Part shown: one piece after another, positions 1 to 58,842 of the stretch | Layout: every line of letters begins with the position of its first letter | Position numbering within the stretch: the first letter of the stretch is position 1 | Translations under genes and position numbers: made by a program | Notes under the pieces: generated by a model | The model's database searches: none | Told to the model about the DNA's origin: nothing | The model's input: the letters and a program-made list of their open reading frames with translations, nothing else | Source of the DNA: an uncultured virus (IMG/VR IMGVR_UViG_3300044701_002726) | Taxonomy: Duplodnaviria; Heunggongvirae; Uroviricota; Caudoviricetes | Virus record (IMG/VR): IMGVR_UViG_3300044701_002726 | DNA: 58,842 nt | Strand: one strand, 5' to 3'

Positions 1-762
1 AAATTGAAAAAAATCTTCTCCAGCAATTCGCCGTCTTCCAACATTTTCTACTAAAGCTTTAGCACCAGATTTTTGTCCAACTAATTGTCTATTATTAAAA
101 ATATCTAAATTAAAATTCGTTAAATATCTAACTTCTACTTTTTCATAAACAGATGGATCTTCAAGTAAAATAATTTTTTTTAATTCTTTTCTAAAAGCAT
201 ATTGTTCAATCAAATTTCCGTCAAATCTAACTTCTACTTGATTTTCATTTAATTCATATGGTAAATATAAAACATCTGTAATTGAATTTGCAGTATATAC
301 ACTAGTTACTACAGGTTCAGTTCTTAGTATATTTTCAATTATCCATTTGCCATCTGAAGCTCTAAGAATATTATTCCTTGGATACTCTACTTTTATTTCT
401 TCTTGAAATAAAAGTCTAAACAATAATTCAAATGATTTAAGTGTTCCTTTTGATCTATACAAAGGTAAAACATTCTTCATAAAAAATGTTTTATCAAACA
501 CACTCTCACTAGGAATTAATGAAGCAAATGTGTTAAAAAAGTTTTCTTCAAATCTCTCTAAAGATTCATCTAAATCAAAAGCATTTTTAATATTTTTTGC
601 TTCTTCTATTAAATTATTTTTTTGACTAGTAGAATTAGAATAAAATTGTTCTTTCTCTAAAAACTCATAGTATGCTTCTAAAAATGAAATAAAAAGAGGA
701 TATTCTTCTCTTACATATTCTGGTACTTGTCTATTGACTAATAATGATGTTCTTAAATCCAT
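1..762 (-). CDS. Baseplate wedge subunit gp7-like, N-terminal part (runs off left edge)
   Basis: ATG at 762 gives MDLRTSLLVNRQVPEYVREEYPLFISFLEAYYEFLE..., later LYRSKGTLKSFELLFRLLF; directly downstream of gp6, as in T4-like phages. Not in ORF track (no stop in window). Confidence 0.75.
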   Translation of the reverse strand, partial: MDLRTSLLVNRQVPEYVREEYPLFISFLEAYYEFLEKEQFYSNSTSQKNNLIEEAKNIKNAFDLDESLERFEENFFNTFASLIPSESVFDKTFFMKNVLPLYRSKGTLKSFELLFRLLFQEEIKVEYPRNNILRASDGKWIIENILRTEPVVTSVYTANSITDVLYLPYELNENQVEVRFDGNLIEQYAFRKELKKIILLEDPSVYEKVEVRYLTNFNLDIFNNRQLVGQKSGAKALVENVGRRRIAGEDFFQF

Positions 763-763
763 T

Positions 764-2821
764 TTATGTTACTAGTGTAGTAGATATAGAAGATGGGTCA
801 TTTGGATCTATAGTTATGATAGTATTTTTGTTAGATTCAATTATAGAATTTCCAGCACCAACATCTAATTTTATAAAATTGTCTGTTGCATAAGTAGAGA
901 GGACATTAAGATTGAATAAATTTATTTCTCCAGTATCATAGTCTATGGTACCAACTTCTGGATTAACAATTTGTCTTTCTGTATTTTCATTAAAATATAT
1001 TAAACGCAAAATACCAAATTTGTTGTTAATTATAGATACAGCAGAAGCACCAAAACCACCACCACCACTAATTGTAACTGTGGCTTTTGTATAATTTTCA
1101 CCAGGACTTGTTATTCTTATAGACTCAATTCTACCATTTACTATTTTAGCTCTAGCAGTAGCACCACTACCATCACCAGTAATTATGACTGTTGGCTCTG
1201 TTACATAACCTGAACCAGGATTTAAAACAAGAATATTATAAATTCCAGAGAAAGAATCTAGAACTTCCTCAATTTGAACTTTTCTTCTAACACCAAAATT
1301 ATCAAACACATCAAACTCGTCTGAAATAAGTCTGTTTAAAATATTACCTTGTATCAAAGGTTGATTGAATCGAATATTATAATTTGTAGATACATTCAAC
1401 TGTGGTAAAAATCTTTTTTCTAATCTCAAAACAGAATCTACACCAATTATAGAAGGATCAATCTTGTTCATCTCTTCTTGTAACTTAGAAAGAACAAATG
1501 TCTTATTAAAATTATTTACATTTGTTTCAAAAAAGTTTAAGATCAATGTTCTTAGATTATTCTTAAATGTTTCTATGCTTATGAGATTTTTTTGTGGATC
1601 ATATTTTACAGTATTAAATATTTTAACAAAAACAAATTCAGGATCTCTAATTATACTTTCTATAGATATTACAGATTTTGGTTTAAGTATCTCTTCTACA
1701 ATTCTTCTTTTTTCGGTTTCAGAAATAAAATAATTGTCTTTAGTTTTCAAAGAAATAAATATTTTTCCAAAAATTGGTGGACTCTCTTCATTACCACCCC
1801 AAACAGATACAGCCTCTAAACCTGGATAATTTTGCATCAAATACTTTTCATAATCTTTATTTGTTATTAATCTGTTCTGTGAAGCATAATGTAAAGGTGC
1901 ATAAAACTTAATAGAATCAATAGATTCTCTTTCTAAACCACCAGTAGAAGATTGAACTACTGTAATTGACGATCTTATTAATTCATCATTTATACTATCT
2001 CTAACAGAAGTCGCACCCACAACAAAATCATTTGCTTTATTTGCTAAAGAAGAATTAGTTGAAAGATAACTGATAGTAACTATATTACCATTCGATAAAG
2101 CTTTACCAAGTGAACCATTTCCAAAAAATATTTGATAGTTGCCATCTTTAGATTCTTGTAAAAAATATACAGGAGAATTAGAATCTATGTCTAAAATATC
2201 TTCCGCTAAATTATAGACTGTGGTTATTGGATTTGTACTAGATTCTGTAACATATACTTTGATAGTATCAGTATCAATGTTAGAATCTGGAATAGTAAAT
2301 ATTTGTTTTGGATTAGTCTGTATGTTATAAGTATATTGATAATTTCCAATAACACCTTCATAAATTTTTAAATTTTCAAAAACAAAAGTTCCATCAGCTT
2401 TTGTTGCAGTAACATCATCTAACAATAAAAATTCATAAGAAACATCATCAATTTGATTTGAAGAGAAAGAAAAACCTCTTGGTAATGTTAAAGTTGATGG
2501 ATCATTACTAAATGCTTGAAATTCTAAATTTATTACAGCAAAAGATGCTTTTTTAGATTTTGGAGTATAACCTAAACTCTTTGCATGAGAAACAATTGAA
2601 TTTCTAAGCAGTGCTGAGTCTAAGAAAGACTCTTTTAATGCCATGTTTAGATAGTATGCATTGTAATGTGTATTATATGCTAAAACATCTAAAAGAACAT
2701 TTAACCCTGAAGCTTCAAAATCGTAATCTTGAAATTCTGATTGTGATTTTAGATAATTTTTAAGATTTTCCTTTATTGTAGAAAAATCTAATTCTGTTAC
2801 ATTTAAATTAGAATTTGCCAT
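764..2821 (-). CDS. gp6: Baseplate wedge subunit gp6
   Basis: ELDFSTIKENLKNYL...DYDFEASGLNVLLDVLAYNTHY and ESIDSIKFYAP..QNRLIT..DY motifs; synteny after gp25. Confidence 0.93.
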   Translation of the reverse strand: MANSNLNVTELDFSTIKENLKNYLKSQSEFQDYDFEASGLNVLLDVLAYNTHYNAYYLNMALKESFLDSALLRNSIVSHAKSLGYTPKSKKASFAVINLEFQAFSNDPSTLTLPRGFSFSSNQIDDVSYEFLLLDDVTATKADGTFVFENLKIYEGVIGNYQYTYNIQTNPKQIFTIPDSNIDTDTIKVYVTESSTNPITTVYNLAEDILDIDSNSPVYFLQESKDGNYQIFFGNGSLGKALSNGNIVTISYLSTNSSLANKANDFVVGATSVRDSINDELIRSSITVVQSSTGGLERESIDSIKFYAPLHYASQNRLITNKDYEKYLMQNYPGLEAVSVWGGNEESPPIFGKIFISLKTKDNYFISETEKRRIVEEILKPKSVISIESIIRDPEFVFVKIFNTVKYDPQKNLISIETFKNNLRTLILNFFETNVNNFNKTFVLSKLQEEMNKIDPSIIGVDSVLRLEKRFLPQLNVSTNYNIRFNQPLIQGNILNRLISDEFDVFDNFGVRRKVQIEEVLDSFSGIYNILVLNPGSGYVTEPTVIITGDGSGATARAKIVNGRIESIRITSPGENYTKATVTISGGGGFGASAVSIINNKFGILRLIYFNENTERQIVNPEVGTIDYDTGEINLFNLNVLSTYATDNFIKLDVGAGNSIIESNKNTIITIDPNDPSSISTTLVT

Positions 2822-3226
2822 CTATCTTGTTCTTTCCAATAAAAAACTTATTGAAACTGGTTCTGTTCTGTTGAGTATATTAAAAAGCAATTCTACTTGA
2901 AAAGAATTCTCATCAAATTTTGGTGTTACACTTAAATTTATTACTTCAACTCTAGGTTCAAAATTTCGAATAGTCTGTGTGATTTCTTTCTCTAAAGCTG
3001 CAGCTGTAATAATGTCTAGATTCTCAAACAATAATTTTCTGACATTACTGCCATATTCTGGCATAAAAGGCTTCTCATAGTGATTTGTCAAAAGTAAATT
3101 TTTCAAAGCATTAATAACTGCCATTTCACCAACATGCTTGTTTACATCTTTTCGTATTGGGTGAATAGTGAAATTTAAGTCTAAATCACTATAGTTTCTT
3201 GTTTTTAGTTGAGTTATTGTTGCCAT
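2822..3226 (-). CDS. gp25: Baseplate wedge subunit gp25
   Basis: YSDLDLNF..HP, NLLLT...EKPFMPEYGS, FEPRV motifs; 134 aa. Confidence 0.93.
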   Translation of the reverse strand: MATITQLKTRNYSDLDLNFTIHPIRKDVNKHVGEMAVINALKNLLLTNHYEKPFMPEYGSNVRKLLFENLDIITAAALEKEITQTIRNFEPRVEVINLSVTPKFDENSFQVELLFNILNRTEPVSISFLLERTR

Positions 3227-3230
3227 TTAT

Positions 3231-3238
3231 TATTTATG
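3231..3238 (-). promoter_or_regulatory. T4-type late promoter (CATAAATA)
   Basis: Variant of TATAAATA a few nt upstream of gp25 start. Confidence 0.55.
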
Positions 3239-4070
3239 TGTTTGCTTTTAGTCTATCTGTGCCTATAAAGTCATTAATTAAATTATTCTCAGTTTCACCT
3301 AAATCTTTATATCTCTTCATCTCTTCAAATTTTTCTAGAAGTATAGTTGTGTTGGCATAGAAATTTTCATCATGAGTTCTTCTAGTATTGAATAATGTTG
3401 TGATCGAACTGATATCATTTGCTATATCTTGTATCTCTTCTGTAGTTAAAGTACTTGCGTAATAGGTAATAACATTTTCACCATCCATTCCTGTAAGTTC
3501 TTCGATACTAGTTTCTATTAATTGTGGATAATTATTTATCGTATTTAACTTATCTTGCAACTCTTCTTCAATAAAAAGACTAGTGAAAGATCCTATCATT
3601 GGAGCATTATTCTGTATTCCGTCTGCCTGATAAACAATCATCATGACTGTTTTTGCCATTCCAATTGCAAGATCATAATGTGGTAAATCAGAAGTATTTT
3701 CGTTTGGCTCTACAAGACCACTTATTCTATCAGTATGAGCTATAAAATTAGGCCCTGAAACAGAATATACAGTATTTGCAGCAGTGCTTACACCAACTAA
3801 ATTCCCAACAGAATTTGCAGGATCATCTGGGTCTGAACAAGCTGCAATTATAGATAAACATTTACTTCTTATAGATTCAGTAACTATTTTAACTGGATTT
3901 ACAAGATAGTTTGTTGTTGCTATGTCATTGTTTTTTAAATCTTCATATTGCCAATCTTCTAAAAGTGGTGGCAGACTATCTAAACTCTTAATAACTTCTG
4001 GTGAAAAGTCACTGACTTCGTTTGCAGAAGGTGTGTAATTGTATCCTAAACTATCAAATATACTGGGCAT
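3234..4070 (-). CDS. Hypothetical virion/baseplate-region protein
   Basis: 278-aa ORF tightly packed between the gp5 C-terminal gene and gp25. Confidence 0.6.
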   Translation of the reverse strand: MPSIFDSLGYNYTPSANEVSDFSPEVIKSLDSLPPLLEDWQYEDLKNNDIATTNYLVNPVKIVTESIRSKCLSIIAACSDPDDPANSVGNLVGVSTAANTVYSVSGPNFIAHTDRISGLVEPNENTSDLPHYDLAIGMAKTVMMIVYQADGIQNNAPMIGSFTSLFIEEELQDKLNTINNYPQLIETSIEELTGMDGENVITYYASTLTTEEIQDIANDISSITTLFNTRRTHDENFYANTTILLEKFEEMKRYKDLGETENNLINDFIGTDRLKANT

Positions 4071-4079
4071 TTTTATTCC

Positions 4080-4901
4080 TTATACCATACCAACAATTGG
4101 TGGTCCTGTTCTTCCTTTTGGAGCTATGTGGAAGTGTCTACTATAAATTTTAGAGTTTACATTGTCTGTCATCAAACCTGCTCTCATTACTCCAAAATTT
4201 CCTAAAGGTGAGTTTACAGAAACACCAGCATTTACTAATCCAACGCATATGACATTACCAGGAACAGCTGCAGGTAACCCTATTGCCAATCCACCAAGAA
4301 CAGATGTGAATCCTAATGGGCCTGCACTAACTCCAGTTCCAGCATCAATTCTAGTCAAAGAAGTGATCATGTCTGCTGTCATATCTCCCCCAACAGAAAG
4401 ATCACCAGAAACATAAACATTGTCTCCACTAGTAAGTCGAATAGAACCTAATCCAACAGCAGAACCTGCAGCAATAGTTGTGTCTTCATTTGATGCAAGA
4501 GTTGCTTTCTTATGTACATAAGTTGACATATCACCAAGAACTTCTAGTTTATAATCACCATCTACTTTTTCAATTCTGTCACCACGAACATGGAGTATAG
4601 AATCCCCATTAATGGTTATGTTACAATGACCTTCGATCAATACATTTTTGTTTTTAATTGTGATTTCATAACCGTCACCATAAACTTTATGTACTTCATC
4701 ACCATTTGGATGCATTTCAATAAATGTACCAGTTCTATGCTGTAGACGAATTCGTTCTCTGTTTGGTGTATCATCCATTTCAAATGAATGACCAGACCTA
4801 GTTTGTGTACAGTTATTATATGGATACTGTGGTGGTGTTTCGTCGTTTGCTGGTGACTCTGGTTCTAACCACCCATGATCGTCTGCTGGTCTCTCTGCCA
4901 T
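4080..4901 (-). CDS. gp5: Baseplate spike gp5, C-terminal beta-helix part
   Basis: YPYN..TQTRSGHSFEMDDTPNRERIRLQHRTGTFIEMHPNG motif, beta-helix repeats, terminal HFH...TGPP. Confidence 0.85.
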   Translation of the reverse strand: MAERPADDHGWLEPESPANDETPPQYPYNNCTQTRSGHSFEMDDTPNRERIRLQHRTGTFIEMHPNGDEVHKVYGDGYEITIKNKNVLIEGHCNITINGDSILHVRGDRIEKVDGDYKLEVLGDMSTYVHKKATLASNEDTTIAAGSAVGLGSIRLTSGDNVYVSGDLSVGGDMTADMITSLTRIDAGTGVSAGPLGFTSVLGGLAIGLPAAVPGNVICVGLVNAGVSVNSPLGNFGVMRAGLMTDNVNSKIYSRHFHIAPKGRTGPPIVGMV

Positions 4902-4905
4902 AATT

Positions 4906-6006
4906 TTAGTGTTGTTTAAATTCGATTACAAAAGTGTTGTCTGATAATACATCATCTTTTGATGGTAATGTATTCAGTAAAAATGTTTCTACTTCTTGAC
5001 CAACTTGATTTACAGCTTCTGGTGATGCTGGGTTTGCCAATGCTTCTACAACTTGTCCTGGTATGGCTAATGTTTCTGCTGCCTCTGCCAACAAATCTCT
5101 ACTTGCCTGTACTATGTTGTTGAACTCTGCTTGAAGAGCTGCAATATCACCTATTGTACTACCTCCTTCTGGTGGTGTCAATAAGTCTGCAAATCCTTTT
5201 GCGAGTGCTGCATATGCCTTATCTAAACATTCTTGTAAAAATCTTCTTGCTTTTTCTGGCAAACTCAGTATGTAATCAATCAATGCTCTTATTTTCATTG
5301 CAAAGAGAATTAGTATTTGTGCTAAATCATTCAACTCACTAATTATACTTGTTATGTATTTTATCTCTCTAGCAATTGCTTTTGCAAACTGAATAACTTT
5401 AGATACTTCGCCATTTGTATCAGAAAATCCTAATGCTTTTAATGCAGCACGAATTGCCTTTCGTATCTCTTCAATAATTATACCAAATTTGGCTCTAACA
5501 TATGCTACTGCTTTATTTACTTCTGGTGATATATCACAGACAGACTTTCTTTCTTGGTTTATAGCATTTGTTAAAGTGCCATCCATGACACCCCTTGTAA
5601 TTCTAACTTGAGTTGGTTCTCCAATAACTCTGTCAACTTGTGATGATCTTGGTTTAGATGCAGCACCCTCTCTTCGAATTGCTTCTTGATAAACTATACT
5701 AGATTGAGAACTTTCAACTCCAGGTAATACATTTAGAACAACAGGAATTTGAGCAAACTCACCATCTTGAAAAAATCCAAGAACCCAATCTCCCTCTCTG
5801 GGAGTAGCGTATGTGTTTGGCGCATTTGTTGATAGTGCTACTTGAGCCCAAGGTAAAGTGTTTGTTGGAACAAGTTTTTTATCTTCAGAATGAAGACCAA
5901 TAATCCTGACTCTAACCGAGCCAAGTTTTAATGGATCTAAGACATCTTCTACGATGCCAATCCACCAAATGAAAGGTCGTTTTCCGTAAAAATCTTGAGG
6001 TATCAT
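4906..6006 (-). CDS. gp5: Baseplate hub gp5, N-terminal OB-fold part with helical C-terminus
   Basis: FIWWIGIVEDVLDPLKLGSVRVRIIGLH...LPWAQV...GDWVLGFFQDG..AQIPVVL. Confidence 0.85.
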   Translation of the reverse strand: MIPQDFYGKRPFIWWIGIVEDVLDPLKLGSVRVRIIGLHSEDKKLVPTNTLPWAQVALSTNAPNTYATPREGDWVLGFFQDGEFAQIPVVLNVLPGVESSQSSIVYQEAIRREGAASKPRSSQVDRVIGEPTQVRITRGVMDGTLTNAINQERKSVCDISPEVNKAVAYVRAKFGIIIEEIRKAIRAALKALGFSDTNGEVSKVIQFAKAIAREIKYITSIISELNDLAQILILFAMKIRALIDYILSLPEKARRFLQECLDKAYAALAKGFADLLTPPEGGSTIGDIAALQAEFNNIVQASRDLLAEAAETLAIPGQVVEALANPASPEAVNQVGQEVETFLLNTLPSKDDVLSDNTFVIEFKQH

Positions 6007-7316
6007 ATTTTACTTGAATCTGTACAAATTTCTAACAATGTTTCGTGTCTGTTATAACGAATGATATGTCTAACTCCAGTAATTATATATCTACCACTCA
6101 ATGTATCATCTAAGACTTCTTCTTCCTTGGTTGAAAATTTAGGATAATCTAGATTCACTAAAAACCCAGGATTATAACCAAAATTACCAGGCATTGTGAC
6201 TTGCAATCTCTTCTGCATCATATTTGCAAAATAAGATTTTCTTTGAAACACATAATTGTGAGTATCATCAATTACAGTAGAGGCTGTTGGATTATTTTCT
6301 CTTATGTAAGCAGTCTGAACTCTTGGTAAAGCAAAAGGATATGTAACAACTCTTGAATCATACATGTCTCTAAAATCTTTGTTGTCTTTCGTTTTAGAGT
6401 CAGTTAGATTATCATATTTATTGCCATGTTTGGCATTAGTCTGCAACTCGAAAGCATTATTCACTCGACGAATAACTTGTGTTTTAGTAAAAGTGTCAAA
6501 CCCAACAAACTTTCCAGCATAAGAACCATTTTTAATATTATCGATCATACTGAATTGAGATAAAACTTTTACATCTCTGGCACCATAAAATTCATTTTCA
6601 TTGTTCGTAACATCTTTACCTAAGTTTTTAGGAATAACATTTATGTTGAACAATGAATCTAAAGACCAAAGAAAAGATACTGGAACAAAATTATATCCAG
6701 CCGCAGACTCATAGAAAACATAGTCTGGTATTTTATATTCATTGGAAATTGATTTTTTTGTTATCCAATTTATCGCATCAAAAGGAGTCAGATTTGGAAT
6801 GATAAAATCTTTTTTGGTATCTGTTGGAAAGATTGTACCAATACCAGAAGTACCTCTAGAAACAGCTGCATTTGGTACTTTTAAATGATCTGTAAGAATT
6901 TTCAATACAGTATTTGAATATGTTCCCGTGTAGCTTTGAGAAATCTTTTTTTGATTAGAGTATATGAAGTCTTCGTTTACAAAATGTAAAATGTAAGTTT
7001 GTGTGGTTAGATTTTTGTTGTTTCTATTTGTTACTTTGTAAATCTTAAATTTTTTCTCAAAGATAAATCCACTAGGATTATCATCCATTTTTTCTATGTT
7101 TATTTTTAGTGTTTCGTTTCCACTAATGTCTAATTTCTCAAAAAGATTTATTGAGTCTTCAATTAAAATGTTACCTGATCTACATGGTGTAAAAATATTG
7201 TCAAATAAATTTAACTCTACAAATATATTGGTCAAGTCAATATTTTGTCCTAAACTCGTAGACAAAAATAATTCGTTGACTTTAAATTGTATAGATTGCG
7301 TTAATACTGAACTCAT
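6003..7316 (-). CDS. Probable baseplate hub protein (gp27-like)
   Basis: Position between gp53 and gp5; C-terminal PGNF..NPG..VNL...SGRYIITGVRH motif typical of hub proteins. Confidence 0.65.
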   Translation of the reverse strand: MSSVLTQSIQFKVNELFLSTSLGQNIDLTNIFVELNLFDNIFTPCRSGNILIEDSINLFEKLDISGNETLKINIEKMDDNPSGFIFEKKFKIYKVTNRNNKNLTTQTYILHFVNEDFIYSNQKKISQSYTGTYSNTVLKILTDHLKVPNAAVSRGTSGIGTIFPTDTKKDFIIPNLTPFDAINWITKKSISNEYKIPDYVFYESAAGYNFVPVSFLWSLDSLFNINVIPKNLGKDVTNNENEFYGARDVKVLSQFSMIDNIKNGSYAGKFVGFDTFTKTQVIRRVNNAFELQTNAKHGNKYDNLTDSKTKDNKDFRDMYDSRVVTYPFALPRVQTAYIRENNPTASTVIDDTHNYVFQRKSYFANMMQKRLQVTMPGNFGYNPGFLVNLDYPKFSTKEEEVLDDTLSGRYIITGVRHIIRYNRHETLLEICTDSSKI

Positions 7317-7984
7317 TGTTGATACAATTCTTTTATTTCATTTTCTAAGACAGAAACAAAATCTTGCTTTAATATTTTTATCTCTCTCTTAGATTCGTTC
7401 AATTCATATTCGTAATCATAATATGTTTTAATTTCTTTGCTGTAAGAATATGTGAGAAAAGAACCACTATGTAATAAAATTTCACCATTAACTCCATTTT
7501 GCATGTATTCTTCATTATTGTAGTATGTGTTTGCGTCAACAGGAAGTTTAGTAACAGTTGTCACACCTTCAACAGTCTTTGTAATTACTTTATAGAAAGA
7601 ATGATAGTTATCAACATTGGCTACTGTATTTTTTGCCCATCTTATACCTTCACCTTTTTCGTTCGTGTCTGCATATTCTGATTGAGAATATTTGTAATCA
7701 ACATATTCGTTGAATTGATCGTACTGCAAAGGCCAGTCATATTGTGGATCAACAATGTTATTCATCATTAAAATGATCCAATATCGTTCAGATGAATTAT
7801 AAAATTTTGCAGCTAAATTATCTGGGGTATCACCATCACGAATATCATAGGTGTAATATACAGCAGTATTTTCTAAAAATTTATTTTCAATTGACGCAGA
7901 AGAACTTAAATTGGTAACATAATTGAAATTAGAATTGTCAGCTACATCATAATAAATTTTTGGTAAAAGTTTTAGATATTTCAT
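7313..7984 (-). CDS. gp53: Baseplate wedge subunit gp53
   Basis: YDIRDGDTPDNLAAKFY....YWIILMMNNIVDPQYDWP and YEYELNESKREIKIL motifs. Confidence 0.9.
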   Translation of the reverse strand: MKYLKLLPKIYYDVADNSNFNYVTNLSSSASIENKFLENTAVYYTYDIRDGDTPDNLAAKFYNSSERYWIILMMNNIVDPQYDWPLQYDQFNEYVDYKYSQSEYADTNEKGEGIRWAKNTVANVDNYHSFYKVITKTVEGVTTVTKLPVDANTYYNNEEYMQNGVNGEILLHSGSFLTYSYSKEIKTYYDYEYELNESKREIKILKQDFVSVLENEIKELYQQ

Positions 7985-7990
7985 TTTATT

Positions 7991-9118
7991 TTAAGAAGTA
8001 GGAAAATTATAATCATCATATTGTGTTGATTGTGCAGTAAAACGATCTGCACCAAAAAATGATTTTGTAACAATGTCTGTTTCTTTAAATTGCAAACTCA
8101 TTCTAATAGCAACAGGCATACCTGTTCTACCAATACTAGGTTTAGGTTCGTTTGGAACTTCATAAGCAGTAAAACCATTTGGTGCATAATCTAAATCTAT
8201 ACTCTCCAAGACACATGTTGTTATTCTAGGAATGTTTGGATTTATTTTTCCGTTGTAATAAAATTGAACATCAAATTCTGATGGTGGAACTAAAAAGAAT
8301 CCTTTACCTTCAGTTGAAATTTCTGGAGCCTGATGAAATTTTAAACGTGTAATTATTTTCTGAACTTCTGTTGCTTCCGATTCACTACGAGGATAAAAAA
8401 CAAAATCAAATCTAAATGTTCTAAAAGAAGGAGTACTGTATATCAATTCTAATTTTGGATTTTGAACTACACCAAATATTGCTGCAAATCCAGAAGTTAA
8501 AAATGCACTACCTTTGGCTACTTCATTTGCAATAAATGGACTTAAGTTTTTAAATACATCGATTGCTCCTTGTTTAAATTCACTACTTTTTCGTATAGTA
8601 TCTACAAGAGTTGATGTTGCATCAAGACCTCTTGCAATTGGATCATTACCAATTTCTAAACCAGAATACCCTTGATTGTGAATATAACTTAGAGTATCTG
8701 GCATGTATAGTGCGACAGTATCTCGCACTCTCTCAATCGTTCGTGTGAAATTTAAAGTAACATCAGTTGTTGCTTTAGTTATATTTTGAACGGTTTCAGA
8801 ACTTCCAAATACATTTTCAAATTTAGTTGAGGCTAAATTTGTCAAATCCGATAATGATTGACCAGGAGAATATGATCTACCTTCAACTCTATCTTTTATG
8901 ATCGTTGGTTGATCTCCAGTAGTTTGCCCTTTAAAATTCGTTTTCTTTTGTTGATTTATATGGAAAACGATATAGTGACCTTTATCAGCAGAACCTAAGT
9001 CTTGAGGATATCTGTAAATATCATAACTGTACTGACTTTCTAAAGCCAATCCATTAGTTCCAAATCCAGTTCTTTTTGTGTTTTTAAAAGATATATCGGC
9101 AAAAGAGAAGAGTGCCAT
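7991..9118 (-). CDS. gp48: Baseplate tail-tube cap gp48
   Basis: YRYPQDL, ALYMP, NPKLELIYSTPSFRTFRFDFVFYPRSESEA motifs; start revised to ATG 9118 (upstream AGGA RBS). Confidence 0.85.
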   Translation of the reverse strand: MALFSFADISFKNTKRTGFGTNGLALESQYSYDIYRYPQDLGSADKGHYIVFHINQQKKTNFKGQTTGDQPTIIKDRVEGRSYSPGQSLSDLTNLASTKFENVFGSSETVQNITKATTDVTLNFTRTIERVRDTVALYMPDTLSYIHNQGYSGLEIGNDPIARGLDATSTLVDTIRKSSEFKQGAIDVFKNLSPFIANEVAKGSAFLTSGFAAIFGVVQNPKLELIYSTPSFRTFRFDFVFYPRSESEATEVQKIITRLKFHQAPEISTEGKGFFLVPPSEFDVQFYYNGKINPNIPRITTCVLESIDLDYAPNGFTAYEVPNEPKPSIGRTGMPVAIRMSLQFKETDIVTKSFFGADRFTAQSTQYDDYNFPTS

Positions 9119-9134
9119 ATTTTTCCTTGAAGAG

Positions 9135-9151
9135 AATAAATAGTATTTATA
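9135..9151. promoter_or_regulatory. Divergent late promoters (TATAAATA on - at 9144-9151; AATAAATA on + at 9135-9142)
   Basis: Lie in the 32-bp gap between divergent gp48 and gp4. Confidence 0.7.
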
Positions 9152-9585
9152 TGAGCTACAAAGGAATTTATACACCAAAAAACCCGGCAAAATACAAAGG
9201 AGACCCAAATAACATCATATGGAGATCAACTTGGGAAGCAAGGGTTATGAAATGGTTGGATTTATCTGAAAGTGTACTATGGTGGTCTTCTGAAGAACTA
9301 CCTATACGCTATTTCAATCCTATTGACAATAAGATCCATAGATACTTTCCAGATTTTATTGTAAAGATGAGAAAGAAAGATAACTCTGTTAAGACTTATG
9401 TGATTGAAGTGAAACCAGAATATCAGACTAAACAACCAGTTAAGAAAAGACAAACACAGAAATTCATTAACGAATCAGTAACATACATAATCAATCAGTC
9501 TAAATGGAAAGCTGCAACAGAGTTTTGTAAAGATCATGGTTGGGAATTCATGATACTTACAGAGAAGGACATAGGTATTACTTGA
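9151..9585 (+). CDS. gp4: Head completion nuclease gp4
   Basis: YKGIYTPKNPAKYKGDP..I.WRSTWE, HRYFPDF, IEVKP, NQSKWKAA; start revised to 9151. Confidence 0.92.
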   Translation: MSYKGIYTPKNPAKYKGDPNNIIWRSTWEARVMKWLDLSESVLWWSSEELPIRYFNPIDNKIHRYFPDFIVKMRKKDNSVKTYVIEVKPEYQTKQPVKKRQTQKFINESVTYIINQSKWKAATEFCKDHGWEFMILTEKDIGIT

Positions 9586-9651
9586 AAGCGGACACCTGTA
9601 CTTATAATGCTTTTATTGAGATTTTAACTAAAATAGTAAATAAATAATGAC

Positions 9652-10230
9652 ATGGCATATCTAATAGAAAAAATTAAACTCTCTCTCGCAAAAGAGGGAA
9701 TACAATCAAGGACAAATAAATCTAGAGATTGGATTAAAGCTAAATTAAAAGAGTTGAACCCAAGACAACAATCGGTAACTAGAGATAAGATTCGACTGAG
9801 AGATAGAAGTTTGATTGGAGAAATGTACTTTTTTTATTATGAACCAAAACTAAAGGATTCGTTGCCATATTACGACAGGTTCCCATTGGTCTTACCAATA
9901 GAACGATACTCAGACGGTATACTAGGGTTGAATTTACATTACATTCACCCAAAGCAACGAATTATCCTTTTAGATAAATTGAGTGAGTTTTTGAACAATA
10001 GTAAATATGACGAAAGTACTAAATTTAAAATCAATTACAGTATTTTAAAAAATGCATCAAGAATATATGAATCGAAACCATGTCTGAAGAGATATCTGTA
10101 CTCACATATTGAGTCTAGATTTATTCGCATTAGTCCAGATGAGTGGGACATCGCAGCTTTGTTACCATTAGAACTTTTTGAAAAACATAAAACAAGTAAA
10201 GTATGGTACGATTCCAGAAAGAAATTTTAA
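9652..10230 (+). CDS. gp2: DNA end protector protein gp2
   Basis: GEMYFFYYEPKLKDSLPYYDRFPLV...GLNLHY motif; AATAAATA late-promoter variant at 9639-9646. Confidence 0.9.
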   Translation: MAYLIEKIKLSLAKEGIQSRTNKSRDWIKAKLKELNPRQQSVTRDKIRLRDRSLIGEMYFFYYEPKLKDSLPYYDRFPLVLPIERYSDGILGLNLHYIHPKQRIILLDKLSEFLNNSKYDESTKFKINYSILKNASRIYESKPCLKRYLYSHIESRFIRISPDEWDIAALLPLELFEKHKTSKVWYDSRKKF

Positions 10231-11004
10231 ATGTCATTTTCACCAAATTTATTTTTATCTAACTTAAATGCAAAAGACGGTTTGGCAAAACCAAATCGTT
10301 TTGAAGTTATTTTGCCAATACCACAGTACATCAATAACTTTATTGGCAATTCGTTCATCGAAAAAATATTAAATTTACCAAATACAATTATAGCAGATGT
10401 TACTGATATTATAAGAAGAACATCTACAGATCAACAGTCGAGAAGTGACAATCCTTCAATGACTCGTTACTTATCTTTGCAATGTGAAGCTGCAGAGTTA
10501 CCAGGAAAAAGTTTAATCACACAAGATGTTAAGATATATGGCCCAACTTTCAAAGTTCCATATCAGACACAATATCAAGATACAAGTTTAACATTCCTTT
10601 GCACAAATGAATTCTATGAAAGAAAATTATTTGAAAAGTGGACTGAATCTATCATGCCAACTGACACAAATAATCTCAGATATGCAAAAGGAAACGATAC
10701 AAGATATCTAACAAATATAAAGATCATACAGTATGATGAATTCATTCGTCAAATATACATTGTTGAATTGCTAGATGCATTTCCTATTTCTATAGGCAAT
10801 CAAGCTTTGTCTTGGAGTGATGATAACTTTCATAGACTGACTGTACAATTTGCATATCAAAAATACCGTGTTGTGTATGCTGGTAATTATGATCTAGTTC
10901 AAGCTGCAACAAGTTTATTTGGTTCAAAATTAACATCGTTTACTGAAAAATTTTCTTCTGCAATTTCAAAACCTGTGGGATCAATATTTGACTTAGTAAC
11001 ATAA
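10231..11004 (+). CDS. Tail tube-family protein (gp54/gp19-like tube initiator)
   Basis: GLAKPNRFEV, CEAAELPG, L.DAFPISI...LSW...F..LTVQFAY motifs; synteny between gp2 and gp26. Confidence 0.75.
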   Translation: MSFSPNLFLSNLNAKDGLAKPNRFEVILPIPQYINNFIGNSFIEKILNLPNTIIADVTDIIRRTSTDQQSRSDNPSMTRYLSLQCEAAELPGKSLITQDVKIYGPTFKVPYQTQYQDTSLTFLCTNEFYERKLFEKWTESIMPTDTNNLRYAKGNDTRYLTNIKIIQYDEFIRQIYIVELLDAFPISIGNQALSWSDDNFHRLTVQFAYQKYRVVYAGNYDLVQAATSLFGSKLTSFTEKFSSAISKPVGSIFDLVT

Positions 11005-11019
11005 CAATGGAGATATAAG

Positions 11020-11739
11020 ATGGCTTTACCTAAAATTGATGTGCCAATTCATACGATAGATTTACCTTTAACTAAAAAGAAAATTCGTTATCGTCCGTTT
11101 TTAGTAAAAGAAGAAAAGATTCTTCTTATGGCAATGGAATCGCAAGATGAGAATACAATTTTTGATTCAATAAAACAAATAGTAAATAACTGTTCGTTAG
11201 ATGAATTAGATGTTGATGATTTGCCAATAACAGATTTAGAATATTTCTTTTTACATCTAAGAGCTAGATCGGTTAGTGAAGTTGTTGATTTACAATATAA
11301 GTGCAACAACAAAATTAAAGAACAAGATTGTGGTAACATTGTAAAAGTTAAAGTAAACATATTAGAAATAAAACCAGAGTTTCAAAAAGACCATAGTACG
11401 AAAATACAAATAACAGATGAACTTGGTTTAATTATGAAGTATCCAAGTTTAAAAGTTATTCAAAACATAAAATCTGAAAATGAAGTAGATAGACTCATGG
11501 AAATTATTTTGAAATGTATAGATGCAATCTATGATAAGAACTCAATGTATTATACTAAAGATGTGAGTGAAGAAGAATTGAAAGATTTTGTTGAAGGTCT
11601 AACGCAACAACAATTTGTAAAGATACAGAAGTTTTTTGAGTCTGTTCCCAAGATGAAAAAGAATTTAAGCTTCAAATGTAATAAATGTGGATATGAAGAT
11701 ACTGTTCTCGTAGAAGGTATACAAAATTTTTTCGAATAA
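11020..11739 (+). CDS. gp26: Baseplate hub assembly chaperone gp26
   Basis: MALPKI..., YRPFLVKEEKILLMA, DLEYFFLHLRARSVSE, Cys pairs, ends EGIQNFF. Confidence 0.9.
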   Translation: MALPKIDVPIHTIDLPLTKKKIRYRPFLVKEEKILLMAMESQDENTIFDSIKQIVNNCSLDELDVDDLPITDLEYFFLHLRARSVSEVVDLQYKCNNKIKEQDCGNIVKVKVNILEIKPEFQKDHSTKIQITDELGLIMKYPSLKVIQNIKSENEVDRLMEIILKCIDAIYDKNSMYYTKDVSEEELKDFVEGLTQQQFVKIQKFFESVPKMKKNLSFKCNKCGYEDTVLVEGIQNFFE

Positions 11740-11930
11740 CTTTTTGTCATGATAATTTAAAAAACCACTATGAAACTAACTTCGCACTCATGCAACATCA
11801 CAAGTATAGTTTGGCAGAATTGGATAATTTGCTGCCGTGGGAAAAATCAATTTATATAACACTACTGATGAATCACATTGAAGAAGAAAATGAAAAGATC
11901 AAACAACTAAACGCTAATAAAAAGAGATAA
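11727..11930 (+). CDS. gp51: gp51-like hub assembly protein; probably expressed as a gp26 fusion by -1 frameshift (first in-frame ATG only at 11790)
   Basis: Frame reads HDNLKNHYETNFALMQHHKYSLAELDNLLPWEKSIYITLL...KKR*; missing from ORF track; T TTT TTC at 11727-11733. Confidence 0.8.
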   Translation, partial: FFRITFCHDNLKNHYETNFALMQHHKYSLAELDNLLPWEKSIYITLLMNHIEEENEKIKQLNANKKR

Positions 11931-11933
11931 TAA

Positions 11934-13781
11934 ATGGCATTTGCAGACGTTATTAGAAAACAGAGAAGTGGTGGAAAGGGAGTCTTTGGTTCTCTCTCTA
12001 GTGCAGCAACAGAATCACTAAAAGAAAAAATGGATCCAAGAAATCTATTGGATCAAAAAGGTGTTCTGACTGCTCTGTTTCCAGGTCTAAAAAGTTATAA
12101 GACTAAACAAGTAGAAAGAAGTAGTAGAAGAATAGCTACTGGTCCAAGTTTAGTTTCTGTAAATAATGACACTCTAAATGCCATGAATGAGAAGTTAGAT
12201 TTTATTGGCAAAAATACAATGTCATTACCAATAATGATGCGTGACATTAATGTTATGCGTCAGAGTATGATTAAATTAGTTAAGTTACAAGGTGGGGAAC
12301 AAAAAGATAGTGCTGATAAATTCTTTAAGACTTCTGCTGAACAAGAAAAACTGTATGAGAATACATTAAAATCGAAAAAGGGGTCTACCGCACCAACAAA
12401 AGTTGGTGGAGAAGTTAAGACAAGTTCTATGGGTAATCTTGCATTAATGGCAACAGTATTTTTAGGTGTTCTTGGTGCTTATTTTACAAGTCCAGAATTC
12501 AAAGAGAAAGTCGATAACTTAATTGGTGGTTTAGTCAAGTCTGTTTTTGGAGAAACAACTTTTTCTGATTTAGTAACTGGTGTTACTGCTGCTATTGGAG
12601 CTTTAGCAGTATTGAAATTAACATTTATGGCTTTTGATACATTTATGAAAGGTATGATGACTCGACTTGGTGCAAAAGTATTTGGTCCTGGAGCTCCAGT
12701 ACCAACACCAGGTGATGTTCCAGATGTTGATAAAGATAAAGACAAGTCAAAGGGTAAAGGAAAACCCAAATATGGAACTATACAAGATAGACCAAAAGGT
12801 AATTTAGATAAAGCAAAAGAGCTTGCAAGTAAAGCTAGAGGCGCAATGAACGCTACTAATTTTGCAAGAATGGGCGCCCTTGGTCTTCTTGTTGGTGAAG
12901 CATATATGTTATATAAATTGATTGAGAGTGATTCACATGAAACCCCAAGTCAAGCAGATGTAGAAGGGGGTGTTGATGGTGGTTGGACACCAGAACAGGG
13001 GTTTACTGCTGAAGGTGGTCCTGTTGACACAGATAAGATAAAGGGATTACCAAATGTTCCAAACTATGTTGATCCAAGTGGAGCTAAAGCAGAACAAAAT
13101 AGATTAAAAAATTACAAACCAACTCCAGTACAAAAAGATGGCGTGTCAATGTTAGAAAGAATAATGGATTCAGAAGGGATTACTGATCCAAATACTAGAG
13201 CAAGAATCATCGCTTTAGCAAAAATAGAATCAAGTTTAAATCCAAATGCAAAAGGCCCAATAATTCGTAGTGAGAAAAGTATGCACTTTGGAGATCAAGC
13301 ACATGGTCTTCTTCAAATAATGCCTAAGACAGCAGAAGAAATGGGTTTCTCTAGATCAGATTTGCAAGACCCAGAAAAAGCAGCTTTGGCAGGTGTTAGA
13401 TACTTTATGAAAAATGTAAATAGATTTAGTGGCAATTTAGATGCTGCAACTGTCGCACATCATTCTGGTCCTGGTGGAGCCAAGAAATTTTTAGAAATGG
13501 GTGATTCTGGAACCACTGATGTAGCAACTGGTCTAAAAACATCTGATTATCTCACAAAAGTGACTGGTGCTCAAGTTGCCATGTCTGGTGGAGCTATTGG
13601 TTCTAGTGCAGTATCATTAGCAGATGCAAGAACAGAAATGGCAAGAACTATGCCACCAGTTGTTATCAATTCACCACAAACAGTAAACAACATGGGTCAA
13701 TCTGGTTCAAGTAATATAGTTACTGCAAGTGTACTAGATGAAGAATTTTCTAGACTTCTTTTCGAAAGAGCAGTAATTTAA
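11934..13781 (+). CDS. Tape measure/hub protein (gp29 position) with lytic transglycosylase (SLT) domain
   Basis: Follows gp26/gp51; hydrophobic helices; IESS...AHGLLQIMPKTA...AGVRYF...ATVAHHSGPG SLT motifs. Confidence 0.75.
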   Translation: MAFADVIRKQRSGGKGVFGSLSSAATESLKEKMDPRNLLDQKGVLTALFPGLKSYKTKQVERSSRRIATGPSLVSVNNDTLNAMNEKLDFIGKNTMSLPIMMRDINVMRQSMIKLVKLQGGEQKDSADKFFKTSAEQEKLYENTLKSKKGSTAPTKVGGEVKTSSMGNLALMATVFLGVLGAYFTSPEFKEKVDNLIGGLVKSVFGETTFSDLVTGVTAAIGALAVLKLTFMAFDTFMKGMMTRLGAKVFGPGAPVPTPGDVPDVDKDKDKSKGKGKPKYGTIQDRPKGNLDKAKELASKARGAMNATNFARMGALGLLVGEAYMLYKLIESDSHETPSQADVEGGVDGGWTPEQGFTAEGGPVDTDKIKGLPNVPNYVDPSGAKAEQNRLKNYKPTPVQKDGVSMLERIMDSEGITDPNTRARIIALAKIESSLNPNAKGPIIRSEKSMHFGDQAHGLLQIMPKTAEEMGFSRSDLQDPEKAALAGVRYFMKNVNRFSGNLDAATVAHHSGPGGAKKFLEMGDSGTTDVATGLKTSDYLTKVTGAQVAMSGGAIGSSAVSLADARTEMARTMPPVVINSPQTVNNMGQSGSSNIVTASVLDEEFSRLLFERAVI

Positions 13782-13807
13782 AATAAAAACCCCGCCGAAG
13801 CGGGGTT
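13781..13807 (-). terminator. Rho-independent terminator between convergent gp32 and tape measure genes
   Basis: Minus strand AACCCCGC-TTCG-GCGGGGTT then TTTATTTT. Confidence 0.9.
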
Positions 13808-13825
13808 GCATGGGAACGAATCTGT

Positions 13826-14716
13826 TTAATCAGACTCGGCAAGGGACTTGAAGTAATCCAAATCTTCATCATCTGCAATAGATGTTTTCTTATTCAGAAT
13901 TTCTTCATCATCAAACTTTGTAACAATCTCATCGTCAGCCTTAGATTTGATTGGTGCAGCACCACCTTCAAAACCAAGAACTTTGTCTAAACGACCTTTG
14001 AGTTGATCATAAGACTTGAATTGTTTCTTCTCAGTAAACTCTTTGAGAGAGAATTCTGATTTCCAAAGTTTCTCAAGCTTCTCGTCATCACCATTGAAGA
14101 GTGCCTCTGCACTATCAAACTCTGACTTATCGTAATTGCGATAACCTTCTACATTACGAATCTTGAGTTTGAAGTTTGCACCTTCCCAGAAGTCAAACGG
14201 ATTGATTGGCTTCTCATCTTCGAATTCTGGGTTCATTGCCTCAGAAAGTTTATCGAAAATCTTCTTGCCAAACTTAAACAGTTTAACTTGACCTTCGTTT
14301 TCTGGATTCTTGGGATCAGAAACAACAAGAATATTTGCAATATAACTTAGTTTGCGTTTCTGTTTACGAGCAATATCTTTGTTTGCTTCAATACCAGAAT
14401 TCCATAGAACGGAATTGTGTTCGCAAACAGGACATTTTTCATTTACTGTTGTGAGACAGTTATCAATCAACCAGCCACCAGGTCCTTGAAACCCGTGATT
14501 GAAGATTCGTACCCAGGGTAGAGCATCATCACCATCTGCTGCGGGTGCGGGGAGAAAACGAATGATAGCCATTCCGTTACCAGATTTATCTACTTCTGGT
14601 GTCCAGAACCTTGTATCGTCTTTGGAGTTTTCTGTTGATTGGGTTGTGGCTTCGATAGCCTTTGTGAGTTTCTCAAAAGAATTTTTATTTCGTTTGAGAT
14701 TTGCAAAACTAGACAT
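13826..14716 (-). CDS. gp32: Single-stranded DNA-binding protein gp32
   Basis: DDTRFW..EVDKSGNG.AIIRFLPAP, HGFQGPGGWLIDNCLTT...CPVCE, NPFDFWEGANFKLK, acidic tail; start revised to 14716 (AAAGGA RBS). Confidence 0.97.
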   Translation of the reverse strand: MSSFANLKRNKNSFEKLTKAIEATTQSTENSKDDTRFWTPEVDKSGNGMAIIRFLPAPAADGDDALPWVRIFNHGFQGPGGWLIDNCLTTVNEKCPVCEHNSVLWNSGIEANKDIARKQKRKLSYIANILVVSDPKNPENEGQVKLFKFGKKIFDKLSEAMNPEFEDEKPINPFDFWEGANFKLKIRNVEGYRNYDKSEFDSAEALFNGDDEKLEKLWKSEFSLKEFTEKKQFKSYDQLKGRLDKVLGFEGGAAPIKSKADDEIVTKFDDEEILNKKTSIADDEDLDYFKSLAESD

Positions 14717-14776
14717 AGTATTTCCTTTCGTATAAACGGAGTATAAACGGTGTATTAACGACTTATCCACATAAAC

Positions 14777-14805
14777 ATTATATACTACTATTTAGTGGTT
14801 TACAA
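14777..14805 (-). promoter_or_regulatory. gp32 promoters: sigma70-like TTGTAA-N17-TATAAT with embedded late ACTAAATA (14789-14796)
   Basis: Motifs read directly, with canonical spacing. Confidence 0.65.
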
Positions 14806-15409
14806 GCACTTTTCCATCAATTAATTTCTTGAGTATTAATTTGTACCGAGTTTTATCAAATTGTATAAACGGTGTATATTTCATTGCCTTTCTTTTAAAG
14901 ACAGGCCAACGAATCGTATCGTTTATCTTCTTATCCCACATCGGCAAAAAATTCATTAGTGAGTTCATTATACAGAAAGTCTCAATTTGTGTAACATTCT
15001 GTAAAGTCTTCACTAATAGTAATGGATACTCGCCATTTTCACTTTGCAAAATGTCATTCGGGTTGTCTACCATATCAAACAATTTATTACAATCGTTCTC
15101 AAAGGTATATGTCAAACTCTGAATGACTTTTTGCCTTTCTCTGTAAACAGTTTCAGACTGACCTTCAAGTAAATTACCTACCCAACAATTTTCATCATTG
15201 ACAAAATTGGCAACAAGAAAATTTATGAGTTCATCTTTACTCTGCAATCGTCGAGAAAGCTTATAGAAAAAGAATTTATCTTTTCTATTTTCAAAACTAT
15301 CTACAGAAACTTTACTTTTACCACCATACTTTAAAAAGTCATAAGACTCTTGCGTGAAATGCAATTTCATCGATTGATATAAACAAAAAGCTTCATATCC
15401 AGTTATCAT
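14792..15409 (-). CDS. gp59: Helicase loader gp59
   Basis: YQSMKLHFTQESYDFLKY.GK...FENRKDKFFFYKL; canonical gp33-gp59-gp32 order. Confidence 0.9.
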   Translation of the reverse strand: MITGYEAFCLYQSMKLHFTQESYDFLKYGGKSKVSVDSFENRKDKFFFYKLSRRLQSKDELINFLVANFVNDENCWVGNLLEGQSETVYRERQKVIQSLTYTFENDCNKLFDMVDNPNDILQSENGEYPLLLVKTLQNVTQIETFCIMNSLMNFLPMWDKKINDTIRWPVFKRKAMKYTPFIQFDKTRYKLILKKLIDGKVLVNH

Positions 15410-15630
15410 ATTGGCAATCTAGGTGTTTTCTCTTTAAGTAAGTTTTGTTCTTGTGCATCATTTTCAATCTTCTTTTTAAGATGACTATTTACTAACGATG
15501 CAGCAACTTCAATTTCTAATCCAGTCTCTTTACAATACTCGACTATTGCTTCAATGTAATTATAGTCGGTGTTTGACACCATACTATCAATTGCAAAGGC
15601 AAATTTTTTCTGTTCTTCTTTAGTAGGCAT
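15406..15630 (-). CDS. gp33: Late transcription coactivator gp33
   Basis: YIEAIVEYCKETGLEIE...LKKKIENDAQEQNLL...LPI. Confidence 0.9.
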   Translation of the reverse strand: MPTKEEQKKFAFAIDSMVSNTDYNYIEAIVEYCKETGLEIEVAASLVNSHLKKKIENDAQEQNLLKEKTPRLPI

Positions 15631-16178
15631 TATCGTTGACTAATCTTTATCTCTTCAAAACCAAATGGGCATTTTTCATCCCAGCACTTGTTTGTTTCCA
15701 TAACACTTTTGGGAAGATTACAAAGAGGACAATTATTCAAACTGTCTATACCAGTAATCATTGTGTTACCTGGCAGACTAAAATCAAAAGGTTCAATTTT
15801 GATGTCTTGGAACGCTGTAATGATATCGTCTTGATGGGCGCCTGTCATATTAGACATGTTATCAAATTTAATATCATTTAAACTAATCTGAATAGTGTCA
15901 TCGAACATAGACGGAGGGTTCTTAATTAGATCATCAGCCATTGATTTGAAAACACTAGATGAAGAAGTTTTATATTCTTCCTCTTCTTCCTCTTCATCAT
16001 CATCTGCTTCATATTGTGGTTGTACAATATCAAGATACCCATCAATTTCAAATTCAGAAGTGCCTTGAATAAACTGTTCTATTTTTGTTAGAACTTGATG
16101 AATAGAATAAGCTGTAAATTCAATCGTATTCACAGTATCGTTATCTTCATTCTCACATTTAAATGTAAATTTTGCCAT
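15630..16178 (-). CDS. Hypothetical acidic protein with C-terminal Cys cluster
   Basis: ORF with RBS; poly-E/D tract; CPLC...CWDEKCP. Confidence 0.6.
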   Translation of the reverse strand: MAKFTFKCENEDNDTVNTIEFTAYSIHQVLTKIEQFIQGTSEFEIDGYLDIVQPQYEADDDEEEEEEEYKTSSSSVFKSMADDLIKNPPSMFDDTIQISLNDIKFDNMSNMTGAHQDDIITAFQDIKIEPFDFSLPGNTMITGIDSLNNCPLCNLPKSVMETNKCWDEKCPFGFEEIKISQR

Positions 16179-16194
16179 TTTATATTTCCTTTAA

Positions 16195-16431
16195 TTATTT
16201 TTTAGTTGATTCTACTACAATTTGTTTTGAACTTGCCGTATAAGTTATACAAAGAATATCTTGCGATACAGCATATGCACAACGAACTGAAAGTGGATCA
16301 ACTCCCTTTGCAACTGCCTTTTCAATGTTTGCAGACATTAAAACATTTTGATTGATGTAGTATGTTGTAATTGACAATATGAAAACAACAATCATTGTGG
16401 TAATACAAATTAAAAAAAGATTATCAGCCAT
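16195..16431 (-). CDS. Hypothetical membrane protein
   Basis: One N-terminal hydrophobic helix; coupled to upstream hydrolase. Confidence 0.6.
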   Translation of the reverse strand: MADNLFLICITTMIVVFILSITTYYINQNVLMSANIEKAVAKGVDPLSVRCAYAVSQDILCITYTASSKQIVVESTKK

Positions 16432-16976
16432 CAGGTATTCCTTTCGTTATAAAAAATGTGTCTGCCAATTGTTGTCACTCTTACCAAATGATTCCAATTA
16501 GGGTTCACATAGTCGGCATGGTAATACAAAGAACCTCTTGATGGGTCTTTCATCAATTCAAAGTTAGCATAGACATAAACTGCTAAATCACGAATCTCAT
16601 TATACTCTTTGTTGTTAGTAATTGTCAATATGTTATTGCGGTACAAGTAATTAGGTCTTGCCTCACAATACCAAGAAAATTGACAAAGGCGAGCATTTCT
16701 TTGTTCTACGACTTCACAGATTGTATTCGGAAAGTCTTTAGAAAAAACACGATTCAATGTAACAAAAGCTACAGCAACTTGTCCTTCTTTTGGTTCGCTT
16801 CTTGCCTCAAAGTAAATATTTTTGGCAAGACATTGAACTTCTTTTTGTGCAAACCTTGATAGATTATTGAAGTCTGTTGCTATTTCTACTTGTTGGTGTC
16901 TTAATGGTCTTAGAGTCTCAATAAAAAATATGGTTGCAAACATAAGTCCGAAAAGACTCAGAAGTAAACGATACAT
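16431..16976 (-). CDS. Cell wall hydrolase, SleB/Hydrolase_2 family
   Basis: CLAKNIYFEARSEP.EGQVAVAFVTLNRV...FPNTICEVV.Q..CQFSW...YYHADYVNP.W...IGRHIFY; N-terminal TM anchor. Confidence 0.9.
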   Translation of the reverse strand: MYRLLLSLFGLMFATIFFIETLRPLRHQQVEIATDFNNLSRFAQKEVQCLAKNIYFEARSEPKEGQVAVAFVTLNRVFSKDFPNTICEVVEQRNARLCQFSWYCEARPNYLYRNNILTITNNKEYNEIRDLAVYVYANFELMKDPSRGSLYYHADYVNPNWNHLVRVTTIGRHIFYNERNT

Positions 16977-16992
16977 TTGAATTCTCCTTGTT

Positions 16993-17015
16993 AAAAGAGA
17001 GGCCGAAGCCTCTCT
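16993..17015 (-). terminator. Hairpin terminator
   Basis: Minus strand AGAGAGGC-TTCG-GCCTCTCT-TTT. Confidence 0.8.
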
Positions 17016-17021
17016 AGTCCA

Positions 17022-17288
17022 TCAGGATTTTTTGGTTGATTTCTCTACTGAGATATTAGAGACGAAGGTATTCAAAGATTGTGCTTTGAGTATCACTTCT
17101 TGTTCTGATGGGTATGGTGGAAGTTCTGGCTGATTAGGAACAGATGTTCCTGCCAGTCTGGCATTTTCAGTTGAAACTTGCCAGTTATTGTGAGACACTT
17201 CTCGCTTTGCAAAATAGTCTTGTTCAAGCATATCTTTTGCAAGTTTTAATAACTCTAAGCGTATCTCAAATGGTGTCATATTAGACAT
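17022..17288 (-). CDS. Conserved hypothetical phage protein
   Basis: MTPFEIRLELLKLAKDML...YPSEQEVILKAQSLNTFVS; strong AAGGAG RBS; late ACTAAATA at 17334-17341. Confidence 0.7.
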   Translation of the reverse strand: MSNMTPFEIRLELLKLAKDMLEQDYFAKREVSHNNWQVSTENARLAGTSVPNQPELPPYPSEQEVILKAQSLNTFVSNISVEKSTKKS

Positions 17289-17336
17289 AGTTTTCTCCTT
17301 GTGTGTATGTGTGTACCAGATTAACTGGTTAGCTAT

Positions 17337-18041
17337 TTAGTCCCATAAATTCCTGTAATACTTACCAAATAATCTTGTACCGTTATTGATTCGTTCATTG
17401 TACTTTTCGTAACCTTCACGATCGAACTCTGCGGTGTGATTTGGTCCCCTCTCAAAAGTATAAAGAGTTGGTTTACCATTCTCATCCCACTCGCAAGGTA
17501 CAGACTTCATATCATGTACACCAGTATGGAATTGTGCATCATAGTCATCGTTACATAACTGTTCAAATGCCCAAATCATTTCATCAAGCACCCATTCCCA
17601 CCGAGCATGAATATCACAATTACCTTCTTTTGGTTCGTCTTCCTTATAGAAATCAAAAGTTCCTTGTGAATCATATTCTTCATGGGTAGTGTAACGAAGA
17701 TGTTCTGGTACATCTTCTAAATCTACCATAGGAGAACCATGCTTTGTCTTCTTCAACTGCTTGAGCATTGGCAGAATGATTGGAGACAATGTTTTGTCCA
17801 TGTTCCAAGTATCATAGTAATCAATCTTGACATACTCAATTCTTGGATGAACAAAATCAAGAATCTTTTGAAGCCCAACACAAATAGGATTCAGAAGATT
17901 GACAAACTTCTCATACTTGTTTTTTGGATCATCATCAAGATTGTATATAATGTCTTTGTCTTTTTCCCAAAAACAAATTTTGGTCAAAATTGTATATGGA
18001 GACAACCAATGATTACGATATTTGCTGATGTATACTTTCAC
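17337..18041 (-). CDS. Hypothetical protein
   Basis: 234-aa ORF; WEWVLDEMIWAF and LFGKYYRNLWD motifs recur in phage hypotheticals. Confidence 0.65.
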   Translation of the reverse strand: MKVYISKYRNHWLSPYTILTKICFWEKDKDIIYNLDDDPKNKYEKFVNLLNPICVGLQKILDFVHPRIEYVKIDYYDTWNMDKTLSPIILPMLKQLKKTKHGSPMVDLEDVPEHLRYTTHEEYDSQGTFDFYKEDEPKEGNCDIHARWEWVLDEMIWAFEQLCNDDYDAQFHTGVHDMKSVPCEWDENGKPTLYTFERGPNHTAEFDREGYEKYNERINNGTRLFGKYYRNLWD

Positions 18042-18054
18042 AATGTTTTCCCAT

Positions 18055-18396
18055 AAAAAATAAGTGCCGACTGATTGGGTGATAAGGTACAGTCGGCGAA
18101 ACCTCAGCTCAGCATGCTCTAGGCAGCTAAAGCGAAACGCTCATCGTTTGCGTTTATTTTATTTACTTTTTACGACTCTCTGTGTCGGATCGTCCATCTT
18201 TCTACTCTTTGCCCTGTCGAAACCAGGTCAGGCCCATTAGGAAGCATACTAAATCTGCACTTTTTCAGTCGGGGCTATCTGCTATTATGCAGCCTACCGG
18301 CAGTCCTTGACCGATCTTCATAGTATGCTTTCTGGTGGACCTGGAGGGAATCGAACCCTCGTCCAGAACACCTTTCAATTAACTTCATACGATCAT
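18055..18396 (-). ncRNA. ssrA: Circularly permuted (two-piece) tmRNA; tag peptide ANDERFALAA*
   Basis: T-arm GAGGG-TTCGATT-CCCTC + CAGGTCC-A-CCA (ends 18333) lies upstream of GGGCCTG..TTCGAC (starts 18235), with a G3.U alanine pair; tag ORF 18119-18151. Confidence 0.92.
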
Positions 18397-18402
18397 ATTA
18401 CT

Positions 18403-18431
18403 ACTATAACAGAAACTATTTATTTTGTCAA
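18403..18431 (-). promoter_or_regulatory. sigma70-type promoter for tmRNA
   Basis: TTGACA-N17-TATAGT. Confidence 0.8.
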
Positions 18432-18745
18432 GCAGGTTTACCGTTATTTGCCGGTTTAATTTCTTCGCCTGAACTGATAATACAATATGTCTTATCACCA
18501 GGAAAATATTCTACAAGAGTCCAAGATTTGGTTTCAAAATTAATATAAAGAGTAGTGTGAATCTTCATTGGTTGACTAGTAGTAACACTTTCTCTTATTG
18601 TTGCCATTTGAAATGCTGGTACTTCTTTGTATACTCTAAGCATTTCTCTCATCTGTTCTTCATCACCACAATCGATTGGGATTTGATAGTTTTGAGAAAA
18701 TGCAGCCAAAGGAAACATCATTAAAGCTGCGATTAGTGATTTCAT
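18428..18745 (-). CDS. Hypothetical secreted protein
   Basis: Signal-peptide-like N-terminus MKSLIAALMMFPLAAFS. Confidence 0.6.
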   Translation of the reverse strand: MKSLIAALMMFPLAAFSQNYQIPIDCGDEEQMREMLRVYKEVPAFQMATIRESVTTSQPMKIHTTLYINFETKSWTLVEYFPGDKTYCIISSGEEIKPANNGKPA

Positions 18746-19407
18746 TTCCAGTACCTTTCTATGAACTGGTTAAGTGGTGCAAGATATTTAGTCTTTTCTT
18801 CAATAAAAATTTGAGGAAATTCACTTTGCACAGCAATCGCCACAACGATCTGGTTGATTGACTTGCCAGTGAGTTCACCAAACATTTCTGCATATGCGGT
18901 AGCCTGCATAAAGTAATTCTGTATATGTTCAGCATCTTTCTTCTTTGATGCTGTTTTCCAGTCAACAATAGACAGTCTACCATCCCATTCTGCAATACAA
19001 TCACACCGACCTGCAAGTCTTAATTTGTGACTGTAAAGTGCCTGTTCAATACCATAGATATCACCAATATGCGAATCAATAAATGGTTTAACGGACATGA
19101 ACAATTCTTTGGTATCTGGCATCATAGTCTGCATTTTCATGTCAGACATTTCATTGAGTAGATAATTCTCTACTGTATTGTGTAACTTAGTACCACGACC
19201 TGCTGCCTGCCTTGATATCTTATTGGCTTCTTCTTCACCAACTCTTTGTCGCCATTCCATGATTGCTTGTTTATTGTATGATGACAAAACAGTAGTAATA
19301 GAAGGATAAAGTTTACCGTCAGGTGTTTTATACTTTCTTCCAGATTCGGTTGTTTCTGATACTAGATCAAAATCCAATTCTTTTAATTTGATATGATTAA
19401 ATGTCAT
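18742..19407 (-). CDS. PD-(D/E)XK (Cas4-like) exonuclease
   Basis: YPSITTVL, WRQRVGEEEA...RGTKLH, LAGRCDCIA...IVDWKT, YFMQATAYA; start revised to 19407. Confidence 0.88.
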   Translation of the reverse strand: MTFNHIKLKELDFDLVSETTESGRKYKTPDGKLYPSITTVLSSYNKQAIMEWRQRVGEEEANKISRQAAGRGTKLHNTVENYLLNEMSDMKMQTMMPDTKELFMSVKPFIDSHIGDIYGIEQALYSHKLRLAGRCDCIAEWDGRLSIVDWKTASKKKDAEHIQNYFMQATAYAEMFGELTGKSINQIVVAIAVQSEFPQIFIEEKTKYLAPLNQFIERYWK

Positions 19408-19715
19408 TAAGTGTTCTTCCATTTTCGGAAGTGTGTATCTACAATATTTCTTGTTCGAACATCTTTGATTGTTTTTTTACTGTATCGTTCACCAACAGGA
19501 GATTCTGGATGAGCCTCTGCAACTTTAGATAATACTTCTTTCCATGTATCGTCTGTCTTTGAATCGAAACTACCACTCATACTTGTGATACCAAAACTTG
19601 TTGGCATTTGTTGTATGTGTGGATTCTTTTGAAGCAATTCTTCTTTTCTTGAGTTGGTTAGAAAGTCTTCGAATTCTTCACTTGTTTCTGTATTTAAAAA
19701 TTTAAATGTTGGCAT
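19407..19715 (-). CDS. Conserved hypothetical protein (FmdB-like N-terminus)
   Basis: MPTFKFLNTETSEEFE...WKEVLSKVAEAHPES. Confidence 0.65.
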   Translation of the reverse strand: MPTFKFLNTETSEEFEDFLTNSRKEELLQKNPHIQQMPTSFGITSMSGSFDSKTDDTWKEVLSKVAEAHPESPVGERYSKKTIKDVRTRNIVDTHFRKWKNT

Positions 19716-20256
19716 CTAAATGATTTCCCATCTCAGTAAATATTCCCACAAAGAAATCGAAAGCTTTGTTTGCTTCATCTGCAAGACCCATACTCAATCT
19801 ATCACTAAACTCTTTAATTAATTTTGGTCGATCTTCAAATTGATATGAATACCCAGAACCAGGTATCACTCTTGCCATTAATTTTCCACCATATAGATCG
19901 CCCATGTGTCGAACATAAATGTGTGCAAACAACAAATGTTTTCTAGTTGGATCAGCTACAAGGTCTTTCAGATATTGAATATAGTTTGATGTAGACTCGA
20001 AAATATCACGCTCATATCCAGGCTCTAATTCATCTAAGTCTTGTTTTATTTTTGCTTGGCGTTTTACATCTGTTAAACCAAAAAGAAGACCTCCCTTTTC
20101 AGCAAGGTCTTCTAGAACACCATAAATGTGATACAACTCATACAGATAAAAAACATATTCTGGCTTTGTTACTTTGCCAGTCATTATTTTCTGTATGAGT
20201 GGAAGATTTTCTACTTCTCTGTGTTTATCATATGTTGCTTTAGCTAATATAGTCAT
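19702..20256 (-). CDS. Heme oxygenase
   Basis: Proximal His in ATYDKHREVE; distal helix AHIYVRHMGDLYGG; EANKAF. Confidence 0.88.
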   Translation of the reverse strand: MTILAKATYDKHREVENLPLIQKIMTGKVTKPEYVFYLYELYHIYGVLEDLAEKGGLLFGLTDVKRQAKIKQDLDELEPGYERDIFESTSNYIQYLKDLVADPTRKHLLFAHIYVRHMGDLYGGKLMARVIPGSGYSYQFEDRPKLIKEFSDRLSMGLADEANKAFDFFVGIFTEMGNHLDANI

Positions 20257-20795
20257 GTTGTTATGTACCAGTTTGGAGTTTCACGATTTTTCCATCGAGC
20301 AAAATGATTTTTTCGTTCGATGTAATATTTATGATACGATGCTAACGAATCATTTGGTACTTTACATTCATCAGGCATTGCAGGTGTTGGCGGAGTAAAT
20401 GGCCCATCGGAAATATTTTCTGGCCACATGTACAACAATTCCATGTAGTTCGCACAAGCATGGCGTTTGCCGTAACGATGCGTATATTCAAGCAACAGAT
20501 AATTCCACATACGATTAAGCCATATGTAATTCTGTTTTGTTTTACGAGTCCATACGGCAGATGGATGATTGATATGTGATGCTTTCATCAAACCAGATTC
20601 ATACTTTGAATCTTCCATGCGCCAGCGTTTGATCTTACGACCATTTGCAGTAACATCAATATACTCTTTGCCGTCGAGAATACGATGTGCAGTAGACATG
20701 AGCTGTGCGTACTCAATGATCATTTTGACCACATGTTTGTCACAGTGCATGGCTGCACATGTTTTTGGATCAGCATCTAAGTAAAAAATGTTCAC
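20253..20795 (-). CDS. Pyrimidine-dimer DNA glycosylase (DenV-like) family protein
   Basis: MNIFYLD...HCDKHVVKMIIEYAQLMSTAHR...HINHPSAVW...EYTHRYGKRH. Confidence 0.75.
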   Translation of the reverse strand: MNIFYLDADPKTCAAMHCDKHVVKMIIEYAQLMSTAHRILDGKEYIDVTANGRKIKRWRMEDSKYESGLMKASHINHPSAVWTRKTKQNYIWLNRMWNYLLLEYTHRYGKRHACANYMELLYMWPENISDGPFTPPTPAMPDECKVPNDSLASYHKYYIERKNHFARWKNRETPNWYITT

Positions 20796-21070
20796 TTGCC
20801 ATCGTCCTTTGCTCGTTCAACTGCTTCATACACTTTGCGATATTTGTGGTAATTCTTACAAAGTTCTTCAAACTCATTAAAGCACTTCTCAAACTTTAAT
20901 TGATACAATGATTGCATACCAATTAGAATGTTTCCTAATTCATCTTCTGTAAGTGGTTGTGGACGATCATACACTTGCTCAGTAAGCAGTTTAAGATCAT
21001 CAACAACACCCCAACATTGCAGAATTGATTGTTCAACATCAAAAATATTACTAACACTATTCATTACCAA
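20792..21070 (-). CDS. Hypothetical protein
   Basis: Tightly packed ORF. Confidence 0.6.
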   Translation of the reverse strand: MVMNSVSNIFDVEQSILQCWGVVDDLKLLTEQVYDRPQPLTEDELGNILIGMQSLYQLKFEKCFNEFEELCKNYHKYRKVYEAVERAKDDGK

Positions 21071-21264
21071 CTCCCATCATCTATCCAAAAACGGATTGTT
21101 AAAAATAACCATGAAACTGCCTTTGTCTTTTCATTAGGCCATTCGTTTGATGCAAAATATTTAGGTATGATATTCCAATGAAAAGGATTTATAGTGATGC
21201 TAACAGAAGCACCACTATAACGCAAGTAATTAAAGGCAGTTTTAAATTTACTTTCAGGCAGCAT
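21064..21264 (-). CDS. Hypothetical protein
   Basis: Tightly packed ORF. Confidence 0.55.
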   Translation of the reverse strand: MLPESKFKTAFNYLRYSGASVSITINPFHWNIIPKYFASNEWPNEKTKAVSWLFLTIRFWIDDGSW

Positions 21265-21541
21265 TTTTTACACCAAAAATATTAGACCATCTACGAATTT
21301 TTTCAGACTTCGCATCAATGGCAAAGTCTACAGCAAGTTTGTCGATGATTCGATTATCCATCATCAGATTAATCATACAAAGAAGATCACCAACTTCTTC
21401 TTCAAGCCTTTGTTGATTAGTCATTTCTTCATTTGGGTGTTTTTCGTTAAACCCAAAACGAAAACATTTGCTAATTGCCTGTACAACTTCTGCACATTCT
21501 TCTTGTGCAATTAACATTATTTCTTTTTGTGTACTATTCAT
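21254..21541 (-). CDS. MazG-like nucleotide pyrophosphohydrolase
   Basis: EECAEVVQAISK..RFG and LEEEVGDLL (ExxE...ExxD) motifs. Confidence 0.75.
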   Translation of the reverse strand: MNSTQKEIMLIAQEECAEVVQAISKCFRFGFNEKHPNEEMTNQQRLEEEVGDLLCMINLMMDNRIIDKLAVDFAIDAKSEKIRRWSNIFGVKNAA

Positions 21542-21822
21542 TATTGATTCATAGCAGTACGATTCAGAACGACTGCTTCCTTATAGAATTTTTGTGAAGT
21601 ATATTGAACACAAGTTACATCATCCATATTTTTACCTAACTGTTCAATTTTGGTGCAAACAAATTGACTCTTACTTAGAGTAAAAGCATTTTGATAAGTT
21701 CCATAACTCAAATAAGCAAGTGCAACAGCTACAACAAAACTAACAGTACCAAAGAGTGCAAAGAAAGTAGAAAAATTACTGTTTTCTTTTACATCAATCA
21801 CTTCTCGTTTATCGCTAATCAT
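21541..21822 (-). CDS. Hypothetical membrane protein
   Basis: One TM helix; start revised to ATG 21822 after AAAGGA. Confidence 0.6.
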   Translation of the reverse strand: MISDKREVIDVKENSNFSTFFALFGTVSFVVAVALAYLSYGTYQNAFTLSKSQFVCTKIEQLGKNMDDVTCVQYTSQKFYKEAVVLNRTAMNQ

Positions 21823-21844
21823 AATAATTTCCTTTGTGTGTAAG

Positions 21845-21936
21845 GTGTAACGGGGCACAACTGAGCGCCTCTCGGCGAGTCTGCTGTCATTTAAGAGTAA
21901 GGCGCATACACTGGTATGCCGCTCACTCCCCCTTCC
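21845..21936 (-). ncRNA. Unidentified structured intergenic RNA element
   Basis: GC-rich island; nested stems GAGTGAG/CTTACTC, GCATAC/GTATGC, CGCC-GAGA-GGCG. Confidence 0.45.
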
Positions 21937-21948
21937 AAATCAATTCAA

Positions 21949-22467
21949 TTAAAACGGAGCAACATTGTCACGGATGTCATTGACGATATCATCAATTTCA
22001 GAATCAAATTCATCTACAATTTCTTCGACAGAAATTTCTTCGACAAGTTTATTCTTCAAAGGTTTAGCATCAAGATCGTCAAGAGTTTCTACAACTTGAG
22101 TCTTGGCAACTTTCTTCTTAGGAGTCTTAGGCGTTTTCGGAGCCTTCGGAGCCTTAGGAGTTTTTGTTGCCTTGGGTGCCTTGGCAGTTTTCTTGGCACC
22201 GAAAGTTTTTTCCCTATTGTCTAGGTACTCTTGCATCTCAGCAATATTCTTCAGAACATAGCCTTCGACTTTGCGACCATCTTTGGTCAGACTCACTACA
22301 CCGCCAGTCTTCTTGATACGCCAGATGAAAGTGGAAAGACGATACAGAGGTACATCTTTCATTTCAGGCATAGCCTCAAGAGATTCACGACTTACAGGTT
22401 TGCCTGTAAGCATTACTTTGAGAATTTTTTCCCACTGAAGAAGACTAGATTTTTTCGCAACACGCAT
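21949..22467 (-). CDS. Hypothetical protein with K/A/P histone-H1-like repeats and acidic tail
   Basis: AKAPKATKTPKAPKAPKTPKTPKK; own promoter. Confidence 0.65.
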   Translation of the reverse strand: MRVAKKSSLLQWEKILKVMLTGKPVSRESLEAMPEMKDVPLYRLSTFIWRIKKTGGVVSLTKDGRKVEGYVLKNIAEMQEYLDNREKTFGAKKTAKAPKATKTPKAPKAPKTPKTPKKKVAKTQVVETLDDLDAKPLKNKLVEEISVEEIVDEFDSEIDDIVNDIRDNVAPF

Positions 22468-22501
22468 GATATAAATTTCCTTATTTGATTGAACAGACTA
22501 C

Positions 22502-22530
22502 ATTGTAACAGAGGTAGGCACAAAAGTCAA
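22502..22530 (-). promoter_or_regulatory. Early sigma70-type promoter
   Basis: TTGACT-N17-TACAAT. Confidence 0.75.
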
Positions 22531-22545
22531 GCGTTGCCTGAGCAT

Positions 22546-22932
22546 TTATGCCGCTTCTTTCACGGTACAGTGGTCATAGAATTCTTGCCAAGAACCAGAA
22601 AAAAGTTCACTTTGATCGCCGTCAAGAATTTTGACTTTATCACGGTAAACATGATATTCATAATCTTGGCAAACATCTTGTCCAAGTTCGACAGGTTCAA
22701 GATAAAACCCACCGACACCGACTTTGAAAAATGCGATCATCTGTGCTGCAAGACAACCCATACCATTCGCAAGTTTAGGTTTCTTCTCATCATAACCATT
22801 TACGACTTCAAAACCATCAAGAAACCCAGCAAGTTCTGCACCGTGCGCTGACGGATAACCATCAAACTGACGATACATGCAAACTACAGGAGTTTCATTA
22901 TCAAAAACATATGTAAGCGAACGAGTACCCAT
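22546..22932 (-). CDS. Conserved hypothetical phage protein
   Basis: MGTRSL...YRQFDGYPS.HG..L...NGMGCLAAQ. Confidence 0.7.
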   Translation of the reverse strand: MGTRSLTYVFDNETPVVCMYRQFDGYPSAHGAELAGFLDGFEVVNGYDEKKPKLANGMGCLAAQMIAFFKVGVGGFYLEPVELGQDVCQDYEYHVYRDKVKILDGDQSELFSGSWQEFYDHCTVKEAA

Positions 22933-23072
22933 TATACAATCTCCAATTGATCAGCCGCACAAACAGCATCGGCATAATTATCAGTTTCTAAATCAATCAC
23001 CGTACCATCAGAAAAGATTGCACGATAAAACCCATATTCATCTTTTTCAACACTAAGCAGAAAATTATCCAT
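22932..23072 (-). CDS. Small hypothetical protein (46 aa)
   Basis: MDNFLLSVEKDEYGFYRAIF...; fills the gap exactly, stop overlaps next start. Confidence 0.55.
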   Translation of the reverse strand: MDNFLLSVEKDEYGFYRAIFSDGTVIDLETDNYADAVCAADQLEIV

Positions 23073-23076
23073 TATA

Positions 23077-23814
23077 TTAAGCAGCTTTCATCATAAAAGT
23101 GGGAAACTTAACAAAACCAGAGGTATCTTTTTTCGCTTTACCTTTGGCATACAGACCAACTACAACACCTTTCGGATCAAGAAAACGCAAGTCAGATTCA
23201 TCACCATTGAAAACTGGCATGCCTTCATAAGTCTCAGGCATTGGTTGCGATTTCTTAATACCGAACACTGTTGCGACATTGTATTTTTGTTTTATAGCCG
23301 AAAGGACGTCAGCATCATTACCATCGGCTGCACTGAATGTAAGGTGGTAATTAGGAATGTCCCGTACTTTACGGCCAAGAATTTTAGTGTAGTCATAGAA
23401 TTGTACATTTGGAAATACCTCAAAAATGTTTTTGTTGTCGATAACATCATATTTTTCCCATGCAAGGTCACTCGTACCATTCAAACGAAAAACTGGGATT
23501 AGATTTTTCTTGGCAGACTGCTTGATTGCCAATTGAATGTCTTTTACTAGAAGCGTCATAAACTCAGCACGATTCTCGAAAAATAATTTTGTTTTGCGAA
23601 TACGAGCCTGTTGAATTACATTTGTCGTTTCGCCTTTTTTGAACATTCCGCCACGACCTGCGGTATTCAAGCATGCCGTTTTGCAACCAGCGGTCGCTTT
23701 AGGGCAAGTATTGTAACCAGCAACATCTGCGGGAGCAAGGTGCAAAATGTAGGTCATATAACCTTGCTTCATACCTTTAAGAATTTTTGGGTTACCAATC
23801 GAAAGCAATTTCAT
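23077..23814 (-). CDS. Phage Gp88-like protein (Cys-motif, radical-SAM-like)
   Basis: CPKATAGCKTACLNTAGRG, RLNGTSD, FYDYTK, YHLTFS, GDESDLRFLD. Confidence 0.75.
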   Translation of the reverse strand: MKLLSIGNPKILKGMKQGYMTYILHLAPADVAGYNTCPKATAGCKTACLNTAGRGGMFKKGETTNVIQQARIRKTKLFFENRAEFMTLLVKDIQLAIKQSAKKNLIPVFRLNGTSDLAWEKYDVIDNKNIFEVFPNVQFYDYTKILGRKVRDIPNYHLTFSAADGNDADVLSAIKQKYNVATVFGIKKSQPMPETYEGMPVFNGDESDLRFLDPKGVVVGLYAKGKAKKDTSGFVKFPTFMMKAA

Positions 23815-23846
23815 TACAGAATGTCCTTATCAATCATCATGTAAGC

Positions 23847-23924
23847 ATTATAACAATAATCTGCCGAATTGTCAAGCACTAATGTTGCCAAAAAACAACA
23901 CTAAGTTAGTTAGTACTAACTAAC
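23847..23924 (-). promoter_or_regulatory. Early promoter TTGACA-N17-TATAAT with TGTTG-N8-CAACA box (23883-23900) and 20-bp palindrome (23905-23924)
   Basis: Perfect consensus promoter plus two dyad motifs. Confidence 0.85.
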
Positions 23925-24249
23925 GCCTCATTGCGGCCTGATCTCTCGCCTCTTCATCCGTAAATATTGGAACAGCATTTGATTTATGTAATGTACCAAT
24001 ACCCTTCATATTATCACCAGTATAATATTGGTCTGGCCGTTTATATGTATTATAATACCCAGTATCTTTAGAAGGAATATATGGTGTTTCTCGTTTAAAT
24101 ACTGTAGGTGTTGGTTTATATTTTGTTACACCAGAAATAGGTTTAATTAATTTAGTACGATTAACTAAATCTTGCCATTCTGTTATTAATTGTTTTTGTT
24201 TTGTATTAACTTTGCGTTTTTTAGATTTTTGATTTGTAAATATTAACAT
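23920..24249 (-). CDS. Conserved hypothetical phage protein
   Basis: YTGDNMKGIGTLHKSNAVPIF motif. Confidence 0.7.
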   Translation of the reverse strand: MLIFTNQKSKKRKVNTKQKQLITEWQDLVNRTKLIKPISGVTKYKPTPTVFKRETPYIPSKDTGYYNTYKRPDQYYTGDNMKGIGTLHKSNAVPIFTDEEARDQAAMRR

Positions 24250-24428
24250 ACTGGTTCTTGCACCTCAATATTCATATAATCACGATCACGAATAACCATA
24301 CTAATATAATCAGCAAGTTTCTCACCATTATTATCAATAATACATTCAGCAAGTAATTGCAATTCATTATTAGTCATTTGATTAATCATACTTGCAGCTT
24401 GAATAACTTTAAAAGCGTTCATATTCAT
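24243..24428 (-). CDS. Hypothetical protein
   Basis: RBS TAAGGA and own promoter. Confidence 0.6.
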   Translation of the reverse strand: MNMNAFKVIQAASMINQMTNNELQLLAECIIDNNGEKLADYISMVIRDRDYMNIEVQEPVC

Positions 24429-24457
24429 TTGATTTCCTTATCAATCACTATGTAAAT

Positions 24458-24510
24458 ATTATATCAGTATATTGCCAAATTGTCAAGCAGATTGTAGTTT
24501 TTTTGCAACA
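24458..24510 (-). promoter_or_regulatory. Early promoter TTGACA-N17-TATAAT with upstream dyad box
   Basis: Box variant TGTAG-N8-CAACA at 24493-24510. Confidence 0.8.
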
Positions 24511-24902
24511 GCGTCTGAGTGCTTGCATTTGCGGCGATAACCGAAACCGATACATGGGCAAGTAATATATTTACCTATTATATTAAATTCTACAATATAA
24601 TCTTTACCTTTTGATGTTACTTTAAACTGGCGAATATTTTTAGATTTAGTAATTACCGTTTTTTTCTTTTGATAATCATCTTCAGAAATAAATTGCGGTA
24701 TTAATTTAGATAAACCTTTGTGATTATCTACCACGAATTTACGGTATCGTTTATCTAGAGTTTGGCGAGATTTAAATATCTGAATCTCATTTGAGTGCCA
24801 TTTGGCATATGCGATAACTTGGCCTTTTTTATTGACCAAGTAGGTGTGATTAGGTTGCCGATAATCGACATCCCATTGTGTGATTTCTTTGAGAATTTCC
24901 AT
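24483..24902 (-). CDS. SWIM zinc-finger domain protein
   Basis: C-terminal CPCIGFGYRRKCKH (CxC...CxH). Confidence 0.7.
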   Translation of the reverse strand: MEILKEITQWDVDYRQPNHTYLVNKKGQVIAYAKWHSNEIQIFKSRQTLDKRYRKFVVDNHKGLSKLIPQFISEDDYQKKKTVITKSKNIRQFKVTSKGKDYIVEFNIIGKYITCPCIGFGYRRKCKHSDAVAKKLQSA

Positions 24903-24911
24903 AGTTCTTGT

Positions 24912-24964
24912 ATTATAACAGAAGCTAGGAAATTGTCAATAGGCAGTGTTGTATTAAAACAACA
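24912..24964 (-). promoter_or_regulatory. Early promoter TTGACA-N16-TATAAT with TGTTG-N8-CAACA box (24947-24964)
   Basis: Motifs read directly. Confidence 0.75.
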
Positions 24965-24970
24965 GCGACA

Positions 24971-25005
24971 TTAATGTTGCTTTAACACTACTAAAGCAAC
25001 ATTAA
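24971..25005. terminator. 14-bp AT-rich inverted repeat after the upstream operon (possible terminator/processing stem)
   Basis: TTAATGTTGCTTTA-N7-TAAAGCAACATTAA. Confidence 0.45.
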
Positions 25006-25169
25006 CCTTTCAATAGTTGCCTATTGTCTGATTCTCTAAGGTCTTCTTCAAATTCAGCAACCTTGAGCCGATTGAGTTCGGTTTGTAATTGCAATTTCGC
25101 ACCTTCATCTCTTGCAATCTTTTCCTCAAGTTCACGAATCTGTCTTTTCAATTCATCTTTATGTGACAT
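25002..25169 (-). CDS. Small coiled-coil hypothetical protein (55 aa)
   Basis: MSHKDELKRQIRELEEKIARDEG...RQLLKG. Confidence 0.6.
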   Translation of the reverse strand: MSHKDELKRQIRELEEKIARDEGAKLQLQTELNRLKVAEFEEDLRESDNRQLLKG

Positions 25170-25311
25170 ACTCGGTTTTCTCTTCTCTCGCTAAGCGATA
25201 AAATGATTTGTCGTGATGTTTCTTTTTTTCAAACTTAATAGACTCTTTGTCTTTGTTTTTACGGAATTTTGTTTTGTGAGTCTTTTGGATTTTTTGACCG
25301 CCTGAAATCAT
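25159..25311 (-). CDS. Small basic hypothetical protein (50 aa)
   Basis: MISGGQKIQKTHKTKFRKNK...; overlaps next start. Confidence 0.5.
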   Translation of the reverse strand: MISGGQKIQKTHKTKFRKNKDKESIKFEKKKHHDKSFYRLAREEKTEYVT

Positions 25312-25330
25312 GTTAGAAAACTAACCTCCT

Positions 25331-25906
25331 TTAAAAGATTTGATCAGCGATGCCAAGTTCGATTGCTTCTTCAGCAGTAAACCAAACATCACTTGGCGGA
25401 AGAAGTTTGGTTTTGATTGTACGAGATTCTAGTCCCGTAAATTCTTTGAGTAGTGTTACCATTCTATCATTGATAAGTTCAGTCTCTTTCATTGTAGACC
25501 GCATATCATGGTACTTACCATTGTTAGTATAACTAAATTGATGGCACATGATGCTTGCTGTCTCAGAAACGAACCTATGTCCTTTGGTGCCTGCTGTGAA
25601 TACCATAAATGCAGATGAACATACAGAACCAATAGCAATAGTGCGAATCACTTTGCGAGACTTCTTCATCACTTCAATCAGCGCAAATGCATCTTGCAAA
25701 TTGCCACCATCAGAATTGATATACAGCGTCAACTCACCTCGATCATCTTTTAAATTCTCATAGATGATCCAACGAATTGCAGCCAATGTGTTTTCTTCGT
25801 TAATATCTCCAGTTAAAAAATGAATACGATTATTGAGCATAACAGAATCTATGCCCTCATTCATAGCAACAACATTATCAAGTTTTTCGGTCATTTTTTT
25901 TACCAT
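25331..25906 (-). CDS. clpP: ClpP-like serine protease proteolytic subunit
   Basis: LYINSDGG, GSVCSSA (Ser), MCHQ (His), DVWFTAEEAIELGIAD (Asp region). Confidence 0.85.
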   Translation of the reverse strand: MVKKMTEKLDNVVAMNEGIDSVMLNNRIHFLTGDINEENTLAAIRWIIYENLKDDRGELTLYINSDGGNLQDAFALIEVMKKSRKVIRTIAIGSVCSSAFMVFTAGTKGHRFVSETASIMCHQFSYTNNGKYHDMRSTMKETELINDRMVTLLKEFTGLESRTIKTKLLPPSDVWFTAEEAIELGIADQIF

Positions 25907-26664
25907 TACAGGTTATCATTAGTGTTTAAAGTTAAAACAAGTCCATCATCTTCAGTTTTCCAAGGCAATTGCCCTTTATATTTCTGTTCCATAAATTTAT
26001 TCCCATTAATGAAGAAATCAGCCTTAACAGAATCACTTCTATTTCCAACTCTATAATTCAATGTGTATTGTTTTGTGGATTTATATCTAGTTTTGTTTTG
26101 GCGCAAAACACTAATCAAAAGTCTATCAACTTCTGGTTGATCCAATCGTGTTCTTCTATACCAAATTGGAGAAGTATGTACTGCCATCATTTTAGGTAAA
26201 AAGTAACAATTAACATCTACAAAATATTCTTGATCACTCAAACAAGAAGGCCAAAGTCCTAGGCTCTCACAATCATCATTGCAAATATATTTACCATCAC
26301 CATCTACAATTTTCCTAAAAGTAAATGCCCAATCATTGCCCTCTACCGTCTTAACTAAAGATTCAACATGTTCTTCATCTAGCCAATTATCTTCATCTAA
26401 AAAAATAAAATAATCAGCATCAATCAAGTAAGGAATGGTGGCATATATTCTGTGACCATTGTAATTACCTGCGCCAGTATTTTCAGGTAAAAACATAGGT
26501 GTGACATTAAAATCTTTTATGATATCACGAACTTTAGTTTCGTATTCTGGGCCATCACAAACCACAACACTCTTAATATTTTTATATGTCTGTTTAGATA
26601 CAGAATCTAAATTTTGTTTCAAATATTTGGTGCCTATTGTAGGCGTCACTACAGCAACTTTCAT
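25906..26664 (-). CDS. Glycosyltransferase family 2
   Basis: VAVVTPT, VVVCDG, FIFLDEDNW DxD motif. Confidence 0.85.
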   Translation of the reverse strand: MKVAVVTPTIGTKYLKQNLDSVSKQTYKNIKSVVVCDGPEYETKVRDIIKDFNVTPMFLPENTGAGNYNGHRIYATIPYLIDADYFIFLDEDNWLDEEHVESLVKTVEGNDWAFTFRKIVDGDGKYICNDDCESLGLWPSCLSDQEYFVDVNCYFLPKMMAVHTSPIWYRRTRLDQPEVDRLLISVLRQNKTRYKSTKQYTLNYRVGNRSDSVKADFFINGNKFMEQKYKGQLPWKTEDDGLVLTLNTNDNL

Positions 26665-26667
26665 TTT

Positions 26668-27090
26668 TTACATTCCAGGATATGCTTCTTGTACGAGCTT
26701 AATTGTTAGGTTAGGAATTTTGAATTTTTTCTGCAAAACTTTTACCAGTAGTTCAGCTTCGTCTTTATGAAGAGATTCCAGTACAACTACAAGTAATTGT
26801 TTTTGTTTTTGTGGAGTAAGACCTGCTGGCCTTAACTTATGATCTTTAATAAAACGATACATTTTTTTCACTTCAATACTTAGGTACGAAAAGTTCAGTC
26901 CTGCTGGTTCAACAGCAGGCCTGTAACTTGGCACTTCAACATCAAATTCAACAGATGGTTCTAATGCATACCATAGAAATTCACGAAAGTTTACATGATC
27001 ATATTTTTTCAAAACTGCAATTCGTTCTTGCTTGTTTTGTGCTTGTTGAAACTCATCAAGAATTTCAGTCATCAACTTTTCTTTAATCAT
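26668..27090 (-). CDS. Conserved hypothetical protein (commonly next to rnh in T4-like phages)
   Basis: LESLHKDEAELLVKV motif; synteny. Confidence 0.7.
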   Translation of the reverse strand: MIKEKLMTEILDEFQQAQNKQERIAVLKKYDHVNFREFLWYALEPSVEFDVEVPSYRPAVEPAGLNFSYLSIEVKKMYRFIKDHKLRPAGLTPQKQKQLLVVVLESLHKDEAELLVKVLQKKFKIPNLTIKLVQEAYPGM

Positions 27091-27935
27091 TAGAAATCAT
27101 CCAGTACTTCAATTAAGTTTTTGAGCCGGTTGGCAATCATATAGTTCATAAAGTCTTGTTTTGTCTTAGACTCTGTACTTTCGTATTTATTCAAAATGGT
27201 TTCTCTGATTGTATTTGGAATCTTAGTCAGATCAATTAGAGTTTCATTACGAACATAATTTCGCATCATTTCATCGTTACAGAAGTCTTTTGGTTCTTGA
27301 TTCAACCACTTGATGATCTTGGCTTCAGTAATTGGTTTTTGACGGCCGCCTGAAACGAATACATCATCACTCGAAAGAATGTTGGGAATACCATCACCTT
27401 TGTCACCACGAATTACCATCTGTTTCAACTGAACAGAAGGAAATGGTTCTTTTATAAACTTTTTAAGAATTGGCGAATACTGTTCTACATTTGCAAACTT
27501 CTGCAATTGTGCAAAGTCTTTATCAGAGGAAAGAATCATAACCTTTTCAGAAGAAAACTTTTGTGCAAGAGTACCAATGATATCATCGGCTTCTGCACCT
27601 TCAACATCAATTACTTTGTATGGCGAATACTCTTTCAACTCTTCACGAATTTTATTCAATGATTCAAAAATAGAAGACCAGTCATGCCCAGAAGCATCTC
27701 TGGCCTTCTTACGACCTGCTTTGTAATGAGGATAAATCTCTCGACGCCAATAATGCTTGTTGTCACAGGCAATTACAACTTCTGGGCCATGAGACGATTT
27801 AAATTTCTTCACATAGGTACGAATAGTATTCAATATCATATGACGAACTAGGTTTTCATCTACAGAAGTCTTAGATGAACCAATCTGTTCCATAAGATTT
27901 GAAATTGCTATTTGTTGATAATCAAAAATAATCAT
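27090..27935 (-). CDS. rnh: T4-type RNase H (5'-3' exonuclease)
   Basis: RHMILN, YWRREIYPHYKAGRK, AEADDIIG, SSDKDFAQL, GDKGDGIPN. Confidence 0.95.
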   Translation of the reverse strand: MIIFDYQQIAISNLMEQIGSSKTSVDENLVRHMILNTIRTYVKKFKSSHGPEVVIACDNKHYWRREIYPHYKAGRKKARDASGHDWSSIFESLNKIREELKEYSPYKVIDVEGAEADDIIGTLAQKFSSEKVMILSSDKDFAQLQKFANVEQYSPILKKFIKEPFPSVQLKQMVIRGDKGDGIPNILSSDDVFVSGGRQKPITEAKIIKWLNQEPKDFCNDEMMRNYVRNETLIDLTKIPNTIRETILNKYESTESKTKQDFMNYMIANRLKNLIEVLDDF

Positions 27936-27947
27936 TTTATACTTTCA

Positions 27948-28166
27948 TTAGTCTGTATGTGGAGGAAGATCAACTTCTTCTTCCCAATATCTGCAATAGA
28001 AATGGTCTCCATAACTATCTATTTCTTTTTGCGGATAACCTTCTGCAACAAGCCAATCGTTAAACTCTTGATATGAAAGATTATCTTTTGGCATTGGTTT
28101 TGGAAACCCATACTTCCAACCAGCAGGAGGGTCACACACTCTTACAGTTCTAGTCATTGTTTTCAT
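27948..28166 (-). CDS. Hypothetical protein
   Basis: DPPAGWKYGFPK motif; coupled to upstream gene. Confidence 0.6.
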   Translation of the reverse strand: MKTMTRTVRVCDPPAGWKYGFPKPMPKDNLSYQEFNDWLVAEGYPQKEIDSYGDHFYCRYWEEEVDLPPHTD

Positions 28167-28650
28167 TCATTATCTCTTTTAGTTTAGAAATAGTTTCATT
28201 CACATCTTTGTGCAGTATCGCAATTCCACCAGCTTCATTGAACGCATCAACAACATCTGGGGTATCGTCAATCAGTAAGTTGCCAGGAAATGCATAGTAT
28301 TTCTTCACTTTGCGGCCTGGAACAAAATTTTCGGGAACTTCAATTCCTTGATTGTATAACCACAAACGCTTTTGTTGACTTACCTCACTATGAAACGGAA
28401 TACCGCCTGTTGACGATAGAATTTCAATACGAACAGGTAACATGCCAACATAATCGATCAGTTCTGAAAAACCAGGAAACCTGTCGAGTGTGGCAAACTG
28501 TTCAGTACGAATAAACTCTTTCCAATTCTTTGAAAAATTTTTACGATCACGATCTTCACCAGCAGCACCTGTACCAAACAATTCTTTGTACCGTTTGTCG
28601 AAGTCTGCAAGGACTCCATCCATATCTAAGTATATTTTATTGATCTTCAC
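28150..28650 (-). CDS. HAD-superfamily 5'(3')-deoxyribonucleotidase-like protein
   Basis: YLDMDGVLADF, ILSS, QKRLWL, LLIDD. Confidence 0.85.
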   Translation of the reverse strand: MKINKIYLDMDGVLADFDKRYKELFGTGAAGEDRDRKNFSKNWKEFIRTEQFATLDRFPGFSELIDYVGMLPVRIEILSSTGGIPFHSEVSQQKRLWLYNQGIEVPENFVPGRKVKKYYAFPGNLLIDDTPDVVDAFNEAGGIAILHKDVNETISKLKEIMNENND

Positions 28651-29720
28651 TTCACTACCCTTAAAAGGATTGTATCATCATTTAAACGACCACTCAAAGC
28701 CGATTCTACGGCACGAATATTACTCAATGCATTACGCAAGTAGACTTTACCGCCAGACAATACTTCTGGCAAAGTTACTTCAGGCTTACGCAACTTTTTC
28801 TGTATAGATTTTTCTTCACTGAAATTCACAATTGACGATCCTTTGACACTTAGACCACCAGCATCAGAAGCCTGATACATACCGAGTTTACGCAACTTGG
28901 TATTGTATACCCACAACTGACTAACACCAATTATACTCTTAATGTCAACAGAAGTCAAGCCAAGTTCTTTAAACTCTCGGCAGTATTTTACTTTGGCAAC
29001 TAATTGTTCAGGCGACTTTTGTTTCTTCTTGCGAGGTTTACGAGACTGTGTTGCAATCTCGGCAAATTTGCCAGCATCAACAATCACCTGATCACAATAT
29101 GCTACAATTTTCTTGAGTTCTGTTTTCTTGAAATTGGAATAACCTTCTTTTAGGTCTTCTTCATCAGTATTCAATACATAATCAAACTCTGCTCGTTTGA
29201 GTTTTACCCAATCAAGAATTTGTTTTACATGTACGCCTTTTACCTCAAGTGTGTGCATAACAGAATACGGCGAAACATTGGCTTTGAATGAGGTGTCAAT
29301 CAGTTCATCGATTTGACCTTCTAGTTCACCAATACAAGCGTTTGCTTTTTCACGAATACGATCTTGAATATTAGATCCTGTTTTTACAACAACAGTTTCT
29401 TCTTTCTTTTCTAATAGTTCTGTTTTGATAGTTTGAATTTCGTTATCAAACCATTCTTTGTCTTTTTCAGTAAGAATAGAACCATTCGTTACGATACGAC
29501 AAATGAAACCAAAAGTAGAAGATTTACTTTTGACTACAGATTCTACATTGAGTTTGAATTTTTTCTTGAAGAAATCGGTAGCATATTTTACCGAATCTTT
29601 TTTGGATTTGTTTTGAGAATACCATGACAACATGCTGCCTAATTCAGAATTGGAAATTTCTTTTGCAACCTTAGGTTCACTACCGACAAATTTTTCGTTC
29701 GCATCAAGAATACGAGCCAT
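28647..29720 (-). CDS. Conserved hypothetical T4-like phage protein
   Basis: LWVYNTKLRKLG.Y, SIQKKLRKPE, GRLNDDTILLRV; preceded by tandem promoters. Confidence 0.75.
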   Translation of the reverse strand: MARILDANEKFVGSEPKVAKEISNSELGSMLSWYSQNKSKKDSVKYATDFFKKKFKLNVESVVKSKSSTFGFICRIVTNGSILTEKDKEWFDNEIQTIKTELLEKKEETVVVKTGSNIQDRIREKANACIGELEGQIDELIDTSFKANVSPYSVMHTLEVKGVHVKQILDWVKLKRAEFDYVLNTDEEDLKEGYSNFKKTELKKIVAYCDQVIVDAGKFAEIATQSRKPRKKKQKSPEQLVAKVKYCREFKELGLTSVDIKSIIGVSQLWVYNTKLRKLGMYQASDAGGLSVKGSSIVNFSEEKSIQKKLRKPEVTLPEVLSGGKVYLRNALSNIRAVESALSGRLNDDTILLRVVK

Positions 29721-29751
29721 TATAAATCTCCATTATTATCAATTAACTTAC

Positions 29752-29805
29752 ATTATATATCATTATGTGGCAATTGTCAAGCAGGTGTGTTGTTTATTTA
29801 CAACA
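29752..29805 (-). promoter_or_regulatory. Early promoter TTGACA-N17-TATAAT with TGTTG-N8-CAACA box (29788-29805)
   Basis: Perfect consensus; a second TTGACA-N18-TAGAAT at 29841-29870. Confidence 0.85.
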
Positions 29806-29882
29806 GTCTGGGTTAATTAATCTATAAGGCATATACCATAATTCTATCATAAAATACACCCAAATGTCAAATGCGGCAAACA

Positions 29883-30179
29883 TTATTTTTTGTTCATCCA
29901 TGCCGATACTCCCATAAATGCACCAACAATACCAGCTTGTGCTATGTAAAATAACCCTAGAAGATCAGCTAAAGCAGAAACTCTTTCATTTGATATGATA
30001 GGAGAAAACAGAAGAATTGTAAAAACTATCATACTCCAAATTGCAACCCAAGCCATACGGCGTTGAGCTGATTGTTTACGATTGTCTCTTTCAATCTCCT
30101 GTATTTTCTCCATTTCACTCAATTCATCTTCAGAAATATCACCATCACGATTTACATCATATTTTTTCACATTTGTCAT
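29883..30179 (-). CDS. Two-TM membrane protein with N-terminal EF-hand-like motif (holin-like size)
   Basis: DVNRDGDISEDE loop; two hydrophobic helices. Confidence 0.65.
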   Translation of the reverse strand: MTNVKKYDVNRDGDISEDELSEMEKIQEIERDNRKQSAQRRMAWVAIWSMIVFTILLFSPIISNERVSALADLLGLFYIAQAGIVGAFMGVSAWMNKK

Positions 30180-30544
30180 TCGATCACTTCTTCAATCACA
30201 TCATCTTTTCTTTCTTGTGATTGTTGTTGTGCTTTGGCACCAGATAATGCAGCATTTTCTCCAGTTCCAGCTAACATAATTCCAGAAAGTGTGCCAGTTA
30301 AGAATGTTGCGATTGGAATAATCAATTCAAAAAACTTTGCATCAATTGGACTTATAGCACCAAGAGGTTGTGATACAAACATAATACTGTAGAGAACGAC
30401 AAAAACTATACCTATAAGTGTTAAAGCAAGACAGACACCAATAAAAACTTTTAAACGAATCATAAGTTCATTGTCTGTCATTCTTGGTCGAACTGGCTGA
30501 ACAGTTTTTGGTTTCATCAACCAATCTTTAATAATTTCAATCAT
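30176..30544 (-). CDS. Two-TM membrane protein
   Basis: Two hydrophobic helices. Confidence 0.65.
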   Translation of the reverse strand: MIEIIKDWLMKPKTVQPVRPRMTDNELMIRLKVFIGVCLALTLIGIVFVVLYSIMFVSQPLGAISPIDAKFFELIIPIATFLTGTLSGIMLAGTGENAALSGAKAQQQSQERKDDVIEEVIE

Positions 30545-30750
30545 TTAGTATCTCCTCTTATTTTATCTAGTTCTTTGAGAACACCATTTTGATTTTCAAA
30601 AATATGTTCAGGACAAGTTCTACTTACCTCACATATTGGTTTTTGACATTCTTCACTTTTCCAATTTTTTGGATCTTGACATGCGTATCTATAACTTTCA
30701 AAATTGCAACCTGCTAATAATATAGGAACAAACAACATGACATATTTCAT
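30541..30750 (-). CDS. Small Cys-rich lipoprotein
   Basis: Lipobox LAGC; four further Cys. Confidence 0.7.
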   Translation of the reverse strand: MKYVMLFVPILLAGCNFESYRYACQDPKNWKSEECQKPICEVSRTCPEHIFENQNGVLKELDKIRGDTK

Positions 30751-30759
30751 GTTTCCTCC

Positions 30760-31236
30760 CTATTGAGCCAACGGATTGTCTAAAGCTTTCTTAATTTTAC
30801 TATCAACTTCTTTTTCTAAATTTTTCAATTCATCTCTGACATCTTTGACATCTTGCATAGTTTCTCGTTGAGTTTGTTTAACACTTCTTTCAACAGCATC
30901 AACTACACCCTCAAGTCTTCTTATGTCTTGCTTCAAGTTATTATTTATATCTCTAACATATTCGGTAGATTTTTCTGAGTTTTGTTCAAGTACTGCTATT
31001 TTTTTGTTTATTTCACTCAAGTCTGGTGCTACATATTCTTGTATTGCAGCCTTCATATCCATATAGTCTTTATACACTTCAAAAGCACCATATAAACCAC
31101 CAAGTACAGTAGTTAAAATAGTACCCGCAATCATAAGTTTTGCTGGTGTAAAATTGTATCCTCCAATGCTAATAACAGTATTTGGATCAACCGCAGACTC
31201 AAGTTTATCTACAGCTTCATCCATGTTTTTAGACAT
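30760..31236 (-). CDS. Single-TM coiled-coil protein
   Basis: TM helix then long heptad region ending ALDNPLA. Confidence 0.65.
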   Translation of the reverse strand: MSKNMDEAVDKLESAVDPNTVISIGGYNFTPAKLMIAGTILTTVLGGLYGAFEVYKDYMDMKAAIQEYVAPDLSEINKKIAVLEQNSEKSTEYVRDINNNLKQDIRRLEGVVDAVERSVKQTQRETMQDVKDVRDELKNLEKEVDSKIKKALDNPLAQ

Positions 31237-31237
31237 T

Positions 31238-31375
31238 CTACTCTCCCTTTTGTTTTTCTATTTGTTGTTGCACTACAGGAGTTATTGGTTCTCCAGTAGT
31301 ATGTTCTATTACTTTATTTGCACTCCACCAACCTAAAGCTGTGAAGAATCCTACAATAAATGCAGTTGCTGCCAT
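31238..31375 (-). CDS. Small membrane protein (45 aa)
   Basis: MAATAFIVGFFTALGWWSANKV...; fills the gap. Confidence 0.5.
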   Translation of the reverse strand: MAATAFIVGFFTALGWWSANKVIEHTTGEPITPVVQQQIEKQKGE

Positions 31376-31378
31376 TTT

Positions 31379-31885
31379 TTATCCTTTGTAGTTAATAATT
31401 GCAAAATCAATCATAAACCATATAAGAGTAATTCCAATTAATATGACAATTCCTGCCCCAACCCATACTTTTACATTACTAAAAAACTCTCTTCTTGCAA
31501 TCATCTGATCCATCATCATCTTGTTTCTTTTCTGACGAACTTCTTCTCGCATCTTTCTAAATTCATCATATCCATCACGACCTAAATGATTTAATTCTCC
31601 GTAATGAAACATATGGTAAATATCTTTTTCCATATCAATCAACTTCTGTTTTGCCGCAAGCATATCAAATGCTTCAGCAGTATCACTCTTTGCAAAACTT
31701 ATTTTTTCAAATAAGCCTGGCTTTCTCATCTTCTGTTTTTCTACGGCATGGTAAAAATCGCTTACATGACCAGCCCATTCTCCTAACTGACTATAGACAT
31801 CCTGAACTTCCTTCCCCAATTCAACTGCGTGTTTTACACCATTATATGCCGCTGTTACTGCCGCCATAATGGTAATTGGATCCAT
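31379..31885 (-). CDS. Hypothetical membrane protein
   Basis: MDPITIMAAVTAAY N-terminus; C-terminal TM. Confidence 0.65.
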   Translation of the reverse strand: MDPITIMAAVTAAYNGVKHAVELGKEVQDVYSQLGEWAGHVSDFYHAVEKQKMRKPGLFEKISFAKSDTAEAFDMLAAKQKLIDMEKDIYHMFHYGELNHLGRDGYDEFRKMREEVRQKRNKMMMDQMIARREFFSNVKVWVGAGIVILIGITLIWFMIDFAIINYKG

Positions 31886-33607
31886 TTATTTTTCCTTATA
31901 TTGGTCCTTCGTTAGATCATTGTACAGTCTGTCATTTGATTCGTTTAATAATCTTTGAGCCCTTCTATTGTCTCCTATAAATTGATTCTTGTATATATCT
32001 TCTGACTTATAGAACTGTCCATCTTTTAATGCTTGATTTGTATATGCAGTTAAATCTATTGGAGATTTAGCAAGAGTATCAATACTTGCACCTGTTGCCA
32101 GATCATTATCTTTCACATCCTTCTTTACTGTTTTCTCTTCTTCTTTGACTTCTTTGATCTCTACTTTAACTTGATTGCCAAGATCAGTAGTGTTAGTGGT
32201 ATCAAATGAAGTTACCTTTACTACCTCTTCAGTCTTTTCTTCTTTCTCAGCAAATGTCGTTTGTGAAGATTGTGTAGACTGTTTTGTTTCTTCTTGTTCT
32301 TTACTTTCGTCAAAGAATTTTTCTTCTTGCTTGTTATCACTCATTGCAATTTCAATAGATACTAGACTTGAGACTGCAATATTTTGTAACGCCTCTTCTG
32401 TGCCTGTAAAATTTGGATTGGCATCTTCAGAAAGGGATTGTTCGATAGATTGATTTACTACCTTCAGTGCTTCAGTATTATCTATAGCATCTCTAACAAC
32501 TGACATCAATAGATTTCGATCTACTTCTTTCTTTTCTTTCTCTTCCTCTTTGACTGACTCTTTTAATACTTCTGGCTTGTCATCTGGTACTGATATCTCA
32601 CCTGTTGCAGATAGTTCTACGCCACCAACATCGACATTTGTTTCAGACTTTGTTGAATCTTCTACAACAATTACAGGTGCAGATTGAACTACTTCAGCAG
32701 TAGGTTCATCTTTCTTTTGTTCCTCAAGTTTTTTTGCCATTGCGGCACCATAGCCAGGACAATCTGGATCGTATGTCGCATCAGCAGTACATGCTTGCTG
32801 GAACGCTAATGCCTCTGCGTATCCTGGACAGAACAGACTTGCAAGTGGTCCTAATACTGAACACACCGTTGACTCTAGTGCTTGCTGAAATCCTGGACAT
32901 CCAATATCAAATAATGGATCAGCAGAGCATGCTAGATTGTATTGTTGGAGTTCCCATGCCGCTTGATATCCTGGACAATCAACAGAATATAAAGGATTTG
33001 ATGCACAAGGATCAGAAGTATAGTTTACAGACAAAGAAACATTCTTAATCTCTGGTCCGTAATACCCACCCCAGAATCCACCATCTCTTCCTTCAAACCT
33101 CATTGTAATACTTTGAGGGTCAAGATATGAAGTGGAAAACATTCTTGAACCAGAAACAAAATTCCATTGATCATTTACTCCTGGTCCTACCGTACCATTC
33201 AAATTTAAGTGTGTTGCTTCTGTTGCAAAACCAGTAGATGTAGTTAACCATATTGATGCAGACAAATAATCAGTCTGAAGACTATTGTTGGGCATATGCC
33301 TATAATCAAAAGAATAATTATATCCAGATACTTGAATACCAGTACCACCCAATGCTTGTTGCAGTCCTATAGTTTGAACTAATGTGTCCAGTCCATATGA
33401 AAACATTATTGTGTTTGTAGAAGTGTCATACAATGCACCAGATCCACTTATAGACGCACAACAACCTCCGGGATCTACACCATAAGTAGCACCTGACCAA
33501 TTGTTATTATTGATCAGATTCGCAGAGGTCTGTTCTTGTGCGTTAGAGTAGGAAAAAGAGCAGAGTAAGAATACCCAGCCCAGTACCAAGTGTTTTAGCA
33601 GTGTCAT
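31886..33607 (-). CDS. Secreted protein with C-x2-(D/N)PLY-x3-CPGY repeats and acidic C-terminus
   Basis: Signal peptide; four Cys-pair repeats. Confidence 0.7.
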   Translation of the reverse strand: MTLLKHLVLGWVFLLCSFSYSNAQEQTSANLINNNNWSGATYGVDPGGCCASISGSGALYDTSTNTIMFSYGLDTLVQTIGLQQALGGTGIQVSGYNYSFDYRHMPNNSLQTDYLSASIWLTTSTGFATEATHLNLNGTVGPGVNDQWNFVSGSRMFSTSYLDPQSITMRFEGRDGGFWGGYYGPEIKNVSLSVNYTSDPCASNPLYSVDCPGYQAAWELQQYNLACSADPLFDIGCPGFQQALESTVCSVLGPLASLFCPGYAEALAFQQACTADATYDPDCPGYGAAMAKKLEEQKKDEPTAEVVQSAPVIVVEDSTKSETNVDVGGVELSATGEISVPDDKPEVLKESVKEEEKEKKEVDRNLLMSVVRDAIDNTEALKVVNQSIEQSLSEDANPNFTGTEEALQNIAVSSLVSIEIAMSDNKQEEKFFDESKEQEETKQSTQSSQTTFAEKEEKTEEVVKVTSFDTTNTTDLGNQVKVEIKEVKEEEKTVKKDVKDNDLATGASIDTLAKSPIDLTAYTNQALKDGQFYKSEDIYKNQFIGDNRRAQRLLNESNDRLYNDLTKDQYKEK

Positions 33608-34472
33608 CTTTTTTCTCTACAACAGGTTCTGGAATACGATCTGCGTTTTCACTCCATGCAACTTTTGCCGCTTCTCCAATTCTACCGTCAATGGGGCAAG
33701 GAGTTCCAGCAGCCATCATTGCATCCCAGACTCTTCTATCTTGACACATTGTAGCAACAGCTGCAACTTTCATACCCATATCAAAGAGAGTCTTTGAAAG
33801 TTTTAGTCTTTCACAGTTCATGTCTCTAATTGTTGCACCACCAGCAATACCAAGTATCTGAGTTTGAATTGCTCCAGATACACCAGTAGTACAAAGATCA
33901 GAATTACCGCCGCTCATCATTGATGGTGCTATAGCAGAAGGTGGAGGAGACTCTATCTTCTGATTAATGTCAGAACGATTGTAGTTATCATTCTTATTAT
34001 TTGAATCGATTCTTTGATCTGAAGTGCTTGTGCTAGTACTACTATTTACATTCGTATTTACATTTGTACTAGTGCTTGTATTGTTATTATTATTAGTATT
34101 TACGGAAGTACTATCAATGACACTATTGCTGGTACTTGTGCTATTGTTAGTATTTAAATTAGTACTGGTAGAAGTGCTACTGTTTATGTTTGTATTTAGG
34201 TTGGTACTATTTGAAGTACTTGTATTTACATTGTTATTGTTGTTTGTACTTGTTGAAGTGCTAGTGCTAGTATTGACATTTGTGTTAGTAGCTGTGCTAT
34301 TAACAGTGGTGTCATTGATATTGTTATTAAAATTATTATTTGTGTTTGTACTTGTTACGGTGCTAGTAGATGTTGAATTATTGTTTGTATCTACTAGAGT
34401 TGTCGAGTCATAGGTCTGTGCGTGTAGTAATGATGAAGCCGTAATCATAACGATTGCGACTAACTTTTTCAT
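33543..34472 (-). CDS. Secreted protein with S/T/N-rich repeats, Cys-containing domain and C-terminal anchor
   Basis: Signal peptide; STSTSTNxNTN repeats; PPPSAIAPS...CERLKLSKTL.DMGMKVAAVATMCQD. Confidence 0.75.
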   Translation of the reverse strand: MKKLVAIVMITASSLLHAQTYDSTTLVDTNNNSTSTSTVTSTNTNNNFNNNINDTTVNSTATNTNVNTSTSTSTSTNNNNNVNTSTSNSTNLNTNINSSTSTSTNLNTNNSTSTSNSVIDSTSVNTNNNNNTSTSTNVNTNVNSSTSTSTSDQRIDSNNKNDNYNRSDINQKIESPPPSAIAPSMMSGGNSDLCTTGVSGAIQTQILGIAGGATIRDMNCERLKLSKTLFDMGMKVAAVATMCQDRRVWDAMMAAGTPCPIDGRIGEAAKVAWSENADRIPEPVVEKKDDTAKTLGTGLGILTLLFFLL

Positions 34473-34551
34473 GATAGTTTTTTAATCTCCTATAGAATTC
34501 ATTTAATAGTATAATTCGAAAGAAGAAAAATAAAAAAAATCATTTACTGTA

Positions 34552-34559
34552 TATTTATA
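34552..34559 (-). promoter_or_regulatory. T4-type late promoter TATAAATA
   Basis: Perfect consensus upstream of the secreted-protein module. Confidence 0.7.
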
Positions 34560-34568
34560 ACAGTTTTG

Positions 34569-34645
34569 TGGTGCGCCCGGAGGGACTTGAACCCCCAACC
34601 AACGGATTATGAGTCCGCTGCTCTGACCAATTGAGCTACAGGCGC
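34569..34645 (-). tRNA. tRNA with CAT anticodon, Ile2 (lysidine)-type
   Basis: Cloverleaf, GCGGA-CTCATAA-TCCGT, encoded CCA; Ile2 vs Met identity inferred from body sequence. Confidence 0.88.
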
Positions 34646-34655
34646 AATGTTTGTA

Positions 34656-35129
34656 TTATACAACTATTTTAAGAAGACTTTCAAGGTGTTTTTTGTCTAT
34701 ATCAAGGTACTTAATCACTTCTTCTGGTTTAACGAAAGCATCTTCATTATAATCACACTGTTCCCACCACCAAAATTGTTGCTCACGAAGATATTTTCTA
34801 TCTTTCAACAGATTTATGTTTTCTGGATGTCCAAAAATTGTTGGGTCAGATTGACCAAAAAGAACTATACCTGGTTTACCAATATCCCAAGCTAAATGTT
34901 GAAAGAAACTATCTACAGATATCCAAGTTCTGCAATTTTCAATCAATGCAGTTAATTCCAGTACACTCAAGTTTTTTCTAAAATCATCTACTAATTGTTT
35001 TTCTCCATCAATACCAACTTGAATAATAGGTTCTTTGATTAATGAGATTAGTTCAGGCCACCAAGGATAATTTTTAGGATTATTTTTATCGTTTCTTAAT
35101 TTTTTAGCGTAAGGTGATATTATAATCAT
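34656..35129 (-). CDS. GT9-like (heptosyltransferase-type) protein, C-terminal-domain size
   Basis: KNYPWWPELI, WISVDSFFQHLA...KPGIVLFG. Confidence 0.75.
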   Translation of the reverse strand: MIIISPYAKKLRNDKNNPKNYPWWPELISLIKEPIIQVGIDGEKQLVDDFRKNLSVLELTALIENCRTWISVDSFFQHLAWDIGKPGIVLFGQSDPTIFGHPENINLLKDRKYLREQQFWWWEQCDYNEDAFVKPEEVIKYLDIDKKHLESLLKIVV

Positions 35130-36103
35130 TTTTCTACTCCATACAATTTTCTAAATGCGTTTTCAAGACTATCTTTCCATTTCCATTGGTCCATTTTAGT
35201 ATAAACATTAAACGAACTAATATCACCAAATCTTTGAATTGCCTCAGCAATACTTTTGCCAGGAATTATTTCTGGATAACAAGAAAACACTATTGGATTC
35301 TGAATGTCTTTCAATACTCGTTTGAATACAATATGATCACCTAAACCACAATCTAAAACAACTGGTGTATACTCTTTTAATCCTAAAATATTGTTGAATA
35401 TTTGTTCATCGTGAGCAAACATGTCTTGAGTACTAGTTCTAATACCACCTTGACGATTCTTTAAATGCCAAACTACAGCATCAGGCACAACCAATAGTCT
35501 ATAACCTTTTTGTCTAAATGCATAAGTGAATAATGTTTCTTCTCTGTGTGCAGCTCTAGACAATGCCAAATTGTAATCACATATTCCAGCACGATACAGA
35601 AATGAACAATGCAAGTGATCAACTTCTCTCACAACTCTAACATGATCCCATTGCATATTTGGTTCATGCCAAATATCTTCTATTTTTCCTGTACAAGCAA
35701 TTCGTATCGTTTCAAATGGGGGTGTTAAAACTGAACCACCAACAGCTCCAACATCATCATGATTTTGGATATAAGAATACAGATTCTTTAAAGCATTAGG
35801 TTCTGCAACTGTATCATCATCCAATCTCCATACTAAATCATAACCCATTTTATTTGCAATTTGATGATTAAAATGTTGCCCTTTTCTTGCACCAAATAAA
35901 ACTTCCCATGTGATTTTCTTTTCTTCTAAGATAGAAAATAGATATGCATAGTGCTGCATCTCTCTCATATCTTTTGGGTCATCATTATCATCAAAAATGA
36001 CTAAGTGATCTGGTAATTTTTCTTGTGCAATTACAGATTGTATTGCCATAGGTAAGGTAGTATCATACCTTCCTCTAGTCGATATGGAACATAGTACTCT
36101 CAT
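35126..36103 (-). CDS. Glycosyltransferase family 2 (C-terminus has a GT9-like GLGD motif)
   Basis: VIFDD, VWRLDDD, GAVGG; DCGLGDHIVF. Confidence 0.8.
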   Translation of the reverse strand: MRVLCSISTRGRYDTTLPMAIQSVIAQEKLPDHLVIFDDNDDPKDMREMQHYAYLFSILEEKKITWEVLFGARKGQHFNHQIANKMGYDLVWRLDDDTVAEPNALKNLYSYIQNHDDVGAVGGSVLTPPFETIRIACTGKIEDIWHEPNMQWDHVRVVREVDHLHCSFLYRAGICDYNLALSRAAHREETLFTYAFRQKGYRLLVVPDAVVWHLKNRQGGIRTSTQDMFAHDEQIFNNILGLKEYTPVVLDCGLGDHIVFKRVLKDIQNPIVFSCYPEIIPGKSIAEAIQRFGDISSFNVYTKMDQWKWKDSLENAFRKLYGVEK

Positions 36104-38037
36104 TTAAAAGCCTCTACATTTAAAAATAAGTGAACGGTGTGTGGCATAACATATTTTGAAGCTGGATCTTTTCTGGTAATATTTTTAAAACCTGCCCATC
36201 CCAAATTAGTTCTTAATTGTTGTTCAGTAAAAAGAAACTTATGTGTTTGTCCTGGAACCCAAGGGTGTGCAAAAAAGTGCCCATATAGTAAAACTCTCCA
36301 ATCTTCAATATCCATTGTTGGTGATCCTTCAACAAATGACCGACAGGTCTCTAAAAAGTCTGGAGTTTCCAACCATAATCTTCCACCTGACTTCAATACA
36401 CGAAACCATTCTTCCAATACATCTTTAATCTCAAAGAAGTGAAAATGCTCAATGATATGAAATGCCTTTATTTCATCTACAGAGTTATCGTCATATGGCA
36501 ACTTCTGTACATCAAATCTAGCATCACAAACTGCATCATCGGGTGCATACAAATCTATGTTTATATATCCTTCAGTATAATCATGACCACATGCTAAATG
36601 CAACTTAAGTGAATCTAGCATTTCGTGTTTATTCTTCAATAAAGGCATTTTAGATTTACCAATTGAAGCCTGAGAAGTGTTTCTATGCAAATAAAAGATA
36701 GTTTGAATTTTCTTATCAACAAATTTATAATTACTTTTCCATAGACGAATCCACATATCCCAATCTTCTACACTATCAAGATTGCTATCAAATGAATTTT
36801 GAATAAAACAATCTTTTTTAGCAACAACTGAAGATATCCATATGAAATTTTTATACAACAGTTGTTTTCCAATAAAATCTTTTGGAATAGGTATGTTGAT
36901 AATATCCATCTTAGAATAGTTTTCATCTATAACAGTTGGTTTAGAGTAAACGATATCATACTCATTCGTATAAACTAAACTAGTCTCTAAATGATTTTCC
37001 ATCCAAGAATCATCAGAATCTAAAAATGCAATAATCTCACAACCATCTTTTATGGCCTGTTGTATTAGGAAATTTCTGCCATAACTTTGCCCTCTATTTT
37101 CATCACCTCTAAAGTAACGAATGGTTGGATCATTGTTAGACAAGAAAGAAACTGCATCTTGTAAATTGTCTGTAGAATTGTCATCATATATGTAATGTAC
37201 AACATCTTTATAAGTCTGTACCTTAACAGAATTGATACACTTGAACATATGATGAATGTCATTATAAATTGGTGTAATGACAGCAACAGTATTTTTTGTT
37301 ATACCTCTATTTACCCAATAAGGATTATGTTTCAAAGCAACTCTAAAAGAATTTTTAAGAAAGTTAGAACTCCAATTCTGAACTAAAGTTTGATCATGAA
37401 CAGTTCCTTCAGCTAAGTGATATATTGGATAGTTACCTGTATAAAATTTATTTGGGCTATGTGTTTTGGACACACACTCTTCGATTGTAAATCCATTGTC
37501 TTCTGCTAAGACACAAAACTCCATGTCTTCACAAGAACCAACACCATATTCTTCGTTTAGTAGACCTATTTTATTAAATACTTTTCTATCAATCATAACA
37601 CAGAAAAATATAGCAAAGTGTCTCATCAATACTGTTGAAAATTCTTTGACAACACATGAAATTCCACAATTTTGATTTTTAGAGAATTGGTCTTCCAATA
37701 CAGTCAACCATAAATTATGGGTTTGCTCTAAAAGAATACAATCATTGTTCAATAGAACTACTTTATCGCAAGTGGTTAATTTAATTCCCTCATTCGTTGC
37801 TTTTGGATATCCCAATGGTTGATCGTTCCAAGCATACTTGAAATTATCCTTTAAATTGAGTTTCGCAAAATATTCAGTCAACTCTTCTAGATATTGTTTT
37901 GTATTATCAGTACATCCATTTGCAGATATAACCAATTCTATATCTTTTACAGAAGAATACTTAAGTATTGACTCAACACACGGCTTTAATAAATCATCAC
38001 AGTGATTGTAAGTTGGTATGACTATAGAATATTTCAT
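36100..38037 (-). CDS. Tandem GT2-GT2 glycosyltransferase fused to SAM methyltransferase
   Basis: SIVIPTYN..LLNND; AVITPIYN..FLDSDD; LHLACG...HIIEH...VLKSGG. Confidence 0.85.
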   Translation of the reverse strand: MKYSIVIPTYNHCDDLLKPCVESILKYSSVKDIELVISANGCTDNTKQYLEELTEYFAKLNLKDNFKYAWNDQPLGYPKATNEGIKLTTCDKVVLLNNDCILLEQTHNLWLTVLEDQFSKNQNCGISCVVKEFSTVLMRHFAIFFCVMIDRKVFNKIGLLNEEYGVGSCEDMEFCVLAEDNGFTIEECVSKTHSPNKFYTGNYPIYHLAEGTVHDQTLVQNWSSNFLKNSFRVALKHNPYWVNRGITKNTVAVITPIYNDIHHMFKCINSVKVQTYKDVVHYIYDDNSTDNLQDAVSFLSNNDPTIRYFRGDENRGQSYGRNFLIQQAIKDGCEIIAFLDSDDSWMENHLETSLVYTNEYDIVYSKPTVIDENYSKMDIINIPIPKDFIGKQLLYKNFIWISSVVAKKDCFIQNSFDSNLDSVEDWDMWIRLWKSNYKFVDKKIQTIFYLHRNTSQASIGKSKMPLLKNKHEMLDSLKLHLACGHDYTEGYINIDLYAPDDAVCDARFDVQKLPYDDNSVDEIKAFHIIEHFHFFEIKDVLEEWFRVLKSGGRLWLETPDFLETCRSFVEGSPTMDIEDWRVLLYGHFFAHPWVPGQTHKFLFTEQQLRTNLGWAGFKNITRKDPASKYVMPHTVHLFLNVEAFK

Positions 38038-39245
38038 TTGATTGCTTCCACTCTAAAATTAGGTCCATCATGTCCAAGAATTTGTTCTTGCATAAATTTT
38101 ATGTCTCTAAATCCAGCACCAACTAAATGATCATACACTATTTCTGGATACCATCCAAAAAGATGTGGGCTAGTAATCTCTTCAGGATCACCAGAATGTC
38201 TAGTATTTACTGTGCCATAGATAGAAGTCAACAATCTATAACGCATCATTTTATCATTAGTGCTTATGAATTGTCTACACAATTCTTCAATATTTGGCAT
38301 CTCCATAATTAATTTGCCATTAGGTTTTAACACCCTTTTCCACTCAACAAGTGTCTTCATTATTTTAAATGGACTGATATGTTCAAAGACATGTGATGCT
38401 AAAATTTCATCTGCATAATTGTCACTGAAATCTAACTTTGTTATATCCATTTTTAGATCAGCTCTTTCATCATACAAGTCAATATTCAAGTAATCATCAT
38501 ATGGAAGAGGCCCAGAACCTAAATTTAATTTTGCATTTTTAAGATGACGATCATAAATTATAATTTTATTACGATTCAACACATCTTTGTAAGTTGGCAC
38601 TTTTGTTAGAAAAGTCTGACTAGATTTGTGAAAGATTGGAACTGTACCATTGTATCCAGTTTTTGTATTTTCCCAATTTCCAGCTTGTTTTAATTCAAAC
38701 CCACTATTTAAAGCACGCAAACAATAATCTATGTCTTCACAATTGCCTGGGGAAAAAACTTCATCTAATAGACCAATTTTGTTGATAACTTTTCTATCTA
38801 TCATAACGCAAAAGAAAAAAAGTAAATCTTTCTTCAAGTGCTTATCAGTCAACAACAAAGGACCAGTAATGCCAACTCTTTCATTTTCTAAAAATGGTTG
38901 CTCTAACATCTTTAACCAATAATCTTTGACTTGATCTAGGAGAACACAGTCATTATTCAATAAAATAATTTTTTCTCCAGTCGATATCTTTATCCCTTCA
39001 TTTATAGCTTTAGGATAACCAATTGCTTCATTGAACCAAACAGTTTTAAAGTTATTTGGCAAATTTTTTTCTGTGAAAAATGTTTTTAAATCTTGTAGAA
39101 ACAATTCAGTATTATCTTTGCATCCATTAGCAGAAATAATAAGTTCTATGTTTTCTATAGTTGTATGACGAATAATAGACTCAACACATGGGATTAAAAA
39201 TTCATTACAATAGTCATATGTTGGAATGATTATGGAATATTTCAA
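38034..39245 (-). CDS. GT2 glycosyltransferase fused to SAM methyltransferase
   Basis: SIIIPTY, LLNND, CEDIDYC; LNLGSG, HVFEH, RVLKPNG; N-terminus paralogous to neighbour. Confidence 0.85.
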   Translation of the reverse strand: MKYSIIIPTYDYCNEFLIPCVESIIRHTTIENIELIISANGCKDNTELFLQDLKTFFTEKNLPNNFKTVWFNEAIGYPKAINEGIKISTGEKIILLNNDCVLLDQVKDYWLKMLEQPFLENERVGITGPLLLTDKHLKKDLLFFFCVMIDRKVINKIGLLDEVFSPGNCEDIDYCLRALNSGFELKQAGNWENTKTGYNGTVPIFHKSSQTFLTKVPTYKDVLNRNKIIIYDRHLKNAKLNLGSGPLPYDDYLNIDLYDERADLKMDITKLDFSDNYADEILASHVFEHISPFKIMKTLVEWKRVLKPNGKLIMEMPNIEELCRQFISTNDKMMRYRLLTSIYGTVNTRHSGDPEEITSPHLFGWYPEIVYDHLVGAGFRDIKFMQEQILGHDGPNFRVEAIK

Positions 39246-40003
39246 AGTTTCTCCAAAGTCAAATTAGTTTTTGTCATATCAGCACAAGTATATTTCTGAT
39301 ATGAACACTTCAAGTTTTCAGGCATTTCAATTTCTCGTATATCATTTGTATATAATTTAGCAACATCTAAGAAACTCATAGTAGTACCAGTGCCAAGATT
39401 CCATACGCCAGATTCTTGTACATCTAGAAATTTTTCATGGTAGTCTACAATTTGATCGACATGCACAAAGTCTCTTTTGTAATTCTCACTATCTTTAAAT
39501 ACTTTCACATAGCCTAACTTTTCATGCTGAATTTTAAATTGTGTAAAAGGACTTGCTTGGGAACCTTTGTGTTCTTCATTAGAACCGTACACATTAAAAT
39601 AACGAAAAATTTGTGTGGTATGCTTTGATGGATTATTTTTTACATAACGCTCAAACATATATTTAGACCATGAATATGGAGTTCTAGGATCAACAGGTGA
39701 TTCTTCAGTAAACTCAGTATTCATTCCATAAACAGATGCTGAACTTGCAAACTGAAATTTTTTACCAGACAACTTACATAGATTATAAAGTTTTATTGAA
39801 AAATCATAGTTTTGTCTGAATATCTTGTCTACATCTTTTTCAGTAGTAGAACTAATACCACCAACATGAATTACCCATTCAACCATAGTGATGTCTGGAA
39901 ATTCTCTTCCCCATTCATAGGTAACAACATCATGCTTGTCTTTAAGCCTGTTTAATAAGTGTGACCCAATAAAGCCTTTGTGTCCTGTAATTAGTATTTT
40001 CAT
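39242..40003 (-). CDS. hldD: ADP-L-glycero-D-manno-heptose 6-epimerase (HldD/RfaD-like)
   Basis: ITGHKGFIG, ISSTTE, ASSASVYG, YSWSK, RYFNVYG.NEEHKG.QAS, RDFVHV. Confidence 0.8.
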   Translation of the reverse strand: MKILITGHKGFIGSHLLNRLKDKHDVVTYEWGREFPDITMVEWVIHVGGISSTTEKDVDKIFRQNYDFSIKLYNLCKLSGKKFQFASSASVYGMNTEFTEESPVDPRTPYSWSKYMFERYVKNNPSKHTTQIFRYFNVYGSNEEHKGSQASPFTQFKIQHEKLGYVKVFKDSENYKRDFVHVDQIVDYHEKFLDVQESGVWNLGTGTTMSFLDVAKLYTNDIREIEMPENLKCSYQKYTCADMTKTNLTLEKL

Positions 40004-40356
40004 TTCTGTGAATCTCCTGGCAAAACTCTATAGTTATCTTCAACGGAATCAGGAGTAGACACTTCTAGAATTGTTCCTTCTTTATAACAAACAACTTGAT
40101 GTGGGAAAAGTGGATCGTTATGCCATACATCACCTGCTTTCAAAACTTTTTCTTCAAGTTTAGCATTTTCAGTATTGATCCAACGAACAACAAATTCCCC
40201 ACTCATTACATACCAAGTCTCAATCTTTTCTTTATGAAAATGCATTGAGAATTTAGCAGCTTTCTTAAAATGCATGAATTTACTACAATAGTGATCGTTA
40301 GTAACCCAGATTTCTTCTGATCCCCAACCTTTTTCTACTTTACCTTCTAGTCGCAT
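40000..40356 (-). CDS. Cupin sugar-isomerase-like protein
   Basis: KGWGSE, FSMHFHKEK.ETWYV..G, PHQ, EVST. Confidence 0.75.
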   Translation of the reverse strand: MRLEGKVEKGWGSEEIWVTNDHYCSKFMHFKKAAKFSMHFHKEKIETWYVMSGEFVVRWINTENAKLEEKVLKAGDVWHNDPLFPHQVVCYKEGTILEVSTPDSVEDNYRVLPGDSQK

Positions 40357-41105
40357 ATCTCATCCAATGTCGGTGCATACACACCCATATGTTGAACAGT
40401 AATTGATGATGCTTTGTTTGCAAATTCTATTGCAGAACCTACATGGTTTGTTAGCAGATAGTTATAAACTAATGCTGCAAGAAAAGTATCACCTGCACCA
40501 CATACATCAGATACTTCTACAGGTTTTGCACTAAAGAATTTGCTTTTATATGTAGCACCTTTGTCACCAAGAGTAACAATCAAGTCAGAACAATATGACT
40601 TTGCTTGTTGATATTCTTTGTTGTTGATTTTAACAAAACAGCCTTCGAATCTAGAAAGTTCTGTCTTTTTAGTATCAATGAATATTGGGCAAGTTTGTTC
40701 TTGTCTTGTCTGTTCGATAAGTCCATAAGAAACACATCCCTTGTTGTAGTCAGAAAACACAATGGCGTCATATTTTTTATCTTTCAAGTTTAAAGTAAGT
40801 TCTTTTGATTCAACATCTTCATCTATGCGTAAAAGGTGCTGATTACTTTTGAGATCAATGAGTCTTGTTTTCTTAGAAGGTGCGCCAACTACCATATCGA
40901 CATCACAATTCAATGCCAATAGATTATTGCCAACATTAGAAGCCATACCTAATTTTAATTCTTGTTTTTCTGGAACAAAAATTGGTACTGGAGCTTCAGG
41001 ACTTAGTTTAGTGACATTACCGTACTGATAGATATCAATACAAGTATCACCGACTAATAATATCTTGAATTTTTTTTGTTGTGGAATATTCTTCAATTCG
41101 ATCAA
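40347..41105 (-). CDS. hldA: Heptose-7-phosphate kinase (RfaE domain I/HldA, PfkB family)
   Basis: LSPEAPVP, GMASNV, LLRID, SDYNKG, DVCGAGDTF. Confidence 0.85.
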   Translation of the reverse strand: MIELKNIPQQKKFKILLVGDTCIDIYQYGNVTKLSPEAPVPIFVPEKQELKLGMASNVGNNLLALNCDVDMVVGAPSKKTRLIDLKSNQHLLRIDEDVESKELTLNLKDKKYDAIVFSDYNKGCVSYGLIEQTRQEQTCPIFIDTKKTELSRFEGCFVKINNKEYQQAKSYCSDLIVTLGDKGATYKSKFFSAKPVEVSDVCGAGDTFLAALVYNYLLTNHVGSAIEFANKASSITVQHMGVYAPTLDEICD

Positions 41106-41439
41106 AATAAATCACCTGTTTACAATATTTTTCACCTGTAATACTCTTACCTCTATAATCAGAACCTTTCACCATTATATCACATTCTTTGATGAAGTCA
41201 ATCAATTCTTCTTTACTATCAAACAATCTTACCTCATCTACAGCCTTGAGGTTTTCCAACATCATTTTTCTTTCATACTGATTATTTATTGGTCTTTCAG
41301 AACCCTTTAGTTCTTTCACTCGACGATCCGTATCGATGCAAACCAAAAGAAAATCTCCCAAACTTCTCGCAAAGTTTAGGAGCTCTAAATGACCAACATG
41401 TAATATATCAAATGTACCGTTTACAATAATTTTCTTCAT
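41047..41439 (-). CDS. hldC: Heptose-1-phosphate adenylyltransferase (RfaE domain II/HldC)
   Basis: NGTFDILHVGH, VKELKG.ERPIN, VKGSDY, YSTT. Confidence 0.85.
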   Translation of the reverse strand: MKKIIVNGTFDILHVGHLELLNFARSLGDFLLVCIDTDRRVKELKGSERPINNQYERKMMLENLKAVDEVRLFDSKEELIDFIKECDIMVKGSDYRGKSITGEKYCKQVIYFDRIEEYSTTKKIQDIISR

Positions 41440-41444
41440 ATAAG

Positions 41445-41452
41445 TATTTATG
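41445..41452 (-). promoter_or_regulatory. Late promoter variant CATAAATA heading the heptose/GT operon
   Basis: A few nt upstream of ATG 41439; overlaps tRNA-Arg CCA. Confidence 0.55.
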
Positions 41453-41525
41453 GCACCACTGAGAGGAATCGAACCCCTATTCTAGGTTTAGAAGACCCAT
41501 GTCCTATCCGTTGAACGACAGTGGT
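41451..41525 (-). tRNA. tRNA-Arg(TCT)
   Basis: Cloverleaf, anticodon loop CT-TCT-AA, CCA. Confidence 0.92.
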
Positions 41526-41530
41526 ATATC

Positions 41531-41613
41531 TGGTGCGAGTGGAGGGATTCGAACCCTCAATCCAAAGGCGGCAGATTTTAAGTCTGCTGTGTATACCGTT
41601 CCACCACACTCGC
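41531..41613 (-). tRNA. tRNA-Leu(TAA)
   Basis: Loop CT-TAA-AA, variable arm, CCA. Confidence 0.93.
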
Positions 41614-41658
41614 AATAAAAACATTATAACATAAATTTGTGTTGTTTACAGGTAATAT

Positions 41659-41735
41659 TGGTGCCTCAGGAGAGATTCGAACTCTCAGAATCTTGCTTCT
41701 AAGGCAAGCATGTTTACCAATTTCATCACCGAGGC
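41659..41735 (-). tRNA. tRNA-Leu(TAG), short variable region
   Basis: CTTGC-CTTAGAA-GCAAG, CCA. Confidence 0.9.
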
Positions 41736-41737
41736 AT

Positions 41738-41813
41738 TGGTGCGACCTAGAGGAATCGAACCTCTTTCCATGGCTCTTCAGGCCACTGCTATGACCACAT
41801 CAGCTAAAGTCGC
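41738..41813 (-). tRNA. tRNA-Phe(GAA)
   Basis: Loop CT-GAA-GA, CCA. Confidence 0.92.
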
Positions 41814-41814
41814 A

Positions 41815-41889
41815 TGGTGCATCGTGAAGGTTACGCTCCCTCTACCCTCTGCTTGTAAGGCAGACGCTCTACTATTGAGCTAACGATGC
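41815..41889 (-). tRNA. tRNA-Val(TAC), non-canonical T-loop
   Basis: Loop CT-TAC-AA; T-loop AGCGTAA; CCA. Confidence 0.88.
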
Positions 41890-41890
41890 A

Positions 41891-41966
41891 TGGGGTGTCC
41901 TATGAGGATCGAACTCATACTCTCTCGTTCACAGCAAGAGGTGCAGACCACTACACTAAGGACACC
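41891..41966 (-). tRNA. tRNA-His(GTG)
   Basis: Loop CT-GTG-AA; G-1:C73; CCA. Confidence 0.92.
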
Positions 41967-41975
41967 AAGAGCATT

Positions 41976-42049
41976 TGGAGCGGCTAAAGAGAATCGAACT
42001 CTTAACTTCTGCTTGGAAGGCAGTGGTTTTACCATTAAACTACAGCCGC
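41976..42049 (-). tRNA. tRNA-Gly(TCC)
   Basis: Loop CT-TCC-AA; U73; CCA. Confidence 0.92.
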
Positions 42050-42054
42050 TTATT

Positions 42055-42363
42055 TTAATCCCAGGATGGATATCCGCCTTGAATACAAATCATCTTCATC
42101 GGACCAGAATAATCTTTCCACTCAATTACTTTACCATTCTTATCAAGAGGCCTTAGATCAGGTAGAGCAAATGTCGTTCTACCATCTCCGCCATACTTTG
42201 TACCAATAATGGAAAAGAGTGCTTCATTTCCTTTTACTTGCATGATTTGCCCACTACAAGGTGCCCAATAACGAACACCTCTATAACCAGCAAATTCTGA
42301 AATTGAACCAAGCATATCACCATCCCATGATATACCAACTGTCTGTAATAATTTTTTAATCAT
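42055..42363 (-). CDS. Stand-alone phage tail collar domain protein
   Basis: GSISEFAG...WAPCSGQ...NEALFSIIGTKYGGDGRTTFALPDLR. Confidence 0.85.
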   Translation of the reverse strand: MIKKLLQTVGISWDGDMLGSISEFAGYRGVRYWAPCSGQIMQVKGNEALFSIIGTKYGGDGRTTFALPDLRPLDKNGKVIEWKDYSGPMKMICIQGGYPSWD

Positions 42364-42372
42364 ATTTTCTCC

Positions 42373-42840
42373 TTAAGCAGCTAAACTTTTGTAACGATCA
42401 GCAGCATATGATGCCGCAAACGCTCTTGGTTTTACCATAGGAATTACATTACAAGTTCCACGAATATAACCAATTGCTTCATTGATCACGCAATTTGAAC
42501 CATGCATTTCACTTGGGTTGATATCAAGGTGGACTTCTACATCACGACCTTCTAGAACATCAGCCAACTTTAAATACATTTCAGATACCTTGTATACTTC
42601 ATTCATCAAACGGTATCTCGGACGATCTTCTTTTTGGTCATAGTCTCTTTCACGAACAACTTCACCAAAAAGTTTGCAACCGTGTTTTCCATCTTTGTGA
42701 ACAACTATAGCAATTATATAGTCAGCATGCCACACTTCATTCACTCTTAATCTTTCAGAATCACATCCAAGATAAATTTTTGTTTCTGGCGATTGTCTTG
42801 AGATGTAATCTTTCACTTCTTGTAAATTTATCTTGAACAT
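42373..42840 (-). CDS. RNase H-like (YkuK/DUF458-type) protein
   Basis: IYLGCDS, IVVH..GKHG, RLMNEV, EVHLDIN, KP.AFAASYAAD. Confidence 0.75.
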   Translation of the reverse strand: MFKINLQEVKDYISRQSPETKIYLGCDSERLRVNEVWHADYIIAIVVHKDGKHGCKLFGEVVRERDYDQKEDRPRYRLMNEVYKVSEMYLKLADVLEGRDVEVHLDINPSEMHGSNCVINEAIGYIRGTCNVIPMVKPRAFAASYAADRYKSLAA

Positions 42841-42854
42841 GATATCTCCTTAAT

Positions 42855-42928
42855 TGGCCTCGGTGGACAGAATCGAACTGCCATGACTGGTTTTGGAGAC
42901 CAGCGTAATGCCTTTATACGACACCGAG
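42855..42928 (-). tRNA. tRNA-Trp(CCA)
   Basis: CTGGT-CTCCAAA-ACCAG; CCA. Confidence 0.92.
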
Positions 42929-42945
42929 ATTAAAACTACTTATAA

Positions 42946-43019
42946 TGGTCCTTCCTGATGGTTACGATCCACCGTCTAGCGGTTATCAACCGCTTGCTCT
43001 GCCATTGAGCTAAGGAAGG
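42946..43019 (-). tRNA. tRNA-Ile(GAT), non-canonical T-loop
   Basis: Loop TT-GAT-AA; T-loop ATCGTAA. Confidence 0.9.
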
Positions 43020-43021
43020 AT

Positions 43022-43096
43022 TGGCACCACCTAAAGGAATCAAACCCTTTCTACAATGTCCGTAGCATTGCGTGCTATTCAGTACACTAAGGTGGT
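43022..43096 (-). tRNA. tRNA-Arg(ACG)
   Basis: CAATG-CTACGGA-CATTG; CCA. Confidence 0.9.
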
Positions 43097-43103
43097 ATAA
43101 TTA

Positions 43104-43180
43104 TGGTCTGGGTAGAGAGGATCGAACTCCCGACCTCCTGCTCCCAAAGCAGGCGCACTACCTGGCTGTGCTATACCCAG
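43104..43180 (-). tRNA. tRNA-Pro(TGG)
   Basis: CCTGC-TTTGGGA-GCAGG; CCA. Confidence 0.93.
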
Positions 43181-43189
43181 ACGAAACTT

Positions 43190-43264
43190 TGGTGCCCCCG
43201 GAGAGATTTGAACTCCCGACCGCTCGCTTACAAGGCGAGAACTCTACCACTGAGCTACAGGGGC
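43190..43264 (-). tRNA. tRNA-Thr(TGT)
   Basis: CTCGC-CTTGTAA-GCGAG; CCA. Confidence 0.93.
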
Positions 43265-43269
43265 AAAAC

Positions 43270-43346
43270 TGGTGGCGATGGAAGGATTCGAGCCTTCGAT
43301 CTTTTCCGTATGAAGGAACTGCATTTGACCGCTATGCTACATCGCC
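43270..43346 (-). tRNA. tRNA-Met(CAT), elongator-type
   Basis: Loop TT-CAT-AC; paired G1-C72; CCA. Confidence 0.88.
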
Positions 43347-43516
43347 ATTAGTGAGAGTACTATCATATCTGTTTAAGGACACTTTTCAGTCCTCTCTGCA
43401 TCCCTTAGACTCACCACAAGTCTCGCACCAACGGCGTGGATTCATGCAAAGATGAGTACTACCACGATAGTCTGGCTGCTGGTTAGGCACTTCGTTCTAC
43501 AGACTCTCACTAATGG
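43345..43516 (-). ncRNA. Structured inter-tRNA element closed by a 14-bp terminal stem
   Basis: CCATTAGTGAGAGT...ACTCTCACTAATGG with several internal hairpins. Confidence 0.55.
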
Positions 43517-43588
43517 CTCCAGAGGTAGGGATCGAACCTACGACACACGGATTAACAGTCCGCTGATCTACCGCTGATCTACTCTGGA
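43514..43588 (-). tRNA. tRNA-Asn(GTT)
   Basis: GCGGA-CTGTTAA-TCCGT; CCA. Confidence 0.93.
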
Positions 43589-43590
43589 AC

Positions 43591-43782
43591 AGGTGCTTCC
43601 TCTCTGCGGTGGTAATTATAGTGTCTCCAGTTTCGAACCCTTCAACGACACCTTCCACCCACTTCACGACCAAAGAGAATTCTCGCATTGCCAGCGCCAT
43701 TTGCTCCAAATGGTAAGGTCCTGTGGGTATCACACCACTTCTCGACATGCGGACCACACTAGCCGTTGATTAGACGGCACGT
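43591..43782 (-). ncRNA. Large multi-stem ncRNA (~190 nt), possibly the manA RNA motif
   Basis: Stems GCCGT/ACGGC, GGTCC/GGACC, CCATTT/AAATGG, GTGTC/GACAC, closing GTGC/GCAC; size and tRNA-array context fit manA. Confidence 0.55.
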
Positions 43783-43783
43783 T

Positions 43784-43857
43784 TGGTAGCGGGTAGCCGA
43801 ATTGCACGACTAACTACAGCTTATGAGACTGTCGAGATACTATTTCTCTAACCCGCA
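43784..43857 (-). tRNA. tRNA-Met(CAT), initiator-like
   Basis: Unpaired 1:72, loop CT-CAT-AA, T-loop TGCAATT; lacks the three G-C anticodon-stem pairs. Confidence 0.82.
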
Positions 43858-43863
43858 ACAACT

Positions 43864-43938
43864 TGGCACCGTAGACGGGAATCGAACCCGCCGCAGTCTC
43901 ATAGACAGTGAGATATCACCCCAGGTGGCCTCTACGGT
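43864..43938 (-). tRNA. tRNA-Asp(GTC)
   Basis: TCTCA-CTGTCTA-TGAGA; G73; weak D-arm. Confidence 0.87.
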
Positions 43939-43943
43939 ATGAA

Positions 43944-44018
43944 TGGTAGGCGCACGGAGAATCGAACTCCGGTCAATAGATTAAAAGTCTACTGCTTTAA
44001 CCCCTAAGCTATACGCCC
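43944..44018 (-). tRNA. tRNA-Lys(TTT)
   Basis: Loop CT-TTT-AA; CCA. Confidence 0.92.
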
Positions 44019-44024
44019 AAAATT

Positions 44025-44132
44025 TGGTGCTATGTCCAACCTTGCAAGTAGGACTCTAATCGCAGTTTGAGAGGCATCGTTCCTAGGATCGAGAGGCACA
44101 TCCTGCCACAGCGTAAAGCGACGCTGTGCATC
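44025..44132 (-). ncRNA. Non-tRNA structured RNA ending in ACCA
   Basis: Hairpins ACAGCGT/ACGCTGT, AGGAT/ATCCT, GTCC/GGAC; TGCCTCTC twice. Confidence 0.5.
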
Positions 44133-44133
44133 T

Positions 44134-44209
44134 TGGTGGAGAGTATCGGGTTCGAACCGATGACCTCCTGCTTGCAAAGCAGGCGTTCTCCCAACTGAAC
44201 TAACTCCCC
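44134..44209 (-). tRNA. tRNA-Ala(TGC)
   Basis: CCTGC-TTTGCAA-GCAGG; G3.U70; CCA. Confidence 0.94.
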
Positions 44210-44270
44210 ATATTGAAACACACTATGCCACGCTCTGAACCTGGACTCTTAGTAATGTGTTCGAATATGG
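44208..44270. repeat. Hairpin cassette copy 1
   Basis: CCATATTGAAACACACT...AATGTGTTCGAATATGG. Confidence 0.75.
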
Positions 44271-44432
44271 TGTTGCTTGTTCCCGTCCGTCGGGCCAATG
44301 TGTCGGGCTTTATTGCTCTCTACCTATTCAGCCATTCCCATCGTCGAGAGTCAATGGGAAACATCTTGACACACCATCTAACTTAGATTACTTTGCCATT
44401 AGGCGTTTCATCTACTAGCAGTCAGCAAACCA
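44268..44432 (-). ncRNA. Non-tRNA structured RNA (~160 nt) ending in ACCA
   Basis: Stems TTGCT/AGCAA, TGTGTC/GACACA, TTCCCAT/ATGGGAA, ATCTA/TAGAT. Confidence 0.5.
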
Positions 44433-44537
44433 TATTGAAGCACACTGACAGTATCGAAACTGCCCACACCGCCGAAAGACGATGCTAGGTCCACTCCCAA
44501 GGCCGGCGCCGTCTAGCCTTAGTGTGCTTCAATATGG
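44430..44537. repeat. Hairpin cassette copy 2 (perfect 17-bp terminal inverted repeat, internal T-arm-like hairpin)
   Basis: CCATATTGAAGCACACT...AGTGTGCTTCAATATGG. Confidence 0.85.
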
Positions 44538-44646
44538 TGACCGGTGCTGTTTTTCCGGCTTTGCTGGTTTTGTCCTTTTGGGCTTGTCCAGCGGAACACC
44601 ACGGCTTTTCACCGTTGATCCTGCGTATCAGCCTACGCCTTCACCA
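44535..44646 (-). ncRNA. Non-tRNA structured RNA (~110 nt) ending in ACCA
   Basis: TGGTGA/TCACCA closure; GCGTA/TACGC, ACGG/CCGT, GCTGG/CCAGC, CCGG/CCGG hairpins. Confidence 0.5.
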
Positions 44647-44722
44647 TATTGAAGCACACTTAGACTACTACCCTACTCGATCATAGACTTTCAGAGCTTC
44701 ACCCAAATGTGCTTCAATATGG
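44644..44722. repeat. Hairpin cassette copy 3
   Basis: CCATATTGAAGCACACTT...AAATGTGCTTCAATATGG. Confidence 0.85.
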
Positions 44723-44807
44723 TGGGTGGTGATGGTAACGCTCCACGAGGCAACTTCCGATCTTATTATGCCGACGGTTTTACAGACCGCTGACCGGGGC
44801 ACCACCC
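44720..44807 (-). tRNA. Atypical tRNA-Tyr(GTA): no D-arm, 8/4 fold, long variable arm
   Basis: GCGGT-CTGTAAA-ACCGT anticodon arm; GGGTGGTG/CACCACCC-A-CCA acceptor. Confidence 0.7.
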
Positions 44808-44815
44808 ATATTCTT

Positions 44816-44938
44816 CCATTTGAAATGCTGACTGCACTATTTGCTATGTCGCACCAGACTTATCATGATTTACTGGTATATTGTCATAGTTACTCAGGTT
44901 TGATCATACCCGTGGCTTACAATCAGCATATCAAATGG
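44816..44938. repeat. Hairpin cassette copy 4 (diverged)
   Basis: CCATTTGAAATGCTGACTG...CAATCAGCATATCAAATGG. Confidence 0.65.
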
Positions 44939-45011
44939 TACACCTAGGGGGAATCGAACCCGCCGTTTATGCCTTGAAAGGGCATCGTCCTAACCGTTAG
45001 ACGATAGGTGC
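44936..45011 (-). tRNA. tRNA-Glu(TTC)
   Basis: ATGCC-CTTTCAA-GGCAT; CCA. Confidence 0.92.
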
Positions 45012-45026
45012 AAGTAACAACACAAA

Positions 45027-45039
45027 TTTTTAAAGAACA
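45027..45039 (-). promoter_or_regulatory. rrn-type boxA antitermination element
   Basis: TGTTCTTTAAAAA between promoter and first tRNA. Confidence 0.75.
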
Positions 45040-45060
45040 ATTCATCACATCATGTAGATC

Positions 45061-45113
45061 ATTATACACTAAACCTACGAATTGTCAACTACTACTGTTG
45101 TAAAAAAACAACA
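45061..45113 (-). promoter_or_regulatory. Internal tRNA-array promoter TTGACA-N16-TATAAT with TGTTG-N8-CAACA box (45096-45113)
   Basis: Motifs read directly. Confidence 0.82.
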
Positions 45114-45116
45114 AAG

Positions 45117-45194
45117 TGGAAGTACGGGTCGGATTCGAACCGACGAATCGTGAGTTTTGCAGGCTCCGCCATTAGACCGCTCTGGTACCGTACT
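45117..45194 (-). tRNA. tRNA-Cys(GCA)
   Basis: Loop CT-GCA-AA; U73; CCA. Confidence 0.9.
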
Positions 45195-45199
45195 ATAAC

Positions 45200-45289
45200 T
45201 GGTGGAGAATCAGGGAGTCGAACCCTGTGACCCTATTTCTAGAATCTACGGATTAGCAATCCGCTGCATTACCATCCTGCCCATTCTCC
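45200..45289 (-). tRNA. tRNA-Ser(GCT)
   Basis: Loop TT-GCT-AA; long variable arm; CCA. Confidence 0.92.
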
Positions 45290-45293
45290 GAAT

Positions 45294-45385
45294 TGGTGGA
45301 AGCGGTGAGATTCGAACTCACGGGCCACTTTCATGACCGACAGTTTTCAAGACTGTTGCAATAAACCGGACTCTGCCACACTTCC
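45294..45385 (-). tRNA. tRNA-Ser(TGA)
   Basis: Loop CT-TGA-AA; long variable arm; CCA. Confidence 0.92.
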
Positions 45386-45459
45386 ATATGGAAACACATT
45401 GCCAAGTAGAGCCATGGTATCTTGTGCGGGAGCAACCCCTACAATGTGCTTTCATATGG
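45384..45459. repeat. Hairpin cassette copy 5
   Basis: CCATATGGAAACACATTG...CAATGTGCTTTCATATGG. Confidence 0.75.
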
Positions 45460-45551
45460 TCCTTGGACTAGGATTCGAACCTAGATCATCCCCTCATCTA
45501 GAGGCATCGCCGAGGTATAAGCTCGGAGTTTTACCATTAAACTATCCAAGG
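45457..45551 (-). tRNA. Atypical tRNA with TAT anticodon (Ile-UAU) and 25-nt variable arm
   Basis: CCGAG-CTTATAC-CTCGG; variable hairpin CCTC-TAGAT-GAGG; canonical T-arm; CCA. Confidence 0.8.
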
Positions 45552-45553
45552 AT

Positions 45554-45631
45554 TGGTGGGGGATACTGGATTCGAACCAGTGAATGTCGGATTCAAAATC
45601 CGATGCCTTAGACCAGCTTGGCTAATCCCCT
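45554..45631 (-). tRNA. tRNA-Gln(TTG)
   Basis: TCGGA-TTTTGAA-TCCGA; CCA. Confidence 0.92.
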
Positions 45632-45646
45632 AATAAACAACACAAA

Positions 45647-45659
45647 TTTTTAAAGAGCG
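45647..45659 (-). promoter_or_regulatory. rrn-type boxA antitermination element
   Basis: CGCTCTTTAAAAA right after the attenuator; shares 21 nt with the 45027 copy. Confidence 0.75.
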
Positions 45660-45660
45660 G

Positions 45661-45698
45661 AAAACAAAAACCCCCGAATTTTTTAGGTTCGGGGGTTT
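45661..45698 (-). terminator. Attenuator terminator upstream of the tRNA array
   Basis: AAACCCCCGAA-N9-TTCGGGGGTTT then TTGTTTT. Confidence 0.88.
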
Positions 45699-45723
45699 GT
45701 GTGAAAAACGATTAAAACTATTT

Positions 45724-45840
45724 TTACGCAAACCCCCCAATATCACTAAAATTGCAATTTGGTGAGCGATACTCAGCCTGCCATGTGCCTGTTGCACTGG
45801 CCTTGAGAGTAATTGTAGTGAAATGTAAGGAAGTTTTCAT
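45724..45840 (-). CDS. Putative attenuator leader peptide, 38 aa (MKTSLHFTTITLKASATGTWQAEYRSPNCNFSDIGGFA)
   Basis: Starts ~10 nt below the -10 box; last codons form the 5' arm of an antiterminator. Confidence 0.7.
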   Translation of the reverse strand: MKTSLHFTTITLKASATGTWQAEYRSPNCNFSDIGGFA

Positions 45841-45849
45841 AGTTTTATA

Positions 45850-45878
45850 AGTGTATCAGTGTATTTAGTAAAAGTCAA
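45850..45878 (-). promoter_or_regulatory. tRNA operon promoter TTGACT-N17-TACACT with embedded late ACTAAATA (45862-45869)
   Basis: Motifs read directly. Confidence 0.75.
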
Positions 45879-45907
45879 GCGTCTTTTTTCATGTTTGCCA
45901 AAAATAA

Positions 45908-46393
45908 TTACGGTTGAATAGGCCAATTCACTATCTTTGGGAATTCCGATTGTTGAGGTATTTCTCTTAAAAATTTTCGGTATTCAATCCATTGTTGTTT
46001 AATGGCATCTGGAATAGGAGAATCCGGCATAACAGTCCAATCTGATTTTGCCAATAATTCGTCTCTCTTCTTCCTCACTTCACTTGATTTATAATCGAGC
46101 ATTTCTTGTCTACTCTCTGGAGATCGTTGAGTGGGAACATGATTCTTATACCATTTGCCATCATCACCTTTAGTTGGAACACCCTCACTATATTCGTATT
46201 CAATCCAATCATATTCTATTTGTAAATGATGAACTAAAACATATCCACTAGGCAAAGGTTTAGTTTCATCATAAAATTTATCTAAATTTTCATCTACTTT
46301 AGCTATCTCTGGGTACTCTTTAATCAAGACTCCTTCAGGTACTGGATACTCCAATACATTATCATTAGAATCTATTTTAGCAAAAAATCTCAT
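45908..46393 (-). CDS. Tail fibre assembly chaperone-like protein
   Basis: VRKKRDELLAKSDWTVMPDSP...WIEYRKFLREIPQQSEFP..VNWP.QP. Confidence 0.8.
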   Translation of the reverse strand: MRFFAKIDSNDNVLEYPVPEGVLIKEYPEIAKVDENLDKFYDETKPLPSGYVLVHHLQIEYDWIEYEYSEGVPTKGDDGKWYKNHVPTQRSPESRQEMLDYKSSEVRKKRDELLAKSDWTVMPDSPIPDAIKQQWIEYRKFLREIPQQSEFPKIVNWPIQP

Positions 46394-46402
46394 ATACTTT
46401 CC

Positions 46403-46867
46403 TTATTGATCTTCTGAAGTTATTTGAACTATATCCAACAAATTTAATGGAACCCAAGCAGAATCTCCATTCTCATTTTGAATCTCTTTAGCAACTCTTG
46501 GTTGCATAGTTTCCAAAGTTTGTTTGACAACATCAACTATACTTTGACGCATTTCACTTTCAGTTTCATATGTAGTATACATTCCAGTAATAGGATTAAA
46601 AACTTGATATTTTTCTAACATCGTTACTTGCTCTCCATTGTAATAAACATACTCTTTACTTTTTTTAAGTTTATCAAACCATTCTAACCACCCAGTTGTA
46701 CTTTGTGGATTAGCTTCTATATATTCTAATAAAACATTTCTACCATAATCCCAATCTATGTACGGACTATATTCAAAATCAAGTTGGAATGTATTTTTAG
46801 TCCATTCATAAGCTTCATCACAAACTCCATTATCTTTTAAGAATTCTAAAGAAAGTCTCTGTATCAT
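46403..46867 (-). CDS. Hypothetical tail-fibre-associated protein
   Basis: Between fibre and chaperone, translationally coupled. Confidence 0.6.
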   Translation of the reverse strand: MIQRLSLEFLKDNGVCDEAYEWTKNTFQLDFEYSPYIDWDYGRNVLLEYIEANPQSTTGWLEWFDKLKKSKEYVYYNGEQVTMLEKYQVFNPITGMYTTYETESEMRQSIVDVVKQTLETMQPRVAKEIQNENGDSAWVPLNLLDIVQITSEDQ

Positions 46868-49764
46868 ACTACTGCTCCAAAAACACGATTAGTTGGGAAA
46901 CCCCCAATCCAAGTTACTGTAACGCCGTTAATTGTTTGTATAGATGGCCCACCAGAACTTGCTGGTGTTTCACTGTTGTTAAAAGAGATTCCCCCACCAG
47001 CAGCACCAAATCCACCACCTCCAGCACCACCGTGTGGATAAACATTTTTGTATACCAAAGGACTACCTCCAGCTACACCAGCAGAACCTCCGGCTCCACT
47101 TGATTTGGGAGTTACATTAAAAGCTAAAGAACAAGCACCAGATCCTCCACCTGTTCCACCAATACCACCACCTTGTTGGTTAGTTACTGCTGGAGCTCCA
47201 ACTCCAGGAAATACTCTACCGCCACCGCCACCTCCAAATATATTGAAATCTGGACCAGAAACGGCAGTTCCGTTTGCACCAGAATTACCAATTGATCCAC
47301 CAGCACCACCTTGTGCAAAATTGCCAGAAAAATAACCAACTCCGCCAATACCACCACCTTGACCACCGCCTCCACCAACGGTATAGCCATTTACGTCGTT
47401 TATATATGATGCACCTCCTCCACCACCGCCTCCAATATATCCATTTGAACTATTAATGTTTAATTCAACTGATGTTAGTATTGCTGGCCCACCATTTTGA
47501 CCAGCAACATTCTGAAGACTAGGAACAGCATTTCCAGCATTTCCAGCATTACCTCCTCTACCCATTATATACCCATAGTTTTCTATCACTAATCCGTTTG
47601 GAAAATTACCATCAATAGTTAGTGCTGGAACAGAGGTGTTATCACTCCAAATGTAAACACCAGAATTGACTGTCACATATACAGGGTTAACTCCATTCCA
47701 ACCTTGTGCCAACAACCAATTTCTCAAATTCAATTCTTGTTGATTTGTAGTTATAGTATAGTATTCTGTTGTAGATGAAGAGGGAGCCGTAGCATATGTC
47801 GTATTTGGGTATGATGATGTTTTAGTAATTGGATTACCCTGTGAAGTAGCCCATCCCAACCAATTGGATGGTGTACTTACAGTAAAGTCTGATTTGACAT
47901 CATAAATGTTGTGGTAATCTCTCATTATATAATATGGATTATATAAAATAAGTCCATTATCATACATATATTTGGAAATTGTCTTATATGTCACATTACC
48001 ATAAATTTGATCTCCATACCTTGGTTGAGGATCAGGCGATCTTGGAGGATCTCCAACTTTTTGGTACCAGACATTCGTCAAATAATAATTGATCTCTGAA
48101 AATACTGGCATAATTGTCAACATCAAATCATTTTTAGTTGAAGTTTTACTTCTAGAAGTCGCAGCTAATCCAATTCTTTTTTTATTAGTCTTCTGTTGAA
48201 ATACAGAAGAATAGTTATATAAATCCAAAAACATATTAGTTTCAGTATAGGTATTATCTCTTATATACCAAGTAGCACGACCAGAACCTTCTTCCGTGTT
48301 AGTATTTGTAGTACTGGTAGTTGCAACAATTATTCTTCCGCCAGTAAGAGACAAAGTAGTATTTTCAGGTTCTAATAATTGTGTGCTGAAATTTATAACT
48401 GTTCCAGTATCAGAAGGATTTCTATTTCTTGTGGTTGGAAATACAATTGGACTATCTTCATCAATAACAAAAGAAGCTATTGGTCGAATCTCAGAATTCC
48501 AAGTATCTGGGTCAGGATTATACCATACAACAGAACTTTGAGCATATCCTTTTGGACTAGAAGAAGGCCATCCAGAACTTATCTCAAAAGGATCTGGATT
48601 CTGAGTAGGAAGAGTAAATTCTCCAGTTCCATCCATTTCAAATCTTACATTCCATATTCTATTATTGTGATATTTGTTAGATACTCCATTAGCAGTATTT
48701 CTTTTTAAAGCAAGACCATATACACCCCCACCAGAATCAGAATCAGTCAAAACACATTCATAATAGTCAGCAGAATAGTCATCCGTTGGATAAGTTCCAT
48801 TCTGATATTCCCAACCATATTTTACAAGAGCACCATTTGTAGCATTAAAACCTAGAAGTAGAAATGCTCCTTTATTCAATACCCCAGTTGCATTAGGATA
48901 ATCATTTGCTACTACTGCTATATACAAACGATTTCTAGCTCCATCATGCATAAAACTACTTATTTTCATATACTTAAGTGAAGTAAATCCCGCTTGAGGT
49001 GAATCAGGTGGAACCCCAAATCTAATGGCCCAATTTATAGATGAAGAATCTGAAATACTACTTATTGGACCATTAAACTTCATTAAAATAAGGTCACTTG
49101 CAATATTTCTATTTCTAGCGACCATATAAACATCATCATTATTTTTATCTTTAGCCCAATGTGCATCAATTAAATTGAAATTTGAAGATGTAACGCTTCT
49201 ATGTTTTACAGTAAGAAGACTTTTATCATATTCTAAAATGTATGCTCTAGAACGATCACTTGCATTTGCTGGTTCGTCAAATCCACCAACGGCAAAATTA
49301 CCAGTCGAAGTACTAAAGGAAGTAGTGTGCGTAGGTTTAGTAGTAGTGATAGCTCCAATTTTAAAAGCCCACAATTCTGTACCATCACGTTCGAAAACAG
49401 CAGTTGGCATTACCCAAGTCTGTAATGATGTATCATAATTTGTACTAGAAAAGAAAAACAATCCATCGTTATTAATAGAACCAACTGGGGTATCTAAAGA
49501 TGATGAAGAAGACCATTTTTTTGTAAAAATACCAACTAAATCAACTTTTGCTAAATCTAAAGCTGAAATTGAACCACTAGAAGGTACATTGCCCCTAAAT
49601 CCACTCACACCTGTAGGGACATAGGGGCCTCCTGAATAGTACTCAGTTAAACCTATTGGATTTGCACCACCAAATTCAATTTGTATGTCTGTAAAATTGA
49701 TATTTGTGTTGGCAATTCCTATTCCAGTGGCTCTGTTTGGTATTCTGAAATCTTGTGTTGACAT
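46864..49764 (-). CDS. Tail fibre/receptor-binding protein with glycine-rich C-terminus
   Basis: IQIEFGGANPIGLTEYY...VPSSGSIS N-terminal motif; gp38-like Gly-rich tail; late ACTAAATA at 49794-49801. Confidence 0.75.
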   Translation of the reverse strand: MSTQDFRIPNRATGIGIANTNINFTDIQIEFGGANPIGLTEYYSGGPYVPTGVSGFRGNVPSSGSISALDLAKVDLVGIFTKKWSSSSSLDTPVGSINNDGLFFFSSTNYDTSLQTWVMPTAVFERDGTELWAFKIGAITTTKPTHTTSFSTSTGNFAVGGFDEPANASDRSRAYILEYDKSLLTVKHRSVTSSNFNLIDAHWAKDKNNDDVYMVARNRNIASDLILMKFNGPISSISDSSSINWAIRFGVPPDSPQAGFTSLKYMKISSFMHDGARNRLYIAVVANDYPNATGVLNKGAFLLLGFNATNGALVKYGWEYQNGTYPTDDYSADYYECVLTDSDSGGGVYGLALKRNTANGVSNKYHNNRIWNVRFEMDGTGEFTLPTQNPDPFEISSGWPSSSPKGYAQSSVVWYNPDPDTWNSEIRPIASFVIDEDSPIVFPTTRNRNPSDTGTVINFSTQLLEPENTTLSLTGGRIIVATTSTTNTNTEEGSGRATWYIRDNTYTETNMFLDLYNYSSVFQQKTNKKRIGLAATSRSKTSTKNDLMLTIMPVFSEINYYLTNVWYQKVGDPPRSPDPQPRYGDQIYGNVTYKTISKYMYDNGLILYNPYYIMRDYHNIYDVKSDFTVSTPSNWLGWATSQGNPITKTSSYPNTTYATAPSSSTTEYYTITTNQQELNLRNWLLAQGWNGVNPVYVTVNSGVYIWSDNTSVPALTIDGNFPNGLVIENYGYIMGRGGNAGNAGNAVPSLQNVAGQNGGPAILTSVELNINSSNGYIGGGGGGGASYINDVNGYTVGGGGGQGGGIGGVGYFSGNFAQGGAGGSIGNSGANGTAVSGPDFNIFGGGGGGRVFPGVGAPAVTNQQGGGIGGTGGGSGACSLAFNVTPKSSGAGGSAGVAGGSPLVYKNVYPHGGAGGGGFGAAGGGISFNNSETPASSGGPSIQTINGVTVTWIGGFPTNRVFGAVV

Positions 49765-49801
49765 GCTAAGTTAAAAATCTCCCATTTTGACTCTATTTAG
49801 T

Positions 49802-50092
49802 CTATTCTCCTAGATAAAATTTAAATCCAGTCATTGAGTCCCAACGAAACGACCGCCATTCTTGTTTTTCGAGATCAAAAACCGGCTGAGCATCATCGGA
49901 TTTTGCTTTTCCTGTGTTTTTTGGCATTTTTTCTTCAGGAATTTTTGATTCTGCAAGAGTACAAGTCATTTTTCGTTCGGATCCATCTTTTTTGACAAAA
50001 GAAATCGTCACTGGACCGTCTTTGAGCAGTCCAATGAACCATTTTTTATCTTTTTTAGTCTCAAACGGCAAAAAATTCAAATCTTTTTCCAT
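49802..50092 (-). CDS. Sm-like/WYL_2 (SH3 beta-barrel) protein
   Basis: VTISFVKKDGSERKMTCTL...VFDLEKQEWRSFRWD. Confidence 0.75.
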   Translation of the reverse strand: MEKDLNFLPFETKKDKKWFIGLLKDGPVTISFVKKDGSERKMTCTLAESKIPEEKMPKNTGKAKSDDAQPVFDLEKQEWRSFRWDSMTGFKFYLGE

Positions 50093-50099
50093 TTTTTCC

Positions 50100-50480
50100 T
50101 CATTTTGAATCGGCTATCGCCTTTAAATTGTCAATTAGTCTTACAGCATGCAATTTTGTCAATGCACGCTCCAGATATTCATCAAACCATTCTTGTGATT
50201 TTTCAGTTTTTCGTAAAATACAACCGTAAATATTCGATCCAACCAATCCTTTGATGTAAACCGATGGGTCTGCGAAGATTGCTTCGAATGTTTCATCAAA
50301 TTTTGGATTACCTAGATTGTCCTTGCTAAAAAAAGCCACATGGTACATGTCTCCGACGGACGAAGACCCCACTGGCTTTCCTTTGAACGACTCTTCTTTG
50401 AATTTAAAATATGATAAATTCAATTCGTCATCATCATCTCCTGGTAGAAAATAAAAACCATCGTAGTCTTCTTTAGCCAT
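50100..50480 (-). CDS. Hypothetical protein
   Basis: 126-aa ORF in operon. Confidence 0.6.
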   Translation of the reverse strand: MAKEDYDGFYFLPGDDDDELNLSYFKFKEESFKGKPVGSSSVGDMYHVAFFSKDNLGNPKFDETFEAIFADPSVYIKGLVGSNIYGCILRKTEKSQEWFDEYLERALTKLHAVRLIDNLKAIADSK

Positions 50481-50619
50481 AAGACATTTCCTTTTCTAAT
50501 TGTTTTTTATTTTTCTTGCGATCATAACGAACAGCACTTACTGCTACTCGCATACGATATTTAGGTGAGCGCAAATCTTTGGCTACGAGATTACGAGGTT
50601 TGGTATTTTTGATTCTCAT
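50473..50619 (-). CDS. Small basic protein resembling ArfA (48 aa)
   Basis: MRIKNTKPRNLVAKDLRSPKYRMRVAVSAVRYDRKKNKKQLEKEMSYG; overlaps both neighbours. Confidence 0.55.
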   Translation of the reverse strand: MRIKNTKPRNLVAKDLRSPKYRMRVAVSAVRYDRKKNKKQLEKEMSYG

Positions 50620-50753
50620 TTTATGTACATGTATGCTGCAAAAAGAAATATTGATAGAATTATAAGTTTATAGGTAACAAAAGTAATAAACGCCATGAGA
50701 GCCGCAAATGGAACCCACAAAGGCGCTGTGATTAAAAGAAGAAATGTTTTCAT
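50616..50753 (-). CDS. Small membrane protein (45 aa)
   Basis: MKTFLLLITAPLWVPFAALMAF... Confidence 0.5.
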   Translation of the reverse strand: MKTFLLLITAPLWVPFAALMAFITFVTYKLIILSIFLFAAYMYIK

Positions 50754-50755
50754 GA

Positions 50756-51013
50756 TTATAACCGAACGATAATACCGACAAAGTAAATAAAGAGAAGACC
50801 ACTATTTACAGCAATCATCGCTTTGTCTTTAATCATAAAACCCCAGATTAAAAACAGAAACGACCCAAGATTTAATAATATAATATTTAATGGGTCAAGT
50901 GATAATGTCGTACACGCTGCACCTGATATTGTAATAAAAGTGGCAACCCATTTAATTAATGTAACATTATCAATCGCATAAATCTTCGAAAACATATTCA
51001 TATCCTTTTTCAT
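50756..51013 (-). CDS. Three-TM hypothetical membrane protein
   Basis: KWVATFITISGA...PLNIILLNLGS..FLIWG...DKAMI; start revised to lie downstream of the promoter. Confidence 0.65.
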   Translation of the reverse strand: MKKDMNMFSKIYAIDNVTLIKWVATFITISGAACTTLSLDPLNIILLNLGSFLFLIWGFMIKDKAMIAVNSGLLFIYFVGIIVRL

Positions 51014-51021
51014 TATGTCCC

Positions 51022-51100
51022 ATTGTAACATAGAAAAAGGCATCTGTCAACCCCGTTGTTGCACAAAAACAACACACTAAGTTAGTGAGTACTTACTTAC
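51022..51100 (-). promoter_or_regulatory. Early promoter TTGACA-N17-TACAAT with TGTTG-N8-CAACA (51057-51074) and 20-bp palindrome (51081-51100)
   Basis: Same architecture as 23847-23924. Confidence 0.82.
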
Positions 51101-51323
51101 TTTTAATTCTCTCGATTATCTCTTTGGCTTCTGTATAATTCGGATCCGCAATTAAATACGATTCCAGATATTCCTGCTGTAATATGCGAATCAATGACTC
51201 CGCAATCAGTTGTTCCATCGGGCTCAGTTCCATATACCAAGAAAGAAACTGAGCTTCATCCTGACATGCCCAGATCGTATTGAGCATCCACATCTGACGC
51301 TTATTCAGACCATCGATTCTCAT
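51093..51323 (-). CDS. Hypothetical protein
   Basis: MRIDGLNKRQ...; ATGA coupling to upstream gene. Confidence 0.6.
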   Translation of the reverse strand: MRIDGLNKRQMWMLNTIWACQDEAQFLSWYMELSPMEQLIAESLIRILQQEYLESYLIADPNYTEAKEIIERIKSK

Positions 51324-51655
51324 TCCCATGTTCGATGCCTCTCGGCTACCCATTCACGACCATCGTTCTCACAGATCATCCAGTTTACATCATCGGGGAT
51401 CTCTACGATTTTCAGTTCAGAGTACTTGCCGTTTGCCGCCGTCCCAAGCGCTTCCACTACCTTTACCAGATTCTCGTCATCCCGAGGAATATCATAATCC
51501 GAGAAATATTCTTCCATTTTCGCATCACGATAGAACATGGTAAACGAACTTTCTACTTGTTCGTAGAGCTTAAACCCTACAAGGTCTGCGTACATACGAA
51601 TGGCTTCATCAGACAGACCAAAACCACCATAATCACTATTGATAACGATCTTCAT
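51320..51655 (-). CDS. Conserved hypothetical phage protein
   Basis: IVINSDYGGFGLS...RDDENLVKVVEALG...LKIVEIPDDVNW.I.E.DG.EWVAE.HRTW. Confidence 0.75.
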   Translation of the reverse strand: MKIVINSDYGGFGLSDEAIRMYADLVGFKLYEQVESSFTMFYRDAKMEEYFSDYDIPRDDENLVKVVEALGTAANGKYSELKIVEIPDDVNWMICENDGREWVAERHRTWE

Positions 51656-52044
51656 TTTTATCCTTTCGATAATCGTTAAATCTTAGAAACAAAGAAAGAA
51701 TCGTATTCAGAGCCATAAAGACCCCGAATACGATTAGAAAGCACTCAATCATAATACCTCGTGCCACACAGAATTATATCTAAGTATATCTGAACAGTTC
51801 TTGGGTAACAGACATTCACACCAAAGTGAACCGTGTGCAATTACCTGTACATCCACCAGAGTTCGCAATTTAAACAAGTCTTTTCTATATATCAGGGCTC
51901 TCATCGCTCACACTCATACCAAGCTATACGCACAGAACGCTATGATTGCTAGTGAAATTGAACAGAGAATTGCACAGACAACATAGACCTTTGTAGTATT
52001 AGGGAATATTGTTTCCCATTCGACATTTCCAATATTCATATTCT

Positions 52045-52224
52045 TTACTTTACCATGACATTGATTAATCCAGAGAGTTCACAAGCCATATTCTGAATCT
52101 TTTCTTTTTGTTCATCATAGAATTTCTGGTTACGAGCAAACTCAGCTTTTTCAACCTCAAACTTCTTGAGATTCTTTAGAACAATCAGCATTGCATCTTG
52201 CATTTCTTTTTTAGTCTTACTCAT
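52045..52224 (-). CDS. Hypothetical protein (59 aa)
   Basis: MSKTKKEMQDAML...; AGGAG RBS. Confidence 0.55.
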   Translation of the reverse strand: MSKTKKEMQDAMLIVLKNLKKFEVEKAEFARNQKFYDEQKEKIQNMACELSGLINVMVK

Positions 52225-52225
52225 A

Positions 52226-52408
52226 TTACTTTTCTCCTATAATCATTTCACAAGTATCTTCACCATACATGTAAAGAAGGGTTAATTCTACACTCTTCCG
52301 TACATTGTAAGATTCACGAAAAGTACTAAAGGTTTCAGAGAACCATTTTGTATCACCTTTCATAGTAGCGTAATCTTCAGCTACTGTTAATAATTCTTTG
52401 GGTTTCAT
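52226..52408 (-). CDS. Hypothetical protein
   Basis: Start revised to MKPKELL after AAGGA; downstream of the promoter overlapped by a repeat copy. Confidence 0.6.
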   Translation of the reverse strand: MKPKELLTVAEDYATMKGDTKWFSETFSTFRESYNVRKSVELTLLYMYGEDTCEMIIGEK

Positions 52409-52441
52409 TATAGATTCCTTTTCTTCATAGGGCACACAGAC

Positions 52442-52470
52442 ATTATATGAGACTCTAGGGGATTTGTCAA
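52442..52470 (-). promoter_or_regulatory. Early promoter TTGACA-N17-TATAAT containing one 11-mer repeat
   Basis: Perfect consensus. Confidence 0.82.
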
Positions 52471-52658
52471 GCAGGAAAAACGGCAAAGATGAGACTCTAC
52501 CGAGAAAATATGAGACTCTATTCGAATATTTTTTATGAGACTCTAGGGATGAGACTCTAAAAGGGAAATATGAGACTCTAGGGGGATTATTTTGGGACCC
52601 ATAGAAAAGACGATGAGACTCTAATGAGACTCTAAGATACAGTGGGTATGAGACTCTA
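52447..52658 (+). repeat. Nine direct copies of ATGAGACTCTA (iteron-like; candidate replication origin)
   Basis: Starts 52447, 52489, 52510, 52535, 52549, 52570, 52613, 52624, 52648 in non-coding DNA. Confidence 0.9.
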
Positions 52659-52695
52659 AAACCAATACTACAGCCCCCACCCCCCCTACTCTACT

Positions 52696-52875
52696 TTAGC
52701 CGATAACCGCAGTAGACTCGGAGACGGTGTTAAACTTCGCCTCGGAGATTAGGGTATATTTTACATCCAAAACCCAGGCCAGAGGTACGCCAACCTGTTC
52801 TGCTATTTTCTCTACGGGCATTTCGTCCATGAGCAATTCTTCGATTTCAATATAAATTTCAGACATCCGAGCCAT
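52696..52875 (-). CDS. Small HTH-like hypothetical protein (59 aa)
   Basis: MARMSEIYIEIEELL...EKIAEQVGVPLAWV; AGGAGG RBS. Confidence 0.6.
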   Translation of the reverse strand: MARMSEIYIEIEELLMDEMPVEKIAEQVGVPLAWVLDVKYTLISEAKFNTVSESTAVIG

Positions 52876-52960
52876 CAGATACCTCCTACAATCAGAAAAC
52901 CAACAGAGAGAACCACAAAACCAGTCATAAGATTGGACAGCAGCGAGATTACGATATTCA

Positions 52961-53095
52961 TTAGATCAATCCTAAATTAAAGTAAACAACAGCAGCACCC
53001 AGAAGAATTCCAAGCACAGCACTCACGATCACAACAGCACCCATATCATTTTCTTTAGCGATAGCACGACGAGCAGCAAGACTTTTCATTTTCAT
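52961..53095 (-). CDS. Small membrane protein
   Basis: Start revised to MKMKSLAARR after TAAGGA. Confidence 0.5.
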   Translation of the reverse strand: MKMKSLAARRAIAKENDMGAVVIVSAVLGILLGAAVVYFNLGLI

Positions 53096-53102
53096 ATCCT
53101 TA

Positions 53103-53318
53103 TTAGAACAAAGTACCGAGGAAGAAGAAACCAGTTCCAATCGCAAACGCAGCAGCAATCAGAACAGTAATCAGAAACCCGATTCCCATTCCATCTAAAC
53201 TAAACATATCACCCCCAAGCATCTTGGTAATGAGGAAGGCAGGGAGCAAGAAGGGGATCATTGCAACCATCGCAACCATCTTAACCGCATAAGCACCAAG
53301 AGCAAGAATCGTTTTCAT
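53103..53318 (-). CDS. Hydrophobic membrane protein
   Basis: Start revised to MKTILAL after AAAGGA. Confidence 0.55.
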   Translation of the reverse strand: MKTILALGAYAVKMVAMVAMIPFLLPAFLITKMLGGDMFSLDGMGIGFLITVLIAAAFAIGTGFFFLGTLF

Positions 53319-53349
53319 AATGTTTCCTTTGTTGTTCATCATGTAAACC

Positions 53350-53455
53350 ATTGTAGTGGGGTTTTCGGCAATTGTCAAGCGGGGATGCCAATATTTTTGG
53401 ATCTTTTTGGTGAGTGAGTACTGACTAACATAGGGTTAGGTTAGTATTGACTAAC
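53350..53455 (-). promoter_or_regulatory. Early promoter TTGACA-N17-TACAAT with two upstream 20-bp palindrome variants
   Basis: GTGAGTGAGTACTGACTAAC at 53410-53429; variant at 53436-53455. Confidence 0.78.
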
Positions 53456-53659
53456 ATAGAACCCTAGTTCTTCGCCTACAGCCTCTCGCACAGCAGTATC
53501 GGATGCCTCAGCGTATCGATCATCAGCGGCAATGTCTTTCAGTATAGCCATGGTATCTTCTTCATCCAATCGATATTTTTTAGCAAAATCAATTAAACGA
53601 CCAATAACCTCATCACCAGCAGTGGTGAACATACCATAGGATTTAGGTTGCTTCTTCAT
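53441..53659 (-). CDS. Hypothetical protein
   Basis: YGMFT.AGD...EASDTAVREAV motif. Confidence 0.65.
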   Translation of the reverse strand: MKKQPKSYGMFTTAGDEVIGRLIDFAKKYRLDEEDTMAILKDIAADDRYAEASDTAVREAVGEELGFYVSQY

Positions 53660-53669
53660 TTTCTTTTCC

Positions 53670-53915
53670 TTAATCTAAATCAACCTGAATATCAATACCA
53701 CGGATCGTTCCAGCATAACCAACCATATTCATACCATGACGGCGGCGCATGGCGACCTGCATCAATGCATCCCAGACAGCAACACGCTGTTCCCGTTGAG
53801 GGAAACGATTACCCATAAGGTCTTTCACTTGGCAATCACCAATGAAAACCCCATTGATAATCGCCCGAAACTTTTGAGAATTCTTCAGACCATCAATTAC
53901 AATTTTCGTATTCAT
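53670..53915 (-). CDS. Hypothetical protein
   Basis: 81-aa ORF in early operon. Confidence 0.6.
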   Translation of the reverse strand: MNTKIVIDGLKNSQKFRAIINGVFIGDCQVKDLMGNRFPQREQRVAVWDALMQVAMRRRHGMNMVGYAGTIRGIDIQVDLD

Positions 53916-54025
53916 TTAATTAACCCAATGTTTTAACAGTATCGGCGCAGAAACCACCATATACGGCGAGGGAGAGAACCACAGCAAGAATAATAGAGAG
54001 CATAATCATTTTATTTTCCAATCAA

Positions 54026-54271
54026 TTAGTGAACATAACCAAGAGCATATTTACGGGTCTTTGGAACTCGTTTAGAAACTTTCACTTTTTTGTAATCGCA
54101 ATCAAGGAAGGTTTCAATCGCAAGCGCTATCGCAGCTTCTTTTTCTAATTCGGCGATTTTCTTTTCAATCTCAGCGAGGGAAGGACCAACACCTTTAGAA
54201 GATTTAAAGCTCTTCAGGACTTCGGACGCAGGCATAAACTTGTGCGTCTCAGAGAGAAACTTGTCTTTCAT
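54026..54271 (-). CDS. Hypothetical protein
   Basis: TAAGGA RBS, own promoter. Confidence 0.6.
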   Translation of the reverse strand: MKDKFLSETHKFMPASEVLKSFKSSKGVGPSLAEIEKKIAELEKEAAIALAIETFLDCDYKKVKVSKRVPKTRKYALGYVH

Positions 54272-54300
54272 TTAATTTCCTTATCAATCATCATGAAACC

Positions 54301-54397
54301 ATTGTATAAGGGGACGGCCGAATTGTCAAGCGTTTCGGCAATCTTTTTGGTTAGTATGCACTCACTTACATCAGATGGTTAGTGAGTACTCACTAAC
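54301..54397 (-). promoter_or_regulatory. Early promoter TTGACA-N17-TACAAT with two upstream 20-bp palindromes
   Basis: GTTAGTATGCACTCACTTAC (54350-54369); perfect GTTAGTGAGTACTCACTAAC (54378-54397). Confidence 0.82.
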
Positions 54398-54627
54398 TAG
54401 AACACAGGTGAGTCGGTACTAACACCATCGACTGATAGAATTTCACTATCATCTAGAAGAACCCGATAGACCGGTTCACTTCGCCAAGGCAGGGTAATGC
54501 CTTCTTCTAGCTCTACTGTATACTGAACAGCACCACCATACTTGACTCGGGCATCAACCACTTTACCCGACCCAGTGGCACCCATGTAATTAAAATCAAC
54601 CTCACAACCTTCCAGAGTCCAGTTCAT
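54397..54627 (-). CDS. Hypothetical protein
   Basis: NWTLEG...RVKYGG.VQYTV. Confidence 0.62.
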   Translation of the reverse strand: MNWTLEGCEVDFNYMGATGSGKVVDARVKYGGAVQYTVELEEGITLPWRSEPVYRVLLDDSEILSVDGVSTDSPVF

Positions 54628-55028
54628 TATTGCTCCAATGTATAGGGTTTATTCCATTTACCAATATTGATATCGTAATAATATGCGGTATCAAAGTAAT
54701 CGGTCATAGCATCTGAATTATTATAGTATCCAGCACTCTTCAATGCATCAAAGGCTTCAGCCAGAAATTCTTTGGCCTTACCAGTAAAATGGTCTTGAAA
54801 CCAATAAGGATTTACATCGAGCGCACGATAACGCCGAACAAACGATTCATCTTGACATTTATTATCCGCAAGATAGTTCTCAATAAAATCAATACTACCA
54901 GATTTAACAGTCAGCACAATAGAAGAATGGTTACGGACGGACAGAGTGCCTTTCACACCATATTTTTTCAATACAGGTTTCAGTTTAGCAGCAATGACCG
55001 CTTTCTTTTCTTGATTCATATAAGCCAT
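54627..55028 (-). CDS. Conserved hypothetical protein
   Basis: MAYMNQEKK...YGVKGTLSVRNHS...YYNNSDAMTDYFD.AYY.DINIGKW.KPY. Confidence 0.72.
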   Translation of the reverse strand: MAYMNQEKKAVIAAKLKPVLKKYGVKGTLSVRNHSSIVLTVKSGSIDFIENYLADNKCQDESFVRRYRALDVNPYWFQDHFTGKAKEFLAEAFDALKSAGYYNNSDAMTDYFDTAYYYDINIGKWNKPYTLEQ

Positions 55029-55037
55029 GATATATCC

Positions 55038-55337
55038 TTAGAAATCGTTTAGTTCAGGTTGAAATTCAGCAATCAGTTCTCGTTCACGCTGATATGCAGC
55101 TTTGCGACCACGGATCACTTCGATTATACTATATTCTATCGTCTCAGCAGATTGGATCGCATTGCATAAGGACCAATCTTTGTTCTCTACTAGGGCACGG
55201 GACCGATGCTTCTGGACTCGCACCTTTACAGACCGCAGAAAAGCACGACCAACCGCAACGGTAAGACCAATATAAGACTGGCCATCCACGGATAGGTGGT
55301 ACAGAATATAATTGCGGTCGTTTCGTTTTTTACGCAT
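55038..55337 (-). CDS. GIY-YIG-like nuclease domain protein
   Basis: YILY...SYIGLT, RVQKH, ERELI...PELN. Confidence 0.65.
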   Translation of the reverse strand: MRKKRNDRNYILYHLSVDGQSYIGLTVAVGRAFLRSVKVRVQKHRSRALVENKDWSLCNAIQSAETIEYSIIEVIRGRKAAYQRERELIAEFQPELNDF

Positions 55338-55519
55338 TATTCGAATATCTTGTTAGGATCAATCGGGGGATTCCAATAGGGAGATTCTGTTACAGAATTA
55401 GCATACTCTATAATGTCTATAGAGCGTTGAGTTAATGGGAGATTCTCGTAATCTGATTTATAAGACAGATAACGGATCATGTCGAGCAGTTCTCGGTAGT
55501 CAGGTTTTTTCTTCATCAT
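55337..55519 (-). CDS. Hypothetical protein
   Basis: Directly below promoter (possibly leaderless). Confidence 0.5.
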   Translation of the reverse strand: MMKKKPDYRELLDMIRYLSYKSDYENLPLTQRSIDIIEYANSVTESPYWNPPIDPNKIFE

Positions 55520-55526
55520 GTAGGCT

Positions 55527-55576
55527 ATTATACACGCTTTTCGGCAATTGTCAAGCGTCTCGGTAAGTCATTGATT
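55527..55576 (-). promoter_or_regulatory. Early promoter TTGACA-N16-TATAAT with upstream IHF-consensus site
   Basis: AATCAAtgacTTA (55564-55576) matches WATCAANNNNTTR. Confidence 0.7.
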
Positions 55577-55588
55577 TTATTGGGGATT

Positions 55589-55870
55589 TTACCAGTTCTC
55601 GCCTCTGTCGTACCCTTCTGGAAGGTCTGGAAAGTCTGGAATCTGTATGGCGTAGTCTTCAGAGGGTCTTGGCAACCCCTCAGATAATCGCATATTCGCA
55701 AGCCCCTCTGGCGTTCTCTTATACTCTTGAGATACCTGGCGCATATTATCTCTCATTCTATCTGAAGCCTCCCTGTCCATATTGGCATGGGATTGACAGC
55801 AATATACGCCCCTTTTGCGATGTTTTACGCTACACACCGGGCATACCTTTTCTCTATACATATTCGGCAT
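55589..55870 (-). CDS. Zinc-finger hypothetical protein
   Basis: CPVC..KHRKRG.YCCQSH. Confidence 0.62.
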   Translation of the reverse strand: MPNMYREKVCPVCSVKHRKRGVYCCQSHANMDREASDRMRDNMRQVSQEYKRTPEGLANMRLSEGLPRPSEDYAIQIPDFPDLPEGYDRGENW

Positions 55871-55875
55871 GGTTT

Positions 55876-56085
55876 TTACTCTTTTCTGCCTAATTCACTT
55901 ACTACCCTATTATAATCTTCTCTGCTATTATCTACGGGTACTTCTATATTATTCTTTATACTCTTATAGATGGGATATAATAGTTTATTGGTGATTGTTC
56001 TACTAAACTGTTCTAGAGCTATATTGGCATCAGTACCCTTTTCTATAGAGAGCAGGGTATTTCTGATTTCCTTATCAAAATTCAC
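55876..56085 (-). CDS. Hypothetical protein
   Basis: 69-aa ORF in operon. Confidence 0.5.
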   Translation of the reverse strand: MNFDKEIRNTLLSIEKGTDANIALEQFSRTITNKLLYPIYKSIKNNIEVPVDNSREDYNRVVSELGRKE

Positions 56086-56096
56086 TACGGGGAAGG

Positions 56097-57053
56097 TTAC
56101 AGCTTTGCGGGATTATGACCTACAACACGAGCATGCCATACTGTTATATGACCATGTTCTGGGTGATTCATTACTGTTGGTTGATGGTGTATCTCCATGT
56201 CCATTCCACGATGTAGCAATATCTCATTCTCACTCTTATAATGTGCTATATTGCGTACTGAACCACCTGGTGTGCCTTTGGGTACACGGATTTTTAATAC
56301 ATGTCTGGTCTTACCTTTGGTGGACTTAGGTGCGTCTTGATTCAAGGGTGTATGGTCTACTGCCTTCTTAGCACCATTCTCTGTAAATTGTAATGACTTA
56401 TCAAAATCTGTTGTGGTTGAGGTATACGCTGGAAAATGTACTTTGACGGGTTTATTAGTATTACCCTTGAAATGTTCTGTAGGGGGACGGGACAGGCCAG
56501 AGAATACATGGGTATCTTGTTTAATCTTGTGCTTGTCGAGTACTTTATCTACCCTCTGTATATGTTCATGAGCATTATACTGATTACCTGATGGGGAATA
56601 TGCAATTCCTAGTTCACCACGAAAGTCTTTATAATCTCTTGGATGTTCGCCTGTCTGATGATGGCGAAAGAGGGATCGATTAATGTCTGTAGAATCGTAG
56701 GTATAATCACGAATACCCTTGTCCTGATCTTCTATCGGATGCGCTGCATGTATTTTCTCTTCATTACCATACCCATGAGGTTTGATCTGCTGCATCCCTT
56801 GGGTAGGAGGACTCTCAGTGGCTTCCTTATGTATTGCTGAAGACAGTATGGGTTCAGCATGGAATTTAGTGGTAGCGTCAGGCTTGGTTTGCTGCTTAGG
56901 TTGCGAGTGCGAACCATATACAGCCTGAGCACCTGGGAGTTTTTCTTTAGATTGTTTCTGTTTCTGAGGCTGAGAATGAGAACCATAGACTGCCATCATG
57001 CCTGGCAGTTTTTGATTCTCTTGCTCTATAAGGAAAGATTTAAATGATTTCAT
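56097..57053 (-). CDS. ADP-ribosyltransferase (Alt/VIP2-like) with capsid-targeting N-terminus
   Basis: YT..S..IN..L, YTSTT, VLKIRVPKG, ENEILL.RG; MKSFKSFLIE start; late CATAAATA at 57061-57068. Confidence 0.75.
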   Translation of the reverse strand: MKSFKSFLIEQENQKLPGMMAVYGSHSQPQKQKQSKEKLPGAQAVYGSHSQPKQQTKPDATTKFHAEPILSSAIHKEATESPPTQGMQQIKPHGYGNEEKIHAAHPIEDQDKGIRDYTYDSTDINRSLFRHHQTGEHPRDYKDFRGELGIAYSPSGNQYNAHEHIQRVDKVLDKHKIKQDTHVFSGLSRPPTEHFKGNTNKPVKVHFPAYTSTTTDFDKSLQFTENGAKKAVDHTPLNQDAPKSTKGKTRHVLKIRVPKGTPGGSVRNIAHYKSENEILLHRGMDMEIHHQPTVMNHPEHGHITVWHARVVGHNPAKL

Positions 57054-57099
57054 AATGGATTATTTATGCCAGAGGAGTTCCATGGCATGTAGGACTAGA

Positions 57100-57426
57100 T
57101 TATAGAATGGACGGGATCTCATTCGGGTTTGTTTTCTGATTTTCAATTGTTTTCCTTAAGTCTTTTAATGCATCAATGGCCAGTCTAGGATACTCACCAA
57201 GATATGTACCTGCCTCTAGTGTAGATTGATCTAGATATACCTTATGTGGATGGTTTATATTGTCGTAATTCTCTAGTATAAAGGATGCCAGGTTATCAAA
57301 GGTCGTATCTGATATAATTGGATCATCTTCTTTATAATAGGCATATGCAGCCATGATATAATACGGTACGGATAGGTTTATGGACTTACGCATATTCTTG
57401 TCCATATAGATTTCGTAGTCGTTCAT
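57100..57426 (-). CDS. Stand-alone protein resembling NAD-dependent DNA ligase N-terminal (Ia) domain
   Basis: AYAYYKEDDPIISDTTFDNL; start revised to MNDYEIY. Confidence 0.6.
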   Translation of the reverse strand: MNDYEIYMDKNMRKSINLSVPYYIMAAYAYYKEDDPIISDTTFDNLASFILENYDNINHPHKVYLDQSTLEAGTYLGEYPRLAIDALKDLRKTIENQKTNPNEIPSIL

Positions 57427-57499
57427 AGATATATTGACCCTAGAATATAGGTTAATATGGCACCGGCGGTTGCCCATGCCACATAGATCACGGTTTCTT

Positions 57500-57793
57500 T
57501 CATTCTACTCCGAAATGTTGTTGGATACACTTGACAGCATCTTCCATAGCATCATTGTAGCCCACATCCCAGTCCTCTACGAACGCTTCTACACCCATTG
57601 GGGTGTCTGCCAACTTCTTGCCTTCTAACACACGGACACATTCTCCGACGATCAACTCGGCGAACTTTTCAATGTCATCTTTCTGAAATTTTACACTGTG
57701 ACTCGTAATGAAATTACCATGATGATCCATTGTTAGGTCACGATTCCAGTGCCCGCCACTTTGCTTGATCAAGTCTTGGATGCGTTCGTTCAT
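57500..57793 (-). CDS. MNERI-family hypothetical protein
   Basis: MNERIQDL...EKFAELIVGEC...HFGVE. Confidence 0.7.
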   Translation of the reverse strand: MNERIQDLIKQSGGHWNRDLTMDHHGNFITSHSVKFQKDDIEKFAELIVGECVRVLEGKKLADTPMGVEAFVEDWDVGYNDAMEDAVKCIQQHFGVE

Positions 57794-57966
57794 TCTTTTG
57801 ACCTCATCAACTCAAACAAATCTCGTCCCAGTTTATTTTTGAATTCTTCCTCAGTCATATCCACAAGCACCTCTTTAGCCAGTTCCATGGGCAGTGCCAC
57901 GGTTATCAGCATTTCTGGCTCAAAGGTATCGGGATTCCGTTTTATGTGTCTGCTGATCAGTCTCAT
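57790..57966 (-). CDS. Hypothetical protein (58 aa)
   Basis: MRLISRHIKRNPDTFEPE...; ATGA overlaps at both ends. Confidence 0.55.
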   Translation of the reverse strand: MRLISRHIKRNPDTFEPEMLITVALPMELAKEVLVDMTEEEFKNKLGRDLFELMRSKE

Positions 57967-58133
57967 TCTCCATCTCCTAAGTGTTCTTTAGATACTTGCT
58001 CTTTGGACACTGATCGCACGATCACACCAGCATCCAGTTGTGCTTTCATGAAAGCCACCGCCTCTCGCCAAGACCCGAAAGTCTTGCTCGGGCAAGGCAC
58101 TGTTGATCCATAGTGTACAGTATATTGTTTCAT
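57963..58133 (-). CDS. Hypothetical protein (56 aa) with family-like C-terminus
   Basis: MKQYTVHYG...KEHLGDGE; ATGA overlaps. Confidence 0.55.
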   Translation of the reverse strand: MKQYTVHYGSTVPCPSKTFGSWREAVAFMKAQLDAGVIVRSVSKEQVSKEHLGDGE

Positions 58134-58330
58134 CTGTCAACTCCAAAATGTTCTTTCAAAACATAGTTCACTTGATATCCGCCCATCTCATTGTCGAATA
58201 AAACATCACAACATTCCCGAACAATCAACTCGGCGAACTTTTCTGTATCAAAGTAAGTGAAGCGGTTTAGACCCATAATGCCTGGTATAAGCCCAGCCTG
58301 TTCAGCAAGTTCTTGTATTCGTTCGTTCAT
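58130..58330 (-). CDS. MNERI-family hypothetical protein
   Basis: MNERIQELAEQA...EKFAELIVREC...KEHFGVDR. Confidence 0.7.
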   Translation of the reverse strand: MNERIQELAEQAGLIPGIMGLNRFTYFDTEKFAELIVRECCDVLFDNEMGGYQVNYVLKEHFGVDR

Positions 58331-58332
58331 TA

Positions 58333-58458
58333 TTCAACTCCAAACCACTTTCTAATCTTTTTAGCAAAATGACCACGAAGTATTTCATTGTCGAATACTA
58401 GAAAGATAGCAAATAAAAACACCAATAGGATTGTGCCAAAGAACATATCAAATATCAT
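58333..58458 (-). CDS. Small membrane protein ending in family motif WFGVE
   Basis: MIFDMFFGTILLVFLFAIFLVF...KWFGVE; preceded by an 18-codon MNERI stub starting at 58511. Confidence 0.45.
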
Positions 58459-58514
58459 AAAATATTCACCATTCGTTTATACATGTCAAGTTCTTTAATT
58501 CGTTCGTTCATTAT

Positions 58515-58730
58515 TCAACTCTTAATTTTATGATGCAGAAACCAATCCAACTGGCTAACTGCTTCATCGTGCCCATGCCATGCCAAATTATCCATACATT
58601 CCCGAACAATCAACTCGGCGAACTTTTCAGCAAATGCCTTGAGTTCAGTATTGTATGATATCTGTCGATTGATATCTTCTTCAGCCATAAACTTAGCCTG
58701 TTCAGCAAGTTCTCGAATTCGTTCGTTCAT
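58515..58730 (-). CDS. MNERI-family hypothetical protein
   Basis: MNERIRELAEQA...EKFAELIVREC; GGAG RBS (in-frame upstream ATG at 58799 also possible). Confidence 0.68.
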   Translation of the reverse strand: MNERIRELAEQAKFMAEEDINRQISYNTELKAFAEKFAELIVRECMDNLAWHGHDEAVSQLDWFLHHKIKS

Positions 58731-58842
58731 TCTTTCACTCCAAAAAATTGATTTACCTTCACCACTTGCAATAACATTCAAGGTCTGTCCAGTTTTCATT
58801 TCTCACCCGCTTCTCTTATATAATACTCTTTATCTGGACCAT

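What the first reader, a model, noticed from the sequence alone, without database searches (positions are those of the whole stretch)
18055..50619. Synthesis: a dispersed translation-rescue system
Seen together: attenuator-controlled tRNA set, boxA sites, permuted tmRNA, ArfA-like peptide, ClpP and several tRNA-mimic RNAs. The tmRNA and the array share a processing-stem motif. Inference: a coordinated counter-measure to host defences or starvation that stall ribosomes (sense, resupply, rescue, degrade).
Basis: inference. Interest (0 to 1): 0.7.

Follow-up and report, generated by a model that had tools for sequence, protein, structure and literature searches.

The report
Phage translation toolkit with tRNA attenuator
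This uncultured T4-like phage puts its tRNA genes behind a tiny reading frame that uses 19 of the 20 amino acids and likely works as a switch that makes more tRNA when ribosomes slow down; it also carries a ribosome-rescue RNA, a protease and a probable rescue peptide, but these lie scattered under separate promoters and are not shown to act as one system.

Summary
The listed parts exist: two-piece tmRNA (tag ANDERFALAA), ClpP with an intact triad, 24 clustered tRNAs, two boxA sites, CCA-ending non-tRNA RNAs and a 48-residue DUF7230 peptide that is only remotely ArfA-like. The strongest part is the attenuator. Of 36 non-redundant leaders from related arrays, 19 use all 20 amino acids (controls 0.1-1), and their last codons pair with the terminator arm. 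The stem shared by tmRNA and array is real, but it fits the host RNase III consensus in fixed register, and bacterial two-piece tmRNAs have similar stems. It is a maturation signal, not a sign of coordination. In 12 near-complete relatives (biased picks): tmRNA 12, ClpP 10, large array 10, peptide 8, attenuator 7, all five 6. The parts are common in the lineage but lost separately. tmRNA has no boxA or attenuator, 19 of 24 tRNAs follow a second, unattenuated promoter, and SmpB, ClpX and SspB were not found. Verdict: a loosely linked toolkit with one likely feedback switch; the coordinated system is unproven. This scan noted the attenuator, the stems, the peptide and similar syntheses before on other DNA. 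I found no paper on the attenuator.

The parts
18044..18445 (-). Two-piece (circularly permuted) tmRNA of betaproteobacterial type, tag ANDERFALAA, with its own sigma70-type promoter (18431-18403)
   Evidence: Rfam RF01850 139.6 bits and RF04321 130.5 bits; ARAGORN; promoter
18236..18332 (-). tmRNA intervening segment (97 nt) closed by a stem matching the RNase III consensus at 12 of 14 positions
25331..25906 (-). ClpP-family protease, 191 aa, catalytic triad present; lies in the RNase H / DUF6433 / glycosyltransferase gene block
34569..34645 (-). Lone tRNA with CAT anticodon, outside the array
41451..45631 (-). Array of 24 tRNA genes (19 amino acids, no canonical Tyr), with two ORFs and several non-tRNA RNAs inside it
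43590..43783 (-). Conserved ~200-nt multi-helix RNA with no Rfam match, not tRNA-shaped
   Evidence: 15 distinct homologs; 22 of 37 predicted pairs with two-sided changes in 13 sequences; no Rfam hit
44020..44133 (-). Conserved ~110-nt structured RNA between tRNA-Ala and tRNA-Lys, ending in CCA here
   Evidence: 6 distinct copies; 8 of 30 pairs with two-sided changes in 5 sequences
44206..44936 (-). Cassette zone: four CCA-anchored stems with predicted RNase III sites (10, 14, 13 and 11 of 14 consensus positions) framing three CCA-ending RNAs: C (44268-44431), B (44537-44645) and Tyr-like A (44723-44807). Content differs in a near-identical relative
45021..45038 (-). Second boxA motif, before tRNA-Glu
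45061..45088 (-). Perfect-consensus sigma70 promoter inside the array; it bypasses the attenuator for 19 of 24 tRNAs
   Evidence: 12 of 12 match
45384..45459 (-). Fifth CCA-anchored stem (11 of 14 consensus positions) between tRNA-Ile(TAT) and tRNA-Ser
45641..45658 (-). First boxA motif, just after the terminator
45660..45699 (-). Intrinsic terminator hairpin (-16.1 kcal/mol) with U tract
45724..45840 (-). 38-codon leader ORF using 19 amino acids (no Val); codons 35-38 form the antiterminator strand; start codon 9 nt after the -10 box, no Shine-Dalgarno
45850..45878 (-). sigma70-type promoter of the leader (extended -10)
50473..50619 (-). 48-aa basic peptide of family DUF7230, remotely ArfA-like; it has its own stop codon overlapping the next start; operon promoter at 51050

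Best explanation
The phage carries a loosely linked set of translation-support genes, common across its lineage, in which only the head of the tRNA array likely has a feedback switch, while tmRNA, ClpP and the small peptide sit under separate promoters and would rely on host partners. Steps: (1) Shown in sequence, function inferred: a near-leaderless 38-codon ORF samples almost every amino acid. A ribosome that keeps pace would cover the G-rich strand so the terminator forms; one that lags would leave that strand to pair with the terminator's 5' arm, so RNA polymerase reads into the tRNAs. (2) Inferred: boxA recruits the host Nus antitermination complex, as in rRNA operons. A second, unattenuated promoter gives a basal supply of 19 tRNAs. 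(3) Predicted: host RNase III cuts the CCA-anchored stems about 4 nt after CCA and 3 nt before the next 5' G, leaving short ends for normal tRNA trimming. The same kind of stem removes the tmRNA intervening segment; it came with the betaproteobacterial two-piece tmRNA design. (4) Inferred: tmRNA uses host SmpB and writes a host-type tag read by host ClpX/ClpA. The phage ClpP and the DUF7230 peptide probably help protein turnover and ribosome release, but nothing ties them to the tag or to the switch.
For: Leaders: 63 distinct loci with a tRNA within 400 nt of a terminator-boxA match; 57 have an ORF stopping at the expected distance; of 36 non-redundant ones 19 use all 20 amino acids and 26 use at least 19, against 0.12-0.95 and 0.9-5.2 in three controls. 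Three genomes not picked by this pattern (G005, G033, G039) also have 20-of-20 leaders. The last 10 codons pair with the terminator arm better than shuffles in 22 of 36. Modelled ribosome at codons 24-30 gives antiterminator 0.94-0.99; at codon 32 or later terminator 1.0. Stems: 101 of 206 distinct CCA-anchored stems score at least 11 of 14 on the RNase III consensus, 91 of the 101 in one register, with compensatory changes (consensus from PMC5141509). Bacterial two-piece tmRNAs carry similar hairpins. Separate control and loss: no boxA before tmRNA in 25 of 25 parsed loci; ClpP absent from its site in 6 of 12 close relatives with tmRNA; in 12 near-complete records ClpP 10, peptide 8, attenuator 7; no SmpB, AAA_2 ATPase or SspB in 5 of 5.
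Against: The parts co-occur often: tmRNA, ClpP, peptide and an array of 20 or more tRNAs are together in 8 of 12 near-complete records, and both records with only 7 tRNAs lack the peptide. In two fragmentary contigs tmRNA lies inside an array (2 of 30 loci). With so few losses, correlated inheritance is not excluded. The 36 leaders are related, so they are not 36 independent cases. At equilibrium a ribosome at codon 20 or earlier still gives the terminator (0.72-0.90), so sensing by early codons needs co-transcriptional kinetics, which I did not model. The window's own leader scored p 0.22 in the shuffle test. No expression, cleavage or read-through was observed.
Confidence: 0.65

Rival explanations
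1. One reading: one coordinated counter-defence or starvation system in which the attenuator senses, tRNAs resupply, tmRNA and an ArfA-like peptide rescue, ClpP degrades tagged products, and the variable CCA RNAs act as nuclease decoys.
For: All five parts in 6 of 12 near-complete records. Permuted tmRNA in 34 of 42 contigs, including distant large phages picked by stem or attenuator, against tmRNA of any kind in 2.3% of deposited phage genomes (PMC9004378). The cassette zone differs between near-identical phages, as an arms race would give. The array's internal promoter and the peptide's operon promoter share an upstream palindrome. Phage tRNAs are proposed to counter tRNA-cutting defences (PMC10264068 abstract).
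Against: The palindrome precedes at least 8 promoters, most of them unrelated, and not the tmRNA or leader promoters. The shared stem is a generic RNase III-type site. ClpP, peptide and attenuator are missing in different records. No tag-reading ATPase, SmpB or SspB. The peptide's gene lacks the non-stop design that couples ArfA to tmRNA (PMC8012679). Records were picked by these very parts, which inflates co-occurrence.
Confidence: 0.22
2. Several parts have roles other than rescue: tRNAs and tmRNA replace host RNAs lost in general host-RNA breakdown or help recycle host proteins, ClpP remodels host or phage proteins, and the peptide is a basic ribosome- or nucleic-acid-binding early protein unrelated in function to ArfA.
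For: The peptide does not reach PF03889 (1 of 57 members at E 0.065; 0 of 5 genomes). It has Lys at the position of ArfA Ala18, and 0 of 76 family members have the glycine-lysine loop. The ClpP scores far below NCBIfam ClpP cut-offs (103.8 against 249 bits). The Melnitz paper offers host-protein recycling as an alternative role for phage tmRNA.
Against: E. coli-type ArfA scores 9.8-12.6 bits on the phage profile against at most 8.6 in 2000 shuffles. One Atlas cluster at 0.91 carries PF03889 in 23% of members. This view does not explain the all-amino-acid leader.
Confidence: 0.13

Closest known systems
Two-piece tmRNA of aquatic T4-like phages, e.g. OM43 phage Melnitz (PMC9004378, passages read); Rfam RF01850/RF04321
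   Same: Permuted ssrA with its own early promoter, upstream of the gp33 late coactivator; 17 of 47 Melnitz-cluster contigs carry one.
   Different: Here it is of betaproteobacterial type with a tag identical to Rhodocyclales-type bacteria. The intervening segment is longer (97 nt against 23-48 nt) and holds a variable insert.
Leader-peptide transcription attenuators of amino-acid operons (trpL, hisL, thrL, ilvL; recalled knowledge)
   Same: Short translated ORF whose last codons overlap a strand that competes with an intrinsic terminator.
   Different: It gates tRNA genes of a phage, samples all or nearly all 20 amino acids instead of a run of one to three, is often leaderless (16 of 36) and is followed by boxA. 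No paper found in searches.
Bacterial rRNA operon signals: boxA antitermination and RNase III processing stems (consensus from Krinke and Wulff as quoted in PMC5141509; boxA recalled)
   Same: boxA-like motif after promoter or terminator; long stems matching the RNase III consensus with 2-nt overhang geometry.
   Different: The stems sit between tRNAs, include the CCA of the upstream RNA and enclose swappable small RNAs.
Phage T4 tRNA cluster with species 1 and 2 RNAs (rnaC, rnaD; NC_000866)
   Same: Stable non-tRNA RNAs embedded in a phage tRNA cluster that starts with tRNA-Gln.
   Different: No sequence likeness was tested or seen; here there are more such RNAs, they turn over fast and several are framed by stems.
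ArfA (PF03889; E. coli arfA; review PMC8012679, passages read)
   Same: Size, basic charge and the pattern N..P.[FY]R.RV...Y.RK align over 29 columns.
   Different: Family is DUF7230; Lys at Ala18; no glycine-lysine loop; no internal terminator or hydrophobic tail; normal stop codon.
Translation gene sets of huge phages (PMC7162821, passages read) and phage G with tmRNA, tRNAs, ClpP and ClpX (PMC12484599, passages read)
   Same: tRNAs, tmRNA and Clp protease in one phage genome, already read as support for translation and rescue.
   Different: This lineage has 160-215 kb genomes and no SmpB or ClpX was found; it adds the attenuator.

Membership tests
Permuted tmRNA | Acceptor piece before coding piece, separated by an intervening segment; Rfam score over the gathering cut-off | tested here: met
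   139.6 against 84 bits (RF01850) and 130.5 against 47 bits (RF04321)
Permuted tmRNA | G3-U70 alanine pair, encoded CCA, tag frame ending in a hydrophobic Ala-Ala end | tested here: met
   Read from the alignment and the tag; the meaning of these features is recalled knowledge
Permuted tmRNA | Tags proteins together with SmpB | not testable with these tools
   No phage SmpB in 5 of 5 relatives; host SmpB is assumed
ClpP protease | ClpP fold family with Ser-His-Asp triad | tested here: met
   PF00574 E 4e-33; triad aligned
ClpP protease | Reaches the curated cut-off of cellular ClpP; partner ATPase present | tested here: not met
   103.8 against 249 bits and 87.4 against 308.6 bits; no PF07724 match in 5 of 5 genomes
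ArfA (PF03889) | Matches the family profile | tested here: not met
   No match for the window peptide; 1 of 57 homologs at E 0.065; 0 of 5 genomes
ArfA (PF03889) | Remote sequence likeness above composition noise | tested here: inconclusive
   hhalign probability 4.9%, P 0.008; 9.8-12.6 bits against a maximum of 8.6 in 2000 shuffles; Atlas lead
ArfA (PF03889) | Ala18 and helix 15-24; glycine-lysine loop before the basic tail | tested here: not met
   Lys at that position; 0 of 76 with the loop; the single-chain model shows no helix there, but its pTM is 0.30
ArfA (PF03889) | Made from a non-stop mRNA and so repressed by tmRNA | tested here: not met
   Stop codon at 48 codons overlapping the next start, no hydrophobic tail; feature from PMC8012679
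ArfA (PF03889) | Recruits RF2 on non-stop ribosomes | not testable with these tools
DUF7230 (PF23876) | Family profile match | tested here: inconclusive
   Window peptide E 0.54, but 45 of 57 homologs match at E up to 1, best 2.7e-6; 13 of 42 contigs match at the same gene, 3 over the cut-off
Leader-peptide transcription attenuator | Short ORF ending at a fixed distance before an intrinsic terminator | tested here: met
   57 of 63 loci; stop 42-63 nt before the G run
Leader-peptide transcription attenuator | Antiterminator strand in the last codons, mutually exclusive with the terminator | tested here: met
   22 of 36 at p up to 0.05; modelled switch between codons 30 and 32
Leader-peptide transcription attenuator | Read-through changes with ribosome speed in vivo | not testable with these tools
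   No RNA data for this phage
RNase III site | Duplex matching the consensus in register with a 2-nt overhang | tested here: met
   Window stems 10-14 of 14; 4 pairings at 12 or more against 0.09 in 100 shuffles; 91 of 101 in one register. Scores of 10 are common by chance genome-wide
RNase III site | Observed cleavage | not testable with these tools
   None available
Y RNA (YrlA) or other known tRNA mimics | Rfam match, or cloverleaf with D and T arms | tested here: not met
   YrlA only at 17-20 bits against a cut-off of 69, and over ordinary tRNAs; RNAs B and C lack a T-loop consensus
Coordinated multi-gene system | Shared regulation or adjacency of the parts | tested here: not met
   Parts spread over 32 kb in four transcription units; no boxA at tmRNA in 25 of 25
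Coordinated multi-gene system | Correlated gain and loss across genomes | tested here: inconclusive
   6 of 12 have all five parts; losses differ by record; biased picks and too few losses

The most novel reading that the evidence does not exclude
These phages run a closed feedback loop on the host's translation health. A leader that samples all 20 amino acids reports any cut or uncharged tRNA and opens an rRNA-operon-style transcript. RNase III releases a full tRNA set plus fast-evolving CCA-ended decoy RNAs, while phage tmRNA, a new ArfA-like release cofactor (DUF7230) and ClpP clear the stalled ribosomes. This would be a general sensor-driven answer to tRNA-cutting defences.
Probability: 0.2. 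Interest if true: 0.85.

Novelty: new variant of a known kind. Interest (0 to 1): 0.55.

Why it matters
Why phages carry tRNAs has been open for over 50 years (PMC10264068 abstract). A leader that is selected to contain every amino acid and gates tRNA transcription would show that the phage supplies tRNAs on demand. That makes the question testable with a 230-nt reporter in a laboratory strain, with or without tRNA-cutting defences. The RNase III reading explains how arrays and two-piece tmRNA mature and why cassettes swap. The other parts (two-piece tmRNA, ClpP, tRNAs) are already known from phages, so the synthesis adds little unless coordination is shown.

Tried and rejected
No cultured close relative: best gp32 match 55% (HTVC008M); the tmRNA matched only 18% of its length in 19 phage records; the peptide found nothing by tblastn. 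The peptide alignment found no solved structure at E up to 10, and its AlphaFold model was uninformative (pTM 0.30), so I ran no fold search. Expression: no RNA holder listed; the one run (share 0.05) gave only pieces from other phages. A genome-wide count of the 10-nt boxA core did not exceed its reversed control; boxA is supported only by position and the 18-nt repeat. My first regex for a D-armless tRNA missed the window's own copy and was redone, finding it only in this phage and its near-identical relative. In one search, 4 of 17 bacterial intervening segments and at least 1 of 34 phage ones were mis-parsed. In one search ARAGORN did not call tmRNA in 5 of 30 loci, so those counts are of 25. 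Rejected: that the shared stem marks co-regulation (generic RNase III consensus, host-like); that the palindrome before promoters defines a rescue regulon (8 or more unrelated promoters); Y RNA identity; known ribozyme or riboswitch identity of the spacer RNAs (no Rfam match). T4's cluster gave only scattered duplexes of 10-12 of 14, none CCA-anchored by eye. RNase III processing of T4 tRNAs is recalled; one search found no paper on it. A second basic 50-aa ORF after ClpP gave no Atlas lead (0.77).
Full report
Setting. The window is the second half of a 120.8-kb virus record. It is a T4-like phage: baseplate genes, gp32, gp59, gp33 and RNase H are present, and the nearest cultured gp32 is 55% identical (Pelagibacter phage HTVC008M). 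A near-identical relative (G001) is rated 68% complete, so absences in this record prove little. The tmRNA tag is identical to that of Accumulibacter and Rhodocyclaceae records, which points to a betaproteobacterial host with two-piece tmRNA; this is inference.

Observation. Every listed part exists on the minus strand. The permuted tmRNA scores 139.6 bits on RF01850. ClpP has its triad. ARAGORN finds 24 tRNAs at 41451-45631 and one at 34569. An 18-nt boxA-containing motif occurs twice, with 0 expected in 100 shuffles; the name boxA is recalled. A 38-codon ORF, a G-rich strand and a terminator precede the array. The 48-aa peptide has 58 homologs. Five stems in the array and one in the tmRNA intervening segment share a motif.

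The attenuator is the best-supported part. Of these, 63 distinct ones have a tRNA within 400 nt, and 57 of the 63 have an ORF stopping 40-65 nt before the terminator's G run. After removing leaders over 60% alike, 36 remain: 19 use all 20 amino acids and 26 use at least 19. Same-length controls give 0.12, 0.39 and 0.95 of 36 with all 20 (phage proteins, pooled leader composition, uniform), at most 6 in 2000 draws. The ORFs were chosen by position, not content, but they are related, so they are not 36 independent cases. Three near-complete genomes picked by gp32 or by the peptide (G005, G033, G039) also have 20-of-20 leaders. The last ten codons pair with the terminator's 5' arm better than shuffles in 22 of 36; the window's type scored p 0.22 in that test, although its direct duplex is -15.2 kcal/mol against -16.1 for the terminator. 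In equilibrium models a ribosome at codons 24-30 gives the antiterminator (0.94-0.99), at codon 32 or later the terminator (1.0), and at codon 20 or earlier mostly the terminator (0.72-0.90). Sensing by early codons would therefore need folding kinetics. In 16 of 36 leaders a -10-like box lies 4-10 nt before the start codon. One limit matters: a 12/12 promoter with its own boxA lies inside the array, so only Gln, Ile(TAT), two Ser and Cys depend wholly on read-through. G005, G033 and G039 even have a promoter between terminator and first tRNA. The switch likely tunes the dose; it is not an on/off gate.

The shared stem. The exact window stem was found in 21 IMG/VR contigs, typically starting at a CCA end. 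Its arms match the RNase III consensus quoted in PMC5141509 (two passages read). Window stems score 11, 11, 13, 14 and 10 of 14, and the tmRNA stem 12; four pairings in the array reach 12 or more against 0.09 in 100 shuffles, while scores of 10 are common by chance. Across all fetched arrays, 101 of 206 distinct CCA-anchored stems score 11 or more, 91 of them in the same register, with compensatory changes at several pairs. The predicted cuts leave 4 nt after CCA and about 3 nt before the next G. Phage tmRNA intervening segments close with a long stem right after CCA in nearly all of 34 parsed (judged by eye), with the strict motif in 11. Among 120 bacterial loci from one GTDB scan, 20 were permuted and 17 parsed. 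Thirteen have a 23-48-nt hairpin in the same place; none meets my strict motif, but four (two of them Thauera) have the same 3' arm.

tRNA mimics. Three CCA-ending RNAs lie between the stems. One has a 7-bp acceptor stem, a GUA anticodon arm and no D arm, and the array lacks a normal tRNA-Tyr. The other two have terminal stems but no T-loop consensus. All three were found only here or in the near-identical relative, whose cassette zone has other content between the same stems. Three further RNAs are conserved with two-sided base changes and have no Rfam match; they are not tRNA-shaped. T4's cluster has long-known species 1 and 2 RNAs, so extra stable RNAs in phage tRNA clusters are not new in kind.

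The peptide. Its homologs match DUF7230 (45 of 57 at E up to 1), and ArfA in 1 of 57 at E 0.065. Against E. coli ArfA, hhalign gives 4.9% probability over 29 columns. A profile from 112 phage hits scores E. coli-type ArfA at 9.8-12.6 bits, above all 2000 shuffles, and one Atlas cluster at 0.91 carries PF03889 in 23% of members. Against membership: Lys at Ala18, whose change to Thr kills ArfA (PMC8012679, passages read); no glycine-lysine loop in 0 of 76; and a normal stop codon. It may work like ArfA; it is not filed as ArfA.

Co-occurrence. I searched 42 long contigs, 12 of them at least 90% complete (3 picked by gp32, 1 by the stem, 5 by terminator-boxA, 3 by the peptide, so the set is biased upward). 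Permuted tmRNA is in 12 of 12 (34 of 42), ClpP in 10 of 12 (27 of 42), the peptide in 8 of 12 (23 of 42), and 20 or more tRNAs in 10 of 12. A leader with 19 or more amino acids heads the array in 7 of 12; I saw none at the array head in G002, G003 and G035 or in two stretches of G008, and G022 has a 12-amino-acid leader 1 kb from a tRNA. All five parts are together in 6 of 12. Among 12 loci with RNase H at least 72% identical that reach the tmRNA, 6 lack ClpP at its site, and 5 of 5 such contigs, mostly small fragments, have no PF00574 match. The peptide gene belongs to a conserved string with WYL_2, a conserved unknown gene and RNase H, with or without an array inserted (80 loci). No boxA or terminator precedes tmRNA in 25 of 25 parsed loci, and tRNAs lie within 1.5 kb in 2 of 30. 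SmpB, AAA_2 ATPase and SspB were found in 0 of 5 near relatives while controls rang. A palindrome precedes the array's internal promoter and the peptide's operon, but also at least six other promoters. The parts are thus typical of the lineage, are lost in different records, and share no dedicated control that I could detect. Losses are too few to exclude correlation.

What is known. Two-piece tmRNA upstream of gp33 is described for Melnitz-like phages (PMC9004378, passages; supplements not opened, and its Table S1 may list closer relatives). Phage tmRNAs are catalogued (PMC11915505, PMC4131195, passages). tRNAs, tmRNA and SmpB as rescue factors are noted in huge phages (PMC7162821, passages), and phage G has tmRNA, ClpP and ClpX (PMC12484599, passages). 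Phage tRNAs as counter-defence: PMC10264068 (abstract); PMC11464382 and PMC11555353 (search listing only). I found no paper on a leader attenuator before phage tRNAs in four searches; the library lacks most subscription papers. Earlier notes of this scan report the attenuator, the stems, the DUF7230 peptide and like syntheses on other genomes. My reading was written before those look-ups, and they are not independent support.

Verdict. Observation confirmed, interpretation partly supported. Best reading (0.65): a loosely linked translation-support toolkit with one likely feedback switch and host-style processing signals. Coordinated system 0.22; other roles 0.13. Novelty: a new variant of known kinds, carried by the all-amino-acid leader. 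Interest 0.55.

Noticed in passing
window 43590-43783 (-): Conserved ~200-nt multi-helix RNA, 15 distinct homologs, 22 of 37 pairs with two-sided changes, no Rfam match; in some relatives it lies near tmRNA and gp32 instead of the array
   Followed up: partly
window 44820-44930 and 44020-44133 (-): Two more conserved structured RNAs (6 distinct copies each); the first is a three-way junction carried inside a processing stem
   Followed up: partly
window 44430-45010 (-) against L106:5670-6570: A relative with 99% gp32 identity has different cassettes, several ending in T-arm-like hairpins plus CCA, and a different tRNA-Glu allele; changes stop at the stems
   Followed up: partly
L055, L043, L365, L003 (tmRNA intervening segments): Some tmRNA intervening segments are 190-280 nt or hold small ORF-like inserts while keeping the closing stem
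   Followed up: no
window 23883, 24493, 24947, 29788, 45096, 51057 and two sites outside the window: A TGTTG-N-CAACA palindrome lies just upstream of at least 8 sigma70-type early promoters; possibly an operator
   Followed up: partly
window 34656-41439 (-): Cluster of glycosyltransferases, methyltransferase fusions, epimerase, cupin and split heptose kinase/adenylyltransferase directly after the array
   Followed up: no
window 42373-42840 (-): RNase H-like gene (PF04308) inside the tRNA array; it recurs inside arrays of many relatives and could act in RNA processing
   Followed up: partly
window 25159-25311 (-): Very basic 50-aa ORF right after ClpP; no Atlas lead
   Followed up: partly
window 56097-57053 (-): ADP-ribosyltransferase domain protein (PF03496), likely of the T4 Alt/Mod host-takeover kind (the comparison is recalled)
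   Followed up: no
window 19702-20256 (-): Heme oxygenase gene (PF01126)
   Followed up: no
window 52430-52660 (-): About nine copies of a short AGAGTCTC repeat around an early promoter
   Followed up: no
window 45457-45551 (-): tRNA-Ile with TAT anticodon is 95 nt long with a large variable arm
   Followed up: no

Follow-up and report, generated by a model that had tools for sequence, protein, structure and literature searches.

Hairpin cassettes with a common stem and diverse interiors between the tRNA genes of an uncultured freshwater phage

Introduction

RNase III processing stems are known from stable-RNA operons and from the early transcripts of phage T7. In another arrangement, represented by the tRNA-miRNA units of murine gammaherpesvirus 68 and by engineered tRNA-guide-RNA arrays, a hairpin RNA abuts the 3ʹ end of a tRNA and is freed by the enzymes that process tRNA ends. 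The tRNA region of phage T4 yields two small stable RNAs, RNA C and RNA D, whose function PMC9697503 gives as still unknown. T4-type phages also carry PeSL cassettes, which Arbiol et al. (2010, PMC2839356) describe as short repeated stem-loop modules whose units are gained, lost and swapped. For genes encoding two-piece tmRNA, removal of an intervening spacer is established (Keiler 2000, as cited in PMC9004378).

Here we describe hairpin cassettes that sit between the tRNA genes of an uncultured freshwater T4-like phage, in a stretch of 58,842 nucleotides that was analysed as a whole (hereafter ‘the window’). A preliminary description had proposed five such elements with shared arms and unrelated interiors. 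Rfam 15 provided no match to the cassettes or to the neighbouring non-tRNA RNAs of the window up to an E value of 10, and none in 11 related loci up to 0.05. In search listings of the openly accessible literature, no description of such cassettes was found and the exact arm string was unmatched.

Results

A recurrent stem between phage tRNA genes

Every tRNA of the window is encoded on the minus strand, and the cassettes are therefore read on that strand. Four hairpins (cassettes A, B, C and E, Table 1) have one 18-bp stem in common, whose arms on the tRNA strand are CCAUAUUGAAGCACAUUN and NAGUGUGYUUCAAUAUGG. When up to three mismatches are tolerated, the 16-nucleotide arm has eight matches in the window, where 0.5 would be expected by chance and none of 100 shuffled sequences reached eight. 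Seven of these are paired arms of the four cassettes; the remaining arm of cassette A (44255-44270, CCATATTCGAACACAT) lies beyond the mismatch limit. The eighth match, at 33248, is unpaired and within an ORF, and paired arms in the window are confined to the tRNA array.

The claim of shared arms thus holds for four of the five elements originally proposed, whereas cassette D has related but diverged arms. Its arms occur in paired form in only two close relatives, all remaining matches being single and at chance level, and its cargo family is found with canonical arms in another locus (L069). A sixth hairpin, cassette F, was overlooked in the preliminary description; its arms likewise occur as pairs in two close relatives only, with the other matches single and at chance level.

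Table 1. Features of the tRNA array and of the tmRNA gene in the window
Feature	Position	Strand	Description
Second boxA-like leader	45647..45659	-	CGCUCUUUAAAAA, before tRNA-Gln; part of a 21-nt exact repeat
Cassette E	45384..45459	-	Shared stem, each arm with 3 mismatches, 18 pairs, z -2.9; between tRNA-Ile(UAU) and tRNA-Ser(UGA)
Predicted promoter	45061..45088	-	Sigma-70-type TTGACA-16-TATAAT, 12/12 consensus match; heads the tRNA-Glu operon holding cassettes D, C, B and A
BoxA-like leader	45027..45037	-	(G)UUCUUUAAAAA; between promoter and tRNA-Glu
Cassette D	44816..44938	-	Diverged, compensated stem CCAUUUGAUAUGCUGAUUG / CAGUCAGCAUUUCAAAUGG, ~20 pairs, z -4.5; starts at tRNA-Glu CCA
X1	44720..44807	-	Non-canonical tRNA-Tyr(GUA)-like RNA; no D stem, 8-bp acceptor stem, T loop AGCGUUA
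Cassette C	44644..44722	-	Canonical stem, z -6.7; starts at X1 CCA
X2	44538..44643	-	RNA with CACCA 3ʹ end; termini UGGUGA and UCACCA pair together
Cassette B	44430..44537	-	Canonical stem, z -6.1; cargo of four hairpins, one with a UUCGAU loop
X3	44271..44429	-	RNA with CACCA 3ʹ end
Cassette A	44208..44270	-	Canonical stem, one arm diverged, z -3.8; last GG is the start of tRNA-Ala
Cassette F	43344..43517	-	Same build, different 15-bp stem, arms GCCAUUAGUGAGAGU, 100% complementary; between tRNA-Asn and tRNA-Met
tmRNA intervening hairpin	18234..18335	-	In permuted (two-piece) tmRNA gene, between acceptor-piece CCA and coding-piece 5ʹ end

In predicted folds, the outer stem is closed in all five cassettes A to E (z from -2.9 to -6.7). 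As originally noted, each of the five begins at the CCA of the preceding RNA, which from E to A is tRNA-Ile(UAU), tRNA-Glu, X1, X2 and X3, and the last GG of cassette E forms the first two bases of tRNA-Ser. Their interiors, of 27-89 nucleotides, are unrelated as claimed, showing no mutual match in clustering, and the T-arm-like hairpin reported for one of them corresponds to the UUCGAU-loop hairpin that closes interior B.

The RNAs X1, X2 and X3 are not tRNAs but end in CACCA. Compensatory changes at 8 of 21 pairs (5 sequences) were found for X1, an RNA detected by neither ARAGORN nor Rfam. The 5ʹ and 3ʹ ends of X3 are shared with a 92-nucleotide RNA in locus L051. X2 matches no Rfam model at E values up to 10 and has no relative among the related loci compared.

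Arrays are headed by sequences that match sigma-70-like promoters and rrn-type boxA-like leaders. Across 82 related loci, the boxA motif [CT]TCTTTAA[AC]AA occurs 34 times in the sense and three times in the antisense orientation, in most cases downstream of both a TTGACA/TATAAT promoter and a small hairpin. Promoters in the window lie at the heads of arrays and none is located in a cassette. Cassettes that follow a boxA leader with no tRNA in between have the arms CAAUAUUG/CAAUAUUG, from which the CCA:UGG pairs are absent on both sides at once. An intrinsic terminator reading was rejected, since a U run follows only 8 of 124 cassettes and the terminator-like sites on the minus strand coincide with no cassette arm.

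Pairing and placement point to action as RNA

Copies were collected by an exact match to a 15-mer in one arm, with at most three mismatches allowed in the other. On the tRNA strand, Watson-Crick pairs make up 1960 cells of the stems of 124 oriented cassettes, with G·U in 213 and mismatches in 59; the opposite strand has G·U in 23 and mismatches in 249. These strand-specific G·U pairs point to RNA-level action. Pair 18, which was not part of the search pattern, covaries freely (AU 33, CG 22, GC 16, UA 10, GU 10), pairing ends after 18 bp, and double compensatory arm variants are present in the family. A U·G pair occupies stem position 16 in 99 of 124 copies, although conservation at positions 1-16 is partly built into the collection. 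The stem sequence, beyond pairing alone, is kept among copies, for which the explanation that we favour below gives no reason.

Placement relative to tRNAs is precise. Among 49 cassettes with a tRNA no more than 30 nucleotides upstream, 46 begin at that tRNA’s own CCA, 13 cassettes overlap the GG of the next tRNA, and orientation always agrees with the direction of tRNA transcription. Comparison of the copies shows that the spacer folds into one standard 18-bp stem, which begins at C74 of the preceding tRNA (or of another RNA with a CCA end) and often extends to G1-G2 of the next tRNA. The view that this is a non-CRISPR array of a repeated stem and variable cargo is borne out, as the arms are inverted rather than direct and G·U pairs are strand-specific; CRISPR identity is also contradicted by the variable lengths of interiors and of cassettes (59-164 nucleotides, with no preferred size) and by the lack of any cas domain among the Pfam hits of the window.

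Distribution and exchange of modules

A scan of IMG/VR yielded 136 distinct cassettes in 89 loci, every one in a phage tRNA array. Only three contigs in GTDB match, all from freshwater bins that bear tRNA arrays. Against cultured phages, the array region matches tRNA genes only by blastn, and a cassette query at E values up to 10 retrieved no record that contained both arms; the nearest database record (G001) is devoid of the array. The arrays have no recurrent protein partner in their vicinity, as even the commonest ORF cluster is present in only 11 of 84 loci. An ORF for a PF04308 RNase H-like (nuclease-like) protein, found in 11 loci, was rejected as a partner because a cultured phage without CCA-flush hairpins carries it in its tRNA array as well, so that it is not specific to cassettes.

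Near-identical phages differ by the presence or absence of whole modules, with borders exactly at the arms. For example, the order X1-B-tRNA-Ala in locus L022 corresponds to X1-C-X2-B-X3-A-tRNA-Ala in the window, and the common parts are 100% identical. The borders of these indels are arms in direct orientation. Cargo B recurs with 100% identity in L022 and L047, and identical copies of cargo A occur in L020, L062 and L063 with different flanks, so that the same cargo can be found beside different neighbours. One X RNA precedes four different cargos; X RNAs and cargos assort independently. As comparison of near-identical phages shows, the identical arms double as short homologies for the gain, loss and swapping of whole modules.

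Cargos and the tmRNA spacer

The 138 interiors fall into 107 clusters, and 84 of the 138 are singletons. Overall, cargos fold little better than shuffled sequences (mean z -0.4, with 3% below -2). Given this combination, many cargos could be filler. Their GC content is 0.50, compared with 0.27-0.45 for the window. A T-loop motif is present in 12 of 124 cargos in the sense orientation and in none in the antisense orientation (shuffle mean 1.5), and in seven of the 12 it lies 3-6 nucleotides before the 3ʹ arm, a tRNA-like placement. Interiors that are degraded at once and unconserved had been named in advance as the finding that would reduce the stems to folding insulators; comparison among relatives revealed that several cargo families are conserved and retain their fold through compensatory changes.

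One such family is shared by tRNA arrays and tmRNA spacers, and 11 of its 25 pairs show compensatory changes. The tmRNA spacer of the window had been suspected of having a related stem, and indeed this stem and the distal half of the shared stem (positions 8-18) can be aligned column by column and show compensatory changes. The tmRNA spacers of the window and of locus L334 have the stem type and cargo family that are seen in canonical cassettes after tRNA-Ile, tRNA-Leu and tRNA-Tyr. Judged by these alignments, the stem and cargo of the tmRNA spacer are homologous to those of canonical tRNA-array cassettes. A motif scan for this type of cargo returned mostly chance or unrelated matches, with real members in nine loci, and ARAGORN reported no tmRNA in loci L001-L126.

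Discussion

A proposed excisable spacer module

The reading that we favour, with confidence a little above even, is that cassettes are excisable spacer modules, acting as RNA, in the stable-RNA operons of phages and at the same time present small structured RNAs. Transcription of the operons would start at strong sigma-70-type promoters, pass through rrn-like boxA leaders and yield long precursors that are not translated. Where a tRNA follows, RNase P would cut the 3ʹ side of the spacer. The upstream CCA end would be freed by an endonuclease, whose identity we can only infer; candidates are RNase III, cutting within the stem, and either RNase E or RNase Z, cutting at its AU-rich base (CCAU/AUU). 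Cleavage is expected to yield a stem-capped small RNA, in which case the stem would serve both as cutting signal and as protective scaffold, and many cargos may be functional structured RNAs. Two considerations count against this scheme: a stem of 18 bp is short for classical double cleavage by RNase III, and a hairpin flush on a tRNA 3ʹ end is expected to impede exonuclease trimming rather than aid it.

A bolder proposal, which we regard as speculative though not negligible, is that the cassettes constitute an ‘RNA integron’ of freshwater phages. The universal clamp stem would make any small structured RNA portable, self-processing and nuclease-resistant, and more than 100 cargo families would form a pool of effector RNAs (regulators, decoys or counter-defence agents) that is drawn on by arm-to-arm recombination.

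Other explanations must be weighed against the excisable module. The stem might merely prevent misfolding of neighbouring tRNAs and mark a cut, with interiors being tolerated filler that is degraded. The weak average folding of cargos, their many singletons and the absence of a preferred cassette length agree with such an insulator, but we judge it unlikely, since cargo families keep their fold by compensatory changes (one of them across two contexts), identical cargos occur with different neighbours, T-loop motifs exceed the shuffled expectation in the sense orientation alone, and cargo GC content exceeds that of the window. Alternatively, a constant stem could dock a host or phage protein, such as a sensor of double-stranded RNA or a nuclease, while cargos, some of them tRNA-like, absorb RNA-targeting defences. 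A protein-binding decoy of this kind would account for a stem sequence kept beyond the needs of pairing, including the prevalent U·G at position 16, and for the T-loop motifs in tRNA-like position. However, no recurrent protein partner is encoded near the arrays, and the PF04308 gene is also present in a cassette-free array, making the decoy improbable.

Two further explanations place the function in DNA. The cassettes might be mobile elements, either MITE-like or spread by homing endonucleases, that target the junction after a tRNA, with the RNA hairpin as a by-product; the preliminary description had similarly offered a tiny element inserting at tRNA 3ʹ ends. Terminal inverted repeats, presence or absence exactly at the arms between near-identical phages, the same cassette in different tRNA contexts, and GIY-YIG endonuclease ORFs in 6 of 84 related loci are all compatible with mobility, and modules are indeed gained and lost at the arms. 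Nevertheless, the interiors form 107 clusters, unlike what a single copied element would give, the cassette sequences inspected show no direct target duplication (CCA and UGG being inverted), a search of the window returned no transposase or integrase domain, paired arms in the window occur solely inside the tRNA array, and strand-specific G·U pairs together with compensatory changes indicate selection on RNA pairing. A mobile element is accordingly rather unlikely, if somewhat more credible than the decoy. Least probable of all, in our estimation, is a recombination site in double- or single-stranded DNA, of the integron attC or T4-type PeSL kind, for which the tRNA and X genes would be the cassettes. 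Arm-bounded indels with arms in direct orientation and the independent assortment of X RNAs and cargos would be expected of such a site, folding of one strand only would also suit an attC-like element, and PeSLs mediate shuffling of this kind in T4-type phages according to PMC2839356. Yet a search of the 58.8-kb window, which is only part of the genome, returned no integrase domain, tRNAs and small RNAs are what lies between the hairpins, the cassettes have neither promoter nor terminator, their orientation always follows tRNA transcription with a start flush with CCA, and a tmRNA has this same module as its excised spacer.

Phage tRNA arrays, which are now read as codon-supply or counter-defence tRNA sets, contain a second, larger layer as well: dozens of small RNA families, stem-framed or CCA-ended, with transcription predicted to resemble that of rRNA operons and with modules that phages exchange. 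Should the cargos prove functional, they would represent an extensive, untapped collection of phage RNAs as well as a natural counterpart of the tRNA-flanked RNA expression used in synthetic biology, and the odd spacer of two-piece tmRNA genes would be tied to a general module.

Comparison with known systems

The tRNA-miRNA units of gammaherpesvirus 68 and the engineered arrays are eukaryotic or synthetic and, unlike the cassettes, have no shared clamp sequence or bacterial phage context. T4 RNA C and RNA D resemble the cassettes in being non-tRNA small RNAs made beside phage tRNAs, and are not known to share a clamp stem.

PeSLs consist of a promoter and a terminator between protein genes and act as DNA and as transcription signals, whereas our cassettes lie inside RNA operons and exhibit pairing specific to the RNA strand. 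The cassettes do not combine a sigma-70-like promoter with a terminator stem-loop, in keeping with the scarcity of U runs and the promoters at array heads, and PeSL identity was rejected.

RNase III stems likewise involve a long helix that lies where mature RNAs begin or end, within an untranslated polycistronic transcript led by boxA. Sequence matches place the cassettes in a transcript of this type with an antitermination leader. However, a helix formed by the flanks of a mature RNA and extending over about two helical turns or more was not found: the cassette helix surrounds a spacer cargo, has only 18 bp, and is near-fixed in sequence across many phages.

Like the cassettes, the intervening sequence of two-piece tmRNA (Rfam RF04321) bridges a CCA 3ʹ terminus and the start of the following RNA, and has to be excised. 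Most cassettes differ in lying between ordinary tRNAs or other small RNAs, and a standard stem with a large variety of cargos goes unmentioned in the passages on tmRNA and hairpins of PMC9004378, where the word ‘hairpin’ does not occur. In the window, only the hairpin at 18234-18335 belongs to this described class. The five tRNA-array cassettes, located between tRNAs or X RNAs, are therefore relatives of the tmRNA spacer rather than members of its class.

Hairpin cassettes in a phage tRNA array

The window originates from a T4-like myovirus, as indicated by Pfam matches to gp6, gp25, gp53, a T4 baseplate protein, gp32, gp59, T4 RNase H and a gp38-like adhesin. Its GC content is 0.27-0.45, and sequencing runs that share a study with the best-matching ones carry the label 'freshwater metagenome'. 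ARAGORN called 25 tRNAs and a permuted tmRNA, and Rfam concurs. All of these lie on the minus strand, and therefore the cassettes (A to F), hairpins whose paired arms enclose a variable interior or cargo, are also read on this strand. In the 5ʹ to 3ʹ direction, a promoter and a boxA-like leader precede tRNA-Glu, D, X1, C, X2, B, X3, A and tRNA-Ala, where X1 to X3 are RNAs between the cassettes.

Cassettes and associated features of the array
Feature	Coordinates	Strand	Description
Cassette A	44208-44270	-	Paired 16-mer arms
Cassette B	44430-44537	-	Paired 16-mer arms
Cassette C	44644-44722	-	Paired 16-mer arms
Cassette D	44816-44938	-	Related but different stem, about 20 pairs
Cassette E	45384-45459	-	Paired 16-mer arms
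Cassette F	43344-43517	-	Same build, 15-bp stem of other sequence; bridges tRNA-Asn to tRNA-Met
X1	44720-44807	-	Non-canonical tRNA-Tyr(GUA)-like gene
X2	44538-44643	-	Non-tRNA RNA ending in CACCA
X3	44271-44429	-	Non-tRNA RNA ending in CACCA
Fourth CACCA-ended RNA	44019-44133	-	Non-tRNA, between tRNA-Ala and tRNA-Lys
Promoter	45061-45088	-	Perfect sigma-70 consensus match (TTGACA-16-TATAAT), heads tRNA operon
BoxA-like leaders (rrn-type)	45027-45037 and 45647-45659	-	Sequence match, heads of tRNA operons

A 16-mer arm occurs eight times in the window at up to three mismatches (expected 0.5; eight reached by 0 of 100 shuffles), and seven of these occurrences are the paired arms of cassettes A, B, C and E. 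The preliminary description had attributed shared arms to five elements; this holds for these four and fails for D. The outer stem is closed in the predicted folds of all five, with z between -2.9 and -6.7. Part of the interior of cassette F matches the Rfam family Ocean-VII RNA below threshold (43371-43413, minus strand; E 0.087; 17.1 bits, where the gathering score is 53.5).

Distribution of the family

One 15-mer arm, used to scan IMG/VR, matched at least 122 loci. The second arm was present within three mismatches at 89 loci, carrying 136 distinct cassettes, among the matches listed together with L123 (the locus of G001, the record nearest to the window) and the array region of the window; the loci include some that overlap on a single contig, and identical cassettes entered the count once. 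All 27 multi-arm loci that were laid out are tRNA arrays, apart from L106, which has no called tRNA. Control scans gave 68 loci for the D arm and at least 120 for the F arm, and among the matches listed only the two contigs nearest to the window show these arms paired. Both arms together were found in no cultured phage record searched, and a search of 185,579 species genomes for the paired-arm pattern yielded three contigs, each of them a freshwater metagenome bin with a tRNA array. An Rfam search of the window and related loci yielded no matching family for the cassettes.

In the window, boxA-like sequences lie at 45037 and 45657; the rrn boxA consensus is CGCUCUUUAACAA. The motif occurs 34 times in sense and 3 times in antisense orientation across 82 related loci among the matches listed, in a common layout that usually places it downstream of a small hairpin and a consensus promoter. 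The search for a protein partner within 3 kb of the arrays revealed none that recurs.

An ORF for PF04308 (DUF458, RNase H-like) lies within the window's array (42373-42840, minus strand); its homologues occur in 11 related loci (58-76% identity). It is likewise embedded in a tRNA array in Stenotrophomonas phage DLP_6, and homologues are present in 76 cultured-phage records. The tRNA-Ile(UAU) gene (45457-45551, minus strand) has, at 95 nt, the size of a tRNA with a long variable arm, and genes of equal length recur in L023, L100, L126 and phage DLP_6. Related arrays also contain group I introns (Rfam RF00028; L023 2119-2314, 71 bits; L020 4556-4749, 53 bits), and GIY-YIG/NUMOD3 homing-endonuclease ORFs lie beside cassette-bearing arrays at L031 (4774-5487) and five other loci.

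A strand-specific stem in register with CCA

The canonical stem, an 18-bp helix counted from CCA, was analysed in 124 cassettes from loci with all tRNAs on one strand, among the matches listed; twelve were left out (locus without tRNAs or with tRNAs on both strands, or cassette at least 170 nt long). Read on the tRNA strand, positions 1-18 comprise 1960 Watson-Crick, 213 G·U and 59 mismatched cells, whereas the opposite strand gives 23 G·U and 249 mismatches. Positions 1-16 are partly fixed by the way copies were collected, whereas positions 17 and 18 are free and are paired in 118/124 and 100/124 cassettes, the latter with five pair types; pairing declines thereafter. Compensated arm variants include UUAUAG/CUAUAA, UUCAAG/CUUGAA, UUUCAG/CUGAAA and GAAUCAC/GUGAUUC. 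Comparison of the copies shows a strand-specific RNA helix, which points to action at the RNA rather than the DNA level.

That each cassette begins at the CCA closing the preceding RNA, as proposed earlier, was borne out in the window. Across the family, the upstream tRNA's own CCA forms stem positions 1-3 in 46 of the 49 cassettes with a tRNA no more than 30 nt upstream. The downstream fit is looser: 13 cassettes overlap G1-G2 of the next tRNA and 16 leave 5-9 nt. Of the 124 cassettes, 85 have A and 28 have G as the base preceding CCA, and non-tRNA upstream RNAs have a helix of at least 6 bp just before this base in 59% of cases, versus 35% when end points are shifted. Cassettes that come after a boxA leader instead of a tRNA (L065, L068) have the arms CAAUAUUG/CAAUAUUG, in which the CCA:UGG pairs are substituted on both sides together. 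A U run follows only 8/124 cassettes. In the close relative L022 (2566-2785), tRNA-Glu is separated from cassette D by a small ORF plus a 7-bp minihelix with a CCA end, and therefore the CCA at which the cassette starts there belongs to a bare minihelix.

RNAs between the cassettes

X1 was missed by both ARAGORN and Rfam. Its acceptor stem is 8 bp long and a D stem is absent; the anticodon loop reads CUGUAAA, the variable arm is long, and the 4-bp T stem carries an odd, invariant loop (AGCGUUA). Among five sequences compared, both sides changed in 8/21 pairs. Relatives occur in L022, L023, L056, L069 and L085. Tyrosine is the sole amino acid absent from the called tRNA set, and X1 would complete the phage's set of 20. 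The T-arm of tRNA-Val(UAC) (41815-41889, minus strand) is also unusual (GGTTACGCTCC, plus strand) and resembles the odd T loop of X1.

In X2, as in X3, the two ends of the RNA pair via UGG...CCA, a 92-nt RNA of L051 has both ends in common with X3, and the fourth CACCA-ended RNA is 91.5% identical to L018 over 106 nt. Many further CCA-ended families occur in related loci. One RNA of about 75 nt recurs upstream of cassettes (L019, L025, L027, L033, L073), with constant loops GGUGGUAUGUAG and GAGGACCGGGAUUCC, a covarying closing stem and a 3ʹ hairpin followed by ACCA; searches at L019 and L025, two of its five loci, gave no Rfam match.

Interiors and exchange of modules

Among the matches listed, 138 interiors (GC 0.50) form 107 clusters, 84 of them singletons, and taken together their folding is just slightly better than that of shuffled sequences (mean z -0.4). 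Even so, constraint is clear in several interior families. One keeps the loop AGUUGAUCGC while its stem shifts from GUAG/CUAC to ACAG/CUGU. Another, GUCAAGGAC...GAAAAAGU, has five variants with both sides changed in 11/25 pairs; it resides in canonical arms after tRNA-Ile, tRNA-Leu and tRNA-Tyr, and, enclosed by the stem AAAGCAUACUA/UAGUAUGCUU, in the window's own tmRNA gene and that of L334. The tmRNA stem aligns with canonical positions 8-18, in agreement with the kinship suggested in the preliminary description. A T-loop-like motif is present in 12/124 cargos in sense and none in antisense orientation (shuffles: mean 1.5, maximum 6), and in 7 of the 12 it lies 3-6 nt ahead of the 3ʹ arm, as in tRNA.

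In this region the window has two near-identical relatives, L022 and L047, with X1 and cargo B at 100%; they read X1-B-tRNA-Ala where the window reads X1-C-X2-B-X3-A-tRNA-Ala, and each of the window's two extra blocks lies between directly oriented arms. The window's cargo A recurs unchanged in L020, L062 and L063 despite differing neighbours, four different cargos follow one X RNA family, and the cargo D family recurs in L069 with canonical arms. Such comparisons show that modules were gained and lost at the arms.

Possible processing and relation to known systems

Comparison shows a helix flush with the upstream CCA and, in some families, cargo folds that are conserved. We propose that the cassette is excised from the precursor RNA, with RNase P acting on the side where a tRNA follows and an endonuclease cutting the opposite side at the stem or within it, which would yield a stem-capped RNA. 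The tmRNA copy of the cassette supports excision by analogy with how two-piece tmRNA is known to mature (PMC9004378). Our literature search found no description of such cassettes. The nearest known systems are the tmRNA intervening sequence, T4 RNA C and RNA D (PMC9697503) and PeSLs (PMC2839356), along with the RNase III stems of stable-RNA operons; each lacks the combination of one shared clamp stem with a wide variety of cargo.

Follow-up and report, generated by a model that had tools for sequence, protein, structure and literature searches.

A probable translation-sensing transcription attenuator with leader peptides of high amino-acid diversity at the head of a tRNA array in a T4-like phage

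Why phages carry tRNA arrays and how they regulate them are standing questions. Current ideas include codon compensation and escape from tRNA-targeting defences (PMC10264068). The window, by which we mean the whole stretch of 58,842 nucleotides analysed, is DNA of an uncultured freshwater phage that encodes 25 tRNAs and a tmRNA, and it is identified as a T4-like myovirus by its PHROG matches, which include wedge and hub proteins of the baseplate, tail-fibre proteins and a single-strand DNA-binding protein of the gp32 type. Its tmRNA is permuted and of the betaproteobacterial type, which hints at a betaproteobacterial host; the metagenomes that contain the stretch are from freshwater and the subsurface, and no RNA run was listed among the datasets that contain it. 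Immediately ahead of the first tRNA lies a module made up of a promoter, a short open reading frame (ORF) and a terminator. The analysis presented below suggests that this module is probably a ribosome-mediated (leader-peptide) attenuator of transcription, which would sense translation at the head of the phage tRNA array.

The module is set among the following features.

45908-46393, minus strand: tail-fibre assembly chaperone gene (PHROG match), directly upstream of the leader module
45631-45554, minus strand: tRNA-Gln(ttg), first of the 25 tRNAs (tRNA annotation)
45117..45631, minus strand: the first five tRNAs, Gln(ttg), Ile(tat), Ser(tga), Ser(gct) and Cys(gca)
45088-45061, minus strand: internal promoter with 12/12 consensus matches, located after the fifth tRNA and before tRNA-Glu and the remaining array
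45038-45027, minus strand: second boxA-like motif, after the internal promoter and ahead of tRNA-Glu
41451..45011, minus strand: the other 19 tRNA genes of the array, reachable by read-through and from the internal promoter

The tail-fibre and chaperone genes upstream (45908-49764) run on the same strand as the array. In the pattern scan listing, the leader promoter is the sole promoter-like site upstream of the first five tRNAs. The first-pass annotation of this DNA had held that an internal promoter at 45061 leaves only the first five tRNAs wholly dependent on the module, and the position of the 12/12 promoter after the fifth tRNA bears this out; given that promoter, most of the array appears to be independent of the switch.

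The module itself consists of the following elements.

45850..45878, minus strand: sigma-70-type promoter, with -35 TTGACT at 45878-45873, a 17-nt spacer and -10 TACACT at 45855-45850
45724..45840, minus strand: leader ORF of 38 codons plus TAA, with the ATG at 45840 and the TAA at 45726-45724
45725..45738, minus strand: region 2, the G-rich 5' strand of the antiterminator, formed by the final four sense codons and the beginning of the stop codon
45688..45703, minus strand: region 3, the C-rich strand, partner of region 2 (antiterminator) or of the 3' arm (terminator)
45698-45688 with 45678-45668, minus strand: GC-rich terminator stem of 11 bp, with a 9-nt loop at 45687-45679
45661..45678, minus strand: region 4, comprising the terminator 3' arm (45678-45668) and the T tract (45667-45661)
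45647..45659, minus strand: boxA-like 13-mer between the terminator and the first tRNA

All of the elements first described for this locus, namely a promoter TTGACT-N17-TACACT, a nearly leaderless 38-codon ORF that uses 19 of the 20 amino acids and lacks Val, a terminator, a boxA site and the first tRNA, in this order on the minus strand, were found in place, the boxA site as the 13-mer listed above. The terminator had been missed by our pattern scan, since the loop limit of that scan was 8. The leader promoter has 9/12 consensus matches and a TG ahead of the -10 element (pattern scan), and it is the weakest promoter of the module family, whose other members have 10-12/12 matches at an equal position and with equal 17-nt spacing. 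The ATG lies 9 nt past the -10 element, so that the 5' UTR is predicted to be 0-3 nt long, and no Shine-Dalgarno sequence precedes the leader ORF of the window. From the 9-nt spacing a 5' UTR of 2-3 nt is predicted, and such a length is suboptimal for leaderless initiation. Taken alone, the presence of 19 residue types within 38 residues is mildly unusual (P = 0.032, given the composition of the window proteome), and the weight of the composition argument therefore comes from the relatives discussed below.

What joins the ORF to the terminator is the complementarity between the end of the one and the flank of the other. Pairing of 45738-45725 with 45703-45691 yields a duplex of -19.7 kcal/mol, which was matched by 0/300 dinucleotide shuffles of the leader, and the partner strand overlaps the 5' arm of the terminator; the proposal that the final codons take part in a fold that excludes the terminator thus holds. 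Folding of both conformers gave the antiterminator for the transcript without the terminator 3' arm (-44.3 kcal/mol) and the terminator for the full-length transcript (-55.2 kcal/mol, z = -5.1). As local hairpins the two are approximately equal in stability, at -20.9 kcal/mol for the antiterminator versus -19.1 kcal/mol for the terminator, whose hairpin energy in the window is -16.1 to -19.1 kcal/mol.

The geometry of the locus had been likened to that of the trp and his attenuators. The mutual exclusivity of antiterminator and terminator and the position of the ORF end on the antiterminator strand agree with that comparison, but the conserved anti-antiterminator is missing and the scheme has two states. 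In the window, no significant partner for region 2 was found that could serve as region 1 (p = 0.75), and none was found in the other leaderless members. The full-transcript fold does pair the 5' end with the G strand; as this pairing is neither significant nor conserved in the leaderless class, a trp-like region 1:2 was rejected for the window. A search of the leader against Rfam returned no family at threshold, with Thr_leader matching the terminator hairpin below threshold (26.9 bits against a gathering score of 55), and no T-box was found in the leader region.

Comparison with close relatives offers little variation. One nearly identical IMG/VR contig differs by 2 substitutions in ~600 aligned bases, one of which is synonymous in the leader ORF, and the metagenome DNA contigs that align to the stretch contain only two variants, both already present in L001. 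The region is absent from the nearest virus record (G001), and a DNA search of 50,697 cultured phage records found no close relatives except over tRNA-Gln. More distant relatives were gathered by means of a 155-residue protein encoded inside the array (42373-42840), which led to 80 related loci at 70-82% identity, all of them with tRNA arrays. In these, the DNA upstream of the first tRNA-Gln has strongly diverged and the genes further upstream vary by lineage. The module is kept in these T4-like contigs despite that divergence, as a promoter, an in-frame short ORF, a G-rich strand, a C-rich strand and a terminator. Loss of the ORF and antiterminator in relatives that keep the terminator had been named as an outcome that would speak against an attenuator, and the diverged relatives instead retain promoter, ORF, antiterminator and terminator together. 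The module is missing at 15 of 26 related array starts, where the end of a gene or an ordinary promoter precedes the tRNA.

Further members were sought with several motifs. A DNA motif within the ORF, scanned over IMG/VR, gave 32 matches, 18 of which are module loci, and in all 18 of these leader-bearing matches a tRNA starts 84-115 nt past the ORF stop. A second DNA motif returned mostly chance matches, with the module in 1/21. A covariance model of the switch (R1) located six additional places among the loci and none in 33 chance-match loci; on the tRNA regions of the cultured phages DLP_6, BUCT-ZZ01, BUDD and Astolliot it produced a single weak match, in BUDD (23.4 bits), which was not counted as a member. 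A scan for the two antiterminator strands that was blind to the peptide gave 38 loci, of which 30 have an ORF plus a T tract or a tRNA, and a tRNA lies 31-148 nt after the switch motif in 29 of these 30 module-bearing loci. Among 185,579 prokaryote genomes, a three-part switch motif had a single match, ahead of a leuA-like gene of a metagenome-assembled genome (MAG), and this match was rejected as a tRNA module because its target is not a tRNA. So sparse a representation indicates that the module in its present form is a phage feature. The leader ORFs are almost never annotated.

Conservation of the switch is expressed in its geometry and in its base pairs. In 22/22 sequences the stop codon lies 20-30 nt ahead of the terminator 5' arm, and in 22/22 the best partner of the C strand anywhere in the leader is the 3' end of the ORF (each p <= 0.01, 300 shuffles). 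Measured from the first base of the stop codon, this partner strand ends at -17 to +4 nt in all 22, and at -2 to +4 nt in 18 of them. ORF length varies from 23 to 47 codons among the relatives, and the frame always ends at the G strand. Hairpin energies range from -11 to -27 kcal/mol for the antiterminators and from -12 to -21 kcal/mol for the terminators. Compensatory changes in the stems, which had been suggested as a check, were evaluated on 21 sequences aligned with plain MAFFT, with no fitting to structure, and both helices covary. For the antiterminator, 74% of cells are paired, changes on both sides occur at 10/16 pairs, and the covariation score is 0.209 compared with <=0.101 for slid partners (0/500 shuffles as high); for the terminator, 84.6% are paired and the score is 0.320 compared with <=0.173. 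Among the antiterminator pairs beyond the terminator stem (columns 31-35 with 67-71), 11 cells are changed on both sides, which argues that the upstream strand is not a mere by-product of the terminator. In pairs of close relatives, non-synonymous changes in the leader ORF equal or exceed synonymous ones, and the peptide itself is thus hardly conserved.

Start signals divide the family. The distance from the -10 element to the ATG is 6 nt in eight sequences, 7 in one and 9 in five, the window included, and a spacing of 6-9 nt is what would be expected of leaderless or nearly leaderless mRNAs. In another six the distance is 31-33 nt, and a purine-rich stretch stands ahead of the ATG; for the remaining two, the 70 nt that were examined missed the real promoter. 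Where the 5' UTR is 31-33 nt long, the G strand can find an upstream partner in codons 2-8 (-14.5 to -16.1 kcal/mol, p = 0.03-0.14), and this class appears to possess the full trp-like scheme of three states.

These features suggest a course of events that is drawn from sequence and predicted folds. Host RNA polymerase would start at the leader promoter, giving an mRNA that begins at the AUG or within ~3 nt of it, and a ribosome would translate the 38-codon leader, for which it would require 19 of the 20 kinds of aminoacyl-tRNA. The last leader codons would double as the 5' strand of the antiterminator, the 3' strand of which is the 5' arm of the terminator. A ribosome that keeps pace and reaches the stop codon before the polymerase passes the T tract would cover the G strand, so that the C strand would pair with the 3' arm and transcription would terminate ~180 nt from its start. 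If the ribosome is late at any codon, or is never loaded, the antiterminator, slightly more stable than the terminator, would form first, and the polymerase would run past the boxA-like element into the tRNAs. The leader would in this way act as a race timer for overall decoding capacity, and phage tRNA output would rise when any charged tRNA is short. Since the leaderless class has no conserved upstream partner for the G strand, its default in the untranslated state would be read-through, and transcripts that enter untranslated from the tail-fibre genes upstream would by default continue past the terminator. Translation of the ORF, the choice between termination and read-through and the physiological trigger are all inferred.

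The residue content of the leaders bears on what such a timer might measure. That the leader samples nearly every amino acid was first noticed in the window, and the pattern proved much stronger in the relatives, many of whose tRNA arrays are indeed preceded by short ORFs of high amino-acid diversity. All 20 amino acids occur in 28 of 40 distinct leader peptides of 23-47 residues, where 0.19 would be expected from the window proteome composition (P is 2e-4 for a single peptide of 31 residues to have all 20, and 1.5e-2 for one of 47); five more have 19 types and the others 13-18. Two loci had been dropped before this count, L141 for lacking both a T tract and a tRNA and L164 for lying at a contig end, and L023, L024 and L031, found first through a high-diversity screen, form a biased part of the 40. 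The 40 peptides fall into 17 clusters at 60% identity, 11 of which hold members with all 20 types. When leaders were picked by position upstream of tRNA-Gln, ignoring the peptide, 8/11 had all 20, as did 15/21 of those picked by the RNA-switch motif alone. A short subfamily has only 13-17 types, with 14-17 in the members upstream of tRNA-Leu.

The residue set persists as the sequence changes. L025 and L100 differ by seven non-synonymous codon changes and one synonymous change, and both keep 20 types; between L041 and L045, His and Arg are exchanged between positions 5 and 15. Retention of the 20 types in close pairs is weak evidence by itself (P per pair 0.09-0.61, with pairs that are non-independent). 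Removal of the last five codons, which spell the G strand, still leaves 19-20 types in 27 of the 28 all-20 leaders. Val is confined to these codons in 17 of the 28, which makes the window leader, with 19 types and no Val, a typical member of the family; its tail appears to spell the G strand with codons other than those of Val. A stall at a Val codon found only in the tail would still mask the antiterminator strand, and this counts against the attenuator reading.

It is possible that such 'pangram' leaders have been selected to contain every amino acid, so that they would meter the whole charged-tRNA pool and switch on the array upon depletion of any tRNA, a reading that we put forward tentatively and with somewhat less than even confidence. 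Host tRNA-cleaving defence nucleases or the decay of host tRNAs during infection would be possible causes of such depletion, and induction of the array by host tRNA cleavage in particular is speculation. A sensor of this kind could not distinguish a shortage of amino acids from a loss of tRNAs. Of the leader codons, a fraction of 0.76 is readable by the tRNAs that the phage encodes, versus 0.76 for the phage genes, with similar values in 12 other loci; a match of leader codons to phage tRNAs was accordingly rejected, and the equality of the two fractions gives no indication of dedicated feedback on the phage tRNAs.

The same lack of a match is compatible with an attenuator that senses the general state of translation (ribosome availability, an inhibitor or host shut-off) rather than the charged-tRNA pool, the leader composition being incidental or reflecting a nascent-peptide effect. 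Read-through would depend on the arrival time of the ribosome whatever its cause, the leaderless class would read through by default when ribosomes are lacking, and attenuators of resistance genes are reported to respond to general stalling (PMC4191407; PMC4335068). This alternative leaves unexplained why the full set of 20 amino acids occurs in 28 of 40 leaders when 0.19 would be expected, why the diversity survives outside the last five codons in all but one of those 28, and why the regulated genes are tRNAs, and we consider it unlikely.

A second alternative dispenses with attenuation. Here the module would be a small gene in its own right, for a micro-protein or a small RNA of ~180 nt, that has its own promoter and terminator and merely adjoins the array; the ORF end would pair with the terminator flank as a side effect of an A-tract/U-tract terminator. 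Such a gene would account for the separate sigma-70 promoters found between terminator and first tRNA in L055, L057, L058 and L075, for the protein gene downstream of the terminator in L031 and L008, and for an internal promoter in the window that does not depend on the attenuator. Two peptides of the leader family are also annotated as hypothetical proteins in a collection of 5.8 billion proteins. A folded functional protein would not, however, be expected to evolve as rapidly as these peptides while preserving a set of 20 residue types. Nor does a self-contained gene agree with covariation that reaches antiterminator pairs outside the terminator stem, with a stop codon that is always at the antiterminator strand, or with the same-strand tRNA that follows the module in 18/18 and 29/30 loci, and we regard this alternative as improbable.

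The notion that the hairpin serves simply to end the operon of tail-fibre and chaperone genes upstream, with the promoter and ORF as chance features of an AT-rich spacer, draws on the shared strand of the 45908-49764 genes, between which and the tRNAs no other terminator was found, on the modest P = 0.032 of the window ORF taken alone and on a similar terminator directly after a protein gene in L003, L004 and L006, but it appears very improbable and is strongly disfavoured by upstream genes that vary by lineage while the tRNA array keeps its promoter, ORF and switch, by the conserved 17-nt spacer and fixed promoter-to-ATG distance, and by an ORF conserved in frame over lengths of 23-47 codons.

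A translation-sensing attenuator, the reading that we prefer, would share much with known systems. Leader-peptide attenuators of amino-acid operons include trpL, hisL, pheL, thrL, leuL and the multivalent ilv and thr leaders. Like these, the module has a promoter-proximal short ORF, a terminator ahead of the genes under control and an antiterminator that has one strand in common with that terminator, and ribosome position would set the fold, with termination when the ribosome is at the stop and read-through when it stalls. Unlike them, it precedes phage tRNAs rather than biosynthetic enzymes, has 19-20 amino acids in place of a single-codon run or an enrichment for the amino acid produced, and has an ORF that runs through the antiterminator strand; the class to which the window belongs is also leaderless, with no conserved region 1 and with two states rather than three. 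T-box riboswitches bind one uncharged tRNA directly, without translation, and control synthetase or amino-acid genes. The module is proposed likewise to couple tRNA charging to terminator read-through, although its sensing would go through translation, and Rfam finds no T-box in it.

Leaderless attenuators have a precedent in mycobacteria, where leaderless short ORFs with poly-cysteine reportedly act as attenuators responsive to the amino acid (bioRxiv 10.1101/834739). As in our module, a leaderless short ORF at the 5' end of the transcript attenuates the genes downstream, whereas the mycobacterial examples described there respond to a single amino acid by way of consecutive Cys codons and regulate operons of protein-coding genes (bioRxiv 10.1101/834739). 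Ribosome-stalling attenuators of resistance genes, such as those of bmrCD (PMC4191407) and mef/mel (PMC4335068), also combine a leader ORF with alternative hairpins that respond to slowed ribosomes in general. They reportedly differ in that a ribosome-bound drug is the trigger, often together with a specific arrest peptide, in that their targets are efflux or protection proteins, and in that their leaders are not described as containing all amino acids.

The boxA-like elements may offer a further parallel. A possible likeness to boxA/Nus antitermination of rRNA operons is that a boxA-like 12-mer stands after both promoters feeding the array. This degenerate 12-mer, scored with a boxA consensus, occurs twice in the window compared with 0.42 expected, each time between a promoter and tRNAs, and a boxA-like motif follows the terminator in 14 of 22 relatives, which may point to rrn-like processive antitermination through the array. 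Unlike the boxA of rrn operons, the first such site in the window is downstream of the attenuator terminator and cannot override it.

Relative to known attenuators, it is the spread over 19-20 amino acids in place of a codon run that sets the module apart as a variant. Among full texts outside subscription journals, our literature search found no attenuator or leader peptide described ahead of phage tRNA genes and no leader described as containing all amino acids, in agreement with the statement in the first-pass annotation that no phage equivalent was known.

In summary, the head of this phage tRNA array carries a conserved module that probably attenuates transcription in response to translation. 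If the bolder reading, in which 'pangram' leaders meter the charged-tRNA pool, is true, the module would give viral tRNA genes their first described cis-regulatory control, and it would embody a new sensing logic in which selection acts on the composition of the leader instead of on a run of one codon. Such selection, under which the residue set is kept while the sequence drifts, is of a type seldom looked for and could be used to find further translation-sensing leaders. For the phage, a leader that needs all amino acids and is wired to the terminator of the tRNA array would constitute a built-in gauge of decoding capacity.

A second entry into the tRNA array of the window is formed by an internal promoter that matches the consensus at all 12 of 12 positions; a second boxA-like 12-mer lies downstream of it, immediately 5' of tRNA-Glu. 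A promoter and a boxA-like motif are thus paired at each entry into the array. The window features considered here are:

45027-45088, minus strand: internal promoter, then second boxA-like 12-mer
45457-45551, minus strand: tRNA-Ile, anticodon tat, 95 nt
44210-44935, minus strand: 725-nt stretch within the tRNA array
42373-42840, minus strand: 155-residue protein, phrog_11311, within the tRNA array
18028-18445, minus strand: permuted tmRNA of betaproteobacterial type (Rfam and ARAGORN)

The length of tRNA-Ile(tat) is such as though a long extra arm were present, and the annotation of Stenotrophomonas phage DLP_6 also holds a tRNA-Ile-TAT, of 92 nt. The 725-nt stretch contained no tRNA, no ORF of more than 73 codons and no Rfam match. 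For the phrog_11311 protein, which is labelled DUF458 or ribonuclease in some phage records, 520 relatives were found in IMG/VR, and all 80 of the loci kept for these relatives lie in or beside tRNA arrays.

Outside the window, matches to the covariance model of the antiterminator/terminator switch (R1) occurred in several settings:

L081:2810-2940, plus strand: second, shorter module of this relative, with a 24-codon ORF (R1, 27 bits)
L003:1553-1651, L004:4935-5033 and L006:3416-3514, plus strand: R1 matches at protein-gene ends
L138:9784-9964, plus strand: weak match in Xanthomonas phage BUDD (23.4 bits)

The shorter L081 module stands directly 5' of a Leu(tag)-Leu(taa) tRNA pair, and 5 of the 24 codons of its leader specify Leu, four of them being read by these adjoining tRNAs. 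A short leader resembling it likewise precedes tRNA-Leu(tag) in L034. At L003, L004 and L006, the G-rich 5' strand of the antiterminator falls within the last codons of an ordinary ORF of 48-62 codons that ends a protein gene, with a similar terminator downstream and then a promoter and tRNA-Tyr; these sites may represent either a terminator coupled to translation or a forerunner of the leader module. The BUDD match spans a 39-codon ORF using 18 residue types and a hairpin with a T tract. Some 310 nt downstream begins a series of 33 tRNAs, which the annotation of that record does not include.

When 185,579 prokaryote genomes were scanned with the three-part switch motif, the sole match was on the minus strand of L178, a MAG contig whose leader is partly N-masked. 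A leuA-like gene begins approximately 190 nt downstream, and this match may be a classical leucine attenuator.

The window tmRNA scored 139.6 bits with Rfam beta_tmRNA and 130.5 bits with tmRNA_permuted, and its tag peptide, as predicted by ARAGORN, ends in ALAA. Taken together with the 25 tRNAs, the presence of this tmRNA suggests that the phage invests heavily in keeping translation going and, given its type, that the host is betaproteobacterial.
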